Of a stretch of DNA of 64,000 nt, positions 1 through 64,000 are shown piece by piece; positions within the stretch are counted from its first letter, which is position 1, and every line of letters begins with the position of its first letter. The stretch is from positions 62,001 through 126,000 of the forward strand of contig RSEE01000127.1 in assembly GCA_003971905.1 (NCBI GenBank). The letters are read 5' to 3'. The notes beneath the pieces were generated by a model. The model did no database searches. It saw only the letters and a list, made by a program, of their open reading frames with translations, and was not told the DNA's origin. The translations under genes and the position numbers were made by a program. This stretch comes from Moniliella sp. 'wahieum'. Taxonomy: Eukaryota.

Positions 1-584
1 CTGCGAGAAAACGGAGTTCCAATAAAGAACACGCCGGTGTGCAACGAACATCAGCCCCCCCTCCACCCCTGGAAATGACGAGAAGCGGGAGTACTTTGGC
101 GCAGCAGGCCACACCAAAATGATGAGATTGGCAACTGTTGTAAAGGCATAGCTGCAGCATGACCTTCAGGATATTCGCATGTCCATAACGTTCATCCTTT
201 TGTGACAGGATTGCCCCAAAAGCCAGTTTCATCCGCGCCACTTGGCTTATTTCCACTTATTCTCTGTTAATTTATGTTGATTTTCCCTGCTTCTCTTCGT
301 TGTGCTACTTAGCCTATAGGCCCAGCTTGCGCGCTCAGCCTCGAAGGTCATTTGTTCTATTTATATAGCCTGTTGTCTCGCCTCACACTCCTCCTATTAC
401 TCTCATCCTCCGTAAATCTCAATCCAACTCTTCGCTTTCCCGTCTACGTTCCCTATAATAATGACTCTGTTTTTGTTCTTGGCCAATGTTCTCCGCTGAT
501 ATCTATACTTTGCATGAATGCTGCTTTGTTTGTTGACCTACAATATTCCTCAGTATCTACATCCCATCTCACTTGCTAATATAA

Positions 585-820
585 TTGTGTGGGACCAACG
601 ATCCCATGTGTAGGCCAAAAGATATCTATCATTACCTTTGGTCACACTTATTTTGACCTCTGGATCTGATGCCTCCACACGTGTATACTCCGACTTGTCT
701 GAACCCCAGTCTCATCCTGGTGTGGTCGAAGGCTTAAACCTCCACCACGGCCTTCGCGATGGCATTTCCATATATCTCCAACAGAGGTGTTCTCAACCCA
801 GCCCGTTGTGTTCCTCCAAA
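585..820 (-). mobile_element. Degenerate dispersed repeat, probable 3' part of a non-LTR (LINE-like) element; same family as 58195-58405
   Basis: By eye 585-820 aligns in the same orientation with 58195-58405 (gcctccacacgtgtatactc..gaaccccagt..aaggcttaaacctc vs gcctccacgtgtatactc..gaacccctgt..aaggcttagacctc); both give minus-strand GVQTSxSIHV. Confidence 0.5.
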
Positions 821-1689
821 ATCTTGCACAATAGGGTCGTGACGGTGAACAGTGACTTCCGCCTAGCCTCATCGGTTTTCGGGGCCAAAGCTCACTGAAA
901 CGATCCTAGTGACTATATCCATACCATGTGTAGAATGTAATACAGGCCGAGGGTCAAAAAATGCTGCTCCTGTTACTGCCAGGCTCGCTCATCCGGCGCG
1001 TGCTGTTAGCTCCTGCCAACCCAAGATCACGAAGGCAAAAGAGGACTTGGCCCGCGGGTCAGGACCCTCTGCATCTTCCGGCCATTCCCTTCCAAACCGT
1101 ATACAGAGTGAGTTATATACGACTAACAGCGTAGTGGGCGATGATGAAGAGAACTTTGCACCATTCTAAATGGAGATTGCTCCCATAGCATGATTCTGCT
1201 ACAGTGTTTATAGGGATCTTTTTTGTTGGCAATATTGGGGCAAAGTACTCGCGCGTCTCTGCATAACGGATTATGGGAAGACAGGCTCTTGAGTGCGTAC
1301 CTGTTAGGATCGAGGTCTGTGGACGACTGGAGTTTTTTGCAGTTGGCTCAGGGAGAGGGGGGACAAAAACACGAGGCAAAGATGCGTGCCATTCTGTTTG
1401 GGTTTCTCTACCCTCAACACAACTTTTCCTTTATTTTATCGCCGCGGTGAGCATTGAACAAGCTTGGAGCTTGATTCCTCCTGTCTTTCCTTTGTCCTCT
1501 TGTCAGCTACCGACACTGGTGCCGTCACTTCTTAAAGGGTTCTCCATTTCCCTTATCGCCCTTTTGGATGCGCTTATATATGTGTGCACAAAACATCTGT
1601 TGAGCTTTTACAAGGAGAGACCTGGAGCAAAGGGATGATCAGGAATAGAGGTGGACCACACGCTGCGCGACGCGGGAACGCAAGAGGCG

Positions 1690-2200
1690 CAGAGCGCGTA
1701 CCGGCGGGTGGTGCACGAGAGCATTGCGTCACCTTTGGAACACCGGGAGAAGGAGCTGCTTCGGCTGCTGGAACAAGCAGAATGCGACAAGAACGCCAAG
1801 TACCAGGAACGCACTCAAGAGCCGTTTTCCCACTGGTTTTCACGACGCGAAGAGGATACTACGGCACCAAGACAGCGGTCAAGATAGTATTTGCGCATTG
1901 GAAGGATTTGGTTACGGAGTCTCAATGGAAATGGTTCCTCGCTCGGATTGTCTATACCACGTTCATCCGTGTTCACAGTGACGCGCTTCCTAATAGGGTA
2001 TACGGGGCCGGATGGCGACCACGGAGGGACCTGATATCCTGACGATCCCCCTGGTTCCTTGACCTTGGTGGCGCTTCCAAGCAACCCCCGCAAGATGAAC
2101 GGTTCGGTTTAGACGCGTAGTAGCGTTCCGCCTGTCCCAGCCTTAAAGCTTAAGCTTGTCAATGATATGGATTCGAAGGAGAGACGAGACGAAGCCACAG
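1690..2200 (+). mobile_element. Relic 3' end of a restriction-like-endonuclease (RLE; CRE/Cnl1-type) non-LTR retrotransposon, copy 1
   Basis: Frameshifted peptide LLEQAECDKNAKYQE..FPLVFTTRRGYYGTKTAVKIVFAHWKDLV resembles the K..KY..F.PLV...G C-terminal RLE motif; second copy at ~16090-16610. Confidence 0.55.
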
Positions 2201-4211
2201 CTTTTAAAATGCGAGTATCGAATATTGATTCGACAGTGCATGTATCTCACAATAACTCCTGCGAACGAGATGGAAGAGATGGTGGTGAGAAATAAAGGAT
2301 GCGACAAAGAACGAGAGCTGTGGGAACATTACCGCCCACAGTCGCCCAAAAATTAGGCCACGGCCCAAGTAGCAATCCTTTTTATCGACCGGCCTTCTAT
2401 CCCACACATCACGTGCATTATAAACAGGCCATCAAAGATGTTTGGAATTGCGTAACAAACCGCTACAGTTAAGCCGCGGCACCCCGCACAGATCCAATTA
2501 CCGCTGGGGGGCAATGGGGGAGCGATCTCAGATTTCACTAGTAATCCTGAACTTCGAATGCTGACCGGTTACCGGTTACCTTCCCTAAGCCCCTAATCCG
2601 GTATCTCTCTCTTCAGGCGTTGTGTCCATGTCACATGATGAGATCTGAGAGATTCACCTTATACAGTGCATGTCTTTCGCCTCATAATACCCTTTTTTCC
2701 TTGGCGCAAATATTAAATCACGATATCCACACACAGACCACCAATCAGCTAGTCACTAGTCACTAACCTATGCACTCGTTCTAGAGGGAACATATGCTTT
2801 CCACCATTGAAATTGATACAATTGATGGAAGAGAAGGTTTGGGTGCGGTGGGGCGGGTCGATCCGTTGATTATAATTGACCGACGTGCGCTCAGTAACAT
2901 GTAACAGAAAGGCTTGCTGACACTGCCCTTCCCCGTTGTGCCTTATATACTCTTTACACGGTGCAGCTGTATAATCGCGTGGGAGTAACTCGCGTAAGTC
3001 TATAGCAAAACCGGTAACCTAGTAACAACTGTCGTATATCTGTGGAGGTAAAATGCCATCAGGTGTGTCAGGCTCAGGGCCGCATAGCAGAGGCAGAGCC
3101 ATGGTTCTCGCCTGGCCATGTAGTGTCTGTGTCAGTGGGGTTCAGGGACATGTGACGAGGAATGTTATAATGCGGAGAGAAAGGCAGGGGCGTTGTTGGG
3201 CTCTGAGACCCTGCTGAGAGGCTTGATGTCACCGGTCAAGCTCAAGTCTCAGAGGTCCGGTCTGAGTGAGGCCTTGAAGCTTGAAGCTTGAGGGCTTGAA
3301 GGACGCAGTTGAGGATCTGAAAGGTAGCCGGTGGGTTGGGGAAGAGGGGGGAAGTGAAGTGCTCAGGCTGTTCAAGCGCTCGCGCAAGCCACGATATGGC
3401 GATTTGTGGCGACTATTACAGTAATTGATTGTGGCTAGACTGCAATAATGACAACCGACGACAAAACAAACATGGACCGCCGTTCTCCACTAGTTACCGG
3501 GCATGCATAGCAACCCCCCTGGGGAAAGCCAGGATAGGTAGGTATACTAGCACAGTCAGGAGAGGAAAAGATGCGCGAGAGGCAGGCCCGTTTCGGCTCT
3601 CTTCCGCCTCCTTGTTTGCTTCACTGCGAGTGCATTCCTCTGATATCACGCTACTTCTCTCTGTCGTTCTCGTTGCCCATACGGTACCGGGCGTGGATTG
3701 AGGTTCCACGCCTGGGGGGCGCAAGGACGGAACAGAGCTACACACCTTTTGCACAGAAGTATTGCTGGATAGCAGACGTGACTTGTGCCCCGATAGCAGA
3801 TGCTGCGGTTGGGCAGCACGTGATATTAGGGACAATGCATTGATGGATGAGATCGATAGGATCTGAGATGATCGATGAGAGATCTGAGATAGGATGGGAG
3901 GCGCGTCCAGGCCCCAGGGCAGGGTGGGGGACGAAATTGACAACTCGAGCTAATTGGCTGTTACTTTTTTTTTGCTCGACGCGCCGCATTGAGCATGGCA
4001 GGCACGAGGCGTGTGTGCAGCCTGGCAGCGGCCGTGCTGCGTACCTCCGCCTACAGCGCACTGGGCCCGTGCCACGGGCTGGACGTGGTCTTAGATACCA
4101 GGCACAGAGGCCGCGGCCCAGGTCATAAAATCAACCGAGCGAATCAGCGCTCTCTTCTCCGTCCGTCCTGGCAACCACCTCCATCTCTTCCTCTCCCGCC
4201 GCCTCCTCGCC

Positions 4212-7200
4212 ATGCCGCCGTCAACGAGCGTGGTCATCAGTCAGCTCGAGCCTGCGGTCTTCCTTCGCGGGCAGAGCGCCGCTGGCCAGGATGCGCGTGG
4301 CCGCCGCAGGCAGGTCAACATGACTGGCCAGCCCAGTCAGTTGCGTGCTCTCCTCAGCCTGCACGTCTCCAAGCCCATCCGCGTGCGCGAGATTAGCATC
4401 ACCCTTGAGGGCACCTCCCACACTGAGTGGCCTGAGGGGATCGGCCCCAACCGTCTCGAGCTCTTCGAGGACTCGGAGATCATCAAGCAAACCACCACCC
4501 TATTTTCCGCCCGCCGCGACAACGCCACGACTGCTGCGCCCCGTTCCTTATCTCAATCGGCTGGCAGCACCCCACTCTCTACACCCCCCTCAACGCCTGG
4601 ACCCGCCCCCAGACTTTTCAGAGGCCGCTCCTCCAGCTTGGACACGAACCAGGCGCCTTCCCTTAACGCCCTGCCCCCAGCCCCTCGCTCTGTCTCCTCC
4701 TCTCGCGGCGGCCGCAGCTCGAGTGCAGCCCGCGGCCCCACTCCAGCCGACCGCGTTCTGGCGGACCGCGAGAGCAAATCGGATATCCGATCAGCAATCA
4801 GCAATGTTGCATCGCGCGCCGGCGCCGCCTTGCGGCCGCCGTCTCCTTCCACCCCTATCCATGATCCAGGACGCGCATCGGGGTCCCCTCTACACTCTCG
4901 TGGCCGAGAAGGCTTTCCACGCAGTGCTCCAACCACACCAGGTGAAGGTCCTTCTCTCTTGAGCACCTATCCTGCGGTGGAGCGCGAACGGGTTTTGAGT
5001 CCCCTGGAAAAGGGGCTGAAGAAACTCAACATAGCTCGCTCTCGGAGCCGGAGTGCGTCACGAGAGGGGGGACAGCCCCCAGCGTCAACGCCAACCCGCA
5101 GCACAGCACGGGCACCGAGCAAGGGTCCAGACGGCGGACCGCCCCCCGCCCCATCGTCCGGGCGCGCTGCTGCCCCCATTGCCATCTCTCGTGTCCCTGA
5201 GTCTGAGTCGGAAGACCATGTCCCCGATTACTTCAACCACTCACCCCACCACATGTCCCTACCCAGCAGTGCGGTGACTACCCCTTACACGGAGGAACCT
5301 CCAACCTACACCTATGATCCCCCAGATGGCTCGTTGACAACTCTCTCCAGCTCGGACGAAGCACTTCCATTGAGTGAACCTACCTCGGCTGGCTCGGCTC
5401 CTTCGACTTTTACAGACTCGGGTGGGATGGCAGCTGTGCCGCCCCAGCCACAACCGTCCCCTTCCAACAGGGTGTCGCCCGAGCTCCGCCCTCCGGGGCG
5501 TCCCTCGGACCCTGCACCCGAGAGCGTCTGGGCAGCTGGCCCCCAAGGCAAGAGTATCTTGCACCATACGCCTCGTGAACGGACTCGGGACGTATCGATC
5601 CCTCCTCCCGGTGCAGTTAGGTTTGATCCAACTACGATGGGCACCCAAACACACGGCGTGTCCCCTCCGTCCGGCTCGGCTGTAACAAGCCCCCAAAGCT
5701 CATCTCCACACAACCCCTCCACTCCGCTCTCCGAGCGGCACCGGTCTAAATTGGTTGGTATGGGGATGCTCAGTCGTGCCCTTGCCGACCAGGGTCGTGA
5801 CAACGAAGACAATTCTGAATTTAAACCTGGTATGTGCCCTACTCTGCTCTTCTGTTCAGCGGTGTCTGACTGCTGGCTGTCTCTTGCACCTTCTAGGCAC
5901 CTACACGTTCCCCATTTGCATCCCTCTGCCTAGCAACCTACCGCCCACGCTGCACGCCGACTTTGGTGGCAACACGTATATGCTGAAGGCGCTCGTCCAG
6001 CGACCGGGAGCGTTGACGCCCAATCTGACGGCCGAGAAGGAAGTGACGCTGGTCCATGCACCTGAAGACGAAGAGCTGGAGCAACTGGATCCGATTGTGG
6101 TGCAGCGCATCTGGGAAGACGCTCTGTCCTACGTAGTGATCATCAGTGGCAAGAGCTTCCCTATTGGCGGGAGCAAGATTCCCATCTGGCTTAAGTTTGT
6201 GCCCTTGACCAAGATATCGGTGCATCGCTTGACGGTGAGTCTGGAAGAGAAGACGGATTACTTTGCCAAAGGGCGAAAGGTGGCTCGACACGAGAACCCT
6301 CGTAAATGGCAACTTGTCCATCTCTCCAATGCGGATGGGACGCCACTACTCCCTGTACCAGACGATCCGCAAGCCTATCGAAACTTGCAGAATGCGACAT
6401 TGGCCCCCCTGTTCGTGGCCGGTACGGACCCAGGTGATGTGATGGCGCCTGATCCCGAAGATGCATTGGCGCGGATGATGGATCCGAATGGGCCGTGGGA
6501 GATGGTTCTAGACGTGGAGATACCCAAGAAGCTGCCCAAGCTCAACCTTTCGTCGAGCCACGCCAAAAGCAGCATTGCTGTTCACCATACGCTCCAGATT
6601 GTGATCCGGATCGAACGTGGCGCTGATCCAGACTCTACCTCAAAGCGACGCCTGTTTGACATTGTGATTGAGGCACCCATTTCGCTCAACCACTCGTACA
6701 CCAACGACGATTGGATCAAGCTGCCTAATTACGACCAGCCCGAGGGCACACGTTCCCTGCCCACTGATGGTATGGGACAGGGTATGTTCCAACCCGATCC
6801 TGTTACCACGCCAGGCGCTCCCTCGTTGCCCCTGCATCGGGAAGAAGACCGTGGTCGGTCGCGCAATGCGGGAGGCATGTTACCGCGCCTATTGAGTTCC
6901 AGCGCCTCGCGCGACCGCTCAATGGCGCGGGGCCCGTCGAATGATCGCACCAGTGACCGTTCGTCTTCCGGGCCATTTAGTTCGCCCTATTCACACCTTC
7001 CACTCACACTCCGCACGCCGCGCTCGTCGGTAGAAGGCGGGAGCCCTCGTCCAGTTCTCTGCGAGGGCTGCCGGGCGGGAAGAAGGTGGGCGAGGCACCG
7101 CCTGCGCAAACGCAGTCGGCCGAGTCGCGCGCCTGTCTCGGCGCTGGTTGGCGTTGAGCCAAGCGAGCGCACGCTTTGGCACCAACCTCGAGCTTCCGGG

Positions 7201-7296
7201 CGAGCACCGGGAAGGGGAAGATGGCCTTCCGGAGCCTTCGGAGCCGCCACCGCCTTCGTACCAGGCCGCGGTGTTTTCGCTGCCTGTGGCGCCTGA
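4212..7296 (+). CDS. Alpha-arrestin (ART-type ubiquitin-ligase adaptor) with a large disordered insertion
   Basis: Arrestin-N strands (LRALLSLHVSKPIRVREISITLEGTSHTEWPEG; FKPG/TYTFPICIPLPSNLPPTLHADFG), arrestin-C region, PY-like motifs PPTY and LPNY; intron 5830-5896 (GTATGT..CTGAC..CTAG). 3' end uncertain because of frameshifts. Confidence 0.85.
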
Positions 7297-7437
7297 CGCC
7301 GGCGTGGAAGGTTAGGGTGGGGCGGGGGCGTTGGGGAGTGCGCCATGAGCAGCCGAGTTGGCGCAGTGGAGGCCCAGCACGGCAACGGATCGGCGAGTAC
7401 TGGAATCCTGTTGAAGCGTTGGTGCGCGCGTGGCCGG

Positions 7438-7471
7438 GGGTAGATGGTAGATGGTAGATGGTAGATGGTAG
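7438..7471. repeat. (GGTAGAT)n 7-bp tandem repeat, ~4.5 copies
   Basis: Read directly: ggtagatggtagatggtagatggtagatggtag. Confidence 0.9.
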
Positions 7472-7699
7472 CACTACGGCTATCATTCGGTACGTGTACT
7501 ACTTGTACACGTTTACCCCAGACGCGCCCCCAATCAAGCCGCGGTGCCAACGTGGCGGCTGACATAAGCGTCCGCTGACGCAGCGCGGCCGGCTGGCTGA
7601 GGCCGCTGGCCTGCCTGGGGCGGGCGTGCGCAGCGCCCCGGCCGCACCGCCATCGTCCCGCCCCCACCACTCTCTGGCGCATCGGTCGTGGCGCTCAGC

Positions 7700-9075
7700 A
7701 TGTCGCGCTCCAACGTCATCATCCTCGACAACGGCACTGGCTTCTCCAAGATTGGGTGCGTCCATTCGTCCATCTTCCCCCTCCCCGCTAACTCCCTTGC
7801 CCTCTTCCCCCTTCCGCAGCTATGCCGGCAACTCGGAGCCTTCGTTTGTCTTCCCCACTGCCATTGCGCTTCGCCCGCAAGGCGGTTCCGCTGCTTCCAC
7901 GGCTTCGGGACGGCCCAGTGTGCCGACCAAGCCAGCCGGACTGGGCGGCGCCGGCAACCTGGCGACAAAGCGCGGGATCGAGGATCTGGACTTTTACATT
8001 GGCGACGAGGCATTTGCTCACGCCAAGTCGTACCAGGTCGAGCAGCCCATCCGTCATGGTCTGGTGGACAATTGGGACCATATGGAACGCTACTGGGAGC
8101 AGTGCATTTTCAAATATCTTCGTGCCGAGCCCGAAGAACACTATGCGATGCTCACTGAGCCTCCGCTGAACCCGCCCGAGAACCGTGAGATGACGGCTGA
8201 AATCTTTTTCGAGTCGTTCAATATCAAGGGCCTGTACATTGCCGTCCAGGCTGTCTTGGCTCTTGCAGCTTCTTGGACGTCCAATAAGGTTACTGATCGC
8301 ACCCTGACCGGCACCGTCGTTGACTCGGGCGATGGTGTGACCCATGTCATTCCCGTGGCTGAAGGCTACGTGATTGGCAGTTCCATCAAGCACATCCCCA
8401 TTGCTGGTCGTGATATTACCTACTTTGTCCAGCAGCTGCTGCGTGATCGCGGAGAGGCTGCCAACATCCCTCCCGAGGACAGCCGCCGGGTCGCTGAGAA
8501 GATTAAGGAAGACTACTGCTACGTCTGCCAGGACATTGTTCGCGAGTTCCGCAAATACGATGCCGACCCGTACAAGTACTTTGAGCGCTTCACGGGCGAG
8601 AACAAGGTGACGAACAAGACGTACGATGTGGATGTGGGATACGAACGTTTCCTTGCGCCGGAGATCTTTTTCAATCCCGAAATCCTCTCCTCGGATTTCC
8701 TCACTCCGCTTCCGGAGGTGGTGGACAACGTGATTCAGGGCAGCCCGATCGATGTGCGCAGAGGGTTGTACAAGAACATTGTCCTTTCGGGTGGGTCGAC
8801 CATGTTCCAGCATTTTGGCGCTCGTCTGAAGAAGATCTGCGGGACATCGTCGATCGTCGTTGCTGCGTCGGAGCTGGCTGCCGGCGGCAACGCTCGCTCG
8901 TCCGGGATGGACGTCAACGTCATCTCGCACAAGATGCAGCGCTACGCGGTTTGGTATGGTGGTTCTCTCCTTGGGTCTCTGCCCGACTTTTACAACTTTT
9001 GCTACACCAAGGCCGACTATGATGAGCACGGCCCGAGTATTGTCCGCAAGTTTTCGATTCTGGGCGCGCGTGTGA
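7700..9075 (+). CDS. ARP3: Actin-related protein 3 (Arp2/3 complex)
   Basis: [19 protein letters not shown], intron 7756-7819, then [67 protein letters not shown]. Confidence 0.97.
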
Positions 9076-9420
9076 GCACTGAGACGGGATTGTACTGGCC
9101 CTGGCCTAATCCGCCGATCGATCAAATGCACTCCATCTCGATTCTGTTACATGTTACACCTTTGGCAGGTCTGTATGTACATTCATACTAAGAACAAAAA
9201 CCCACAGTTCAGGGAAGACAGAGCTATAGGGTTCGATGGGGAATCACGGGCTCTTCAAAGGAAACGGGGACAGGAGGGATAGGCACGACCACAAGGCGGT
9301 ACCGCTCCCAGAATGAACGAAAGTAAGGCCGGCAGAGAGTAAAGGGGGCACGGGCAAATGCTGCCGACCACGCACCATCAAGGCAGGGAGAGAAGGGAGG
9401 ATGCAGTTTGCAATCTGCCC

Positions 9421-10736
9421 TTAGTTACGCAAAAAGCCCTTTTCTTGGTTTGACTCTGCTTTTCAGGAGTGAAGGGACGGCCCATCTCGACTCGCCGCTT
9501 GCGGTCGACGAGCTCGGCCTGCTGCGCTTCGAGGGACGCCTTCATTTCGCGGTGGCGTGAGTAGAGCTCCTCCTCGGATTGCTTCAGCTTGGCTTCCTTC
9601 TCGGCAACTTTTTGCTGGAAGACAAGCTTCATCTCGTTCTCCATCTTGGCCAACTTGCCTCGTGTAGCGCTCGCTCCTCGGCAATCTTGGCAGCCGGATT
9701 GACTTCTTTGAACACAGAGTGTGTCCTGTGCGACACCCATGGCCAGCAACTTTTCTGTGCGGTACTTTTCGTACAGCGTGTTGTTGGTGTGCTCCTTGAG
9801 TTCCTCCATGTGGGTCCGGATGAGCATCTGACGCAACTTGACAAAGTCGCAATGATCTCATTGTCCACCTCGATCACGCCCCATGGGTAGCCCGCCCACG
9901 CACGCGCCGGCCATCGGCCGTGTCCACCTCAGAGTTGGCGCCAACGACCGCAAAGGGCACCTTGCGCTAAAAATGCCATAACAACATGTCAGGTGTCAGT
10001 GTACCGGTAGCGGAAGGAACTCGGGGGAGACATACGGCAATTTCCGCATTCTCTGCATACGTCTCCTCGTCGTCATTATCGTAGACAGGAGCGTGGAAAA
10101 TGTCAATCTGGTGATAGGCAATGTCGGCAAGAATGCGTTCCTTGAAGGCACTGATCTCCTCGTCCGTGAGCGTATCCGACTTGGCAATGACGGGGATGAG
10201 GTTGACCTTGGTGTGAAGGCGGCGCATAAACTCCACGTCGATCGGGCGCAGGGCATGGCCGGTGGGCTGGATGAAGTACAAGCATGCATGGACACGGTTG
10301 TCAACGAGCTTGTTACGGTTCACCCGGTTCTCCTGCTCGAGGTACGCGTCAAAGCGCTGCTCAATGTTGTCGACAATGGGCTTCCAAGAGCCGTCGTTGT
10401 TGACGAAGTCGCCAAATCCGGGCGTGTCCACCACATTGAGGCGCAGACGCACCCCGCTCTCCTCAATGTCGGCGCTGATGGACTCGATGGCGACCGTCGA
10501 CGGGCGCTCGGCATGGGGGGGGGGACTGCCTTGGCCGGGTAGAGGGGGGTGCTGAAAAGGGTGTTGACCAGCGTCGACTTGCCCAGTCCGCTCTCGCCAA
10601 CAACCATGCAGGTAAAGGTGAAGCCCTTGCGGACGCTCTTGCGGTGAACCTGGTTGGGCAGGTTGGCAAAGCCAACGTAGCCGGACAGTTTCTTGCGCGC
10701 AGGCGCAGCAGCAGGCGCGGCGGCGACGTCAGCCAT
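9421..10736 (-). CDS. CDC3: Septin, Cdc3/AspB group
   Basis: [26 protein letters not shown]-loop [21 protein letters not shown]-terminal coiled coil [15 protein letters not shown]; intron ~9967-10036; several apparent single-base frameshifts. Confidence 0.93.
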
Positions 10737-11192
10737 GGCGGAGGGCAGCAGGTGGCGAGGGAGGCGGAAAGGGCGAGGGAGAGGGCGAGGGCGAGGGCAG
10801 GCGCGATGGGGAGGGCAAACGCGAGGACTGGCGCCAGGACGCGGCAGGCGTTGCTGCCGCAGCCGTGGTACACTGCCCCGCGCCGGTCGCCTGCTCCACG
10901 TCGCCCCCACTCGCACAGCGCCTGTGTCTGGCAAGCGCGCCGACCGGCAGCCTTAGGGCGCGCGCGCCACCTTGCCCTGCCCTGTTCTGCAGGGGCACAA
11001 TCAATTGATCACGACACAGAGACTGGTGATCTAGTGATCGATGATCGCCGGCATAGTTGAACATTGAATAATTGAACACCCACCCAGACCCGAGCTCCTC
11101 CGAGGCTGCGTTACGCGTGGCAGACGCTATCCCCCTTTTCATTCCCTCTCCTCTCCATCTCCATCTCATCCCACAGGCAGTCACCTGAACTT

Positions 11193-12250
11193 TCACAATG
11201 CACCCACACTCTTGAGCAAACCCTCAAGCTCGTGCTTCTGGTCCAACGCGGCCAAGTCATCCGAGCCACCCAACAAGTCTCCACCAAAAGGATGGTAGGG
11301 AACGTCCGGTGGCCCGCAACCTCAGCAAAGCAGGTTGGAACGTCGAGTAGTCCGCTGCAGCAACCCGACAGTGTCAGCATGATAGGTCGACGCACCACAC
11401 AGGAAGAACACTCAGTACTCACGACGCACATCCACCTCGACCACGGTGAACTTGGCCTTGAGGTCAGTAAGCAGTTTCTTGGCCCGCTTCGAATAGGGGC
11501 AGTAGTAGGTTTGCTGAATACGACCACGCCTTCCGACGTGCGCTTCAGTCGCCAAGCGACAGGGTCCGAGCGATACTAGAGAAACCAGGCAGGTCAGTCC
11601 CTCGCCTCCTACTGCAATTCATACACATACCATGCCCAATCCTCCTTGCTCTCCCTGCCCTCGCGCACCAGCCGTTCGAGTGCCACATCCTGCTCGGCTC
11701 TGTTGGACGGCGTGAGCCAATCCTTCCAGTCTGCGGGCAAGGTCCAGGACGAAGGGTCATTGGCCATCCCCAAAACGGCGTGGAGGAAAAGGATGGTACG
11801 CTCAGTATGCGTCGTAGCCGCCTTGGCCAGCTCAACAAGGGGAAGCGGCACCAAAGTTGGTGCTGCTGGTGAAGGTGAAGGAGATGCAGATGCAGATGCA
11901 GATGCAGAAGAAGATGAAGGTGAGTCGACTGTTCCAGGGGGGGTTGTGAGTTCGGCAATCAAGGTTGGATCGGGGACGTCAGTCGTTCTTAGGACTGAGG
12001 ACGAGGAGGCCAATCTAGTCCTTGTGACGGGAAGTAACATTTCCTTTTTCCCAGGACCAGGGAGGTGCCAGCCGCGCACGTGGGCACATACGAGCAGTAC
12101 ACTGGCACCACCCAGGGCAAAAAGAAAGATGAGGAGCATGCGAGCACGACGCCGAGCAGGTCTTGCGTGGCGGTGCAACGTTGCTGGGCCGGGCAGCTCG
12201 TCGCCGCCTGAACCAATGTCGTTCAGTAGCTGGTACCGCTTTTCAGGCAT
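11193..12250 (-). CDS. Membrane-anchored monothiol glutaredoxin (CPYS; Grx6/Grx7-like)
   Basis: N-terminal RRRARMLLIFLFALGGASVLLVC anchor and Ser/Ala linker. Manual reading across frameshifts gives VVVFSK..YCPYSKRAKKLLTDLKAKFTVVEVD, an intron (GTGAGT..CTGAC..CAG, ~11357-11420), then GHRTFPTI..GDLLGGSDDLAALDQKHELEGLLKSVGAL*. Confidence 0.8.
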
Positions 12251-13258
12251 TTCTGGGAAGTATAAAGGACAAGAAAGAGCGGGCGTGAGGGGGGGGTTGA
12301 GTAGTTGGATAGGTATGTGGGAACGGTTGGCTGGCACGATGGTGGCGCAGGTCCACGTGCTACGGCTAATGGGCATAAGCCGAGTGATTAATAGACCACG
12401 GCCGTGACTTGTGGCATTTTAAATTTCAAATGTCACATGCATCGACATAATCCTCAGAGACCCTTAAGCTTTAAGCTTAAACGTCTTCAATTGAGGATGC
12501 ACCACCACCCCATCCTGGCAATGCGCTGATCGTGTTGGCCCCCACGTTCTTTCGTTTGGAGAGTAAGCCTATGGCAACCCCACACATCTGTAGAATACGT
12601 TGGATGGGAGCATCGGGGGTGTCCGAACAGCATCGGAGAGGGAGTTCAGCAAGGGTGACGCTCTCCCCCCCCGATGTCGCAGAAAGTTACCATAAACCGA
12701 CAGTAGCTTGAGCGGGGCGCCTATAGGCGGCGTACCTGGGCAGCATACCTATTCCTGAGAAACGAAGTAGTTACTCTCACTCCTCAGTTGAGATATGGGA
12801 TGAGAATTCGTTGGGAGGAAGCGGGGCCAGAGGTCTTGGGCCCCACAGAGTGTACGTCTTCACCAGTGACTTCATCCACCTTACCATGTTAGCATATGCC
12901 GTTTCGCGGCTCTCTTATGCACCACTATCGCCCAGGAAGCATGTCGGCTAACCTGCTTGCCAGTGTATCGCGTGTGTATGCTGAAGAGTATAGGATGGGC
13001 CCTGTAGCCTCCAGCCGCCTTCGTGGAATAGAATCGGATACATTTGGTTCTCTTGCCCGGCAATAAAGGGAAGAGGAAGACACATGCATTAGCCAGGCGC
13101 TCCAGTTGAGCGGCTAGCACAGCTCGTGTGATAACATTCGAAGAACAAAAAGTTGTAAAACACATCAAACACACCGGTACAAGGAGGACACCTGGTGCAG
13201 CGAAGAGCGCAGGCCTCTTGGCAAGTAAGGCACCAGGGGGGGAGAGCGCTTCCCGCCT

Positions 13259-14345
<1,087 letters not shown>

Positions 14346-14973
14346 CGCGTCGGGGGCAACTGTGTGACCCACGCTGGATTGATGGGGGGAGGTCTGGAGT
14401 GGTGGCACTGGGAAACAGGCAGACGCGGGCTCGGCAAGCTGAACGGCGTTCAGGTTCAGCGCGCAAGCGGGCCGCAGTTGCCGCGGCAGTCGCTTTGTGT
14501 CGGTCGCCAGTTTTTGCTGCAGGAGCTGTGTGGCGGGCAGGGCGGTGGGCGGAAATCAAAAACGCGACGTCACGCTGTCCCGCGTCACGGCATCACGTGC
14601 AACAATCGAACATTTGAATTTCACAGCGTGTGCGATCGCTGATCACCGATCTGCGCATCGGTGTACCAGCGCTCAGGCTGCGAAAGACAGTGAATGAGGA
14701 GCCACTGCAATACCCCCCCCCCAGGACTCACTGACCACACCACTCTTCTTTCCTGCGCCTCATGGAATTCAGACTGAAGGTCTCTTTCCAGCACACACGT
14801 ACAGACCTGAATCATCGATCAGATCCAGATCTCAGATCTCAGAGCAAAGCAACTGAGGCGTGCGGGGTTGCACCGCGGAATCGGCGGAATGATTGGATAG
14901 CACAGGGGCGCCACGTCCAAACTGCCCGGTTAGCTTGGGGAGCTTGCTTGCGATCCCCCATCTAACCTCGGCG

Positions 14974-15869
14974 ATGACCACGTCCGATCCCCAATCTTCG
15001 ACCCCCATCAAGAAGTCTCGCGCTTCGCTGCTGCGCGACTACTATGGGCTGTCTCCTTCCCACTCCCCTTCCTCCGCCGCGCCTTCAGAGCCTGCCTTTG
15101 ACGCCGACAAGAGAGTACCGCAAGCTCCTCGTTGCCGCCATTACTCCAGCCGCGTCATCATCCGGCTCTGAACCAGTGCATGCCATCCCCGGCCTGCTCA
15201 AGCACGAGGCACAGCTCCTGGGACAGATACGGGAGCTAGATGGCGAACGTCAATCCCTTGTTTACAATCACCACCATGAGCTCATTGCTGCCAGTGAGAC
15301 GATCAAGAAGGTTGGTCCTCATTCCATGTCGCTGTATCTCGTTCCATCAGACCTGACCTTCTCGTCGTCCCCTTCAGATGAACCAAAAGGCAGTAACCTT
15401 GGATTCGTCTTGCCTCACTTAAAGACTCGTTCCAGTCCATTGCCCAGCTTTCTGCCCCTCTGTACCAACCCCGACAGGGACACTTTCCTCGCCCAAGAGA
15501 GACGCTCAAAGTCACTGTGCCCGCCCTCGACGGTGGATCCGACCGGGTGGTTCCTTGACACCCGATCAACAAGAAGAGTTGCAACTTATTGTTTCCCTCC
15601 CTGAGCGACTGCGTGAGGTGATCGCAGCCGAGGCTCATTCCCCCCAAAGGCCACTCTCCGAATCGGTCTCCTCTTCTGACGGGATCCAGGCGGCGGCTAA
15701 GTTCTCCGCTGCCATTGACGCCGCGGAACAGATTCTTAAGCGGGACGAGCCTGTGGCATCCAAATGGTCACTGGCCGGCAATGAAGACGCGGGCCGGATC
15801 CTGGCTGAGGCTCAACTCATTTTGCGCAATGCGCGCGAGCTGCAACGCCAATCATTGGGTGAACCTTAA
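14974..15869 (+). CDS. VPS51: GARP complex subunit Vps51-like protein
   Basis: LLRDYYGL N-terminal motif and IRELDGERQSLVYNHHHELIAASETIKK; probable intron ~15311-15378; frameshifts. Confidence 0.82.
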
Positions 15870-16089
15870 TTGATCGCTTTCGTCTCATTCGCCCAGTTTC
15901 TTGAATGCATACAGTAGCACTCCACATATGACGTTCCCCCCGCTTCATCCCGGGAGTGGCTAGGTGCCTACTTCCTATCCTCTATGTGTCCCACCAATAG
16001 GAACCGAGAGGGTGCATCAAATACTGCGATCATCTCCCCCCCCTCTCCGTCTGCTGAATATAATGACGAGGAGACCACCGGGCCTACGG

Positions 16090-16610
16090 CCCGGTCAGCT
16101 CTTCGGTTGCAGTTACATCAGAGCACTGCAACGCCGTTGGACGCCGGGAGAAGGAGCTGTTCGGCTGCTGGAAGAAGCAGAATGCGACAAGGACGCCAAG
16201 TACCAGGAACACCCCCCAACAACCGTTTCCCCCCTGGTTTTGACGACGCGAGGATACTATGCCACCAATAAAGCGGGCAAGATGCTTGGGCACTGGAAGG
16301 ATTTGACTATACTGACTCTCAGATCTCAATGAAGATGGTTCAACGTTCACCGTTCGGATGTCTACCACGTTCATCCGTATGCACATGCGCTTCCTCGGTT
16401 ATGGGAACGGATGGCGGGAACCAGAGGGTCCTGATCGAGATCGATGGTCTCCTGTTGATTCCCCTGGTTCCTTAAGCGGGGTTGGTGCTATCATATATCA
16501 AGCTCAAGTAGCACACGCAATGAACATGTCGGATTAGGCGCAGCGCTTCTTTGTCCCAGCCTTAAGCTCTGTCAATGATATGGTTACAGTATAGAGATGT
16601 GCCGTCCACA
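16090..16610 (+). mobile_element. Relic 3' end of RLE-type non-LTR retrotransposon, copy 2
   Basis: LLEEAECDKDAKYQEH..PLVLTTRGYYATNKAGKMLGHWKDL; nucleotide similarity to 1690-2200 continues into the downstream non-coding part (tgtcccagccttaa..gtcaatgatatgg). Confidence 0.55.
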
Positions 16611-17519
16611 GTGTACGGCACAAAAGCACCACTGGTGAGTTACTATTTGTGATCGCGTTGAAGGTGTCCATTGTGTGCAGTAACCCTAAGGCGCTGATGA
16701 TTAGAATCGCGAGGGAAGAAGCACTATTAGGATCGGGACTTGCTGCTATGTAGTGTACGCGCAGCGCTTGAGAGATGGAGGCTCTTTCGGTCATATTGTA
16801 CACCAGTCTTTCCATATACAGGCACGCATAGCTGTTCCTACTTGCAAGGGGCGCATGATGCATGATCGTGATCCCCGTGGTGTGCTGCCTCGTACGTAAG
16901 TGCGCGGCTGAGCGGTAGAGCACACTGGAAGCACTGTCTGCTTCCCCCAATAATCCGCTCCACAAGTATCGAACGCTACAGCCTGGGTAGTCAGCCAGCC
17001 AGCCAGCCAGCCAGCCATCGTCGCGTCATATTCATACAGGAGTGTTTCCGGCCGTGGCGGCGGGAAAAATTTAATCCAACAGGCACCTGCCTAGTCAGCT
17101 TCAAGCTTCAAAGTGACTGGTGACTGCACTGAGGGCACGGAGGTACTGAGTTAGTACTGAGGTACTGAGAGAAGTACTGAATAATACTCACCGACTGAGT
17201 GAGTCCCAGTCCGAAGCATCGATCAGTACACTTCGCCGGGTCTCAGTGCTGGCTGAGTGGCGGCAGGGTGGCAGCAGGCGCCAGGTAGCGCTTTGTATGG
17301 TAAGTAAACCAGTCGAGTTGCGTATGGGTCTGGAACGTGGGAGTAGGTAGCTCTCTGGGGGCCGCAGTTGTGCGCTGGCGCCAACTAGCAACTAGGCTGG
17401 CTGCTGACTGTTGTTTGCTCAGAGTGAGTGTTTTCTCTATCACACCCCCTATTTGTTATTCTGCACCATCACCCCCCCACCACTGCCACCCCCCCCACCA
17501 CCTCTTCCTGCTCCCTCAC

Positions 17520-18568
17520 ATGTCTGCTGTCGCAAGCCTCAAGCCAACCATTCTCGCCATTCTCCATGCCTCGGACCTAAGTTCGATCAGCACCAAGGAG
17601 GTGCGCTCCATTCTATTGAGCAATCCACTTTATGCGAAGCACGTCCCGGCATCTCTCCCATTGACGGCGCCGACAGGCACCAGGTCAATCTCCTGATCAA
17701 AGCATGCTTTGCCGAGATCCAAGTCGCAGCAGCCATTGTTGCCGCGCCTCCGGCTAAGCGCGGGCGCAAGGTCAAGCGCGAAGAAGGTGTGTCCGCAATT
17801 CCTTCTGTTATAAGCATCCACCGCTTTCTAAGTCCACCTGCCATCCACTGGCTGATCGTATTCTGTCCTACTGATTACTGATTGTGCTCATTTCCTTACT
17901 TGTTTCTCGCCAATTGCAGAAGGACCCGCGCCCAAGAAACGCAAGCGTCCCCTCCCACGCCTGAAGCCAAAGCCAAACGAGCGACTCATCCCAACAACGC
18001 GTTCAGTGCTCCCCTTACCCTCGATGAACCCTTGGCGGCCTGTGCGAGGGCAACGATGTATGTATCATTCAGGTTCCCGAACCTTTGCTGACCCCTTGCG
18101 TTCGTACTGCAGATCCCTCGCTACGAGATCATTCGCCGGATTTGGAAGTACACAAAGAGAACAATCTCCAAGACCCAGAACACAAACGCATCGTGAGTCG
18201 CAAGCTTGACTTCCCATTTTGTGATCCCATTGGTTTGGTGTGCACCATTCTGACCCTTTTCTCCCTATTGCAGGTAATCTGTGACGCCAAGCTTCAAGCC
18301 ATCATCCCACGTGACCGCATCGATTCGTTTGAGGTCGCCAAATACATCGGTGCCCATGTTACCCGCAAGCCCAAGACTGTGGCGAGCGCTACACCCACTT
18401 CGCCCGCCCCCACGTCGCCTAATACGGATGTGAAGGAGCCGGATGCAGAGTCGTCACAACCAACAGAGGGCTTGGATGTTGCCAAACCCAAAAAACAGCC
18501 AAGACGCAAGCGCCGAGAGCGAGTCTGAGGAAGAAGAAGAGAGTGACGAGATTGAAGACGACGAGTAA
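17520..18568 (+). CDS. SWIB/MDM2-domain protein with DEK-C-like N terminus (Uaf30/Tri1/Spp27-like)
   Basis: LKPTILAILHASDLSSISTKEVR; AFSAPLTLDEPLAA; IIRRIWKY..KENNLQDPEHKR; VICDAKLQAI..IDSFEVAKYIGAHV; three introns; acidic tail. Confidence 0.8.
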
Positions 18569-19440
18569 CGGGGTGACTAGCGACTGAACGAATTCTACTT
18601 TGATCCGGTTTGGCCTATCTGTTTTGTCTGCCTTGCCATGTTTTTGGCACACGGACACGCACTCCCCAACGGCACCGCGCTCTTGGCACTCTCATGCTTC
18701 CTGTTTGAAGGGTTCTACAATTCTCACATCCCCAGTTCTGATTCTCAGCCCCTGATGGCAACTCCAGTCTCTCGTTTCCTATCAGCTTCAAGCCTCAGGC
18801 CTCAATCCAAACAAACTACGTAACATCCCCAACGCTACGCGATCAACCCAACGTCAATGCTCTCAGCGGTCTCAGTATGCTCAATTCAGCTGGGAGCTGG
18901 AGCATGGGAAGCATCAGTTTCATCCATGGGAAGCATCAGTTTCATCAGGCTGGTCGGGGGCGGGGAGAAGGGGTAGTTGGGCTCTCGTGACATGTGACAT
19001 GTGACGAAGGAGAGCTGTTACGTCGAGGGCTTATTAACACGCCACCCCCATCAAGATTGAAGGTTCATTCTTTCAGCATCGAGTCCAGGAAATAACATGC
19101 ATGAGGCCGGCCGACATGGTGCTGTGTACGTCCAAGTTACGCCCAAATATAGATAGGTGGTAACCATAGCATCACTCATCCGGCTACCATCGCTGTTCTT
19201 GAGCTACATACGCAAATCCAAGGGTGCTTAGAGAGACCATGCCAATCCGTATACGCTACGGTAGTTTTAGGACTGAGCAAGAAGCAGGCTAGGTGAGCCC
19301 ACCCGTCTTGCGGCGGGGGTCTGGTGCCGGGCACACCAAATGGAACATGAAGTCCCACAGAAGGAAGGGGAAGGCATATGGGCGAGGTAATGATGCGATC
19401 TCCAAGAGGATGGTGAAAGCGACGAGAATATTCGCCTGAT

Positions 19441-20022
19441 TTACTCGTCGTCTTGGACGATAGTCCCCTTGGCCGAGACGTAGAGACCGTCCAAAAATTT
19501 ACGGATATCCTTGTTGCGGACGAGGCAAGCACCATGCATGTCGGCGGCCGACTGGGAAACAGCGTTGATGTCGTTGCCCTCGATCAACACCTGGTCCTTC
19601 TGCGCCTTGTCCTCCGTGATGGTCACGCCCTCACGCATGGGGACGTGGCGCACACGCTTCTCACCAAGGAAGTTGCGGATCTCCACCGCACGCTTGTCAC
19701 CGGCAATGATGAGGTTGACGGGGAAATGGGCGTACACGGCGCGCACCTTGTACTGGAAACCCTTCGTCACACCCTTGATCATGTTGGCCACAACCGAGGC
19801 AGCAGTGCGGAGGCAAGCAACGTGCTTGCGGCCACCGTGCCAAACAACAAAGCGAACCTTAGTGTTCTTGGCGTCCTTAACCAGACGGATCTCCATGTTA
19901 AGGTGCTTGAGCGACTTGCTCAACTCGCCGCGAGGGCCTTTGACCCACACGTCGCGCGAAGCCACCTTCACCTCGACATCGGCTGGGACGGGAATCTCAA
20001 TGTCCTTGTAAATTTGCAGCAT
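19441..20022 (-). CDS. RPL9: 60S ribosomal protein uL6 (L9)
   Basis: VWVKGPRGEL, WHGGRKHVACLRT, KGFQYKVRAVYAHFPVN, EIRNFLGEK, KDIRKFLDGLYVS; uninterrupted frame from the ATG at 20022. Confidence 0.97.
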   Translation of the reverse strand: MLQIYKDIEIPVPADVEVKVASRDVWVKGPRGELSKSLKHLNMEIRLVKDAKNTKVRFVVWHGGRKHVACLRTAASVVANMIKGVTKGFQYKVRAVYAHFPVNLIIAGDKRAVEIRNFLGEKRVRHVPMREGVTITEDKAQKDQVLIEGNDINAVSQSAADMHGACLVRNKDIRKFLDGLYVSAKGTIVQDDE

Positions 20023-20697
20023 GGCAATTGAGTCTGGAGGAAGGACAGTCAGCATCGGCTCGGCCACATTGACAGCAAAGGGTAGAGGCGAGGGAGGTAT
20101 AGGAAGGGCATCCATCCCGGCGTTTGACGCCAGGGCATAGCCCCCTTTTCTCGGCCCCAAACGTCAAGGTCACCTGCCGACCACACCATGCACTGGTGTA
20201 GGTGGAGCGCAAGAGGACAGGCGACCGACAAATGGGGCAATACGACGAACTCAGCGAGGCCCGATAGCCCCGCGAACGGCCGCCCCCGCCCAGTCCCCCG
20301 CCCAAAGTCGCATGCTGTGGGGTGTATGCTCACCTTGAGGCCGACGTTGGTGTTGTCACGAGTTGGACAAACCTGCCGCGGCCATGACAACCACGGCCAG
20401 GACTGGGGGAATTGGGGACACACTGTCCAACTGCGAGAAAACAAGTCGAGGGGCACCAGGGCAGTTGAGCGGTTGGCTAGGGCGCAATAAAACGCGCGCG
20501 CCGCCATAGGGTTCCTCACTCGGTGTCAACTGCGAATTGAAACTTAGACCTTCCGTTCAACTGCATGTGACATGCAAGGTGCCGTTTGCGTCTCAATCTT
20601 CCGCCGAGGCAGTTCCGCGCCCTGAAAATTGGCTTCTTGTGCGCGGCTCCTGCGATGGCTCTGGCGCGGCACGCCTTGCTCTGCTCGCCTCACCGCC

Positions 20698-21609
20698 ATG
20701 CTTGCCACCGGCTCCACTGCCCAGTCCTGGCTCCAGCCCGCCGGGCGTCCCGAGCACATTGAGACGCTCATAAACTCGGTCGACCGCTACAACCCCCAGA
20801 ACCTGGACGTCCTGCAGGCTTACATTAGCCAGCAGGTTCAAGAGGGCTTTTACGATGGCCTCGCCAACTTGGCCACTCTCAAACTGTATGTCGCTGCAAC
20901 CGCTCCTCTGTGTGTGTCCATGGCAGCTGTACTAACCCCGGGATGGGTGCAGGTACCAGTTCAACCCGTCTGTATACAACCACGACGTGGTGATCAACAT
21001 TCTCATCAAAGCCCTCTTGGCACTGCCGTACCCGGACTTCAAGCTTTCTCTGGCCCTGCTCGGTGAGGCCCCCATCGCGATGGACCCGAGCCATGTGAAT
21101 CCCAAGGCTGCTCGTGCCGCCGAGGACGCCGCTGAAACCACCGCACCGACACTCGCTTCTGTGGCGCAGGTGCCGCCTTCCTACTTGGCTGGTAACATCA
21201 AGGAGCCTGTGATCCAGCGGCTGGCGCAGCTGCAGATTCTGTTGCAGAACGCGCGTTTCGTTCAATTTTGGGAGGCATACAAGAGCGCAGAGAGCGCCGA
21301 CACACGGGTACTTGGACAAAGTACCCAGTTTCACCAGCGATGTGCACCGGATTGTGTTGGACACGGTGGCGCTCGCTTTCAAGCGCATTTCGGTTCCGCG
21401 TCTGGCTCGCTATCTGGACGTGGAGCCTTCGACACTGCCTGCGCTGATGGAGAGCACGAAGGGTGGACAGTTAACGGCGAATACGTTGTGATCCAGCGAA
21501 CGTTGACACGGAGATCAAGGCAGTGACGGTCAACGAGCAGATTCAGCTGGAGCAGCTGCACAAGTTGCTTGTCCAGGCCCAGCCGGCGCCTCTGACCGGG
21601 TCGGTGTAA
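20698..21609 (+). CDS. eIF3k: Translation initiation factor 3 subunit K
   Basis: RPEHIETLINSVDRYNPQNLDVLQAY..YDGLANLATLKL/YQFNP, ILIKALLALPYPDF, C-terminal VNEQIQLEQL; intron ~20886-20952. Confidence 0.9.
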
Positions 21610-21948
21610 GAGCGTACATGATGCATGACTTTCTCTGTATTGTACCCGATGCGAGCTGGGATGCGTGGGGTGGGGCATTGGAAAGGAAATAGCAGCAAGG
21701 CGGGGCGAGACAGGATTGGCCGAGAACGGAATGGGAGTTTCGCCGAAAATGACGGAGTGCGGGCGGCGCAGCAACACGCCAGTGTGCCTGTCGCTGTTCT
21801 TTCAGACTCGGACGTAACAGGTTCCCGTGCATCCGAGCCGCGTCACCGCCGCGTCACTGCCACTGACCGGCTGACCTCTCGTCCCACACGCTGTTTTTTT
21901 CGTGCCCAGTGGATCCAGCGCTTCGCCTGCCCGGTGGCCCCGCCCGTC

Positions 21949-24541
21949 ATGACCCCTATGCCCCCGCTGGCTGGCACCGACGCCTCGGCTACCACTCCAC
22001 CCGCACCCACTGCCGCCCGCAGCCGCGCGTCGGGCAAGGGCCCCCACGCGCACCCGTCGCTGCGGCGCAACCAAGCGTGCCTGTCATGCCGCAAGCGCAA
22101 GCTCAAGTGCGATGCCCAGCGCCCCGTTTGCGGAACCTGCGCCCGCAGCCGCGAGGCAGCAACGCTGAGCCAGTACACCAGCCCTGTGCCAGTTGGCGAT
22201 TGCGTCTACCCCGATCTCGAGGTCGCTCTGCCCGAAGGACCTGACCACACCCTCCCTCCGCCTTCCGTTCGTCCTCGGCTCGTACACGCCGCCTCCCGTC
22301 CACCACCGACGTCGTCCCGGCCACAGCTGCCGCGCGCTCGTAAGCGTCCCAGCCAGGATACCGAGTCTGCCGACGTGGGGGCTGCGGGCGACTATCGCGC
22401 GGCTGGAAATGCTCTTAGCCGAGTCCCGCGAGACGATCAAAGCTCAGCAAGAGGCGGCACAGTCGACTGGTTCTGCATCGCAGACGTTTCAGCGATGTCC
22501 CAGTTCCTGGCTCTGATCTAATGCGTCCGTTCAGCAATGATGGTGGTCATTCCTCTCGGTTACCCACTCCCATATTCGGACTTGAGCCAAGATCTTCTGC
22601 AGGATCGATCCACAAGCCACACCCCCTCCACTCATCAGTTGGGCTGGGAATGCGGTTGACCCTCTCCTGTCCCTCCCTAATCCTGTGTATCCCCTCGCGA
22701 ACGAAGACAGGTTGGGCGGGCCGAAGGTACACCGGGCATTTTGGGCAATATCTCCGCCATCCCACCCCCAACCGTCCCCAACCGTGGGCGCGGGCTTTGG
22801 TGCCGATGACTTCAACGCCATTGCTGCCATAATGCTTGGACAGTGGCCTATGGATTCCTCTTCCCATTCTGGCCTCGTAGTTTGCCCCAACTACCGTCGG
22901 CTACCGACCTGGCCGCTTCGAACACCCTCGTGAGCACGATCGGGAATTGCCCCACAACTTGACGGCACTTCTCTGGATCCGGAAAAAAATCACCGAAATC
23001 CTGTGGCCTGGCTGGCCCACGGACCTGCCTCCACCTGAAACCGTGTTCACATTAGTCGATGTCTTTTTCGCGCTCCATCCGCTACGGATCTGATTGAAGA
23101 GGCAGACTTCAAACGACGACTTCATCTTTCACCTGACTCACCCCATTGGGTCGATAAGGGCCTCCTCCACGCCATTATTGCAGCTGCTGCCCCCATGTCA
23201 GGATTGTTCCGTCCCGGTATCGAACCGCCTCCGGCGGCATCTCGATTCAGTCCTCGAACTCCAATTCTGATCAGATGTCTAAACCGAGACGTGGTTGTCT
23301 CTCGGGCCGCTCCACCCCTTTCGTCAGGCGAACACGGGCAAGACATGCGTCTCCTTCTCGGATTTTCACCTTTACAGCTCGCAAGAACACGTTTCCCGTG
23401 AAATCTCAGCGGGGCCTGCGCCGAGCAATAGGCCCATCGAGTGGATGCAAGCTCTCACCATTGTGACTGAGATACTCTTTAATCGAACCCGACGGTGGAG
23501 ACTTTCCTTATGTGTGGGCTCCTGGCTAAATCGTTGGGTCCCTGTGGCTTGCTCAAGTTTAATCCCCGCGCACCTAACCTGCCCCCGGCACCTGCATGTT
23601 TTTTTGCTTCCCTGCACGACTCCAGTTGAAGAGGAGGTGCGACGACGGACATTCTGGTGGCCTACATGACCGAAGCTTGGCATAGCAACTCTGGCTTTAT
23701 TGGTCTTCCTCCATCAACGATGCAGCTGTACCACTTGTCTCCCATTTTCTTCGACCGAGACAGAGCCCAGACATTTCCACGCCCGACGAGGTGCTGTTTA
23801 GTACAGGCCACACGGACGACTTTACACTGCACATCAAATCGATGATTCTCTTTAAGCGGGTTCGCGCTTTGCTCTCCGAGCCTCGGCCACAAACACGGAT
23901 GACACTGGAGTTTGCCCATCGCATGGGTGCAATTGACCAGGCACTCCATCTTTTCCTTAACCACTGCCCGCATCCCACGGATACCGCCTGCTTAGATCTT
24001 CTCTGCGCCCGATTCTGTGCTCTTGGCGCGTTGGCCGCTCTGCATGAACCCTTTGTCGACTTTGACAAGACACATGCATATCCATTCCAGCAAATCCAAC
24101 GTGCAATTGACGACACGATCGAGCTCGTGGACCTGATTCGTGCCTCTGGCGTTGACCCTGCTCATCTCCCTGGGCGGGCACTGTTCACGTTCAATGTACG
24201 CCTATCCTTCACTTGTGCGCTGAGCTGCGATCGGGATGCTGACCTATTCACGTTTCCAGACAACCGCCAAGCTCTTGGCCGAGCACTTGAGCCACATTCG
24301 TCATACAGGGAGCCGTACGCCCGGCCTGATCGTACGAAGGGAACATTTGCTTATCGACTTTAACAAGCTCCTTTTGGTCATTCGAGACATTAACTCTACC
24401 GGCACCAACTTTGCTGCCCAAGAAGCGTATACGCGCTTGGCCGAGCTACAGCGATGCAAGTTCGACCATGCTGCTGTTGAGCGGCACCACTACACTGTTC
24501 AGAGGGAGCAAGAAGGCTCCTCCCGCGTGCAGTCGGTGTGA
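21949..24541 (+). CDS. Zn(II)2Cys6 fungal transcription factor
   Basis: RRNQACLSCRKRKLKCDAQRPVCGTC...C binuclear cluster; middle-homology-like fragments (WPGWPTDLPPPETVFTLVDVFF; EEEVRRRTFW). Fragmented by frameshifts/introns. Confidence 0.85.
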
Positions 24542-24824
24542 TCGTAACGGTGGCCCAGACACGACTCGCCACTCCCCGCTCACCGTGACCGAGTTGAACC
24601 GTCAACGTGCCAACACATCCTCTTCCCTATCCCTCATCCCTCCGACTGGCTTTTCCTATCTCCTCAGGCCTCACTAGTCACTCCTCACTCCTCACTTGTT
24701 GTTCCCAGATTACTCATACCGTCCCAGTGATTTTTCCTCCTTTCGATTGTCTGCATTCCCCACTCCCACCTCCCTCCCTGCTCTACCCTGAACCTCCGCA
24801 CACATCCCTTCTATCTGACTGGTG

Positions 24825-26715
24825 ATCGATTATCGATTATTGTTGAACGTTGAGGTGGCACATCTGCTTTGGCCAAGCTCCGTTCAGTCCCTCCTCAGGC
24901 CTGGGAGTTCGTTCTGTTGATTACATTGCTCATTTATGTTTTCGTTTTGTTGCGCACCCTAGGCCCTGATGGTAGCGACTGGCTGCTTGATGCACAAGTT
25001 CCTCTGTAGGCGTTGTTGGTTGGTTTTGACCACAAAATCACTACCATTACTGCCATAGTTTGATGGCTGATCGATCTGATCTCGCTCCCATTTCCAATTT
25101 CTTCGTCCCGAAGCGTCTCGCTCTTTCCCTACTGCTTCTTCCTCTAGCCACTTCGCACCATGTCCTCTACTCTGCTTCTTCCCCACGGACGCCGGACTAG
25201 CGTAGCTGTGATGCATGTGATGCTAGCCAGCGTTCGTTGTTGCCTATCTCGGCATCCTGTCGAAGATTATCGATTAGCGCTTAGCGCTAGCATTGAAGCT
25301 TGAAGATTGACATTGAATATTGACCCTTAGGCCCTAGGCCTTAAGAGGTTAAGTTTTAAGGCCTAAGGTGTTGTTTGATGATTAAGATGATTCGCCCATT
25401 CTCTCGGCCCCCTGGGGCTCATGTAGCTTCACAAGCGCGCGCTGACTGGATCTCTCTCTCGTCTTGTGCTGAGCCGTTGGTGGCCCTCCCCCGCAACTCC
25501 CTGTGTGCATGTGAGCGTTCAACGTTCAACGTTCAACGTTCAACGTTCAACGTTGAACCCAATGTCACTGTGAAGGAACTGGTGCTGGATGTGGACGTGA
25601 AGCAGCTGTGTTGGTCCATAGCATGAGCGGCCGGATGGAGACGACTTGGTCAAGCAAAATTACGTGCCGGCTCTTGGCGGCGTGCGGTGCCAGGCGTGGC
25701 CTACCGTGGCCTGCCTGCGCCGATCTGTCTGCAGCAGTGCAGTGGCAGCAGCGACGATCCCATTCAAACGTTCAATTCACTCGACCTGTTCTGTTACTAG
25801 TTACTCCTGCGCTTGGCGTTTCAATTTCAGGCCCAGCCTCCGAACCCGCCGGCCCAGCGTGTTGAAAGTTTGAAGCCTTGTGAGCGCTGAGCTGGAATGC
25901 GCACGGAGGCAGTATGCTGTGCCACACCATGCCGGACCTGTGCTGCACGCGCGGTCACCGGTCACCGGTCATGCATCATGCATCATGCATCATGCTTCCA
26001 TGCCCCACCCCGCTCTGCATGCAGCACTTGAAAATCGGTGGGGCGACACTGACGCAGTGCGTGCGCTTCTTTTGCCCCGCGGGCCAGAAACGTGGCGTTG
26101 CGAGCACGCTGGTGCACTGCTCCGACTCCCGACTGCGTCTTCGCCGGACTCTGTGATCCGAGAGCCGGAAGTGAAAGTGCCAAGTCGCATGTCACATGTC
26201 ACATGTCACAAAGCTTGAAGCTTCAACGTAACCGCGTAACCGCGTAACCAAGGCCCCTCTGCCCACACACCACACAATGGCCAACAAAAACCCCGACACC
26301 AACAAACGAGAGTGAACCTTTGTTCTTACCGAGACCAGAATGCGCAGCTCATCATCTGCTTTTTACGTGTCCGAATTGAAGCTTGAAGCTTGAAGCTTGA
26401 AGCTTGAAGCTTGAGAGCTTGAGGCCGAGGCATCATGACTAGCACTAGGACTGAAGAACGTAGTCATGAATCACTAGCCCAGCTGCAAGCGGTGTGCGTC
26501 TGCGCCTGCGCACTCCCGCTCTCTCCAGCGTCGAGCCGCCACGAGTACTAGCCACTAGCCAATGCAAACCGCGAATCTTCTGGATCTGATGGGTCGCATG
26601 ATGCATGCATGATGTGTCATCGTTTTCGTGTCACATGCATGCCCCAGTCACGCGCCTTGAGCCGTGACATGCATGACAGCAAACCGCCCCTGGGCCTGAC
26701 ATGTGACATCCCGCT
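24825..26715. repeat. Cluster of heterogeneous 7-bp palindromic tandem arrays
   Basis: (ATCGATT) 24825; (AACGTTC)x~6 25516-25558; (GGTCACC) 25953 abutting (ATGCATC)x3 25971-25995; (ACATGTC)x3 26188-26210; (TTGAAGC)x5 26376-26413. Confidence 0.92.
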
Positions 26716-27093
26716 CAGGTTGACGCTCAGCAGGGTTGCCGTTGAGCTCGAGGTGGGCGCGCAGGCTGAGCGCAGGCTCAGCCTTCGACGAACGTGCAAC
26801 GTTGAGTGGGTCAGCTACGCTGCTCGAAAGCTTTCACCGCGCAAGTTTTGCATTTCTCGTTTCTTCTTCGCACAACCAGCAGCCCCGCCCCCACCGTCCC
26901 TCACTAATCCCTCGTCTTCCTGGTCCCCCGTCCCGGTCCAGGCTTTAAGCTTCCGTTTGCAGGCACTTCATCGACCCTCTAACCCTGCTTCGCCTGGCTG
27001 TGGCTACGCTCCACCGCTTGCTTCACTCTCACATTGACGCCCTGCTCTTCTCTCCCTAGCCGCTGCTTCTCGCGAGCACGATCCAGCCCCATC

Positions 27094-28132
27094 ATGCCCG
27101 ACTCTACCCCGATTTACAACGCGCTGGTTGCCGTTATTCCGGCCGGCATCCGCAATGAGACGCCAGCTTCGCTCCTGGCGTGGACCCCGCCCCAAACGCC
27201 CATGTCGTCCGCGCGTCTGTCGTCACCGCTGCCGTCGTCTATCTCAGCATCGTCTTTGGTCTGCAGGCGTTTATGCGTTCGCGCCCTGCGGCTGGCAAAG
27301 GCTCCGTATTCCGATCCGTTTTCCTCCTGCACAACATTCTCCTCGCGAGCGGAAGTGGCCTCTTGTTGGCACTCATTCTGGAAGATGTGCTGCCTGTTTG
27401 GAGGAGTGGGGGATTGTTCCATGCTGTATGCTCGCCCACAGCCTGGAGGCCACACCTCGAAACGTACTACATCATCAACTACTACTTCAAGTATTGGGAG
27501 CTGGCGGATACAATCTTCCTCGTCCTCAAAAAGAAGCCTCTCCAATTTTTGCACGTCTACCACCACGCAGCCACTGCCGCCCTTTGCTGGACCCAGCTGA
27601 TGGGCAAGACGAGCGTATCTTGGGTAGTCATTTCGCTCAACCTGACTGTCCACGTCTTGATGTGTATGTACTCTTTTTGTGCTGTTCTGAAGCTTGAAGC
27701 TTGAAGCTTGAAGCTTGAAAGAGGACTAACGTCGAACCCTACTTTCCAGACTTTTACTATGCCCTGTCGACCCTCCGCATTCCTTGCCCTTGGAAGAAAG
27801 CGGTAACCGTGGCGCAGATCACCCAGTTTTTCATCGATCTATTCTTCGTCTACGGCTGCACCTATACCTTCTACGCGCACAAGTATGCTGACGGCATCTT
27901 GCCGCATTGGGGAACTTGCTATGGTACCCCCTTTGCCGCTTTCTCGGGATGCGCCATCTTGTCCTCCTACCTCTTCTTTATTTCCTTTTACCGTTCCACC
28001 TACAACAAAGCGCCCAAACGTGCCTTGGCCAACGGCAAAGCCACCTCCAATGGCAATGGCATTGCCAATGGCAAAGTCACCGCCAATGGCAAAGTCACCG
28101 CCAACGGTAATGGCACCACCAAAAAGGAGTAA
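27094..28132 (+). CDS. Fatty acid elongase (GNS1/SUR4, ELO family)
   Basis: YYIINYYFKYWELADTIFLVLKKKPLQFLHVYHH, SWVVISLNLTVHVLM, QITQFFIDL; C-terminal KKE ER-retrieval-like end; intron 27664-27749. Confidence 0.93.
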
Positions 28133-28264
28133 GTGTATGCGCACATACGAGCCGCTAAAGTAAACCTATGTATCGACATTACACACCCGTCTTGGGGACC
28201 TTGGGGCCACCATGCTAGTCTGCATTTTCGTAATATGCTCACGATTATGCCATCATATCGCACC

Positions 28265-28320
28265 CTCTCCTCTCCTCTCCTCTCCTCTCCTCTCCTCTCT
28301 CTCCGCTCCGCTCCGCTCCC
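28265..28320. repeat. (CTCTC)n/(CTCCG)n pentamer microsatellite downstream of the elongase
   Basis: Read directly. Confidence 0.85.
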
Positions 28321-29090
28321 TTTTTTCTTCCTTGAGCCATGTTATCAGCGCCCCTGGCATATCTTGGGATCACCTTTGAGATGGTGCTTTTACTCGGGGT
28401 TCATACTATCTATGCCACATCTTCCTCTTCTTAGTGGGTGGCTGAGAGGTGGTGAGAGCGAAATTGTACGGAGGGGCGTGCTGTTGCGCTCTCGAGTATG
28501 CTGACCGCGTTGGCCAGGTTGGCACCTCCAACTAGTACACTCAGGTCCGCGACGTGACGCGTGCGCTCAGTCTTTCGACAGCGTAGGCGTACCAAAGTTG
28601 CGTAACGTTCAGCTGAACTTCAGTCCTCTACAGGTCGAGGTGTGATGGTAAGGCCAAGGCATAGTTGTGGAGTGTCGAAGCATTCGCGGGGTAAAGCTTA
28701 AAAGCTTCCAATAGTGTTAACTTTGACACTGAGAATGCCGGGCGTAAGAGCTGGTACCTCCGATCAGGAAGTTCGATAGCCCCGACCAATGAGGTCATCA
28801 AGTCGTCTTGCTATTTGTGGGCGGCGTCAGCGCACAGCGACGCACACAACTGGTGCGTGCCCGCCTTTGTGCGCGGGCGCACGCTTCGGCGCTTCGCTCC
28901 TGTTCGAGAGGCGTCACAGTGGGCTTGAATTCGGCACGCAATACTCAGTAGTGGTCACTAGGTCACTAGCTGTCGCGGCAATGGAATTCCCGAGCTAATA
29001 GGTGGCCCCGGCGGTTAAAAAGGGCCGCGCACAGGCCTGTCCATCTTGGCCTGCATCCTCCACCTCCACCTCACCTTTCGTTCCTTTCGC

Positions 29091-30239
29091 ATGTCTATTC
29101 CCACTCAGCAGCTCGCTTCCGTTTGGACCAAGGAAGAAACCCCGCCTGTCGTCGAGACCCGGCCTGTGCCTACCCCAGCTGCGGATGAGGCTCTGATTGC
29201 TGTCGTGAGCACTGCGATCAACCCCGTTGACTGGAAAATCATCGACCATGGCTATTTCATCAAGCCCCCCAGCGTTCTGGGCTCCGACGCAGCCGGTACA
29301 ATCGCCGCGGTAGGGTCAGACGTCAAGAACTTCAAGGTACGTATTTGATTTGTGTTGTTTCTAAGGTCGGGAAGGGCTGACGTTTTTGTTCCTTGCCTCC
29401 TTTCCCAGGTCGGTGACCGCGTCTTCTTCCAGGGCCTCATTGGCAACATTGAGCGCTCTACTTTCCAGCAATACGTTACCATTCCAGCCTCTCTCCTGGC
29501 ACGCACCCCTGCCAATGTGTCGGACGACGAGGCAGCTGGGATCTCCTTGGCAGCTACGGCTGCCTGGACCGGGCTGTATGCCGAGCAAGGCGCTGCGATT
29601 TCCCCCGCCCCTTGGGATGAGGGAGGTGCGCAAACAGGAAAGGGAAAGGCACTCATTGTCCTAGGTGGATCGTCTAGCGTGGGACAATACGCGATCCAGC
29701 TCGCCCGGCTGTCTGGCTTCCGCGTCGTGACCAACTCTTCCTCTGCCCACACCGCATGGCTGAAGAAGTTGGGTGCGGATGTGGTGTTGGACCGTCACTC
29801 TGCGACGGTGGAAGACTTTGTCCAAGCGCTGGACGGCAAGCCCCTAGTCGCCGTCCAGGATGCAGTCTCGCTCGACGACTCGCAAGCCTTGGCAGTAGAA
29901 ATCATCAAGAAGTACAACGAGGTTAGCAAGAGCACGGCCGTGCTTCCCATTATCACCGACTTGAACCCTACTGAGCCCAGTGTCAAGGCTGCGGCCGAGG
30001 CGAGCCCTGCGATCAAGTTCAGGCACATTGTCGGTATTGGCCACACACCTGTGCTGCGCCCTCAAGCAGAGAAGTTTGTTGTCGCCGTCAGTGGCTGGCT
30101 GGAGCGTGGCGAGTTCTTCCCCAACCGGCCGGAGGTGACTCCTGGAGGCCTCAACGGCATCCCGGCTGCCTTGGAGAAGAACAAGAAGGGCGTGAGCGGC
30201 ATCAAGGTCGTCATCCGCCCTCATGACACCCAAGCTTGA
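29091..30239 (+). CDS. MDR-superfamily oxidoreductase (enoyl-reductase-like, zinc-binding dehydrogenase family)
   Basis: AINPVDWK, LGSDAAGTIAAVGSDVKNFK/VGDRVF, LGGSSSVGQYAIQLARLSGF, KGVSGIKVV; intron 29337-29408. Confidence 0.92.
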
Positions 30240-30612
30240 TTTCTTAAGGTGGAAAGGAAAGGTTGTCTTGGGTATGAAGATCTTTTGGTGCCAAATGCCG
30301 ATTTGGATCAATTGGATTCCCATATTGTTTACAACATGAGCGCTGAGCGCCTTCCGTGTTGTGCTGATTCCGGGGATGCTGGTGCCCTTCGAGAGTGATA
30401 GACCAATGGGATATGTCGTAGGCAACTAACTGTTAAACGTTACGCGTTACGCTTCGAGTATGCAGATGTATCAAGCTGCGATGGTGCTCATTGCATGGAT
30501 GAATGAATGCCTCTGGTCGAGAGCATTTATGATGTAGTACAACAAAAGTAACCCGTGGACTTTTATCACGAGCGAACAAAACTATAGCGACGTCTGAAGA
30601 AACACGCCTCGA

Positions 30613-32245
30613 TCAGGCTAGGAGGCGCACGCGCCGAGCATAGAACCGGCGCTCAAGCGACAACTCTACAGTGTACCCTGGCAGCGCACGAGCATCCAGC
30701 ACGCGCAGGGAGGGGAGGTACCGGTTCGTCCCTGAGCTGCGAGCTACCTCGGGCTGGCCCTCAGCCAAGAGGCGGAGCACATGGCGGTCAAAGATGGGAG
30801 AACAGCTCACGTCGAGCCACACCAATTGCGGCAAAGCCGCGTGGAGCGTGTTGAGGATCTGGGTGTGGCGGTACTGCCGTACTGTAGCGTCCGTTTCCGA
30901 CTCGGTGCTGAGCTGAATCGAAATGGAAGAGCACCCGGCAAGGGAAAGGTATTGTAAATGCACAAAAGCCGATAGAAACGAGACTGGTATGACGGCCCAC
31001 CTCGGTGCCATGGACGCAGCGCTTCCGTTGTGCAATGTGCCTCGGCGGAGACTACCGTGATTTTGTTCGTCTTGCTCTTCTCGCTGGGACAGGCTCAGCT
31101 CAGACCCTGCGAGTGAGAGTTTGTGGATATGCACATTGACAGTATTCCCACTCCCTCCCGGGGCAAGCAAAAGTTCTTCCAACTCAGCTTGGGTCATACG
31201 GCAGAACGATAGATCCACCTCGTCCATCTGAGCCAACGATTCTGACGTGGTGCCATCCCACGACGGGAAACTTCAGATCAACCCCCCAAGCTGGCACGTC
31301 CTCATCAACTTGAGTATCCCAATCTTCTTCCTCGGGGGTATCCATGACCTGTCCGGATCCTGGCCAGAGCTGGCGCAGCTCAGTCGCCGTCAGAGGGGCA
31401 CAGGCAGCCATCCGTCCAGCCAAAGCCATGATGCGGAGTTTACTGGCGGTAGGAAGGGCCACAAGCGAATCCCATAGCTCATCTTGCATTAGGGAGGGGG
31501 GATCGGGGTGTTCAGCAGTCGCCAAGGAGCCATTCAATCCGCTGTGGGTCGGGACCGGCAGTCTAAGCCGGCTTGCCACTCGAGCGGCTTTACTCCTGCG
31601 ACCAAGGCGCAAGATGCGCATCAAACACATATCGCTTAAACAGATGGAATCCGACGCCTCTTTGGTCGAGGTAAAATCAGCGAGGGGCAGGGGAAAGCGG
31701 GTGGCGTCAACGGTTTGGCCCAAATACGAGGGTCGAGAACCAAGATGAGACTCGAGCGTCATCTCCAAGCTAGATGGGTCAAGAAGCGAAAACATCCACC
31801 TGGTCGACGCAGCCACTTGCTTTCTTGTCTGTCGTGCGATCTTTCCGCGCGGCAGAGACAGGGACGGAGCAGTGTGCGAAGGAGCCGAGGCAGGACCAGC
31901 CACTAATGGATTGGCCGACTCGAGGGAGAGACGGTGGTAAGCCAGTTCCAAGCCAGGTGGCATGGGCTCCGGTGCAATCTCCGCACGCCAACTCGCTGGT
32001 TGAGGCCCAGCAATTCGTGCGGCTTGAAATGCGCCAGGGACAGGCCGGGGCGGAGAGGCCAATGTGGCTGTGGCTGTGGCGAGTGACGCAACGCCATGAC
32101 GTTGGAGCGCATTGCGTTGCCGTCGCACTTCCTCCAGCCGGTCCCGCTCGATCCGCTGCGAGAAGCTCATCCGCTCCACCCTCACTCCCACCTCGGGCCG
32201 AAAGGGAATGAAGGCGCGCAACTGCTCCTCTCGCTTGGGTGCCAT
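30613..32245 (-). CDS. Hypothetical protein with C-terminal leucine-rich repeats
   Basis: Long ORF from MAPKREEQ, frameshifting into EVDLSFC..KLSLAGS..HLQYLSLAGC..QLVWLDVSCS..SLRVLD LRR-like segments. Confidence 0.6.
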
Positions 32246-32965
32246 GGTGAGAACTGAGTGGTAGCCGCAACTGTGGCGGATCAGCAGCAACAGCCGTCCC
32301 ATGTGCTGCAACCAACAACTACATTGCATCACCCATCAAACATCATCGATCGTCGATGGTCGATCATCGATCAACCACCATCTATATCGGTATTGCGTGC
32401 GGCATGGACATTTCAGCTGCGCGGCTTCAAGCTTCAAGCTGCAAGCCCGCCACTCAATAGAGGCAGAGGCAAGAACAGGTACCCATCCACATGCTACTGC
32501 CCGTCTATATATATACGGTGCGGTGGCAGCGGCAGCGCCGAACGGGACAAGGCAGATAGTAACCAGGACGAGGGTGCATGACGAGAATATACATCGGGAG
32601 CAGGAAAGCCTCAGGCAACCCAGATTCACAATGCGCACAGCGGCATGGGAGGCACCATCTCTCTGTCACCGGATGAGGGCCAGATCTCAGAGGGGAGCCA
32701 TGGTGGCGAGGATCAACCTCGACACAAGTTGAAGGGGAGAGGATCCCGTTTGAATATCCCGTAAACGAAAAACGAAGGTAGGCAAAAAAATCACACACAA
32801 TGAGAGAATAGAGGCGGGCGGGGGGGGATCCAGCAAGCGTGCAATGTCGCATGGGCGAGGCCACTAGCAAAACAAGACAAGGTGACATAGGTGCGGAGAT
32901 GTGAGGGGAACCCAGAAAAACAGACAAGGGGATGGACAATCTGAACCACTCGTTTCACCAGAGCT

Positions 32966-33873
32966 TCAGACATGAGCCAGGACGAAGGGAGTGGGTCCAT
33001 GCGCCTGAAGCGGATCCAGAAGATTAGTTTGGGAAGCAGGCGCCGCAGCAGCCCATCCGGGATCATGCACGTCGTACACCGACGACGTATCATACATGAT
33101 GTCCGAATCGGCAGAGATCATACTCGTCTCCGCAGTGCCATAACGCGACGAATCTTGGTGACTCGTCCCTGACGGGCGCGTAGAGGCGTGTGCCATGGAC
33201 TGACGGGCACCCCCACGGCGACCAGTGTAGCTGACGCTCTGGTCACCGTCTTTCCACCGGTTACTAGGGGTCCGCGCCATGCCAGCACCAGTTGAAGTGA
33301 CGCCGCGCCTGCGGGCAGAAATGTTCCCGCCTTGGGGCTCGATGGTATCGGATGGGGAGTGGGTGGACACACGGGACTGCCGCTGGCGGGACATGTGGAA
33401 TGCCTTTTTCGACACAATGGATGCTCGACGGTATCGGCTCGAACGTTTTCCAGATGTCAAGGGAGGAGGGCCCCCAATCACGGTACTGCGGCGGGAACGT
33501 TCGCGATCGAGACGTTCATCAGCCGCATGCTTTGCTGAAAGGTCGGCATTAGGACCCGCCATATTAATGGTCATCTCGCGGCCGTTGTAGTTGACCCTTC
33601 CGGGTGCAATTTCCGATAGAGACGACTGATCAGACGATTGGCGGGGGAGGTGGGGATCGGATGGATACTGCGATGGGCGGCGATGGGCGGACCTGGGAAG
33701 CCAAGACCCGATGAGCCAGTGCGGCTGTGCAGTAAGACGCCCCCAGCCAGTGGAGCCGCCGAGTCGAGCAGCGTACCCTGCTGATCCATGTCCGAAGCAG
33801 CAGAGGCTTGCTTGGGTAGTGTTGGACGGGACGCTGATGCGCTGGGTTGGTACATTGACGATTGTCCTGCCAT
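32966..33873 (-). CDS. Hypothetical Ser/Arg-rich protein
   Basis: Two adjoining minus-strand ORFs (MAGQSSMYQPS..; ..DERLDRERSRRST..) with coding-like composition; no recognisable domain; 3' end uncertain. Confidence 0.45.
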
Positions 33874-36800
33874 GCGGGTGTAAGGAAATGCCTCATGTCG
33901 GGGGGCATTGGTCTTGCTCAGGATGGCTGAAATCAGGATGCAATGAAAAAGACACCGCCCAACACACACGCAATCGCAATGATGGCATTGATGGTAATTC
34001 CGGAAGTGTTGTCGAAGTGCAGAATTTGGTCGGTGCGCATGGTCTTGATTTCGGATTGGATGACATGGCGGTCGGTGCCGGAAAACAGGGGATGGGAGTG
34101 GTTCTTAGAAGCAGAGTGCGAAGATGCATTGGTTGGCAGGCTCGTCGTAGCCTGTCGAGCAAGAAGGGAGAAGGTGTTGGTGGCAGTGGATGGATGACCA
34201 AAGGAACGCATTACCGAGCGAGCCTGCGGGAGAGCACCTGTAGGCGGAGATGGGGCTGGATGCGAGCCAAGGTGGCATGAGCCGCCGCAGCCGGATGGTG
34301 GGCATTGGAGCGGCGGCGGAAACGAGTGTGTGTGCAGGGGGGCCACGATGGGCAGGCGTGTGGTGGTGGTGGCGGCGGTGGCAGCGGCGGGAGTGGTTGC
34401 GGATCAGTGGGCACAGCAGAGCGAGCATGTTGCCCTTGACGCTCCCAGCGAGACGATCGGAATGCCAGGCGACCAGCACCCTGAGTAGATCGGCACGGGC
34501 GACACCGCACAGCGCCTGTGTGAAGCAACCCCGACTGAACCACGGCGCTTGGGCACTGTGGTTTGGGTGCAGGAGGGCTAGGGTTGCCGGATGTGACGAG
34601 CGTTTGATCGGCGTCAGAGCCACCTGGCATGCAGCAGCCGAGGGGGAGACAACTGCCAGCGCACACACAGGGCGCCAGCCCAGTGTCAGTCCAGTGCCTG
34701 CCCAGTGCCTGCGCTTGCACACGCCTGCACTGGCACCACCGGGCACACCCTGACATGCTGACACCACTCGCCCTCCGCGCTGGCTGTGACAAGTGCATCA
34801 CATGTGACATGCGTGACAGCGCACATTGCGTGCGAGCAGCGGCAACTTTCAACCGCCTGCGTCGATCAACCGAACGGTCAGTCGGCCATCGTCGATCACC
34901 TCCCGCTCCCACGAGAGGCTCCCAGCCATAACGCAGAACCGGCATAATGCATACCCAGTAACCGCCCCCCGCCGCCGTGGCGCCGTCGGCACCTCTGCTG
35001 TCCAGGCGCCCTGGCCGTCTGGCGCGCTCTGCCGCGTCTCTCTGCCTGCTCGACTGTCCCCGCGTATTATCATAGCGCGCACGTGCCCCCCAACCAAAAG
35101 CACACAATGCGCCTTCGGCTTCGCCTGACGCGTCGCTTGTACGGCGCCCCAGCGTACCTCCATCTCGTCTCGTCTGTGCTACACCAAACTGCTTGCCAAC
35201 TGGACCAACTTGACCGAGCTTGCAGAGGCCCAACCCAGATTGTTCCCTTTGTCGCCTACTCCCCTTCTATTGGGACAGGACAGATATCACCACGACCAAC
35301 GGATTCCTCTACCGCCGCCTGCGCCCTTACTCTTCCTGGAAGCGATGACCACGAAACAGACTCAGAAGACGAGAGGTCACACGTTGGATCGCCTCTGTTC
35401 GATTTACGATGCCAGATCAGAGGTACTAAACAGGCCAGTGTCACGGGGCGACGATGAAGTCGGTCGCGCCACCACCACTTCCTCACCCCGTCGCTCTCGC
35501 TTCTCGACTCCTCTTCCTATCACTATTCAAGCATCAAGTTTGCTATCCTTCGCTCTCGTGATTCGGTTTTTCAGCCCTTCTACAAATCCATAACAAATCG
35601 TCTCTTCTCCGCTCGCGCTCGTCGAAATGTCAAACCAACACTACACATGATTTCGACTCACTCTCTCGCCTCGTTTCTCGTCTCGGGTCCGCTTTGCCCT
35701 TGACCGTCGCCTCCTCTCTCGCCTCGTGCCTCTGGCGCTTAATCATCACTTCTTCCCTTTGACTCGCTTCCCCCGTTTGCTGTAGACCTGTTCGTCTTCC
35801 CTTTGTTCTCTTTCTCTTCTATTCTCTTCTGTAAAACCTGCCTGTTCTTACATCCAATTGTGATGGCCCAAGTCGCCCACCATTCTGACCCCCTCTCTTT
35901 CTTTTCTAGGCAAACTCCATTCTAGAAGAACCATCTTTCCGATCAGCTCGCTTGCCCTCCCTCACCATCGGGACTTCCCGCTTTCTCGTCTGGCCCCGAA
36001 CGTGCAACCTCCCCGCGCGGACGCTGCCTGGCTCTGCCCGACGAACAGTAAAGCACTACTCATGACCCTCCAACGTTCACGCCAGTGCTCCTTTTGGACT
36101 TTGGATCTGAAACGCGTTCCGTCTTCCGTGAGTCTTGTCCCGATGAGCAGGGAAGATCACCGCCTCGGAAGCGAGCAATCCCGTCACAGCCAGTACCATC
36201 CTTTTTCAAGAAAAGACAGTGCCGGGCTCGTCTCCTACATGTGGTACGGCTTCAAATCTGATACAAGCATGGCTCCATCTAGCGAAAAGCGATCAAGTCA
36301 TCACCGAAGGCCCGTAAGGTTCTCCGTTCTGTATCTGAAATGCAAAAACTGGTGCTCGAATTTGAGCACGACAAGGATATGCTTTCGACCGTACTCTATA
36401 TTACGCGGAGGAGGGCGCAAGTCATAGTGCTCCATGTGTAGGTCATCGCGCATCTTGAATCAGTTTGTAATGTGGTCTTCTCCCCCCTGTAGATGTAATT
36501 ATTCCCACGTCCCCACGCTTTTTACTTGAGTCTCGTTTGAACCCCAGATGAGTATCGTATTGCCGCCATCTGCGTCTTTATACCCTCCAAATTAGAGGAG
36601 GTGCAGTTCCAAGGGTCCGAACCAAACATTGTCCACGAATTTGTTCCCGTCCCAGGCATTTGCACATTCTATTTTCGCCACTACGCTCTCCCCAGGCGAG
36701 GTTCCGGACGAGACTGTGACGGTTGGTTCGACTGAGATGACGGAAATTGCGATCGAAGTGAATCGTACTTTGTCCAACCCACCTTTCGGGCTCTCTGCCA

Positions 36801-39800
36801 AACCAGCTGCTGTTTCTATGGCTGATCATACCGCTTGAAGAACCAATTCAACACACCCCGTCTTCCCACGCCGTCTCGATCGACTCGACCACTCCGTTGA
36901 GCCAGGCTCTTCGTAATGGAACAATGGATCGTATAGACTTGTTCGCCATATATGGTGCCGATGCGTCCCTACAACTCACTGCCCAATCTGAGGCCCCTGT
37001 TATACCATTAACCATCCTGACACCGGCCCGTCGCTATATGTCATTGCGGCACTTCACTGTCTTGATCCCCTCTCAAGAAGACACTGGATCTTTCTGCTCC
37101 ATAAGAAGACCCCGGGAGAGCAGTTGAGTCATCCAAATCACCCACTTCCACACCCCCTTGAACCACGCGTTAGCAAAAAACGAAACTAACAATCCACTGA
37201 GTGATATGGCCAAAGGAGAGTGGTACGGGGCGCTCCGGTTATCTCCGGACGCTGAGCGCTGAGCCCCGCATGTCGTAGACATCTCAGCCTAACACGCGTC
37301 AGTCCGGTTAGACTAGCGAGAGAGCCAGTCGACACCTTATCCGCATATGGTAATATATAAAAAGGGAGACTAGATCATCTGCGGCCCGCCATGGTCGCAT
37401 GGGCTTATCGGTACGATGCTTTGCGCCCATTGTGCCCAGTCTTGTCAGAACCCTTCCTGCTGCGCCCGACTACGCAGCGTCAGCACTTTGGAGGGTAAGG
37501 CTGTGCTTTAGTCTTTACCGGTTACCTCTCTGGGAAGTGTCTCGCATTCTGTCTATACCTGTCATGGGGTACTTGAGGCTCGGTTTCTTCTGTTGTATAT
37601 AAGCAGCCAGGTCTGAGGCTTGCTAGCTGTGGTCCTTGTCGACCATCCTGTCCCCTACCTTTGGTCTCCCCGACTACCAGTTCCTCTCTCGCCCTCCCAC
37701 CTTCTACCATCCTTACGCTTAGGAATTTACGACTTCAGTCGAGTGCACTGCACGCCGCGGTTCGTCTCATCTTCAGTACTCAGTAGCGCTTGCTCTTCTA
37801 TAGGACTCTGTCTGTTCCCGTCTACTACAACCCGAGTGAGTGGTAACGCTGCGAGGAATAGAGGATAACTTCGGAGCTTCTGGACCCCTTCTGCTGGTCT
37901 ATAACGACCTACGTACGCGACTCCTACCTCGGAGGGTCTGGACTGCGGAATTTGCACGCAGGCAGCCACCCAAACTAGAGGGTCTCTCCCTCGCCTCTAC
38001 ACCCGCTCGGTTCAACCAGGATCTGGAGCAGGACCTAACGTACGAGCCACTGTGATTGATCTGTCCAAGGGTTTATATCCCTAAACTACAGGGGGGTCTC
38101 ACCTCGGGACTCCCCCCATGACAGTGAGGCGTAGGCGTATATAAGCGAATCGAAACGACCAACCGTGCCACTCTACCTGGGGAGAGTAGCAAAGAAGACC
38201 GGGTCTCGACTTGCCCACTGGTGGGACGCGGAAAATGAGTTGGTGGCGCGGGATCAGGTACGACGGGAAGCGGTGCGTAGCCTATGGCATCAACACATGA
38301 CCTCCCTGGTCTCTTTGCGGAAGAAGAGGTTATCTTGCATCGCCCACTGCAGTCACCATTTCAGGTGCGAATAGCACTGGTTATAACGTTTACCGGTTAC
38401 CAGCTATATACTGATTACCTGTATTCCATTGGTAAGGCCCTCTTAAGGCCCTCAAGCCTCCGGCTCAGGACCTCAGGCCTCAGGTGCATAATCGACATGT
38501 GGACGATTGATTAGCTCGATTGGCGTTATCGATTATCAATCTCAGAGGTCTCGAAGCAATCACTGTTTGCACATTAGCCTGGTCTACCAGGGTCTATTAC
38601 TTGATCACTATGTCGACGGGACAGACGCCATCCTAGCTTTCGACCCTTTTCAGCGTTCAGCTCTCAACTCAGATGGATGCACCAGCCGCTCAGTACCCGT
38701 GGTTTTCAACAGAATGCTTGGCAGAGCAGAAGTGGAAGCGGGGCTGGTCGTCGCAGACGAGCGCAGTGGAGAGACCTTGACACGAAAAAAGGTGGCGGGG
38801 AGAGCAGGTGGTATGCGATAATGAGGCCGATGAACGATGATCGAATGATCGATCATGGATAGGCGCTATCATACACCCATGCAACAGCGCATCAGCACGC
38901 GTTAAGCGCGTCAAGCTTCAAGCTTCAAGCTTCAAGCTTCAAGTGCATCGAACACCGGTAACCGGTAACTGGTAACTGTGGTTTACCTTTTCGTAACCAA
39001 GCCACAATAGCATCACTCACGTGCATCACGCATCGCATGGCTACATGTCAGTGGTACGTAAGCGCGTAAGCTGTAAGGATGCTGCCTAGCCATATGCATC
39101 CAGGAGACCAAGGAAACGTCCTGAGACACCCCCTAAGGCTGGTGCTGCACTGGGCCGCTGAGCCGCTCATTGATTGTTCATTCATCGTGTGTGGGACACT
39201 GGCTCAATGCCCGGGAGAGATCAACAAGATCAACGTCAGGATCAGTGATCACGCGTCAAGTGTCGCTCGGTTAATGCATCTCGATCATTTTGAGCACAAG
39301 CCTCATCCACCTGTGCTTTATCCCAGGGCCCCACGCCTATGCACCGAGGGTGTGGCATGGGCAAGCAAGGCCACAGTGCTGGTCGCTGTTCGGCTTCACT
39401 TGTTCCGTTGCGAACAACTGCCATTGTCGATCATCAATTCAAGATTCAGCCAATGACATTCACCGACATCATATGTTTGCGTCCTGCATCCTCTCTCGGA
39501 CCTCATCGACCTCATCGATCAGCAATAGGTCAATCGTCCTCCTCCTTCTTGTTACATGCTATCGAGAATCGCTCTCCAAGCGCCATTTTATACATCGCGA
39601 TGATCGAAGATGATCGAATTATACGAGGAAGCTATAAACCTTGGTCGACAGTTACTAGTTACTATAGTTACTAGCTTTACTAGTTACACGCATATGTTAT
39701 CACTACAGCTCCGGGTTATCTTAATCGGTCTTATCTCTTCTTTATCGATTATCGACGTCGGAGAGCGATCAATGAGTACTGTGTTACATGGGGTATAGCC

Positions 39801-40645
39801 CTGCAGCCCTGAGATCCTGAGACCTGAGGCTGGGTCTCGCGCCTGGTATAGAGGAGAGACAGGGGTCCGAGCAAAACGGTGTAATGCGCTCATGCCCTCA
39901 CAGACAGGCCTCAGGCCCCAGGGCCTCAGGGCCTCAAGCTCAAGCTTCAAGCTTCAAGCTTCAACCTTCAAGCCACTTCGATCTGCATCACGCCTTAGGC
40001 CTTAGGGTATCAGGTATCATGCATCAAGTCCATCAGGACCTAATACAGCACTTAGCGCTTATCGATTATCGTATACACGGACGATACACGGTAACCGGTT
40101 TAACTCAAAGCCCCGAAAAGGGATAGATCGAAAATACCTCCGCAGATGTTGACGGCACTGTTTAAACCACATGTCTGTACCATGTGGTATGGCAGAGTAC
40201 AGAGATGTGATCGTGTTCATGAGATCTGAGAGTACGAATAAACGTAGTAAACATTTTACGTTGGTGCCAACCTGAATATTTACCTGTCAACTGCATGTCA
40301 ACGTTCAACAGGCCATACCTATCAACATCATCATGCATCAACCGCCATCAGTGAATCAGTGTGCAACAGCCACTTCGCGTTGTAACTCATGTCTTGAGGC
40401 ATGCGATCCGAAAGTTATCATGCATCATGCATCATGCATCATGGTACATGGTACAGGCCATGCTTAGGTCGCGCGATCACCAGCCTGAGAGCGATCATAT
40501 ATCGCTTATCCAGTTTATCGGCGAGGGATGGGGGTGGCCGTGGCGGCTAAGGATATCGATGATCATGCGTTGCACCGCCATTGGCGTCAGTACCCAGTAA
40601 CGCGTATACTATGAGCGATCTCCATTATTACCCAGTGTGATGATA

Positions 40646-40655
40646 TGTATATAAG
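40646..40655 (+). promoter_or_regulatory. TATA-like box of S53 copy A
   Basis: tgtatataag ~80 bp upstream of the ATG; kept in arm B (cttatataca, ~56049-56058). Confidence 0.5.
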
Positions 40656-40729
40656 CCTGGTTGGGCAACGCGCCCAACTTGCACTGTTCTGCCCCTGTCT
40701 GACCAGCTACCTTCGCAGCTCCTTCCGAC

Positions 40730-42648
40730 ATGTTCAACAAGAACCTCTCACTTCCGTGCTCGTTCTGGCCGCCGCCGCTGGAGCCGGCGCGCATCGTTGC
40801 GCCTAAGCAGATCCCCCATGTTTACTCCGTCGGTACCCCCCAGTCGACCCTTCTACTGAGGTGACCTACTCGTGCAGCTCCGGCCGCAGGCCAGGCGGCG
40901 CTGGACAACAAGATGGCTGAGATTGCCAAGTCGGACAGCAAGTGGCTCTCGGATGAAGAGCTCCAGGGCTACACTCGTGCCTCGGATGCCCACGTCCAGT
41001 CGGTCAAGGCTCACTTGACCAAGTTTGGAGGAAAAGACATTAAAATCAACAAGTGGGGGGACAAGATCACCGTCACTCACTCGGCCGAAGAAGCCAACGC
41101 AGCCTGGTCAGCCAATCTGTCCCACTACACTCACAGTGTCACGGGCAACAAAATCTTGCGTACTAGTCAATACACTGTGCCGGATGAGCTGCAAGATGCT
41201 GTCGTCAACGTTCACCCCTTTACGTCGTTCAACAATATTCGCCGCTCCGTTCCCATCCTGAAGCAAAAGATGATCGAAGAGCGCTCTGCGAGTGGTGGCT
41301 GCAACGACGACGCCTCTCTATCAGCTGCATCAAGTCCCAGTATCAGTCTTCCGGCTACACACCCAGCCCCCAGAGCGGGACTGTTGACACCCTCGTCATG
41401 GGCTATGTTGGCGAGTACGTTTCGCAGAGCGACCTCACCTCGTTCATGCAATCCCAGACAGACCATGGTTCATACAAGGTCACCATCGAAACTGCGGGTG
41501 GTGCCACGAATGACCCCAGCAACCCTGGTACCGAGGCCATGCTCGATGTGGAAATGGTTAGTGGCATCAGTGCCCCCCTCCACACCACATTCCTTTCCTA
41601 CGGAAGCACCAACCCTTCCAATGACGACTTCTTTGTCGACAGTTTTGACTACGTTCTTGATCAGAGGTGCGTAGTTGGTTTTCCTTTCTCTGCTGTTTAC
41701 TCCAACTGACTTTCTGTTGTAGCACCAAGCCCGGTGTGATTACTATCTCGTACGCCGACGATGAGTCAAATTTCTCCGACAGTGATGCTCAATCGCTTTG
41801 CAACGCTGCCCAGAAGTTGACGGCGGGCGGTACTACGGTTGTGGTTGCCGCAGGCGACAACGGTGTCAACTCCAACCAGGTTTGTCCCATTTCCTAATAC
41901 CCCTCTCGTTTCTCCCACCCATCCTTTTTCCGAGATCACCACGGCTCAATGTTGTGTATTAACTGATTCTCGTTGGATCGCTCTCATGAACACAGGCATC
42001 TTCGGGAGAGTCGTGTGCCCAATCATTCAACCCCACCTTCCCCTCTGGCTGCCCTTACATCTTGTCTGTAGGTGCAACCCAGAACACGAGCCCCGAGGTC
42101 CCGGTCGATGGAAGCAACGAGAGCGGTTTCTGGAGGTACGTTCACTGTTATTCCCTTCCTCTTTAGTTACCAAGCTGCTGTGCTAATTTCTGACTCAAAT
42201 GAACACAGTGGTGCTGGCTTCTCCAACATCTTTGACGCCCCTTCGTACCAAGCGAGCCAAGTCAAGTCGTATGTCAACAGCATTGGCAACCTAGACAGCG
42301 GCAAGTACAACCGCAATGGCCGCGCCTTCCCCGACTTGGCTGCCCTTGGTCTCAACGTGCAGATCACCGTATCGGGGCAAGACACGACCGTAGGCGGTAC
42401 CAGCGCTGCCGCGCCCATTGTGGCAGCTCACATTGCCTTGCTGAACAACTACCGCGAGCAAAACGGTAAGGGCCGCGTGGGTTGGTTCCACTCCAAGCTG
42501 TACGACAACCCTTCGGCCTAACCGACCTTACTACGGGCAAGACGGGTGGATGCTTTGAAGATAACACTCTCTACTTCCCTGCCAAGCAGGGCTGGGACCC
42601 GGCCAGTGGTCTCGGCACTCCCTCTTCCAGGCTTGGCAGAATCTCTAA
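40730..42648 (+). CDS. Secreted S53 sedolisin / tripeptidyl-peptidase-like protease, copy A
   Basis: Signal peptide MFNKNL.., prodomain, catalytic E-x3-D (GTEAMLDVE), oxyanion AAGDNG, catalytic Ser GGTSAAAP, GRAFPDLAA, GWDPASGLGTP; three introns; indels present. Confidence 0.92.
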
Positions 42649-43088
42649 ACGGCTCTGTCAACTCTGATCCCTGAGACTGCCGCTGATGCTGGCGCCGCGC
42701 TTTGGGGGGTCTTCGATGCTCCTGATGATCATAGGGGTCTTCGATGTTCCTGACGACCATACGAGTCGTTACTTTCCTTTGCCTCTTATGGGTGTTGATT
42801 TCCGACACCAAAACTGGAGAGGCGTGCTTGCACATGCCTCCTCTTCTTTTGCACCCCCTCTCGCTCTGCTTACTACTCGAATAAGCGAGAGCACTGTTCT
42901 TTCTTGTAACTAATGCCACTAACGGATCCACGAGTTGTACCACATGGAACGCAGAGGGTATTCTCCGACCAGTAGTACTATATATAGGTGTGCCATCACA
43001 GGGGATCGGTCACAGTGAGCCTGGACGAGGTTAAGAAGAATCGAAGAGTGGTGTGGAGGTAGGGGAGACAGGACACCATAATCTACTT

Positions 43089-43172
43089 ATACTGTGTGCA
43101 TACGTGTGCATACTGTGTGCATACTCTGTGTGCATACTGTGTGCATACTCTGTGTGCATACTGTGTTCATAC
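43089..43172. repeat. Minisatellite (TGTGTGCATAC, 10-13 bp units), 7 units
   Basis: Read directly; 5 units in the inverted copy at 53542-53600. Confidence 0.9.
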
Positions 43173-43586
43173 GTTCATCTCGCTACTAAGCATACCCACT
43201 GCACTCTGCTCCAGCTGATGCCCACTCGAATCCCTCCCAGCTCGTCCCATTCTCCTTGTGGCCACCACCATTGATCCGATGACCAGGACCAGACTTTCCG
43301 TCTTTTGGTCACGGCATGCTATTTGGTCCTTTTTCCTCATCATCGTCGCCCCCTTACGCATCTAAGTCTTCGTCTTCGCTGCTGTCCGACAGGGACTGTT
43401 CTCTCCCTTGCTCATCCTCATCCAATCGCTGCGCAGAGCTTTCTGCTTCTTCGTCACTGGATGAGGGATAGTCCGATTGGCGGTCGCTTTCCCTTTCCCG
43501 TGCCGGCGCGGCTTGTCCCGATTGGTGGTGTTTCTTGAGGCATTTTCATTTCCCGCCGCATCCTTTCTTGGTGTGGCATTCTTCCC

Positions 43587-46500
43587 TCATGCGCGGTTCT
43601 TGCCTTTCGTCCTCGTGCCTCGCGGGTTTCCGGTCGGCGTACCCCCACGCCTACGGGAGACGCTTCGGATGAGACCTTCCCGATCTTGAATCTGCGTTGG
43701 CTTGGACAAGTACAGCGACATCCAGGGTCGGGATTTGGGCGGGGTCCTCAGTTGGAACTCAACAAGAATGTGGTTCTTGGTACTTGGACGTTGGGCAACG
43801 AATCCTTTCAAGATTTCCACTCCTTCAGAGTGTACGATTCGCACGGATTTACCCTCCCCTTCGATCTTGCAGTGCTGATTGCAGGCATGGGCCAGTCCCG
43901 GCACGCAGCCTATATCTTTCGCCAGGGCAAAGCGCTCCTGGCAATCTTCAAGTGGGTGCACGATACGACACCCAGTTGGCGCATGTACTTTGTCCGTGAT
44001 TAGCCAGGGCTGGTATCCGACCCATACCTCATTTGGTGCATCACCAGCGTGGGCCCTGGAAGGCCTACCTAGCCGGAGTACTTTTCCAAGAACGTATGGG
44101 GCTTGGTTCCCGGCAGGTTGTTCACTAGGCTTCACGTCGATGGTAATGTAGACACCGGCCTTGACCAGCTCGCCCGTCTCGGTGATAACGGAGCGCACAC
44201 TAATGAACTTGGGTACCGCCACGCTCTGTGCCCCCGACAGGACCTGGCGAGGTCTTCCGGCTTGAGGTCTGGATGGAGCGATTGATACATCATTGGCATA
44301 TCCACGTAATGCCCGCTTTGGGCGCCATACAGTTCAGATACGCCTAGGGCACGCTCGGTGGATGGATCAGTTGGGCTGGCCCACGCGCGTGCGATAGGTT
44401 CAGGCGGCTCCTTTGCGGTCCCTCAGCATCCAGCTCTTCTTGCGCGTTGTCGTCCGGGGGTCCGTCGCGGGACAATAGTTGCACTGCGCCTCGGACAGCC
44501 ATGTGACGAATCACATCACTGTCTGAGTTCTGCTCATTTGTCAGAGAATGGGCATCTCGAATAATATCCGCGTACGCTCCTTCTGAGGATGCGTCCAGCG
44601 TCCGCGCTGTCCATATTGCCTGATGGCTGGAATTGCATGGCACATCAAGGTGTGCATCTTGGCTTCTCGAGCAACTGGGCCGGCGTAATGGCTCAAGGCG
44701 CGAGAGAGTGTCAAACCAGGTGGAAGAGAGATTGTTCAAGGTCAAACTTGGGTTAAAGCAGAGGTTAGAAAGTCATCGTGATCAATGTGGGCGAAGCTGC
44801 AAAGAACGTACCAGGTATCCTTTACCAGATTGGTTTTCTTCGACATACACTTCTGATGGAAGAGGAACTGAACACGGGCTGCAGCTTGGATGGCATTGTA
44901 GAGAGGCGGGGGGGAAATAGAAATCCGAATCTCGTCCTCGACTTCCACCCCCCGATGGTTCTATCATCGGGGCGGCTGCAATGGGAATGAGGACAAGCCA
45001 GGTCCTGACATCTTGCCCCGTAGCCGACCACATATTGGCCATAGCTCCCGCACCCGGTGTTGTTGGCCATCTATTCCTTGCAGGCATGCCGGGCTGACTG
45101 CCTCCATGTACACCTGGAGACGATCTTTGGCCTTGGAACTTAGCGTGTAATCCATCAGGAGCATGAGTTCTAAGCCGTCCCACGAAGAAATGTATGGAGA
45201 TAATCGAATGGGAAAGCTTCGCAACGGGAAAATCTTCCAGCTCCAGGAGAGGAGAGTTGGGGAAGCCAGTTTTGCGCAGAGTGGCTAGACGCTCTTTGTT
45301 GCGCTCAATAGCTTCTGAGTCGGATAACCCATTCGCAGTGGAGCCTGGTGTTCTGGTCTCCGAACCCCTGTGTCTCGCCAAATCAACCTCCCTCTGAGCG
45401 GTAAAATGGAACTGGTGGATGATCTTGTCCTCAACGTCATGGGCCTTGGCAAGAGCGTCGTACTGATGGCGGAACCCAATGATCGAATTGTCAGCTTGAA
45501 GGGCAATGACGCGCTTGATCTTCTCATTATTGCGTGCTTGTCCTGGCGTTAGGATGGCTCGAATCCGCTGTTCCGAGGCAATGTCAAGGTTTCGCTCCGG
45601 GAGATCCGTAAAGGATGTGCACATGTGGCAATACCCTTTTACAAACGTCAAGGTGGAGCTCAGTGCCGCGTGGCACAGGTTGTCAGCGTTGACACATAGG
45701 AGCTTGGGTACCAAGATGAGATTCTCGCCCGTTACGCCGTCTCTCACAGCCACACCGCTCTTGCTCAAAGCTTGAAGTTCCTTAACCAATGGTTCACATA
45801 TACCGACTTCGCTGGCGCGTGTACTTGTAGCATAGACATGAAGAGCGAGGCGGGAGGCAATATAGTCCGAAGAAAGGGCAGCCGATCGAACGATGATCAT
45901 GGTGCGCATGCGGTTTCTTGGCGTGGGGCAGAAAATCGGGCATCGTCGAGCGACATAATCAGAGGTGCTATGAGAACCTTGATGCGGTCGGGATCGGGAG
46001 ACAATGCTCGGTAAGGATTCGGCGGCATCGCCTTCCCTTCAGTGTCGACAAGTTTAACCCTGCGTGCCGTTTCGCCCAAGGACCCAAGGCTGCTCAGTAG
46101 CACGACGTGCTCTTTGCCCGTCCTCGTCAAAATAACAGGATCAGACTCGGTACCATCAGCCAGGGGCCGGTCAAGTCGTAGTTGCTCAATGATCGCCATG
46201 GCATCTCGAGTCCCTTCAGTATCCTCTTTCCAAAACCAAACGGTCGGTCTCACGAACCTTAGGGCAGCCCCAGTTCTTTTAGACCATAAAGCTGGCTCAT
46301 GGAGCCAAAGAAGTGACTCGTCGGTCAGACGTATTGAAGGTTGTCGAACTGTCCGGTAGCGTGAGCCGTCACTGATGTTCTCGCACAGGTCGCGAACGAC
46401 TGGCATGTCACTCATAGCCTCCCGCAACTCTCTTGATTGGTACATTAGCGGAAGAATGTCCACAAGGCTCCTAGTAGACACCTGCTTTGCACGGCCATCA

Positions 46501-47764
46501 GCCGTTGAAAATACGTCCTTGGGCTTTCCAGCACTCGCTTCCTCAATGGCGTTGAGCTTGGAGAGGGTTGGAATAGGGTATTCTGGGTAAAGTTGGGCAA
46601 TTTTTAGGAGAGCCAAGCACTGCAGTTTGCAGTCTTCGGGCCAGGAAACTGTTAACTCGTTGAACCACGCTGCCTGTTCCTGATCCTGCGGTGTACCCCA
46701 TATATTGAATCGTTAGCAATGTAGACGGTAGGACTTGAATGACGTACCAGGATGTCCTTCAAAGCTGCGAACTCATCGGTATCCAATTCATCCTGGGACA
46801 TAGCTACCATTGGAAGGTTGGCGCTGTGGTTGGCACGTTTGTCCCGTGCCTTTCGCGAATGGCTCTGACGGGGGCCAGAGTCATCTCTTAAGGGGGCAGA
46901 AGAATCATTTGGCACCTTGCGCTGGGGACCCGCAATATACCCTAGCAACGTTCGAAGGGCTTTGTCCTTCTCAGTGTCATCCACGTCTTGGACTGGTGTG
47001 TGGATATCTTCATAATCTTCGTCTTCATCCATGTCATCGGTCGTGATGGGGTTATGGCTCTGACGGGGGGCAGAGTCATCTCTTAAGGGGGCCGAAGAAT
47101 CCTTTGGCACCTTCCGCTGGGGACCCGCAATATACCCTAGCAACATTTGAAGGGCTTCGTCCTTCTCAGTGTCATCCACGTCTTGGACTGGTATGTGGAT
47201 ATCTTCATAATCTTCCTCTTCATCCATGTCATCGGTCGTGATGGGGTTATGGCTCTGACGGGGGGCAGAGTCATCTCTTAAGGGGGCCGAAGAATCCTTT
47301 GGCACCTTCGGCTGGGGACCCGCAATATACCCTAGCAACGTTTGAAGGGCTTTGTCCTTCTCAGTGTCATGATTTGTTTGTCGGAGAGGGGAAGCGGAAC
47401 GGGCCAATTCTCCTGGAACGGACCGAGATGAAGAGGGGATCGCCTTCCGATTTCCGGTAGCCTGCCGGTTCCGATTGCGTCGAGAAGCCTCAGCACGTTT
47501 CTTTTGATGCTTGGAAGAAGTGGCATGCTTCATGGCGGCGCTGAATCGTTTTGGTTCTCCGCCGCAAAGGAGACATTTGTACCCAAACACCGTCCCACCG
47601 TAGAGGGCATGCAAATTGGGCGTAGCCATAACTTGCCATTCCGGTTGCCCTGGGCTGTTCTTCTCGCTTGTGGCAAGGGAGGCAGCGGATTCGAGGTCTT
47701 CGAAGTTTTGCAGAGTTTTCTCAGGCAGTGGAAAGTTAGAACGACACTCACGCCAGACCGGCAT
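43587..47764 (-). mobile_element. Large basidiomycete CACTA/CMC-like DDE transposase gene (frameshifted ORFs 46652-47764, 45897-46616, 44782-45909, 44344-44745, 43587-44222)
   Basis: N-terminal CxxC..H..H finger; motifs LWLHEP..VRPTVWF, PPNPYRAL..PLIMSLDDA, LLCVNADNLCHAALSS..YCHMC resemble, from memory, the PNPWR..LYCDD..ADNP..CR.C transposase-like family of rusts and agarics. Family assignment is not search-verified. Confidence 0.6.
46858..47370 (-). repeat. In-frame 195-bp (65-aa) tandem repeat, ~2.6 copies, within the transposase-like ORF
   Basis: DTEKDKALQTLLGYIAGPQPKVPKDSSAPLRDDSAPRQSHNPITTDDMDEEEDYEDIHIPVQDVD recurs; anchor cttctcagtgtcat ends at 47370, 47175 and 46980. Confidence 0.95.
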
Positions 47765-48649
47765 GATGTCCAATGGTCGACGTGCAAAGAGTCTTCGAGA
47801 GGTGGCCTGTGCTGGTTGGAGTGATGCTGGACGGTCGAAGCGCAGTAGCAGGTTCTGCTTGACACGTGCGCACCACGGTGCGCGTGAGAAAATACCGCGG
47901 AAGTCAAAAGTCAAATGCGGAACGCGCAAGGCGCGCGGAACTCGGGACTAAACGCGTCGCGAATAAGGACCGGCGCGGGTGCGCTGGTGCGGGTTTGCTC
48001 TCGAGGCTACAGAGACCCCTGAGGCCGGCATTAATAGTGCAAAGACATTATACCCGGCGATTCACGAGTTCAATTCCCCCCCAATCCCACCCTCTCTGAG
48101 ATCTGATCGATCTGATCGATCTGACCCCACATCCCAGATCACACACCACCGAACCTCCGCATTCCCACCATGACCATATACATTGCACGAACTCTTTTGG
48201 GACACAGCAGCAGTCTATAGCAAGCCCATCCCCGCCGCGTCGCAACACATCGTAACTAATGCCGTGACATTTTCTAAGCTCTTCCCGTTTTCGCTTGAGC
48301 ATCACTATCAATCGCCCCGCGCTTTTCCCGCGGAGGCATGCTTGATTCGTCGATGGCAATAAGGCGAGTGTACACAATAAAATGCGCCTCACATCTGCAC
48401 TTTGCTCGAGTCCATTGTCTCCCTAGACCATCTCATATGGCTCTATCGACCGCCATGACCCACCTCCGACGGGTTTGCAGGCTTTTGTGAGGAGAATCCA
48501 TCATTTCGTTCCATCAACAGTATGTCAGGCCCGCTGAATGGTAGGTACCCCCACCCCCCCACCCCTGCGCCCAGGTCCATTCGAATGCCATGCGGAGATG
48601 GAGAGGTCGAGGTGGAAGGAAAGCGGGATGCAGAGAAGCTTCACTGCGC

Positions 48650-51353
48650 TCACTTCTTCTTGTTGCGCTTCTTGCGATTCTTGTTCTTGCTTCCAGGCGT
48701 CTTGGGAGCGACAGTTTCCACCGCCCCACCCGATGCACTCTCAGTCTCAGGCGGAGGCGAACCGGTCTCCCACTCTTCCTCCTCCAACGTACCTGCGGAA
48801 GAGGCCGGACTGGCTGGCTCCGACACAGAGTTGGGATTGGTGGCGACGCTGCCTCTGATTGAGAGGAAGCGGAAGAATCACCGGATGAAGCAAGAGGTTC
48901 TTCAGCCTGAATGGAGGGAATCGGTTCCTCATGATTGCTCTGCAATGGGGTCTCTTCCACAGCAGGAGCCGATTCCGCAGCGGGAGCAGATTCCACAGCA
49001 GGGGCCGATCCCACCTTCGAAACTGACGCCCCAGTGGATTCGGGCTGACTTCCTCGGCGCTCCGGACGGGGGAAGGGTTGAGTCGTTTGGTCGACAGGAT
49101 GGGGCTCCGGCTCTGTATTGCTCGACACATCAGTCGGCTCGGGGGTGGGGACGGCGGTGTGCATCGTAATTTGCGGCAGCAACAGGAAGCGGAGAGGACA
49201 CTTGATCTTCACTCGGCTCGGGAGGCTTAGTGATGGGGTCTGCGGCCGCCACCGACGCAGGCGGGAGATCTTTCTCCTGCCCAACCTCCACTCCGGTCTC
49301 CACCCCAGGCTCCACCACGGTCTCTTCTCCAGCCTTCTTCCCAGTCCCATTCCCGGTCTTCTCACCTGAAACAACCTCGAATTCAGGCACATCTCCTTTG
49401 CTCTCCTCCATCTTGGAGAGAACAGGTGAGGCAGGGGTTGGGGCAGGGATAGTAGTAGGTGCTTCCGATGGCGCAACCGCTTCCTCCAGTTCCGAGCTTA
49501 GGGAAGGAGGGGTCGCAGTGACGGGCGAATAAAACTGGTTCGGGTTCGGGGCTGGCGAGTGGCACGCTCGGCTCGGTGCGATGATGAGCAGAGGAGACAG
49601 CATCTGACGTGGCAAGTAAGGACTCGGAACCGACAGTTTCAGATGTGGAGGGGTTCTCCACCTCAGATGAAGTCCCTTCGGTTTTCTCCTCGCCCGCATC
49701 AGACACTGCGACTGAAGAAGTAGGCGCCGAACTCTCCATTGGGGTTGCTGCCGAAGGCGCAACAGTGGCGTCACTCGTAGCATGAGCCTTAGGTTCCAAC
49801 GGTTCAGACTCGGTCGGGACCACAGAGGCCAATGGGGATGGAGAGGGCTCAAACGTCTCAGAGGCCAGAGCTGGTGGTTGGCCGGGGAAAGGGTCAATGC
49901 AGCGGGGGTGCGCTCGACTGAAGGGGAAGCGGTCGCAAGTCCATGCTTGATCGGGGCAGCAGCCTCTTCCGTTTCCTTGGCCAGCATAGTGGCCACCGCG
50001 GCCTCGGCCCCACCCTCGGCCTGGGCAGCGCGCAGCATCTCAGCATCATGTTCAGTTTTGCGCGCATGCATGTCTTGCATATGTTGCTCGTCCAGACCCA
50101 CCAACTCTTCTTCCACGTCATCCTCGGGCTGAATAGCCCAGGCATCTGCACCTTGTCTCGACGAGGTGGGCGACACGTTCGCCTGTCCCACCCTGAGGGG
50201 CGAAGAGGAGGCCACAGCATCCATGCTTCCCAACTGCGGCTCCGCTGCGGTCTGAGGCACTGGAGGGGAGCGGGAACAGGAGAGAGGCAGTGGAAGCTGG
50301 AGGAGAAGTGCCACTTGGCTCATTAACCGTTGTTGCGTTCTCTTGCTCTTTGAGCGCACGCGCTTTGTTACGAGGAAGACCCAAAGACAACTTTTCTGAT
50401 CCTGGTAGGCCACCATCAGTGATACCAAGAGGCGAGAGAGGTGTGACATCCAAAGCGGAGGCAGCAGCTGGGGAGGCGGCAGAGTTGGCTGACGGGGCGG
50501 CTGCTTCAGCGTCAGCTGCTGCTTCCGCTTGTGCTTCTGCTGCTTCTGCTGGCGCATTTGCTGAAGTTACAGTTGTAGACGAGGGGTAAATGGGCGGTTC
50601 CTCCGCAATGCCCAACAGGGATCGCAGCACACGGTTCTCCTCAAGTAAGTGCTGCTCATGGACTTGGCTCTCAAGAGCTGCGTCGGCAGCATCAGCAGCA
50701 GGGTCGTGCCACTTGCCGAAATAACCGCCGGAACCATAGAATGAGGGCATGCGAAGCGCTGGGGCTGGAGTTGTGACCAGAGGCAGACGTTGAAGGGTCG
50801 AGTGGGGCGTCGGACAAGGCATCGGGATCTTCGCCCTCAGCAGCGCGAAGCGCACGACGAACAAGAGAGCCGAGGTGTTCGAGCGTGGCAGTACTTGCAG
50901 AGCTGGCCGTCAAGACCGCCTGGGCCTGGTGGTTGTAGCTTTGGCTGCTGAGCTGGCGCTCGTAGTGGGAGGTGAGGTTGAGCACGTGGGACTGGGTTGC
51001 GTGGCAAAAGGCGCGGAACTTGGCCATGACCTGTTCCAGGGTATGGTGGTAGTCGCGAGCAAGGAGCGTGAGCTGGCGGTTCTCATACGACAGGGCATTG
51101 TTGTCGCGCACGAGGCTGACATGGAGGCGCTCCAGCTCGCTGCTATACACCTCGTTGGTGACATCGACGTTGAAGCGGCGCAGGGCAAAGCCAGTGCGGG
51201 CATGGTGGAGCTGGCCCTTGAGGTCGTCGGCCTGGCGCTGGAGGACGGCCGCGCGTCGCGATTGGACTTGAGCTGGGCACTGAGCTCGCCAAGCAGGGCC
51301 CAGAGCTGGGAGACTTCGTCGCCAGCGTCGCCGTCGACGGGCACCATGGACAT
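48650..51353 (-). CDS. Conserved basidiomycete coiled-coil protein (possibly SIKE/FGFR1OP2-like) with a long acidic disordered tail
   Basis: MSMVPVDGDAGDEVSQLWALLGELSAQLKSNR..RTGFALRRFNVDVTNEVYSSELERL..ENRQLTLLARDYHHTLEQVMAKFR; Ala/Glu/Pro tail ending SKNKNRKKRNKKK*; frameshifted. Confidence 0.7.
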
Positions 51354-52083
51354 GGCGAGGAAGGGGGCGGCGGTGGAGCGGACGGACGGCTGCAAGCTCT
51401 CGGCCAGCTAGCCAGCTCGGCTGCTCCAGCACCTCACCGCCTCCCAGGGGCGGATCGCTGCAATTATGTCAGCGCCCTGCCGGAACGGCGGTGCAGCATC
51501 CAGCGCCCAGCCGCTGCAGGCTGGCGCTGCGCCGCACCGTCACGCGCCACGGCCCTTCGTCACCGGTTGCTTGCCCCGCCTGCTGCGGGCGCGGGGCGAG
51601 GCACTGCTGCAGCCGGCCTATCACAGGGACGCGTGCCGGCGTCCCAATACCCAGCGCACGACAAGTCTCCATCTCGCCTCTCTGTATTCCTCCCTCCACA
51701 CCGGGCAGAGTGCCCAACCCCCGGCTACCACAGCTCGGTTCCTCTGCCCACCCCGTCTGCACCCGTCACGGCGTCCCTCCCTTCCTTGACCAAGGGGACC
51801 ATTTATATAGCTTTCCATGCCCCTCTCTGGCGCGGATTCCGATCCTATCAAGCGCGAGATGTGGCATGGCGACGACGATTTTCATACAAGCTTAGGACCT
51901 ATAGTACAAAACGGCCTCAGTACTAAGTAACTAGCCAGGGGAAGGCAGATCAGGCATCAAGCCCCTCCGACGAAGAGGAGAAGAGCAGGAGTACGAGTCT
52001 AGGAGGTTCGCCCCAAGATGTAACAGCCCACAGAACGGAAGGTCGTGACTCATGGTATGTCTCTTGCAAGGGCTTTTGTTGTT

Positions 52084-52382
52084 GGTGGGATTCCAGCGGG
52101 GCTCGGGACAACTGGAGAGGCCTCTCGGCATATAGCTCGATGAGGCAAGTAAGAGGAGGAGTTCCCTGTACTGTGTATGGATCAGATTGACGGAAGTGGG
52201 GACGCCAATTGTAACAGTTGGGGCTAAGAGTGAGAGAGACAAAAGAGCCTGTGAGTGACGGGGACAAGGCTGTTGGGGGAGGGAACAAGAGGCATCGGGC
52301 AGTAGGGAAGAGAAGCACAAGGATGGGAAAGGGCGAGATACACAGGATGCAGCGTTGGAAATTAGAGCGAATACCTTCGGCG
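52084..52382 (-). mobile_element. Fragment of the LINE-like relic; direct repeat of 59981-60032 plus 60324-60568
   Basis: cgggacaactggagaggcctctcggca and gcaagtaagaggaggagtt..ccaattgtaacagttggggctaagagtgagaga..ttggaaattagagcga occur at both sites in the same orientation. Confidence 0.75.
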
Positions 52383-52398
52383 ACACCAATGTGAGTTG

Positions 52399-53366
52399 AA
52401 GGTGCCAAATGATTGTTCGCCCCCCTCAAGAGATGACTTTGCCCCCCGTCAGAACCATTCGCGAATGGCGCGAGACAGACGTGCCACCCACAGCGCCAAC
52501 CTTCCAATCAGCGCCAACCTTCCAATGGCATCTGCGTCCCAGCATGAATTGGATACCGATGACTTCGGACCTTTGAAGGACATCCTGGTACGTCATTCAA
52601 GTCCTACCGTCTACATTGCTAACGATTCAATATGGGGTACCGCAGGATCAGGAACAGGCAGCGTGGTTCAACGAGTTAACAGTTTCCTGGCCCGAAGACT
52701 GCAAACTGCAGTGCTTGGCTCTCCTAAAAATTGCCCAACTTTACCCAGAATACCCTATTCCAACCCTCTCCAAGCTCAACGCCATTGAGGAAGCGAGTGC
52801 TGGAAAGCCCAAGGACGTATTTCAACGGCTGATGGCCGTGCAAAGCAGGTGTCTACTAGGAGCCTTGTGGACATTCTTCCGCTAATGTACGAATCAAGAG
52901 AGCTGCGGGAGGCTATGAGTGACATGCCAGTCGTTCGCGACCTGTGCGAGAACATCAGTGACGGCTCACGCTACCGGACAGTTCGACAACCTTCAATACG
53001 TCTGAGCGACGAGTCACTTCTTTGGCTCCATATGAGCCAGCGTTATGGTCTAAAAGAGCTGGGGCTGCCCTGAGGCTCGTGAGGCCGACCGTTTGGTTTT
53101 GGAAAGAGGATACTGAAGGGACTCGAGATGCCATGGCGATCATTGAGCAACTATATACGACTTGACCGGCCCCTGGCTACTGGTACCGAGTCTGATCCTA
53201 TTAGTTCGACGAGGACGGGCAAAGAGCGCGTCGTGCTACTGAGCACCCTTGGGTCCTTAGGCGAAACGGCACGTAGGGTTAAACTTGTCGACACTGAAAA
53301 GGGAAAGCGATTATGCCGCCGAATCCTTGCCGAGTATTGTCTCCCGATCCCGAACGCATCAAGGTT
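52399..53366 (+). pseudogene. Truncated copy of the transposase-like gene (no 5' end, catalytic core deleted)
   Basis: Matches 45975-46919 inverted (..LLKIAQLYPEYPIPTLSKLNAIEE..RVKLVDTE) and stops just before the LDDA motif. Confidence 0.85.
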
Positions 53367-54042
53367 AGATGATAAAGAATGAAAGGACCAAACAACATGC
53401 TGCGACCAAAAGACGGAAGGACTAGTCCTGGTGATCGGGTCAATGGTGGTGGCCACAAGAAGAATGGGACGAGCTGGGAGGGATTCGAGTGGGCATCAGC
53501 TGGAGCAGAGTGCAGTGGGTATGCTTAGTAGCGAGATGAACGTATGAACACAGTATGCACACAGTATGCACACAAGTATGCACACAGTATCCACACAGTA
53601 TAAGTAGATTATGGTGTCCGTCTCCCCTACCTCCACACCACTCTTCGATTCTCTCTTAACCTCGTCCAGACTCACTGTGGCCGATCCCGTGTGATGGCCA
53701 CACCTATATAGTCCAACTGGTCGGAGAATACCCTCCGTGTTCCATGTGGTACAACTCATGGAGATAGTAGTAGTGGCATTAGTTACAAAAAATATACCCT
53801 CGCTTATTAGTCGGAGTAAGCGGAGGCAAGAGGGGTGTGCAAAAAGAGTAGGCATGTGCAAGCACACGCCTCTCCAGTTTTGGTGTCGGAACAACAAAAC
53901 CCATAAGAAGGCAAAGGTGAGTAACGACTCGTATGGTCGTCAGGAACATCGAAGACCCCTATGATCATCAGGAGCATCGAAGACCCCAAAGCGCGGCGCC
54001 AGCATCAGCGGCTGTCTCAGGGATCAGAGTTGACAGAGCCGT

Positions 54043-55972
54043 TTAGAGATTCTGCCAAGCCTGGAAGAGGGGAGTGCCGAGACCACTGGCCGGGTCCCAG
54101 CCCTGCTTGGCAGGGAAGTAGAGAGTGTTATCTTCAAAGCATCCACCCGTCTTGCCCGTAGTAAGGTCGGTTAGGGCCGAAGGGTTGTCGTACAGCTTGG
54201 AGTGGAACCAACCCACGCGGCCCTTACCGTTTTGCTCGCGGTAGTTGTTCAGCAAGGCAATGTGAGCTGCCACAATGGGCGCGGCAGCGCTGGTACCGCC
54301 TACGGTCGTGTCTTGCCCCGATACGGTGATCTGCACGTTGAGACCAAGGGCAGCCAAGTCGGGGAAGGCGCGGCCATTGCGGTTGTACTTGCCGCTGTCT
54401 AGGTTGCCAATGCTGTTGACATACGACTTGACTTGGCTCGCTTGGTACGAAGGGGCGTCAAAGATGTTGGAGAAGCCAGCACCACTGTGTTCATTTGAGT
54501 CAGAAATTAGCACAGCAGCTTGGTAACTAAGAGGAAGGGAATAACAGTGAACGTACCTCCAGAAACCGCTCTCGTTGCTTCCATCGACCGGGACCTCGGG
54601 GCTCGTGTTCTGGGTTGCACCTACAGACAAGATGTAAGGGCAGCCAGAGGGGAAGGTGGGGTTGAATGAAGAGTCACACGTCTCTCCCGAAGATGCCTGT
54701 GTTCATGAGAGCGATCCAGACGAGAGAGTCAGTTAGTACATAAATCAAAGGACGTGTGTTGGTGATCTCGGAAGAAGGATGGGTGGGAGATACGAGATGA
54801 ATATTAGGAAATGGGACAAACCTGGTTGGAGTTGACACCGTTGTCGCCTGAGGCAACCACAACCGTAGTACCTCCCGCCGTCAACTTCTGAGCAGCGTTG
54901 CAAAGCGAATGGGCATCACTGGGAGAAGTTTGACTCATCGTCACCGTACGAGATAGTAATCACACCGGGCTTGGTGCTACAACAGAAAGTCAGTTGGATA
55001 GAACAGCAAAGAATGGAAAATCAATTACGCACCTCTGGCCGAGAACGTAGTCAAAACTGTCGACAAAGAAGTCGTCATTGGAAGGGTTGCTGCTGCCGTA
55101 GGAGAGGAATGTGGTGTGGAGGGGGGCACTGATGCCACTAACCATTTCCACATCGAGCATGGACTCGGTACCAGGGTTGCTGGGGTCATTCGTGGCACCA
55201 CCCGCAGTTCGATGGTGACCTTGTATGAACCATGGTCCGTCTGGGATTGCATGAACGAGGTGAGGTCGCTCTGCGAAACGTACTCGCCAACATAGCCCAT
55301 GACGAGGGTGTCAACAGTCCCGCTCTGGGGGCTGGGTGTGTAGCCGGAAGACTGATACTGGGACTTGATGCAGCTGATAGAGATGGCGTCGTCGTTGCAG
55401 CCACCGGCACTCGCAGTGCGCTCTTCGATCATCTTTTGCTTCAGGATGGGAACGGAGCGGCGAATATTGTTGAACGACGTAAAGGGGTGAACGTTGAGGA
55501 CAGCATCTTGCAGCTCATCCGGCACAGTGTATTGACTAGTACGCAAGATTTTGTTGCCCGTGACACTGTGAGTGTATTGGGACAGATTGGCTGACCAGCT
55601 GCGTTGGCTTCTTCGGCCGAGTGAGTGACGGTGATCTTGTCCCCCCACTTGTTGATTTTAATGTCTTTTCCTCCAAACTTGGTCAAGTGAGCCTTGACCG
55701 ACTGGACGTGGGCATCCGAGGCACGAGTGTAGCCCTGGAGCTCTTCATCCGAGAGCCACTTGCTGTCCGACTTGGCAATCTCAGCCATCTTGTTGTCCAG
55801 CGCCGCCTGGCCTGCGGCCGGGAGCTGCACCGAGTAGGTCACCTCAGTAGAAGGGTCGACTGGGGTACCGACGGAGTAAACATGGGGGATGCTTAGGCGC
55901 AACAATGCGCGCCTGGGCGCCAGCGGCGGCGGCCAGAACGAGCACGGAAGTGAGGAGGTTCTTGTTGAACAT
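54043..55972 (-). CDS. Secreted S53 sedolisin / tripeptidyl-peptidase-like protease, copy B
   Basis: MFNKNLLTSVLVLAAAAGAQA signal peptide; GTESMLDVE, ASGDNG, GGTSAAAP, GWDPASGLGTPLFQAWQNL*; same intron layout as copy A. Confidence 0.92.
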
Positions 55973-58194
55973 GTCGGAAGGAGCTGCGAAGGTAGCGGGT
56001 CAGGCAGGGGCTGTGAACAGTGCATGCTCAGCGCGTTTCCCGACCAGGCTTATATACATACCATCACCACTGACGCCAACGGCGATGCAACACATGATCA
56101 TCGATATCCTCAGCCTCCTCCGCACCCCTCCCCCCTGCCGACAACCTCGATAAATGATCGCTTTCAGGCTGGTGATCGCGTGATCTAAGCATGGCTTGTA
56201 ACATGATATGCTTTCGGATCGCATGCCACAGACATGTGTTACGACGCGAAGTGGCTGATGCCAGTGACGTACTGATGGCGCTGATAGGTATGGCCTGTTG
56301 ACAGGTAAGTACTAAGTACTCTCAGGTTCTTGGCACCAACGTAAAAGGTTTACTAGTTACTACGTTTATTAGTACTCACGCGTCACGAACAGCACGATCT
56401 CATTTCTGTACTCTGCCATACCACATGGTATAGACATGTGGTTTAGACAGGGCCGACAACATCTGCGGAGGTATTTATATTATCCCTTTTCGGAGCTTTG
56501 GGTTAAACCGGTTACATGTTACAGGTTACCGGTTACTGCAGATACGATAGGCACTGTATTAGGAGGCCCTGATGGGCCTGATGCATGATATACTTCAGCC
56601 TGAGACCTGAGCTCAGGCGTGATGCGTGATGCAGATCGAAGTGGCTTGAAGCTTGAGCTTGAGAGGCTAAGCGCTGAAGCTAGCGCGCTCAAGAGCCTCC
56701 GCCTGTGAGCATATGAGGCCGGAGGTATGTCTGTGAGGCCTGAGTATATGAGCGATGAATATGAGCGCATTACACCGGTTTGCTCGGACCCCTGTCTCTC
56801 CTCTATACCAGGCCCGAGACTCAGTCTCAGTCTCAGGATCTCAGGACCACAGGGCTATACCACATGTAACAGTACTCATTGTTCGCTTTAAGATGTCGAT
56901 AATCGACAAAGAAGAGATAAGACCGGTGTATATAACCCGGAGCTTTTGTAACATGCGTATAACATGTTAACATGTCGATTAAAAGGTTTATAACTTCCTC
57001 ATTATTCGATCATCGCAATGTATAACGGCGCTTGGAGAGAGATTCTCGATAGCACGTAACGAGAAGGGAGGAGACGATTGATCTATTGATGATCATGAGA
57101 TCCGCGAGAGGACGCAATATGCAGGACGCAAAACATATGATGTCGGTGAATGACATTGGCTGAATCATGAATCATGAATTGATGATCGACAATGGCAGTT
57201 CTTCGCAACGGAACAAGTGAAGCCGAACAGCGACCAGCACTGTGGCCTTGCTTGCCCATGCCACGTCTCGCTGCATAGGCGTGGGGCCCTGGCATCGAGC
57301 AGGTGGAGGCGTGTGCCCAAAATGATCGAGATGCATCAACGTTGTTCAGCCGAGCGACGCTTGACGCGTGATCGCTGATCAATGATCCTGACGTTGATCT
57401 TGTTGATCTCTCCCGGGCATTGAGCCAGTGTCCCACAGCACGATGAATGGACGTCACGTCCAATCGATGAGCGGCTCAGTGGCTCGGTGCAGCACCAGCC
57501 TTCGGGGGTGTCTCAGGGGGTTCCTTGGTCTGTTAGATGCACATGGCCATGCAGCATCCTTACGAACCACTGACATGTGGCCATGTGATGTGTGATGCAT
57601 GTGAGTGATGCTATTGTGGCTTGGTTAAGATCGAAAGAACAGGTAAAACCGGTTACCGGTATTCGATGCACTTGTGAAGCTCTTGAAGCTTGAAGCTTAA
57701 CGCGTACTGATGCGCTGATGCATGATGTGTATGATAGCGCCTATCCATTATCGATCATCGGCCTCATCGGATACCACCTGCTTTCCCCGCCACCTTTTCG
57801 TGCCAAGGCCTCTCCCAACGCGCTCATCTGCGACGACGCAGCCGCTCCGTCACCTTGCTTTGCCAAGCATTCTGTTGAAAACCACACGGGTACTACTGAG
57901 GGCTGATGAATCCATCTGTTTTGAGAGCTGAAAAAGGGTCGAAAGCTATAGGATGGCGTCTGTGTTCCGCCGACATAGTGGCCAGTAGACCAGGTAGACC
58001 CTGGTAGACCAGAGGCTAATGTGCAAACAGTGATTGCTCGAGACCTCTGATATTGATGATCGACAATCGATAATCGATAAGCCAATCGAGCTAATCAATC
58101 GTTCACATGTCGATTATGCACCTGAGGCCCTGAGTCGGAGGCTTGAGGGCCTTACCAATGGAATATGGGTAACCAGTATAGCTGGTGAAAACTT

Positions 58195-60568
58195 TATTGT
58201 TGGGACCCGTGGTCCCGTACTTAGGCCAAGGTGCCTCATCACCCTTCACCCCTGATTTGTCCTCCCAAGCCTCCACGTGTATACTCAGGCTTGTTTGAAC
58301 CCCTGTCCCTAGGTGGCACAAGGCTTAGACCTCAACCACCACCATCGCGATTTGCATTGCTCTACATCTCCAGAGGTTCTCACCCAATCCTTGGGTTCCT
58401 CCGGTCTTACATTTATAGCCGGTGTTTTACTCCTGAGGTGCTGGGCGATGGAAGAGAACCACATCGCAAAGGGGCCAGGGATGTCTTCGTGTGTTGATGC
58501 CATATTATAGGCTACACAGCCAGTCGCGTCCAAGGCGAAATTGTATTTAGCACAAAGTCCAAGGCAATAATTTTGAGTGGCACTAATTTCTAACCACGTG
58601 AGACGCCTACAGCCTTTTTGCAGTCCAAGGTACAAATGCCTTGGTGCTCTCCAAGGTAAATCTGGCCCTGCCAAAGGCCGTCATATCAACCCCAAATTGC
58701 CTTCGTCGTCTCCAAGTCCACTTCTTCTTCAGTTTCCTCAAGTACAAATGGCCTACATTCACGGGAAGGCTAGTACTACGGCCTTCGAATGTGGCAACGC
58801 TCACTGGAAGCCATACTGCATACCGGCAGCGAGGTTCGTTAGAATGAATCAAATGCATTTCGGGCGATGGTCGACAAGAGCCCACGAAGAAAGGATAGAA
58901 ACGTGAGATTCAGGATGAGCAAGTTCGTGTACCGCAGTTTGGGCATTCGGGTTCTAAGTGCGAAGTACGAGGGGAGTTTGCCTCGGTTGGCCTCGCAATT
59001 CTCTTGTCCATCATGAGCACATCGATCCATACCCTAATGAACATTTGGCGGTTAGGAGCGGAGCCTTCCCTCGTCTCAAATGTACGCATGCACTTGGCGC
59101 TGAAGTGATTGGACCTTTGCTTGCACCGGTTTTCCTGACAGAAACTGTAAAAGGCTTAGCCAGTGAAATGAGTCAATCTCCAAGCAAGGCAGAGTCGGGG
59201 GAGAATGGAAAAGATGTTTAGTAACGAGTAACATGGTTAGTAACGAGTAAGATGGTTATACACACCGCTTCCTGTACTAATGCCTGTTCCAGCGCCACCA
59301 ACTCATTTGCTGCGTCCCAGTGGGGAAGTCCGGACCAGGGCTTCTTTGCTACTCTCCCCAGGTGGATTCGAGGGACACGGTTTGATCGTTTTGACTCGCT
59401 TATATGTTGACTGTGATCATCCGGCTCCCAGTCTGTAGACCAGGTTCGCCTCGGTTTCATCGGCTGCCACGCTGGTGTCCCAGCGTGTTATTGTCCCTGT
59501 GCTCTGCACTCTCCTGTGTGACTCACTGGCCCTGTGCCTAGTCCGGCCTCCGATATAGATGCCTCTGTACCCAGACTCAACTCTGGCTCTAATAATCCAT
59601 CACCTTCTCCTCATCCTTCTGCCCGTCTGGCTCCCTATATGCCAACATTATACACGCCTCTGCCTCACTCCTTAGGCCTTACCATTCAGTGGATCTTGTT
59701 AGTTTCGTTTGTTGCTAACGCGTGGTTCAAGGGAGTGGAAGTGGGTGATTAGGATAACTTGACTGCTCTCGGGTCTTCTTATATGGAGCAGAAAGATCCG
59801 GTGTCTTCTTTGAGAGGGGATCAAGACAGTGGCGTGTCGCAATGACATATCGGGATGGGCCGGTTTCAGGATGGTTAATGGTACAACAGGGCCTCAGATT
59901 GGGCAGTGGGTTGTAGGGACGAATCGGCACCATATATTGGCGAACAAGTCTATACGATCCATGTTCCATCACAAAGAGCCGGTGGGACTCGAGCGGGGAT
60001 CGGGACAACTGGAGAGGCCTCTCGGCACATAGAATAACGGACTGCTTGTGTGGTAAGGTTACGCACAGGCACCGTCCTAGGCAGTAGTAAAACGTGCCTG
60101 AAGCCATTCGTACTCAGGGGCGGGGATAAAGGCAGTGGGGACAAGCACTGACCAAAATTGGATTGAAGGGGGAGGGGGGAAACAGTGATTGGAGCTGAGA
60201 CCAGAAAAGCTTCGACTGAAAGTTCCATGGATTGGATTCTGCAAAGCCAAAACACTGAGTGGCGGACAATCAGGCCCGAAAGGTGTGGGAATCAGAAAGG
60301 CGAGGAGGCGGAGAGAGAGATAAGCAAGTAAGAGGAGGAGTTGCCTGTACCGTGTATGGATCAGATTGGCGGAAGTGGGGAAGCCAATTGTAACAGTTGG
60401 GGCTAAGAGTGAGAGACAAAAGAGCCTGTGAGTGACAGGGAGAATGTCAAGGCTCTGTTGGTGGGAGGGAACAAGAGGCATCGGGCAGTCGGGAAGAGAA
60501 GCAACAGGGAGGGGAAGGGCGAAATACAGAGGATGTGGCGTTGGAAATTAGAGCGATGACCTTCGGCG
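58195..60568 (-). mobile_element. Heavily decayed LINE-like retrotransposon relic
   Basis: Pieces recur at 585-820, 36905-38350 and 52084-52382. Broken minus-strand peptide RGLLSTIARNAFDSF..MQYG..QNYCL resembles the post-RT region of LINE ORF2; AATAAA at its 3' end (~58193-58198). No intact RT motif seen. Confidence 0.4.
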
Positions 60569-63500
60569 CACTATGGCGAAGTCGTGTGCATCCCACTGAG
60601 AACCCCACCTCACATCCTACTACCATGACCGCTCCTTCTTCAAAGGGCTCGCCCCACCTTTTGGTCCATATATGTTTGGCTGCTACCACCTGCCCGACAA
60701 GCAGTGCCGCCACGACTACCACACCACAACTGAGAGCGATTCCAGATGCAAAAATTGCCAAGAAGGCACCAAGAACGCACGCCACTGCTTTGGGCTTCGA
60801 CGTCCTACATGGGTCATCTTCTCTTCACCAAGCTTGGACCGCGAACGAGTTTGAAGCGGGGGGATCTGGTCCCACTTGCTTGAGATTGTAGTTGTCTTCT
60901 TTGTTTCGTCCTTGTTTGGTCTGATTCGATGAATTGATGTCGTTTCCCTTTGAAATCTGCCATAGGACGCCATAGTAGGAAGCCATAGCAGTAGAAAATG
61001 GTAGGAGCTACCGCAGACAATATGGTCCCACAGTCGTCTTTCATTTTGATCTATGGGTCCGGGCAGTCGGCAGGCAGCTGCTCCCATTTCACCCAGCGTA
61101 GCCGTGGGCTTCAGCGGGGCGCACTGCAGGGGATGTACAGAGATGGGATGTCGAAATGTGTGTAGATGGCACGGTCACAAGCGGCTGTGTTGGTCGGTAG
61201 GATGCAAGCTGAGTTGCAGATCCTCTGTGGCGGTCGGATACACTGGCCTCTCAGATGGTCTCTGTCTCCTTTTCCACCCCAATCCAGCAACAGTGCCAAA
61301 CTAGAGGAAGCAATCTGCCCATTCATCTTCCCCACAGGGTAGTGCCACTATGTCCCCCCGGGGAGTCAGGCGACACACGCTGAGGTTCTGTTGCGGGGTA
61401 GGCTATCAAAGGTTATGGACGAGGAAGCCAGACGCCGCATCTTTGGTTACTAGGATATGTACCAGAAAACGTCATGCTCTCGCAACGCTCACCCAGCTTA
61501 TGGCTCCTTGCCTCACTCTGGCAGGCTTCAAGTCTCGGCCTCAGGTTTCCTCCGTGTATTTGTGGGCGCGTGGACATGTGAACCATCTCCCGTTGAGAGA
61601 CTCCAGTCAGGTAAAAGGTAATCCTTGCCAGTGGCCAAACATATCTTCTTGCTCGCCGTCTTGGGAGCAGTATCCTCGCGTCGTCCGTCATACGCGTCAT
61701 AAACCAATGGGACGAATGGTTCTTTGGGTGCGTCCCGTACTACTCGGCGTCTTGTCGCATTCTGCTTTTTGTTTCACCACCAGTCGAAGCAGCTCCTATG
61801 ATTCAACGATCATCAACATGAAATACATCTCGATCTGAGACTGTTCGGCATGTGCACCTGTCCCGTGGTCCAACGTCTTAGCAGTCTCTCAATGCATAGG
61901 ACCCTCTCGCTCTTCAAGATTAACTGATCTTTCATGATGCATTTCCGGTGGGCGACGGTAACCGGTAAGGCCAGGCCTAACGCCTAACGCCTAAGGCCTC
62001 ATATGTCGCTGGCAACCGGAACTGGCTACAGATTTCCGCGACTCGCGCACTCTGGATTAGTTACCGTCGCTCCTCGTTACCCTCCTTTCTATTCTCCCTA
62101 TTGTATTCAAGGCGGAGTATATAGCGGCAGGCGCCAGCGCGTCAGTAGCTTACAAGAAGCCATCCCTGACTGTTTCCACCCTGCACAGGGTTGAGTTTTA
62201 ATGAAGACAAGGTCTATAGAGATGGAGAAAGAGGGAGAAGGTGATGGATCTATTGCAAAAGCGAGGAGCCCGCCGCTGGGGGCACAGAACGTAGGGGAGA
62301 TCGGATAGAACAACGCGATGCGTGGTGTGATCAGCTGCATGAATGATGGCGCTGACAGTAGCTTCCTGTTCTCTCTTTTCTGTTCTCTGCCTGCTTCTGG
62401 CGCTTTTTATCCTTGTCATGCATGTCAACAGTACTGTTTTTGCCATGTTTTCAAACGACAACAATAACTTGGTTACGTAGGTACTAGTCCGCAGTCAGTG
62501 CATTCTATGCTAGGTGCACGAAAGGTTTACCCGGTAGTACGTTTGACGATTCTGATGGAAACAAGTTGCATGGGAAGTATCTCTATATTGCTCACGCGCT
62601 CACACCGATCTCTTGGGCCTTACTCGGGGTTGCTGCTTCTCTTCGCCTAGCGAAGTACGGAATACGTCCATCTCAAATGCTGTGGGAAGCCAGGCCGGGA
62701 TCGGCCATACGATCAGTCACCAGTTCACCCATGGGCCACCGGGAGGTGTGATGGTCACCAGTGCGGTCACTGTCACCGATCATTTGGTACTTAGATCTTA
62801 GAGCTTAGCCTACACGCTTAGTCCGTTTTACGTTTAGTACGTCGAACTTCAAGCTTCAAGCTCCAAGCGAGCTCCTATTAGGGATGCATGTGATGTGTGA
62901 GTGTGACTACTGGCTTAGTCACTGTGCATGTGACTTGTCGCCGCGTCTGCCGCCCAGATCAGCCAGCGCTCAGCTAATAGTCTCGTATGGCATCGCTAAT
63001 AACCTGCTCACCGAGTAGCGACCGGCGACCGGCGGACACGCTACTAATATTCAGTCTGAATACCCCGTACTCGGAACTCGGTGTCCCTCGGCACGTTTCG
63101 TTCTCTCGCCGTGCTCGGCGATCAGGCGCTTCAGGCTGAGTAAGCTAGTAACGGACTGCCCAGCCCCGGGCCTCAGGGCCTGCTTGAAGCATGCGGAACC
63201 CGTACAGCGAACTTCGGGCTTTCGCATACCGTGGCTTCCGTGTAACGTACACCGTTTCCCGGCTATCGTTTTTACCCCCACTTACCGGCTTCCGTTCTGT
63301 ACTAGTCATTGGAGTAACAAACTTTCGGCCTTAATAGGCCGTACTGGCAGTTACCCAGTTACCGGTTACCGGTTACCGAAAAAATGGATGCGGGACGGAC
63401 GCAAGTACTTATGTATCTCAATGTAAACACTGGAAACATGTAAACGTTAAACGTACACATATGGTGTACGTGGCTCTGTAAAAACCGAGCGGGTATAAGT

Positions 63501-64000
63501 GCAAGTGAGTCGAACGCGGGGGAGTCGCGGCCCCAGAGGCTGGCGGCAGCCAGACGAACGCGACACATCACCATCAACAGCCGCCATGTTGTAGTCCCCA
63601 CCTCGCCCGGCCCCTTCATCGGTTACTAAGATCTTAGGCCTCACTTTCGTCCCCACACCTCGTCTTCGCACCCCACCATATCCTCCGTGTCCGTCACCGC
63701 GTCACCTCTTATCCAGTCTTCTTCAACGTTGTTGACCGATGGATATGAAACCTACCGCACAAAACAGCGCAACCACTCCACCCAGTGCCGTCGTAGGTGG
63801 AGGTCTAAGGCGCCCAAGTTTTCGGCAGTTGTCGCCTCGAGAAGGAGTGGGCAGGGTCGTTTTCCCCCTACCTCGACGTCAGTCGGCGCCGGAGGGAGAA
63901 AACATGAATGACCCCACCCTGCCAACCGTCCCAATCTCCCCGTGACTGAAGCAAGTCATCCACGGTCCAGCGGGGGACGCCTCCGCCGTCGGATGTCGTC

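Follow-up and report, generated by a model that had tools for sequence, protein, structure and literature searches.

The question raised by this locus is how short tandem repeats of period 7, with many different palindromic cores, arose in it, and whether they record the movement of a transposable element. All statistics below refer to one 64-kb window, which is the whole stretch of DNA analysed. The arrays listed by the first-pass annotation are all present in the window, 0-2 bases from the positions it had given, and its remark that some of them are degenerate is borne out at 25328 and 61975. The following coordinates were among those confirmed.

2564: ACCGGT+T array
3273, 26376 and 27688: AAGCTT+G arrays
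25516: AACGTT+C array
25969 and 40417: ATGCAT+C arrays
30438: ACGCGT+T array
56306: AGTACT+A array

Perfect repeats with at least two copies number 73, 49, 57, 10 and 4 for periods 5, 6, 7, 8 and 9, respectively, and those with at least three copies number 10 for period 7, 3 for period 6, and 0 for period 8. The suspected excess over shuffled sequence is found within the window, where the 57 period-7 repeats compare with 4.03 ± 2.17 (maximum 9) in 100 block-wise dinucleotide shuffles. The repeated unit is a 6-bp palindrome plus one base in 38 of these 57 cases, compared with 10.4% among all primitive 7-mers, and 36 of the 38 have the form A-NNNN-T, in agreement with the earlier description of the unit as TNA plus a 4-bp palindrome; the two others are at 8846 and 57161. 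Hexamer palindromes of the form A....T are the sole enriched class (362 vs 203 expected from composition), and no enrichment was seen for C....G (262 vs 314), G....C (248 vs 314), or T....A (187 vs 203). At least 12 different cores had been reported, and we count 14 distinct 4-bp cores. The repeat observation is therefore confirmed as real and far above chance. The footprint pattern is also not a general property of DNA: 121 metagenome loci that carry (AAGCTTG)4, with a total of 689,536 bases, yielded 12 canonical loci with cores other than AGCT, compared with 55 in the 64-kb window, and the multi-core grammar is absent from those 121 loci.

The elementary unit of the repeats is the 12-mer TNAxy-y'x'-TNAxy, in which a 5-nt direct repeat encloses a 2-nt spacer that is the reverse complement of xy. 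This unit is not a tandem duplication, and the earlier view that plain slippage is inadequate stands, as neither slippage nor exact tandem duplication can yield it. A minimal example is given below.

2639..2650, plus strand: minimal canonical 12-mer TGAGA-TC-TGAGA

The 12-mer has 133 matches at 67 loci in the window, compared with 3 matches at 1 locus for an ANT centre, 0 for CNG, and 2 matches at 2 loci for GNC; 100 shuffles gave a mean of 0.35 matches and a maximum of 3. The wider pattern of a 4-bp palindrome between two TNA with the same N occurs 113 times (2.9 in shuffles), and only 6 of the 113 lack the flank extension. The 4-bp palindrome shows no register preference in period-7 runs of length 10 (n = 661) or 11 (n = 215), and its excess begins exactly at length 12 (n = 107), where two mirror registers contain 20 runs each vs 6.7 expected. 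These mirror registers of TNAxy-y'x'-TNAxy account for 25 of the 30 maximal length-12 period-7 runs with an A..T palindromic unit. When repeat length and spacer length were varied as a grid, palindromic spacers were enriched only at 5 matched nucleotides plus a 2-nt spacer (36 of 107 vs 13.4 expected), and 5-nt repeats with no, one, or three palindromic (P) nucleotides were not enriched.

The cores are related to the bases next to them. Of 85 independent chains, 67 have only cores that result from palindromising the dinucleotide to the left or to the right of the chain. This flank rule is obeyed by 58 of 71 one-core chains, 46 of them one-sided and 12 two-sided, compared with ~12.5% by chance. 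Three of the four two-core chains obey it as well, each core corresponding to the flank on its own side. Cases matching on the left alone (30) and on the right alone (35) occur with equal frequency. The rule is broken in 18 of the 85 chains, including 5 of the 14 with at least two cores. Neighbouring different cores are in phase, with 12 pairs spaced by 7 and 0-4 pairs for each of the remaining spacings between 1 and 13, and the same N is shared in 9 of these 12 pairs. Representative chains and arrays are as follows.

2564..2580: one-core chain gg TTA CCGG TTA cc, both flanks fit the core
3273..3291: (AAGCTTG) array ct TGA AGCT TGA AGCT TGA gg, left flank fits the cores
14826..14843: (AGATCTC) array
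18987..19005: (ACATGTG) array, each flank one base off the rule
24662..24682: two-core chain cc TCA GGCC TCA CTAG TCA ct, left flank gives the left core and right flank the right core
25265..25288: two-core chain ga TTA TCGA TTA GCGC TTA gc, flank rule kept
25516..25554: (AACGTTC)5.6, four cores, both flanks fit
25952..25995: composite gg TCA (CCGG TCA)2 (TGCA TCA)3 tg, fitting the prediction from a single ancestral GG-TCA-TG
26188..26210: (ACATGTC)3.3
26376..26414: (AAGCTTG)5.6, flank rule broken, left flank one base off and a 1-nt insertion on the right
63358..63378: (ACCGGTT)3, ag TTA CCGG TTA CCGG TTA cc, right flank fits the cores

Two paralogous arms in the window allow filled and empty sites to be compared, and several arrays are common to both arms. 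The informative sites are listed here.

56350..56362, plus strand: filled site gt TTACT-AG-TTACT a
38471..38484: filled site cc TCA GGCC TCA gg
38911..38943: (AAGCTTC)4.7, differing in copy number from the other arm (57682-57698)
40220..40231, plus strand: TGAGA-TC-TGAGA, with an unchanged TNA frame but a different core, CGCG, at the corresponding position of the paralogous arm (56376-56387)
40417..40443: (ATGCATC)3.9, missing in the paralogous arm

Facing the first filled site, the other arm (~40240-40250, opposite strand) has a single GTTTACTA, as predicted for the empty site, with no palindrome in it. Facing the second, the other arm (~58129) carries a single CC-TCA-GG. In both pairs (56350/40245 and 38471/58129), the difference is exactly 7 nt and, as predicted, the shorter allele has ab-TNA-xy once. 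The spike of +7 indels anticipated by the first-pass annotation is weak between the arms, where 4 of the 25 well-flanked gaps measuring 3 nt or more are of 7 nt, and the direction of gain or loss is ambiguous without an outgroup. One 7-nt insert, at 40499, nearly reproduces the GCGAT before it as a fold-back copy.

The chains are depleted from likely coding DNA. Of the 85 chains, 12 fall in stop-free stretches of 150 codons or more, which make up 55% of the window, and outside long open frames 73 chains per 1642 TNA sites give a density of 4.4%. One array lies in an intron.

27688..27719: (AAGCTTG)4.6 in an intron of an ELO (GNS1/SUR4) gene

From this geometry and these statistics we infer a hairpin, a 7-bp duplication, an opening rule, and an element that used them. 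We tentatively favour the explanation, which we place just short of an even chance, that a cut-and-paste element which forms hairpins and duplicates a 7-bp, TNA-centred target was repeatedly inserted and excised, and that its footprints, the repeats, were subsequently lengthened by slippage. The transposase would duplicate a 7-bp target around T-N-A (ab-TNA-xy), and excision would leave the flanks sealed as hairpins, by the nick-hairpin chemistry of RAG/Transib, hAT, and MULE. Host enzymes would then open the hairpins 2 nt off the tip, producing 4-nt self-complementary 3' overhangs (xyy'x' at one flank, b'a'ab at the opposite one). If end joining kept one overhang and clipped the other, ab-TNA-xy would become ab-TNA-xy-y'x'-TNA-xy or its mirror, a net gain of 7 bp that brings a new 4-bp palindrome. 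Less often, both target copies would survive with 1-2 P nucleotides, giving +8, +9, and +11. Arrays would grow when a TNA within or bordering them was hit again, and also by ordinary replication slippage, and a hit at the edge would switch the core in phase with N unchanged. Selection would purge +7 frameshifts from exons. The scarcity of cores made of A and T only (3 of 89, compared with 19.9% in the background) is an unexplained bias that this footprint model does not predict.

Rarer variants bear on the size of the duplicated target. In the +8, +9, and +11 variants the whole 7-mer NN-TNA-NN is repeated, as in the following examples.

26227..26249: +8 variant, 7-mer cgTAAcc repeated, 1-nt P-type spacer G
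25207..25223: +9 variant tgTGAtg-CA-tgTGAtg, 7-nt direct repeat plus 2 P nucleotides
39499..39518: +9 variant ccTCAtc-GA-ccTCAtc-GA
48100..48124: +9 variant, period-9 array of tcTGAtc-GA
26597..26614: +11 variant caTGAtg-CATG-caTGAtg, 2 P nucleotides per flank

A 7-mer repeat with a 1-nt spacer is found at 7 loci, with a P-type spacer in 6 (controls 2, 6, and 2 loci), and with a 2-nt spacer at 9 loci, with a P-type spacer in 7 (controls 2, 3, and 0 loci). The +11 class is one locus, with 2 + 2 P nucleotides. We note that the +8 enrichment is modest, as the control with 6 loci is CNG. The first-pass geometry, a 5-nt TNA-NN repeat plus 2 P nucleotides and a net gain of 7, is exactly that of the minimal units, but the 5-bp duplication it assumed is less parsimonious. 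The duplicated target is more likely 7 bp than 5 bp, because NN-TNA-NN is symmetric about TNA and because the variants repeat the whole 7-mer; a 7-bp target would also give the canonical +7 by one rule, with one 4-nt hairpin-derived overhang kept and the other clipped. Two loci with a 5-nt repeat and 2 + 2 P nucleotides, TGACATGCATGACA at 26665 and 62414, have left flanks that misfit a 7-bp duplication, and may suit a 5-bp duplication or be an unrelated motif. The outcome is oddly exact, which counts against the footprint reading: exact 7-bp duplications without P nucleotides (5 loci vs 4-9 in controls) and the one-P +7 class (4 loci vs 0-6) are not enriched.

The intact element with a matching duplication that the first-pass annotation had looked to was not found within the window. 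A window scan gave no terminal-inverted-repeat pair with a fitting 3-10-bp duplication, and no occupied 5- or 7-bp TNA site was seen in the window apart from array-to-array artefacts. Among 120 stop-free stretches of at least 130 aa, none matched a transposase family at E ≤ 0.001, and no KDZ or hAT protein was found in the window. A weak tnp2 match (E = 0.0034, below the Pfam cut-off) was without homologues. We note that a Kyakuja-type element would escape terminal-repeat scans, because its termini, given as 5'-CA..TG-3' in PMC12730594, have no inverted repeats. Kyakuja and hAT7 are known from Basidiomycota, whereas this window has an ascomycete look.

Other origins can be weighed against these data. 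It is unlikely that the target duplication is 5 bp long (TNA-NN, or NN-TNA for the opposite strand) and that one hairpin was opened 2 nt off the tip (+2 P) and the other at the tip, in a Transib/RAG-like manner. Taken at face value, the canonical 12-mer consists of a 5-nt repeat and 2 P nucleotides, the loci at 26665 and 62414 carry P nucleotides on both sides of such a repeat, and Transib, RAG, and RAG-like enzymes are described as making 5-bp duplications and flank hairpins (PMC1131882; 10.1101/2023.08.20.553239). However, a 5-bp target whose first base is T and whose third is A lacks the symmetry expected for a dimeric enzyme, both mirror classes would demand two registers around each TNA, and one hairpin would always have to open at +2 and the other at the tip, while the no-P, one-P, and three-P classes are unenriched. 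Repetition of the dinucleotide that precedes TNA, as seen in the +8 and +9 variants, would be left unexplained, and PMC1131882 names soybean rust as the only fungus in which Transib was detected. We also doubt, somewhat more strongly, that a non-mobile nuclease, such as a domesticated hairpin-forming transposase or a site-loose endonuclease, breaks TNA and leaves end-joining scars with no element involved. The absence of both element and occupied site from the window, the very high density among TNA sites outside long open frames, and the near-deterministic outcome are in its favour, but a 5-7-nt direct repeat needs a staggered cut filled in at both ends, P nucleotides need sealed hairpins, and there is no candidate gene in the window. 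We know of no single enzyme that does both without strand transfer of an element.

An error of repair or replication synthesis, which we consider similarly doubtful, would need no element: a 3' end at ...TNAxy would copy 2 bases of the complementary strand by snap-back or template switch and re-align 5 nt back, as in synthesis-dependent microhomology-mediated end joining. Indels between the arms that resemble templated inverted copies, such as the insert at 40499, fit this idea. It leaves unexplained the strict need for TNA (67 loci vs 0-2 for other centres), the inverted part of always exactly 2 nt, and the 7-nt direct repeats of the +8 and +9 variants; continued copying of the complementary strand would moreover complement N, and that class is unenriched (7 vs 14 for the two other bases). 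Slippage of microsatellites as the origin was already disfavoured, and we consider it very improbable that existing palindromic 7-mers were simply expanded by hairpin-aided replication slippage. Slippage or exact duplication yields runs of at least 14 nt, whereas the commonest class is the 12-mer, and decay of 14-mers cannot give 46 one-sided vs 12 two-sided one-core chains with the 10-nt core intact. Neither TNA, nor the flank-matching cores, nor in-phase switches of all four core bases would be explained, and the short allele of one filled/empty pair lacks any palindrome. Nevertheless, copy number varies between the arms (38911 vs 57682), and arrays of 3-6 copies appear commoner than random re-hitting would give, so slippage probably acts on existing arrays. 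Least probable of all, and hardly credible, is an assembly or sequencing artefact or a set of selected protein-binding sites, since the structure is tied to local flanking bases, several arrays are present in both arms, arrays are depleted from open frames, and 14 different cores are at odds both with a read-error mode and with one common binding site.

If the footprint explanation is true, the heptamers may be a readable record of DNA breakage and repair, and such footprints may be a source of new microsatellites.

Several known systems resemble the proposed one in part. Artemis prefers to open hairpins 2 nt from the tip. According to PMC5499845, hAT, Transib, RAG, and MULE cleave via hairpins on the flanking DNA, which Artemis-like host enzymes may open, and end joining leaves footprints; the hairpin pathway of hAT excision is described there. 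The P nucleotides of V(D)J coding joints are similar in being short added palindromes copied from the terminal flank bases, and in RAG/Transib chemistry sealed flank hairpins are likewise opened a few nt off the tip by the host and end-joined (PMC5499845; 10.1101/2023.08.20.553239). In contrast to V(D)J joints, the scars in the window are germ-line and fixed, with 85 chains in 64 kb, nearly invariant, with 2 P nucleotides on a single side, and linked to a target with TNA at its centre. Transib and RAG differ in duplicating 5 bp, and no such enzyme was found in the window. Elements of the hAT group (Ac/Ds, Hermes) make 8-bp duplications in which T and A are the second and the second-last base, and their footprints keep the target duplication with small palindromic junction changes, for a net gain of about 6-8 bp. 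By our own derivation from Hermes chemistry, a first nick one base into the flank would give TNAx-y'x' rather than the TNAxy-y'x' of the window, so the family would need flush hairpins, and we know of no description of flush hairpins combined with a 7-bp duplication. Period-8 T....A units of the hAT type are not the pattern seen in the window. PIF/Harbinger elements share a T-N-A-type target, the trinucleotide TTA/TAA, and mostly excise precisely. They duplicate 3 bp (PMC12730594). TNATNA is unenriched in the window (90 vs 76 for ANT). Fusarium mitochondria carry palindromic microsatellite-like repeats in non-coding DNA (PMC7218506), but those are family-like organelle repeats with long hairpin arms, and the cores in the window are made per site from their flanks in fungal nuclear DNA. 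Among the fungal DNA transposons described in Basidiomycota in PMC12730594, Kyakuja (KDZ group, Agaricomycotina) and hAT7 (Pucciniales) make 7-bp duplications, the length that we propose here.

Period-7 arrays are strongly over-represented in the window. Tandem Repeats Finder detected dozens of them where the first-pass annotation had placed arrays of palindromic TNA units, and perfect repeats of period 7 exceed shuffled sequence more clearly than those of neighboring periods.

Perfect tandem repeats of at least two copies in the window and in 100 shuffled sequences
Period 5: 73 observed; mean in shuffles 57.0
Period 6: 49 observed; mean in shuffles 14.9
Period 7: 57 observed; shuffles 4.03 +/- 2.17 (maximum 9)
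Period 8: 10 observed; mean in shuffles 1.09
Period 9: 4 observed; mean in shuffles 0.32

Ten arrays of period 7 have at least three copies, compared with three of period 6 and none of period 8. A 6-bp palindrome plus one base makes up 38 of the 57 period-7 units (the share among all primitive 7-mers is 10.4%), and 36 of these 38 have the form A-NNNN-T, which is equivalent to a 4-bp palindrome plus T-N-A. Among palindromic hexamers, the A....T class alone is enriched (362 vs 203 expected). These counts confirm the first-pass observation. A perfect period-7 array outside this grammar, (GGTAGAT)4.7 at 7439-7471, contains neither TNA nor a palindrome.

The elementary unit was sought by sorting maximal period-7 runs by length and comparing the position of the 4-bp palindrome across registers. 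The palindrome has no preferred position in runs of 10 nt (n=661) or 11 nt (n=215), whereas runs of 12 nt (n=107) show two mirror-image registers with 20 runs each, against 6.7 expected. Among the 30 12-nt runs having an A..T palindromic unit, 25 read TNAxy-y'x'-TNAxy, where x' and y' are complements, or its reverse complement. This canonical 12-mer repeats 5 nt directly, with a 2-nt spacer reverse-complementary to the two bases that end the repeat. It gives 133 matches on both strands at 67 loci, and its two mirror forms are nearly equal in number (30 and 35). The same pattern built on control centers gives 3 matches at one locus for ANT, none for CNG and 2 matches at two loci for GNC, and shuffled sequences give 0.35 matches (maximum 3). 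Of 178 TNAxy-NN-TNAxy matches, 133 have a spacer reverse-complementary to xy. In a grid of matched lengths 3-10 and spacers 1-4, "5 + 2" is the sole outlier (36 of 107 runs vs 13.4 expected). A direct target repeat and palindromic (P) nucleotides, both marks of a transposon footprint, are therefore present, and the proposed geometry of a 5-nt TNA-NN repeat with two P nucleotides describes the unit correctly.

Longer arrays follow the local flanks. Cores, the 4-bp palindromes between TNAs, were joined into chains of the form ab-TNA-(core-TNA)k-xy when they lay 7 nt apart and shared the same N, which gave 85 independent chains. Under the flank rule, every core is either b'a'ab, set by the left dinucleotide, or, rightward of those, xyy'x', set by the right one. 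The rule holds in 67 of 85 chains: 58 of 71 with one core (~12.5% by chance) and 9 of 14 with at least two, including three of the four two-core chains. Row reading of the 18 exceptions shows several that deviate by a single base or by a 1-nt insertion. The 14 distinct cores are determined by local flanks, and the clearest case is a composite array:

25952-25995: gg TCA CCGG TCA CCGG TCA TGCA TCA TGCA TCA TGCA TCA tg

This array would be the product expected of repeated events on a single ancestral GG-TCA-TG. Differing A..T cores are in-phase neighbors at distance 7 in 12 cases, compared with 0-4 cases at every other distance from 1 to 13, and the linker base is the same in 9 of the 12. This in-phase adjoining of different cores, which the first-pass annotation had sensed as a grammar, results from the flank rule.

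The window consists of ordinary nuclear DNA of a fungus, with ~55% G+C. Its Pfam families include arrestin-like, actin-related protein, septin, protein kinase, Vps51/Exo84-like, SWIB domain, ribosomal protein L6, Zn2Cys6 regulator, ELO elongase, alcohol dehydrogenase and two copies of sedolisin, and all genes with a Pfam match have short introns. A feature search based on the actin-related protein pointed toward Ascomycota. Of the 85 chains, 12 fall in stop-free stretches of 150 codons or more, which together make up 55% of the window; outside these stretches, there are 73 chains per 1642 TNA sites (4.4%). One array lies inside the ELO intron. Cores of A and T only are scarce (3 of 89 vs a background share of 19.9%), for which the transposon-footprint model has no explanation. 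Arrays of 3-6 copies are commoner than random re-hitting at the observed rate would give, and slippage probably lengthens arrays after their birth. Close to the 3' boundary of the ELO-domain match (27719-28129) lies an 18-bp repeat of 5.3 copies (28028-28122), followed shortly downstream by a (CCTCT)11 tract (28264-28319). The window also has a 195-bp tandem repeat of 2.6 copies and 96% identity (46859-47370) within a long minus-strand open frame (46655-47947) without a Pfam family.

Besides these 64 kb, the data comprised the internal inverted duplication and 121 metagenome loci. Scanning metagenomes with (AAGCTTG)4 gave at least 121 contigs from diverse habitats, with G+C of 0.26-0.67 and without other cores. 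Such (AAGCTTG)n arrays occur widely across metagenomes, and since none of the 121 loci, from many organisms, shows the multi-core grammar, their use was limited to that of a negative control. The 689,536 metagenome bases around the 121 arrays contain 12 canonical loci with other cores, compared with 55 in the 64-kb window.

The inverted duplication allows sites to be compared between paralogous arms.

Features of the inverted duplication (window coordinates)
~36950-46918 and 52399-59940: arms of the inverted segmental duplication, with one sedolisin (pro-kumamolisin/S8-S53) gene per arm
56350 vs 40245: filled and empty site, gt-TTACT-AG-TTACT-a vs GTTTACTA, a 7-nt difference; the short form is without the palindrome
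38471 vs 58129: filled and empty site, CC-TCA-GG twice in one arm and once in the other, a 7-nt difference
43089-43172 and 53542-53601: mirror-image pair of an 11-bp tandem array, (ATACTGTGTGC)n, directly downstream of the sedolisin copies
42706-42761 and 53932-53987: mirror-image pair of a 28-bp two-copy repeat, directly downstream of the sedolisin copies
43346-45979: ~2.6-kb insert, left arm only, with an open frame that has a weak tnp2-like Pfam match below the cut-off

The sedolisin exons of the two arms are 99-100% identical, whereas the upstream non-coding part (38420-40700 vs 58166-56015) has many indels and is far more diverged. This contrast suggests either that gene conversion has acted on the coding part or that the non-coding part turns over quickly. 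In both pairs of filled and empty sites, the empty allele holds a single target copy, as a transposon footprint predicts, with gain and loss not polarized. A further homologous site has the TGA...TGA frame in both arms, around a GATC core in one arm and a CGCG core in the other. Instead of the sharp +7 spike expected between the arms, 25 well-flanked gaps of 3 nt or longer include just 4 of 7 nt, in which gain and loss are indistinguishable. Copy number of the 11-bp array and the 28-bp repeat is unequal between the arms. The region between the arms has, at 48.5-51.5 kb, several long open frames that overlap and match no Pfam family; the longest (49133-50566, minus strand) has no homologue of near length in a large protein collection.

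The size of the duplicated target is suggested by variants with larger net gains, in which the whole 7-mer NN-TNA-NN is repeated. A 1-nt spacer (+8) occurs at 7 loci, 6 of them with a spacer complementary to the adjoining end; this excess is modest because the control centers reach 2, 6 and 2 loci. A 2-nt spacer (+9) occurs at 9 loci, 7 with P-type spacers, against 2, 3 and 0 in controls. The +11 class contains the full 7-nt repeat at two loci, one of which, caTGAtg-CATG-caTGAtg, has 2 + 2 P nucleotides. To judge from these sequences, the duplicated target is probably 7 bp, NN-TNA-NN, which has the symmetry that a dimeric enzyme would lead one to expect. The first-pass annotation had instead proposed footprints of an element with a 5-bp TNA-NN duplication, or of a nuclease or repair system with like geometry; its geometry stands at the 67 loci, but the 7-nt variants and the asymmetry of TNA-NN disfavor its size. 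We consider the 5-bp variant unlikely: the 5-nt repeat of the canonical 12-mer fits it, as does TGACATGCATGACA read as a 5-nt duplication with double P nucleotides, but the 7-nt repeats of the +8, +9 and +11 classes do not, and the window contains no Transib/RAG-like element with heptamer-bearing terminal repeats and no RAG1-like protein. The two copies of this 14-mer are identical and lie at unrelated positions (26665-26678 and 62414-62427); they may be footprints of a 5-bp duplication with P nucleotides on either side, an unrelated motif or a shared protein-binding motif.

The scars may well be excision footprints of an element with a 7-bp TNA-centered duplication, although we hold this reading tentatively. 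Flush hairpins on both flanks, each opened 2 nt from the tip, would leave a 4-nt self-complementary 3' overhang per end. If one overhang were then ligated to the recessed end on the opposite flank and the second overhang clipped, the product would be exactly ab-TNA-xy-y'x'-TNA-xy or its mirror. This chain of opening, ligation and clipping is our inference. Artemis tends to open hairpins 2 nt from the tip. Palindromic junction bases together with retained target duplications are marks of hairpin-transposase excision and V(D)J joining. In the available part of one source, hAT, Transib, RAG and MULE have hairpin chemistry on the flank, with opening by host enzymes (PMC5499845). The mechanism first proposed is plausible, its agent being putative.

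Several observations weigh against an element. The 64-kb window contains no intact element flanked by fitting duplications: scans for terminal inverted repeats with target duplications, exact and relaxed, returned array-to-array artefacts and no terminal-repeat pair with a fitting duplication, no occupied site with a matching duplication was found, and no transposase domain was found in 120 open stretches of the window. The tnp2-like match has no homologues, and no target duplication was found at the borders of its insert. Neither one-P +7 products nor exact 7-bp duplications that lack P nucleotides show enrichment, so the repair outcome would need unusual uniformity. A non-mobile nuclease as the source of the scars is improbable in our estimate, and we rate an error of repair synthesis no higher. 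Slippage alone is very improbable, since neither slippage nor exact tandem duplication can make the canonical 12-mer, which is the minimal unit, and array ends fall in two fixed phases (starts at T in 26 and y' in 22 of 83; ends at y in 25 and A in 22 of 83). Decay from a 14-mer is ruled out because one-core chains with one matching flank outnumber those with two (46 vs 12) while the 10-nt core is intact. An artefact or a function of the repeats is hardly credible. Some further readings were rejected. A source of stop codons in all three frames, given that T-N-A reads as a stop on one strand or the other and that a period of 7 shifts the frame, offers no mechanism and leaves flank-derived cores unexplained. 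Tc1/mariner-type footprints are element-specific and add 5 bp, a 3-bp TNA duplication with hairpins would give TNATN'A, and the complement-N class shows no enrichment that would point to hairpins opened 4-5 nt from the tip.

If the footprint reading holds, the window is a natural archive of transposon excision repair, unusually dense (about one scar for every 400 bp of non-coding sequence) and unusually clean. The hairpin-opening position in a filamentous fungus, 2 nt from the tip, and its end-joining rule would then be readable from genome sequence, the birth of one class of palindromic microsatellites from non-repetitive DNA would be explained, and an unrecognized element or enzyme with a 7-bp TNA-centered target would be indicated. 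The pattern NN-TNA-xy-y'x'-TNA-xy provides a simple signature for finding the same process in other genomes.

Members of the hAT superfamily make 8-bp duplications (5-7 bp in some lineages) at nTnnnnAn targets, leave footprints with complement changes at the junction, and place the first nick one base into the flank. By our own derivation from this chemistry, such a nick cannot yield the observed product, and hAT5 or hAT7 with the one-base offset was rejected for product mismatch. The units here are A-NNNN-T plus N, not T-NNNN-A, and no hAT domain was found in the window. Duplications of 7 bp are described in fungi for Kyakuja, a KDZ element which has CA..TG ends without inverted repeats, and for hAT7, both in Basidiomycota (PMC12730594, available part). 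Here, the 7-bp size would follow from the variants, and the window has no KDZ protein, its weak tnp2 match falling below the cut-off. Transib and RAG make 5-bp duplications, according to the available parts of PMC1131882 and 10.1101/2023.08.20.553239, and these two sources and PMC12730594, as far as available, report no TNA preference for Kyakuja, hAT7, Transib or RAG. Our search of a full-text literature library found no description of footprints accumulating into palindromic heptamer microsatellites, and the available parts of PMC12699852 and PMC7218506 have no bearing on the repeats. It is conceivable, if doubtful, that no ordinary transposon family left these scars and that they come from a germ-line system of DNA breakage, so far undescribed, in this fungal lineage, either a domesticated hairpin-forming transposase or a very active element with a TNA-centered 7-bp target and no inverted repeats. 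Such a system would have struck about 1 in 20 non-coding TNA sites, made 4-bp palindromes and heptamer microsatellites de novo, and driven rapid turnover of promoters and introns. Bacterial STRR-type heptamer repeats have a family-wide consensus, long inverted arms and prokaryote spacers, whereas the arrays described here lie among fungal nuclear genes and have 14 cores set by their flanks.

What the first reader, a model, noticed from the sequence alone, without database searches (positions are those of the whole stretch)
38390..40443. The two duplication arms capture individual +7 events and give the rule: 5-bp duplication plus 2 reverse-complement bases
Seen, arm B read in arm A orientation: (1) A 40246 AG-TAA-AC vs B 56349-56363 AG-TAA-[CT-AG-TAA]-AC. 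(2) B TCA-AC-AGG vs A 40298-40309 TCA-AC-[GT-TCA-AC]-AGG. (3) B TA-TCA-TG vs A 40418-40443 TCA-TG-[CA-TCA-TG]x3. (4) B TCA-CC-AG vs A 38390-38401 TTA-CC-[GG-TTA-CC]-AG. (5) A AT-TTA-CC vs B 56304-56320 AC-TTA-[GT-AC-TTA]-CC. In each case the short allele is not palindromic, so the two new bases are an inverted copy of a flank and cannot come from simple duplication. Either flank can be the template. Gains in both arms imply activity after the duplication (polarity inferred, no outgroup).
Basis: partly seen in the sequence, partly recalled or inferred. Interest (0 to 1): 0.85.

Follow-up and report, generated by a model that had tools for sequence, protein, structure and literature searches.

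The report
Seven-base transposon-type excision scars
The non-coding DNA of this fungal window is peppered with 7-base insertions that follow one strict rule, best read as scars left each time a cut-and-paste mobile element jumped out, and these scars seed 7-base repeat arrays.

Summary
All five events are in the sequence. The window holds 133 exact "TNAXY + revcomp(XY) + TNAXY" junctions against 0.1 in shuffles, in 89 scar loci that mostly avoid coding ORFs.

The unit that can be duplicated is 7 bp, ab-TNA-XY, centred on T-N-A. When extra bases follow the 2 inverted bases, they copy the bases before TNA (16 of 19; 8 of 18). The copy never exceeds 7 bp. Pure 5-bp duplications and TNATNA are not enriched. 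Left-templated and right-templated scars are equally common.

Best reading (0.55): scars of a cut-and-paste element that makes 7-bp target duplications at nnTNAnn. It leaves by hairpins formed exactly at the flank boundary. Both hairpins open 2 nt off the tip, and one 4-nt palindromic overhang ends up in each product. This is RAG/Transib-like chemistry, not hAT geometry.

No such element lies in the window, and polarity has no outgroup. However, the two arms carry different scars at the same TGA. I found no description in print. It is a new variant of a known kind.

The parts
36905..46919 (.). Arm A of the inverted duplication. It holds a sedolisin-type gene, whose repeat-dense upstream region is 38400-40640.
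52399..59982 (.). Arm B, inverted copy of arm A.
38390..38401 (+). Arm B has a single TCACC.
38471..38482 (+). Scar TCAGG-CC-TCAGG. Arm B is exactly 7 bp shorter, with flanks matching 12/15 and 15/15.
39501..39516 (+). +9 class scar CCTCATC-GA-CCTCATC: the whole 7-bp unit copied plus 2 inverted bases. Arm B lacks the second copy.
40059..40070 (+). Scar TTATC-GA-TTATC. Arm B has a single CTATC followed by GTAT (read by eye from the alignment).
40220..40231 (+). Right-templated scar TGAGA-TC-TGAGA in arm A, at the same TGA that carries a different scar in arm B.
56376..56387 (-). Left-templated scar in arm B at the homologous TGA. In arm A orientation it reads CG-TGA-CG-CG-TGA-GT.
40298..40309 (+). 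Scar TCAAC-GT-TCAAC (event 2), preceded by a further 11-bp insertion that does not fit the rule.
40418..40443 (+). Array TCATG(CATCATG)x3 (event 3). Arm B has one copy.
40440..40455 (+). Adjacent scar GTACA-TG-GTACA. It follows the rule with a non-TNA triplet. Arm B has a single TTACA.
56350..56361 (+). Scar TTACT-AG-TTACT (event 1, arm B). Arm A has one copy; clean +7.
56306..56317 (-). Scar ACTTA-GT-ACTTA in arm A orientation (event 5, arm B).
24660..24696 (+). Cluster built from one 7-mer, CC-TCA-CT. It shows all three predicted junctions: GGCC (left-templated), CTAG (right-templated) and CT|CC (whole 7-mer repeated, twice).
43590..47947 (-). Run of minus-strand ORFs with faint CACTA/Plavaka-type transposase likeness. 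It is the only transposase-like gene seen, and its link to the scars is not shown.

Best explanation
The +7 events are excision scars of a cut-and-paste DNA element.

Step 1 (inferred): the element inserts at nnTNAnn and duplicates 7 bp, written here ab-TNA-XY.

Step 2 (inferred from the scar geometry): on excision each flank is sealed into a hairpin exactly at the flank/element boundary, as with RAG1 and Transib.

Step 3 (inferred): host nucleases open both hairpins 2 nt past the tip. The left end then carries the 4-nt 3' overhang XY-Y'X'. The right end carries b'a'-ab. Both duplex parts end at TNA.

Step 4 (inferred): the ends are joined overhang against overhang. Either one overhang is removed, or both strands are ligated over a 4-nt mismatch and replication separates them. 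The other reads ab-TNA-b'a'-ab-TNA-XY (left-templated). The net gain equals the target duplication, +7.

Step 5: inside a scar the two overhangs are complementary, so further rounds, or slippage, add identical units and build homogeneous heptamer arrays.

Shown directly: the sequence rule, its symmetry, the 7-bp limit, the excess over chance, the avoidance of coding DNA, and arm-specific occurrence. Not shown: the element itself.
For: - Size of the excess: 133 exact junctions against 0.1 in shuffles. There are 89 scar loci; 3 lie in Pfam-supported ORFs that make up 23% of the window, and one of the three sits between two ELO ORF pieces.
- The palindrome is templated by the flank and does not come from element ends. 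58 of 71 isolated sites match a flank, and 14 of the 16 possible 4-bp palindromes are used.
- Symmetry: 24 right-templated against 22 left-templated; 16 against 16 among minimal tracts.
- T-N-A takes 99 of 130 flank-supported scars, although T.A triplets are 4.6% of the background.
- The 7-bp limit. Bases added after the 2 inverted bases repeat the bases before TNA: 16 of 19 for one base (chance 25%) and 8 of 18 for two bases (chance 6%). The classes are +7: 133, +8: 16, +9: 8, +10: 0, +11: 0.
- Pure 5-bp duplications number 4 against 4.7 expected. TNATNA numbers 45 against 45.
- The palindromes are even in length and centred on the junction, so there is no offset nick. One inverted base occurs 10 times and three occur once, so the hairpin is mostly opened at +2.
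- The locus 24660-24696 shows left-templated, right-templated and whole-7-mer junctions, all built from CC-TCA-CT.
- The arms carry different scars at one TGA, and about 12 of 20 scar sites in the arms are in one arm only.
- Known chemistry. Flank hairpins and palindromic P-nucleotide footprints are documented for hAT, Transib, RAG1 and a MULE (passages of PMC5499845). The same holds for Ac/Ds in a fungus (passages of PMC5873905). Seven-bp target duplications exist in fungal hAT7 and Kyakuja elements (passages of PMC12730594).
Against: - No element flanked by a 7-bp duplication with inverted termini is present in 64 kb, despite 89 scars.
- The only transposase-like gene belongs, faintly, to a clade reported to make 2-5 bp duplications.
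- The cut-off at 7 bp rests on small numbers (16, 8, 0, 0), so a smoothly decaying distribution is not firmly excluded.
- 45 of 178 two-base spacers are not the inverted copy.
- Several arm indels do not fit: an 11-bp insert at 40287, TAAGGCCCTC-T at 38433, and 9-10 bp tandem copies.
- No outgroup polarises any single event.
- Whole-7-mer junctions are rare: 3 loci with T.A in phase among the 15 non-palindromic runs of 7 or more.
Confidence: 0.55

Rival explanations
1. The same kind of scar, but with the first reader's literal geometry. The element makes a 5-bp target duplication (TNAXY), recognises its target asymmetrically, and adds P-nucleotides only to the flank that ends in XY.
For: The dominant class is exactly 5 + 2 (133 junctions). 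Five-bp duplications are the Transib/RAG norm and are also known for hAT5 (PMC12730594 passages).
Against: - It does not explain why extra bases copy the bases before TNA (16 of 19 and 8 of 18).
- It does not explain the whole-7-mer junctions at 24678.
- It does not explain why P-nucleotides never come from the T side.
- A symmetric T-N-A target with equal left and right outcomes is more simply explained by a 7-bp window.
Confidence: 0.1
2. No mobile element is involved. A host nuclease, for instance a domesticated transposase, breaks open chromatin at nnTNAnn and yields two hairpin-capped ends that share 7 bp. Repair then gives the same scars.
For: No resident element was found in the window. 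The scars cluster in upstream and intergenic stretches: 13 loci in 24001-26000 and 13 in 38001-40000.
Against: Two ends that both carry the same 7 bp in duplex form need either a prior duplication or fill-in before hairpin formation. No known nuclease does this at a single site. A low-copy element would also be missed in a 64-kb window.
Confidence: 0.15
3. Replication slippage or microhomology-mediated gain and loss in pre-existing heptamer arrays. Under this reading the short alleles are deletions between 5-bp repeats.
For: Arrays differ in copy number between the arms at 38911, 38526/58080 and 40418. The units are nearly self-complementary, which favours slippage. Any single arm difference could be a 7-bp deletion.
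Against: - Slippage cannot create the first copy, because the short allele lacks the two inverted bases.
- 72 of 89 loci carry only one extra unit.
- It does not explain the T-N-A rule, the use of 14 different palindromes, or the phase rule (44 of 83 tracts fall in 6 of 49 phase classes).
- Microhomology-mediated tandem duplication needs repeats that flank the unit in the short allele, and there are none.
Confidence: 0.07
4. Selected arrays of protein-binding sites, or an assembly artefact.
For: The scars are enriched upstream of genes.
Against: Fourteen different palindromes and all four middle bases are used. The two diverged arms share some scars and differ in others, which an artefact would not give.
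Confidence: 0.03

Closest known systems
Coding-end hairpins and P-nucleotides of RAG1/2 V(D)J recombination and Transib transposons
   Same: The hairpin forms exactly at the flank boundary and is opened a few nucleotides off the tip. This gives an even palindrome made of flank bases at the joint. The hairpin chemistry is from PMC5499845 passages; the rest is inferred from the scars.
   Different: Transib and RAG make 5-bp duplications; here the duplication is 7 bp, centred on T-N-A. The outcome is far more uniform (mostly exactly +7) than V(D)J joints. No element or RSS-like end was seen.
hAT (Ac/Ds, Ascot-1) excision footprints, including those in fungi
   Same: Flank hairpins, palindromic insertions and short deletions at the empty donor site, repaired by end joining (PMC5873905 passages). 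Fungal hAT7 families make 7-bp duplications (PMC12730594 passages).
   Different: hAT palindromes are centred on the complement of the base next to the element, because the nick is offset by 1 nt. Here the palindromes are even and centred on the junction. The N+rc(XY) spacers that an offset would give are 3 of 43. The hAT target nTnnnnAn (recalled) does not match nnTNAnn.
PIF/Harbinger (mPing/Tourist) target choice
   Same: The target is T-N-A with a free middle base (PMC4561436 passages).
   Different: PIF/Harbinger makes 3-bp duplications and excises precisely through 5' overhangs. Here TNATNA is not enriched, and the duplicated unit reaches 7 bp.
Kyakuja (KDZ) and CACTA/Plavaka-type fungal transposons
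   Same: Kyakuja makes 7-bp duplications (PMC12730594 passages). A faint CACTA/Plavaka-like gene lies in the arms.
   Different: No Kyakuja-type protein was detected. The CACTA/Transib clade is reported with 2-5 bp duplications. The excision chemistry of both groups is untested.
Microhomology-mediated tandem duplication and microsatellite slippage
   Same: Short tandem gains and losses in non-coding DNA, and variation in array copy number.
   Different: These copy existing sequence only. They cannot add two inverted bases or impose a T-N-A centre.

Membership tests
Flank-hairpin excision footprints (general class) | Inserted bases at the joint are an inverted copy of the adjacent flank (P-nucleotides) | tested here: met
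   133 junctions with rc(XY) against 0.1 in shuffles. 58 of 71 isolated sites are flank-matched.
Flank-hairpin excision footprints (general class) | Both copies of a target-site duplication are retained around the joint | tested here: met
   5, 6 or 7 bp are repeated and never more: 133, 16, 8, 0, 0. Whole-7-mer junctions occur at 24678.
Flank-hairpin excision footprints (general class) | An element that occupies such sites exists in the genome | tested here: not met
   None was found in the 64-kb window. No genome or reads were available, so this is untestable beyond the window.
hAT footprints | Palindrome centred on the complement of the element-adjacent base (1-nt offset nick) | tested here: not met
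   The palindromes are even. Spacers of the form N+rc(XY) are 3 of 43.
hAT footprints | 8-bp duplication | tested here: not met
   The duplicated unit is at most 7 bp. hAT7 with 7 bp exists in rusts.
Transib/RAG-type | Boundary-exact hairpin giving even P-palindromes | tested here: met
   XY|Y'X' junctions. One inverted base occurs 10 times, two 133 times, three once.
Transib/RAG-type | 5-bp target duplication | tested here: inconclusive
   5+2 dominates, but the +8 and +9 classes copy the bases before TNA, which points to 7 bp.
PIF/Harbinger | 3-bp TNA duplication, precise excision or retention of both TNA copies | tested here: not met
   TNATNA 45 against 45 expected. The target triplet itself matches.
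Microhomology-mediated tandem duplication | The short allele has two microhomology arms flanking the unit, and the long allele is an exact tandem copy | tested here: not met
   The short alleles lack the inverted dinucleotide. In 107 minimal tracts the run of identity is 5, not 7.

The most novel reading that the evidence does not exclude
A low-copy cut-and-paste element of a so far undescribed kind has been hopping through this fungus's promoters for a long time. Low copy number could be what lets it escape repeat-directed genome defence. It would combine RAG/Transib-like boundary hairpins with a 7-bp nnTNAnn target duplication. Every visit leaves a deterministic +7 scar. Excision scars would then be a leading source of promoter indels here and would give rise to heptanucleotide microsatellites.
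Probability: 0.3. Interest if true: 0.8.

Novelty: new variant of a known kind. Interest (0 to 1): 0.66.

Why it matters
If this reading is right, a strict sequence rule lets one read the past activity of a mobile element from an element-free stretch of DNA. From the scars alone one can infer its target (nnTNAnn), its duplication length (7 bp), its excision chemistry (boundary hairpins) and the host's habit of opening hairpins at +2.

It also gives a concrete mechanism for the birth of heptamer repeat arrays, and for rapid turnover of promoter indels between young gene duplicates.

The density is high: 89 loci in 64 kb. In the arms' upstream region I roughly estimate about one scar per ten base substitutions (my estimate, not a count). 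That would make it a major mutational force in this genome.

Tried and rejected
Data that were not available:
- Whole genome: none is held.
- Public sequencing runs for 36900-43300: none was listed.
- Metagenome relatives of the sedolisin ORF: 117 pattern matches, none confirmed.
- Earlier findings of this scan: nothing relevant.

Searches for a resident element:
- A search for inverted termini with 3-9 bp duplications gave 44 hits, with flanking repeats of 3 bp (28), 4 bp (13), 5 bp (2) and 6 bp (1), and none of 7 bp.
- A search for 7-bp nnTNAnn repeats flanking inverted ends gave only array artefacts: 12 hits among 1218 pairs.
- No partner end was found for the transposase-like gene.

Models that I worked through by hand and rejected:
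- Footprints made from element ends, as in Tc1/mariner: rejected because 14 different palindromes match the flanks.
- A 3-bp TNA duplication with hairpins: it cannot give two copies of ab and XY.
- hAT offset geometry: it predicts odd palindromes.
- A symmetric 5-bp nTnAn duplication: it predicts +5.
- Template switching and flap ligation: there is no microhomology before TNA.

The transposase-like ORF 44785-46038:
- Two word-based homolog searches found nothing.
- The exhaustive search gave 7 weak hits, the best at E = 3e-7.
- The AlphaFold model had pLDDT 35, so no fold search was run.

Literature: seven searches found no description of heptamer scars of this form. PMC109017 (Ascot-1 footprints) is not held.
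Full report
**Setting.** The window is fungal. Stop-to-stop ORFs hit Zn2Cys6, arrestin, actin, septin, ELO, protein kinase, ribosomal L6 and sedolisin (Pro-kumamolisin/S8) families.

A 36905-46919 and the reverse complement of B 52399-59982 align in blocks of 78-94% identity. Arm A carries 2630 extra bases at 43344-45975.

**The five events.** All five are in the sequence.
- Event 1 (B: AGTAA-CT-AGTAA against A: AGTAA) is a clean 7-bp difference in well-aligned flanks.
- Event 2 is a rule-type 7-mer inside an 18-bp difference.
- Event 3 is three extra units in A, with a second scar (GTACA-TG-GTACA) beside it.
- Events 4 and 5 each need one base difference in the 5-mer and have weaker flanks.

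I found more events of the same kind between the arms:
- A 38471, TCAGG-CC-TCAGG (clean +7).
- A 40059, TTATC-GA-TTATC (read by eye).
- A 39501, a +9 event.
- One TGA carries TGAGA-TC-TGAGA in arm A (40220) and CG-TGA-CG-CG-TGA-GT in arm B (56376-56387). These are two different insertions at one site, so at least one arm, and most simply both, gained bases after the duplication.

Across about 20 scar sites in the arms (27 rows; my grouping):
- 3 have the same length in both arms.
- 4 are arrays that differ in copy number.
- 1 is the double site above.
- About 12 are in one arm only.

In the formal alignment, 85 of 170 indels pass a flank filter. Among the 19 that are 4 bp or longer, 7 bp is the commonest length (4), with one each of 6 and 14 bp and two of 15 bp. 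The stretch is so repeat-dense that alignment alone gives only a modest excess.

**Chance.**
- Exact period-7 runs are four times the shuffle expectation (205 against 51). Runs of 7 or more are sixteen times the expectation (57 against 3.5). Other periods show much less excess, apart from the coding periods 6, 9 and 12.
- 130 of the 205 units contain a 4-bp palindrome (random 37%). 83 are T-N-A plus a palindrome (random 2.2%).
- TNA-palindrome-TNA occurs at 113 positions (71 isolated sites). By my arithmetic about one is expected.

**The rule, refined.**
- The palindrome is not constant. Fourteen of the sixteen 4-bp palindromes occur. In 58 of 71 isolated sites one half of the palindrome equals the flank beyond TNA (24 right, 22 left, 12 both; chance about 12%).
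- T-N-A accounts for 99 of 130 flank-supported cases against a background share of 4.6%. All four middle bases are used.
- Tracts start at T and end at Y, or the mirror image: 44 of 83 tracts fall in 6 of 49 phase classes.
- There is no consensus beyond T.A.

Spacing between the two TNAXY copies:

| Spacer length | Observed | Shuffle mean |
|---|---|---|
| 0 | 4 | 6.1 |
| 1 | 23 | 5.7 |
| 2 | 178 | 6.4 |
| 3 | 43 | 5.9 |
| 4 | 48 | 5.4 |

Of the 178 two-base spacers, 133 are the inverted XY.

The decisive detail is in the longer spacers. When a third or fourth base follows the inverted pair, it repeats the base or bases in front of the first TNA: 16 of 19 (chance 25%) and 8 of 18 (chance 6%).

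The full series is +7: 133, +8: 16, +9: 8, +10: 0, +11: 0. The segment that can be duplicated is therefore ab-TNA-XY, 7 bp, symmetric about N.

Other outcomes:
- Pure 5-bp duplication is not enriched (4 against 4.7).
- TNATNA is not enriched (45 against 45).
- One inverted base occurs 10 times and three occur once.
- At 24660-24696 a single 7-mer, CC-TCA-CT, has produced GGCC, CTAG and CT|CC junctions side by side.

**Mechanism.** These facts fit one scheme.
1. A 7-bp target duplication flanks an inserted element.
2. On excision both flanks become hairpins closed exactly at the boundary. This is why the palindromes are even. hAT elements nick one base into the flank and give palindromes centred on the complement of that base (PMC5873905 passages). 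That form is rare here: 3 of 43 three-base spacers.
3. Opening each hairpin 2 nt past its tip leaves the overhangs XYY'X' and b'a'ab on duplexes that end at TNA.
4. Joining overhang against overhang happens in one of two ways. One overhang may be removed. Alternatively both strands may be sealed across a 4-nt mismatch, with the two strands parting at the next replication. Either way the result is the two mirror products in equal numbers and a net gain equal to the duplication length, +7.
5. Opening the losing hairpin at +1 or at the tip gives +8 and +9.
6. Inside a scar the two overhangs are complementary, so later rounds extend the array with the same unit. Slippage can add to this.

Steps 1 to 4 are inference from scar anatomy plus published chemistry. 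Flank hairpins are reported for hAT, Transib, RAG1 and Muta1 (PMC5499845 passages). The Artemis-like Pso2 nuclease is named there and in PMC5873905.

The scars avoid coding DNA: 3 of 89 loci lie in Pfam-supported ORFs that make up 23% of the window. They cluster upstream of genes.

**What is missing.** No element with such a duplication lies in the window. A low-copy element would easily be missed in 64 kb.

The only transposase-like gene is a run of minus-strand ORFs at 43590-47947. The evidence for it is faint:
- A sub-threshold Transposase_21 hit (E = 0.004). The same part of the profile is hit weakly by two of its seven distant relatives.
- Language-model neighbours that carry Plavaka or Transposase_21 domains.
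- Invariant D, N and CxxC columns in the alignment.

Its clade is reported to share motifs with RAG1/Transib but to make 2-5 bp duplications (PMC12730594 passages). I do not link it to the scars. The same paper reports 7-bp duplications for fungal hAT7 and Kyakuja. PIF/Harbinger shares the T-N-A target but makes 3-bp duplications and excises precisely (PMC4561436 passages).

**Rivals.**
- A 5-bp asymmetric duplication (0.10).
- A host nuclease with no element (0.15).
- Pure slippage or deletion (0.07).
- Selection or artefact (0.03).

Slippage surely contributes to copy-number change in the arrays. It cannot create the inverted dinucleotide or the T-N-A centre.

**Novelty.** Seven full-text searches found no account of heptamer scars of this form, of an nnTNAnn 7-bp target, or of excision scars at this density. 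The library lacks most subscription journals, and I saw only listings and passages, so prior description cannot be excluded.

The chemistry is known. The geometry, the uniformity and the scale look new, so I rate it a new variant of a known kind.

Noticed in passing
window 43590-47947 (-), with 43344-45975 present only in arm A: Five consecutive minus-strand ORFs look like one large decayed or intron-split gene with faint CACTA/Plavaka-type transposase likeness. Arm B keeps only the part matching 45975-46918, as an internal-deletion derivative would.
   Followed up: partly
window 43089-43172 and 53542-53601: Tandem 11/13-bp repeats (unit ATACTGTGTGC) lie just outside the transposase-like gene in both arms. 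They resemble the subterminal repeats of CACTA-type elements. No matching repeats or inverted end occur elsewhere in the window.
   Followed up: partly
window 58510-59262 (arm B only): A 751-bp insertion relative to arm A, bounded by near-identical direct repeats (GGTGTGTA and GGCTGTGTA). It has 19-bp repeats at one end, several CCTTGGA motifs at the other, and no inverted termini. It may be a non-autonomous element with a 6-8 bp duplication that is not centred on T.A.
   Followed up: partly
window 52084-52386 versus 59981-60571: The sequence just inside arm B's inner end is repeated in direct orientation just outside its outer end (89-92% identity). Arm B therefore sits between direct repeats of a few hundred bases.
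   Followed up: no
window 46859-47443: A 195-bp tandem repeat (2.6 copies) lies at the inner boundary of arm A. One partial inverted copy lies at 52398-52458.
   Followed up: no
window 40499-40505; arm B opposite A 39175 and A 39269: Other arm-specific insertions are inverted copies of neighbouring sequence with no direct duplication. ATATCGC lies after GCGATCAT; GCTGAACAAC lies before GTTG; GGACGTGAC lies before GTCC. These look like longer hairpin-derived joints.
   Followed up: partly
window 7439-7471: A perfect heptamer array, GGTAGAT x4.7, has no palindrome and no T.A triplet. It is an exception to the rule.
   Followed up: no
window 1718-1910, 16120-16305, 61693-61797; and 671-817, 58269-58402: Two small families of dispersed repeats (76-83% identity) of unknown nature.
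   Followed up: partly
window 27688-27719: A TGAAGCT x4.6 array sits exactly between the two ORF pieces of the ELO-family gene, presumably in an intron.
   Followed up: no
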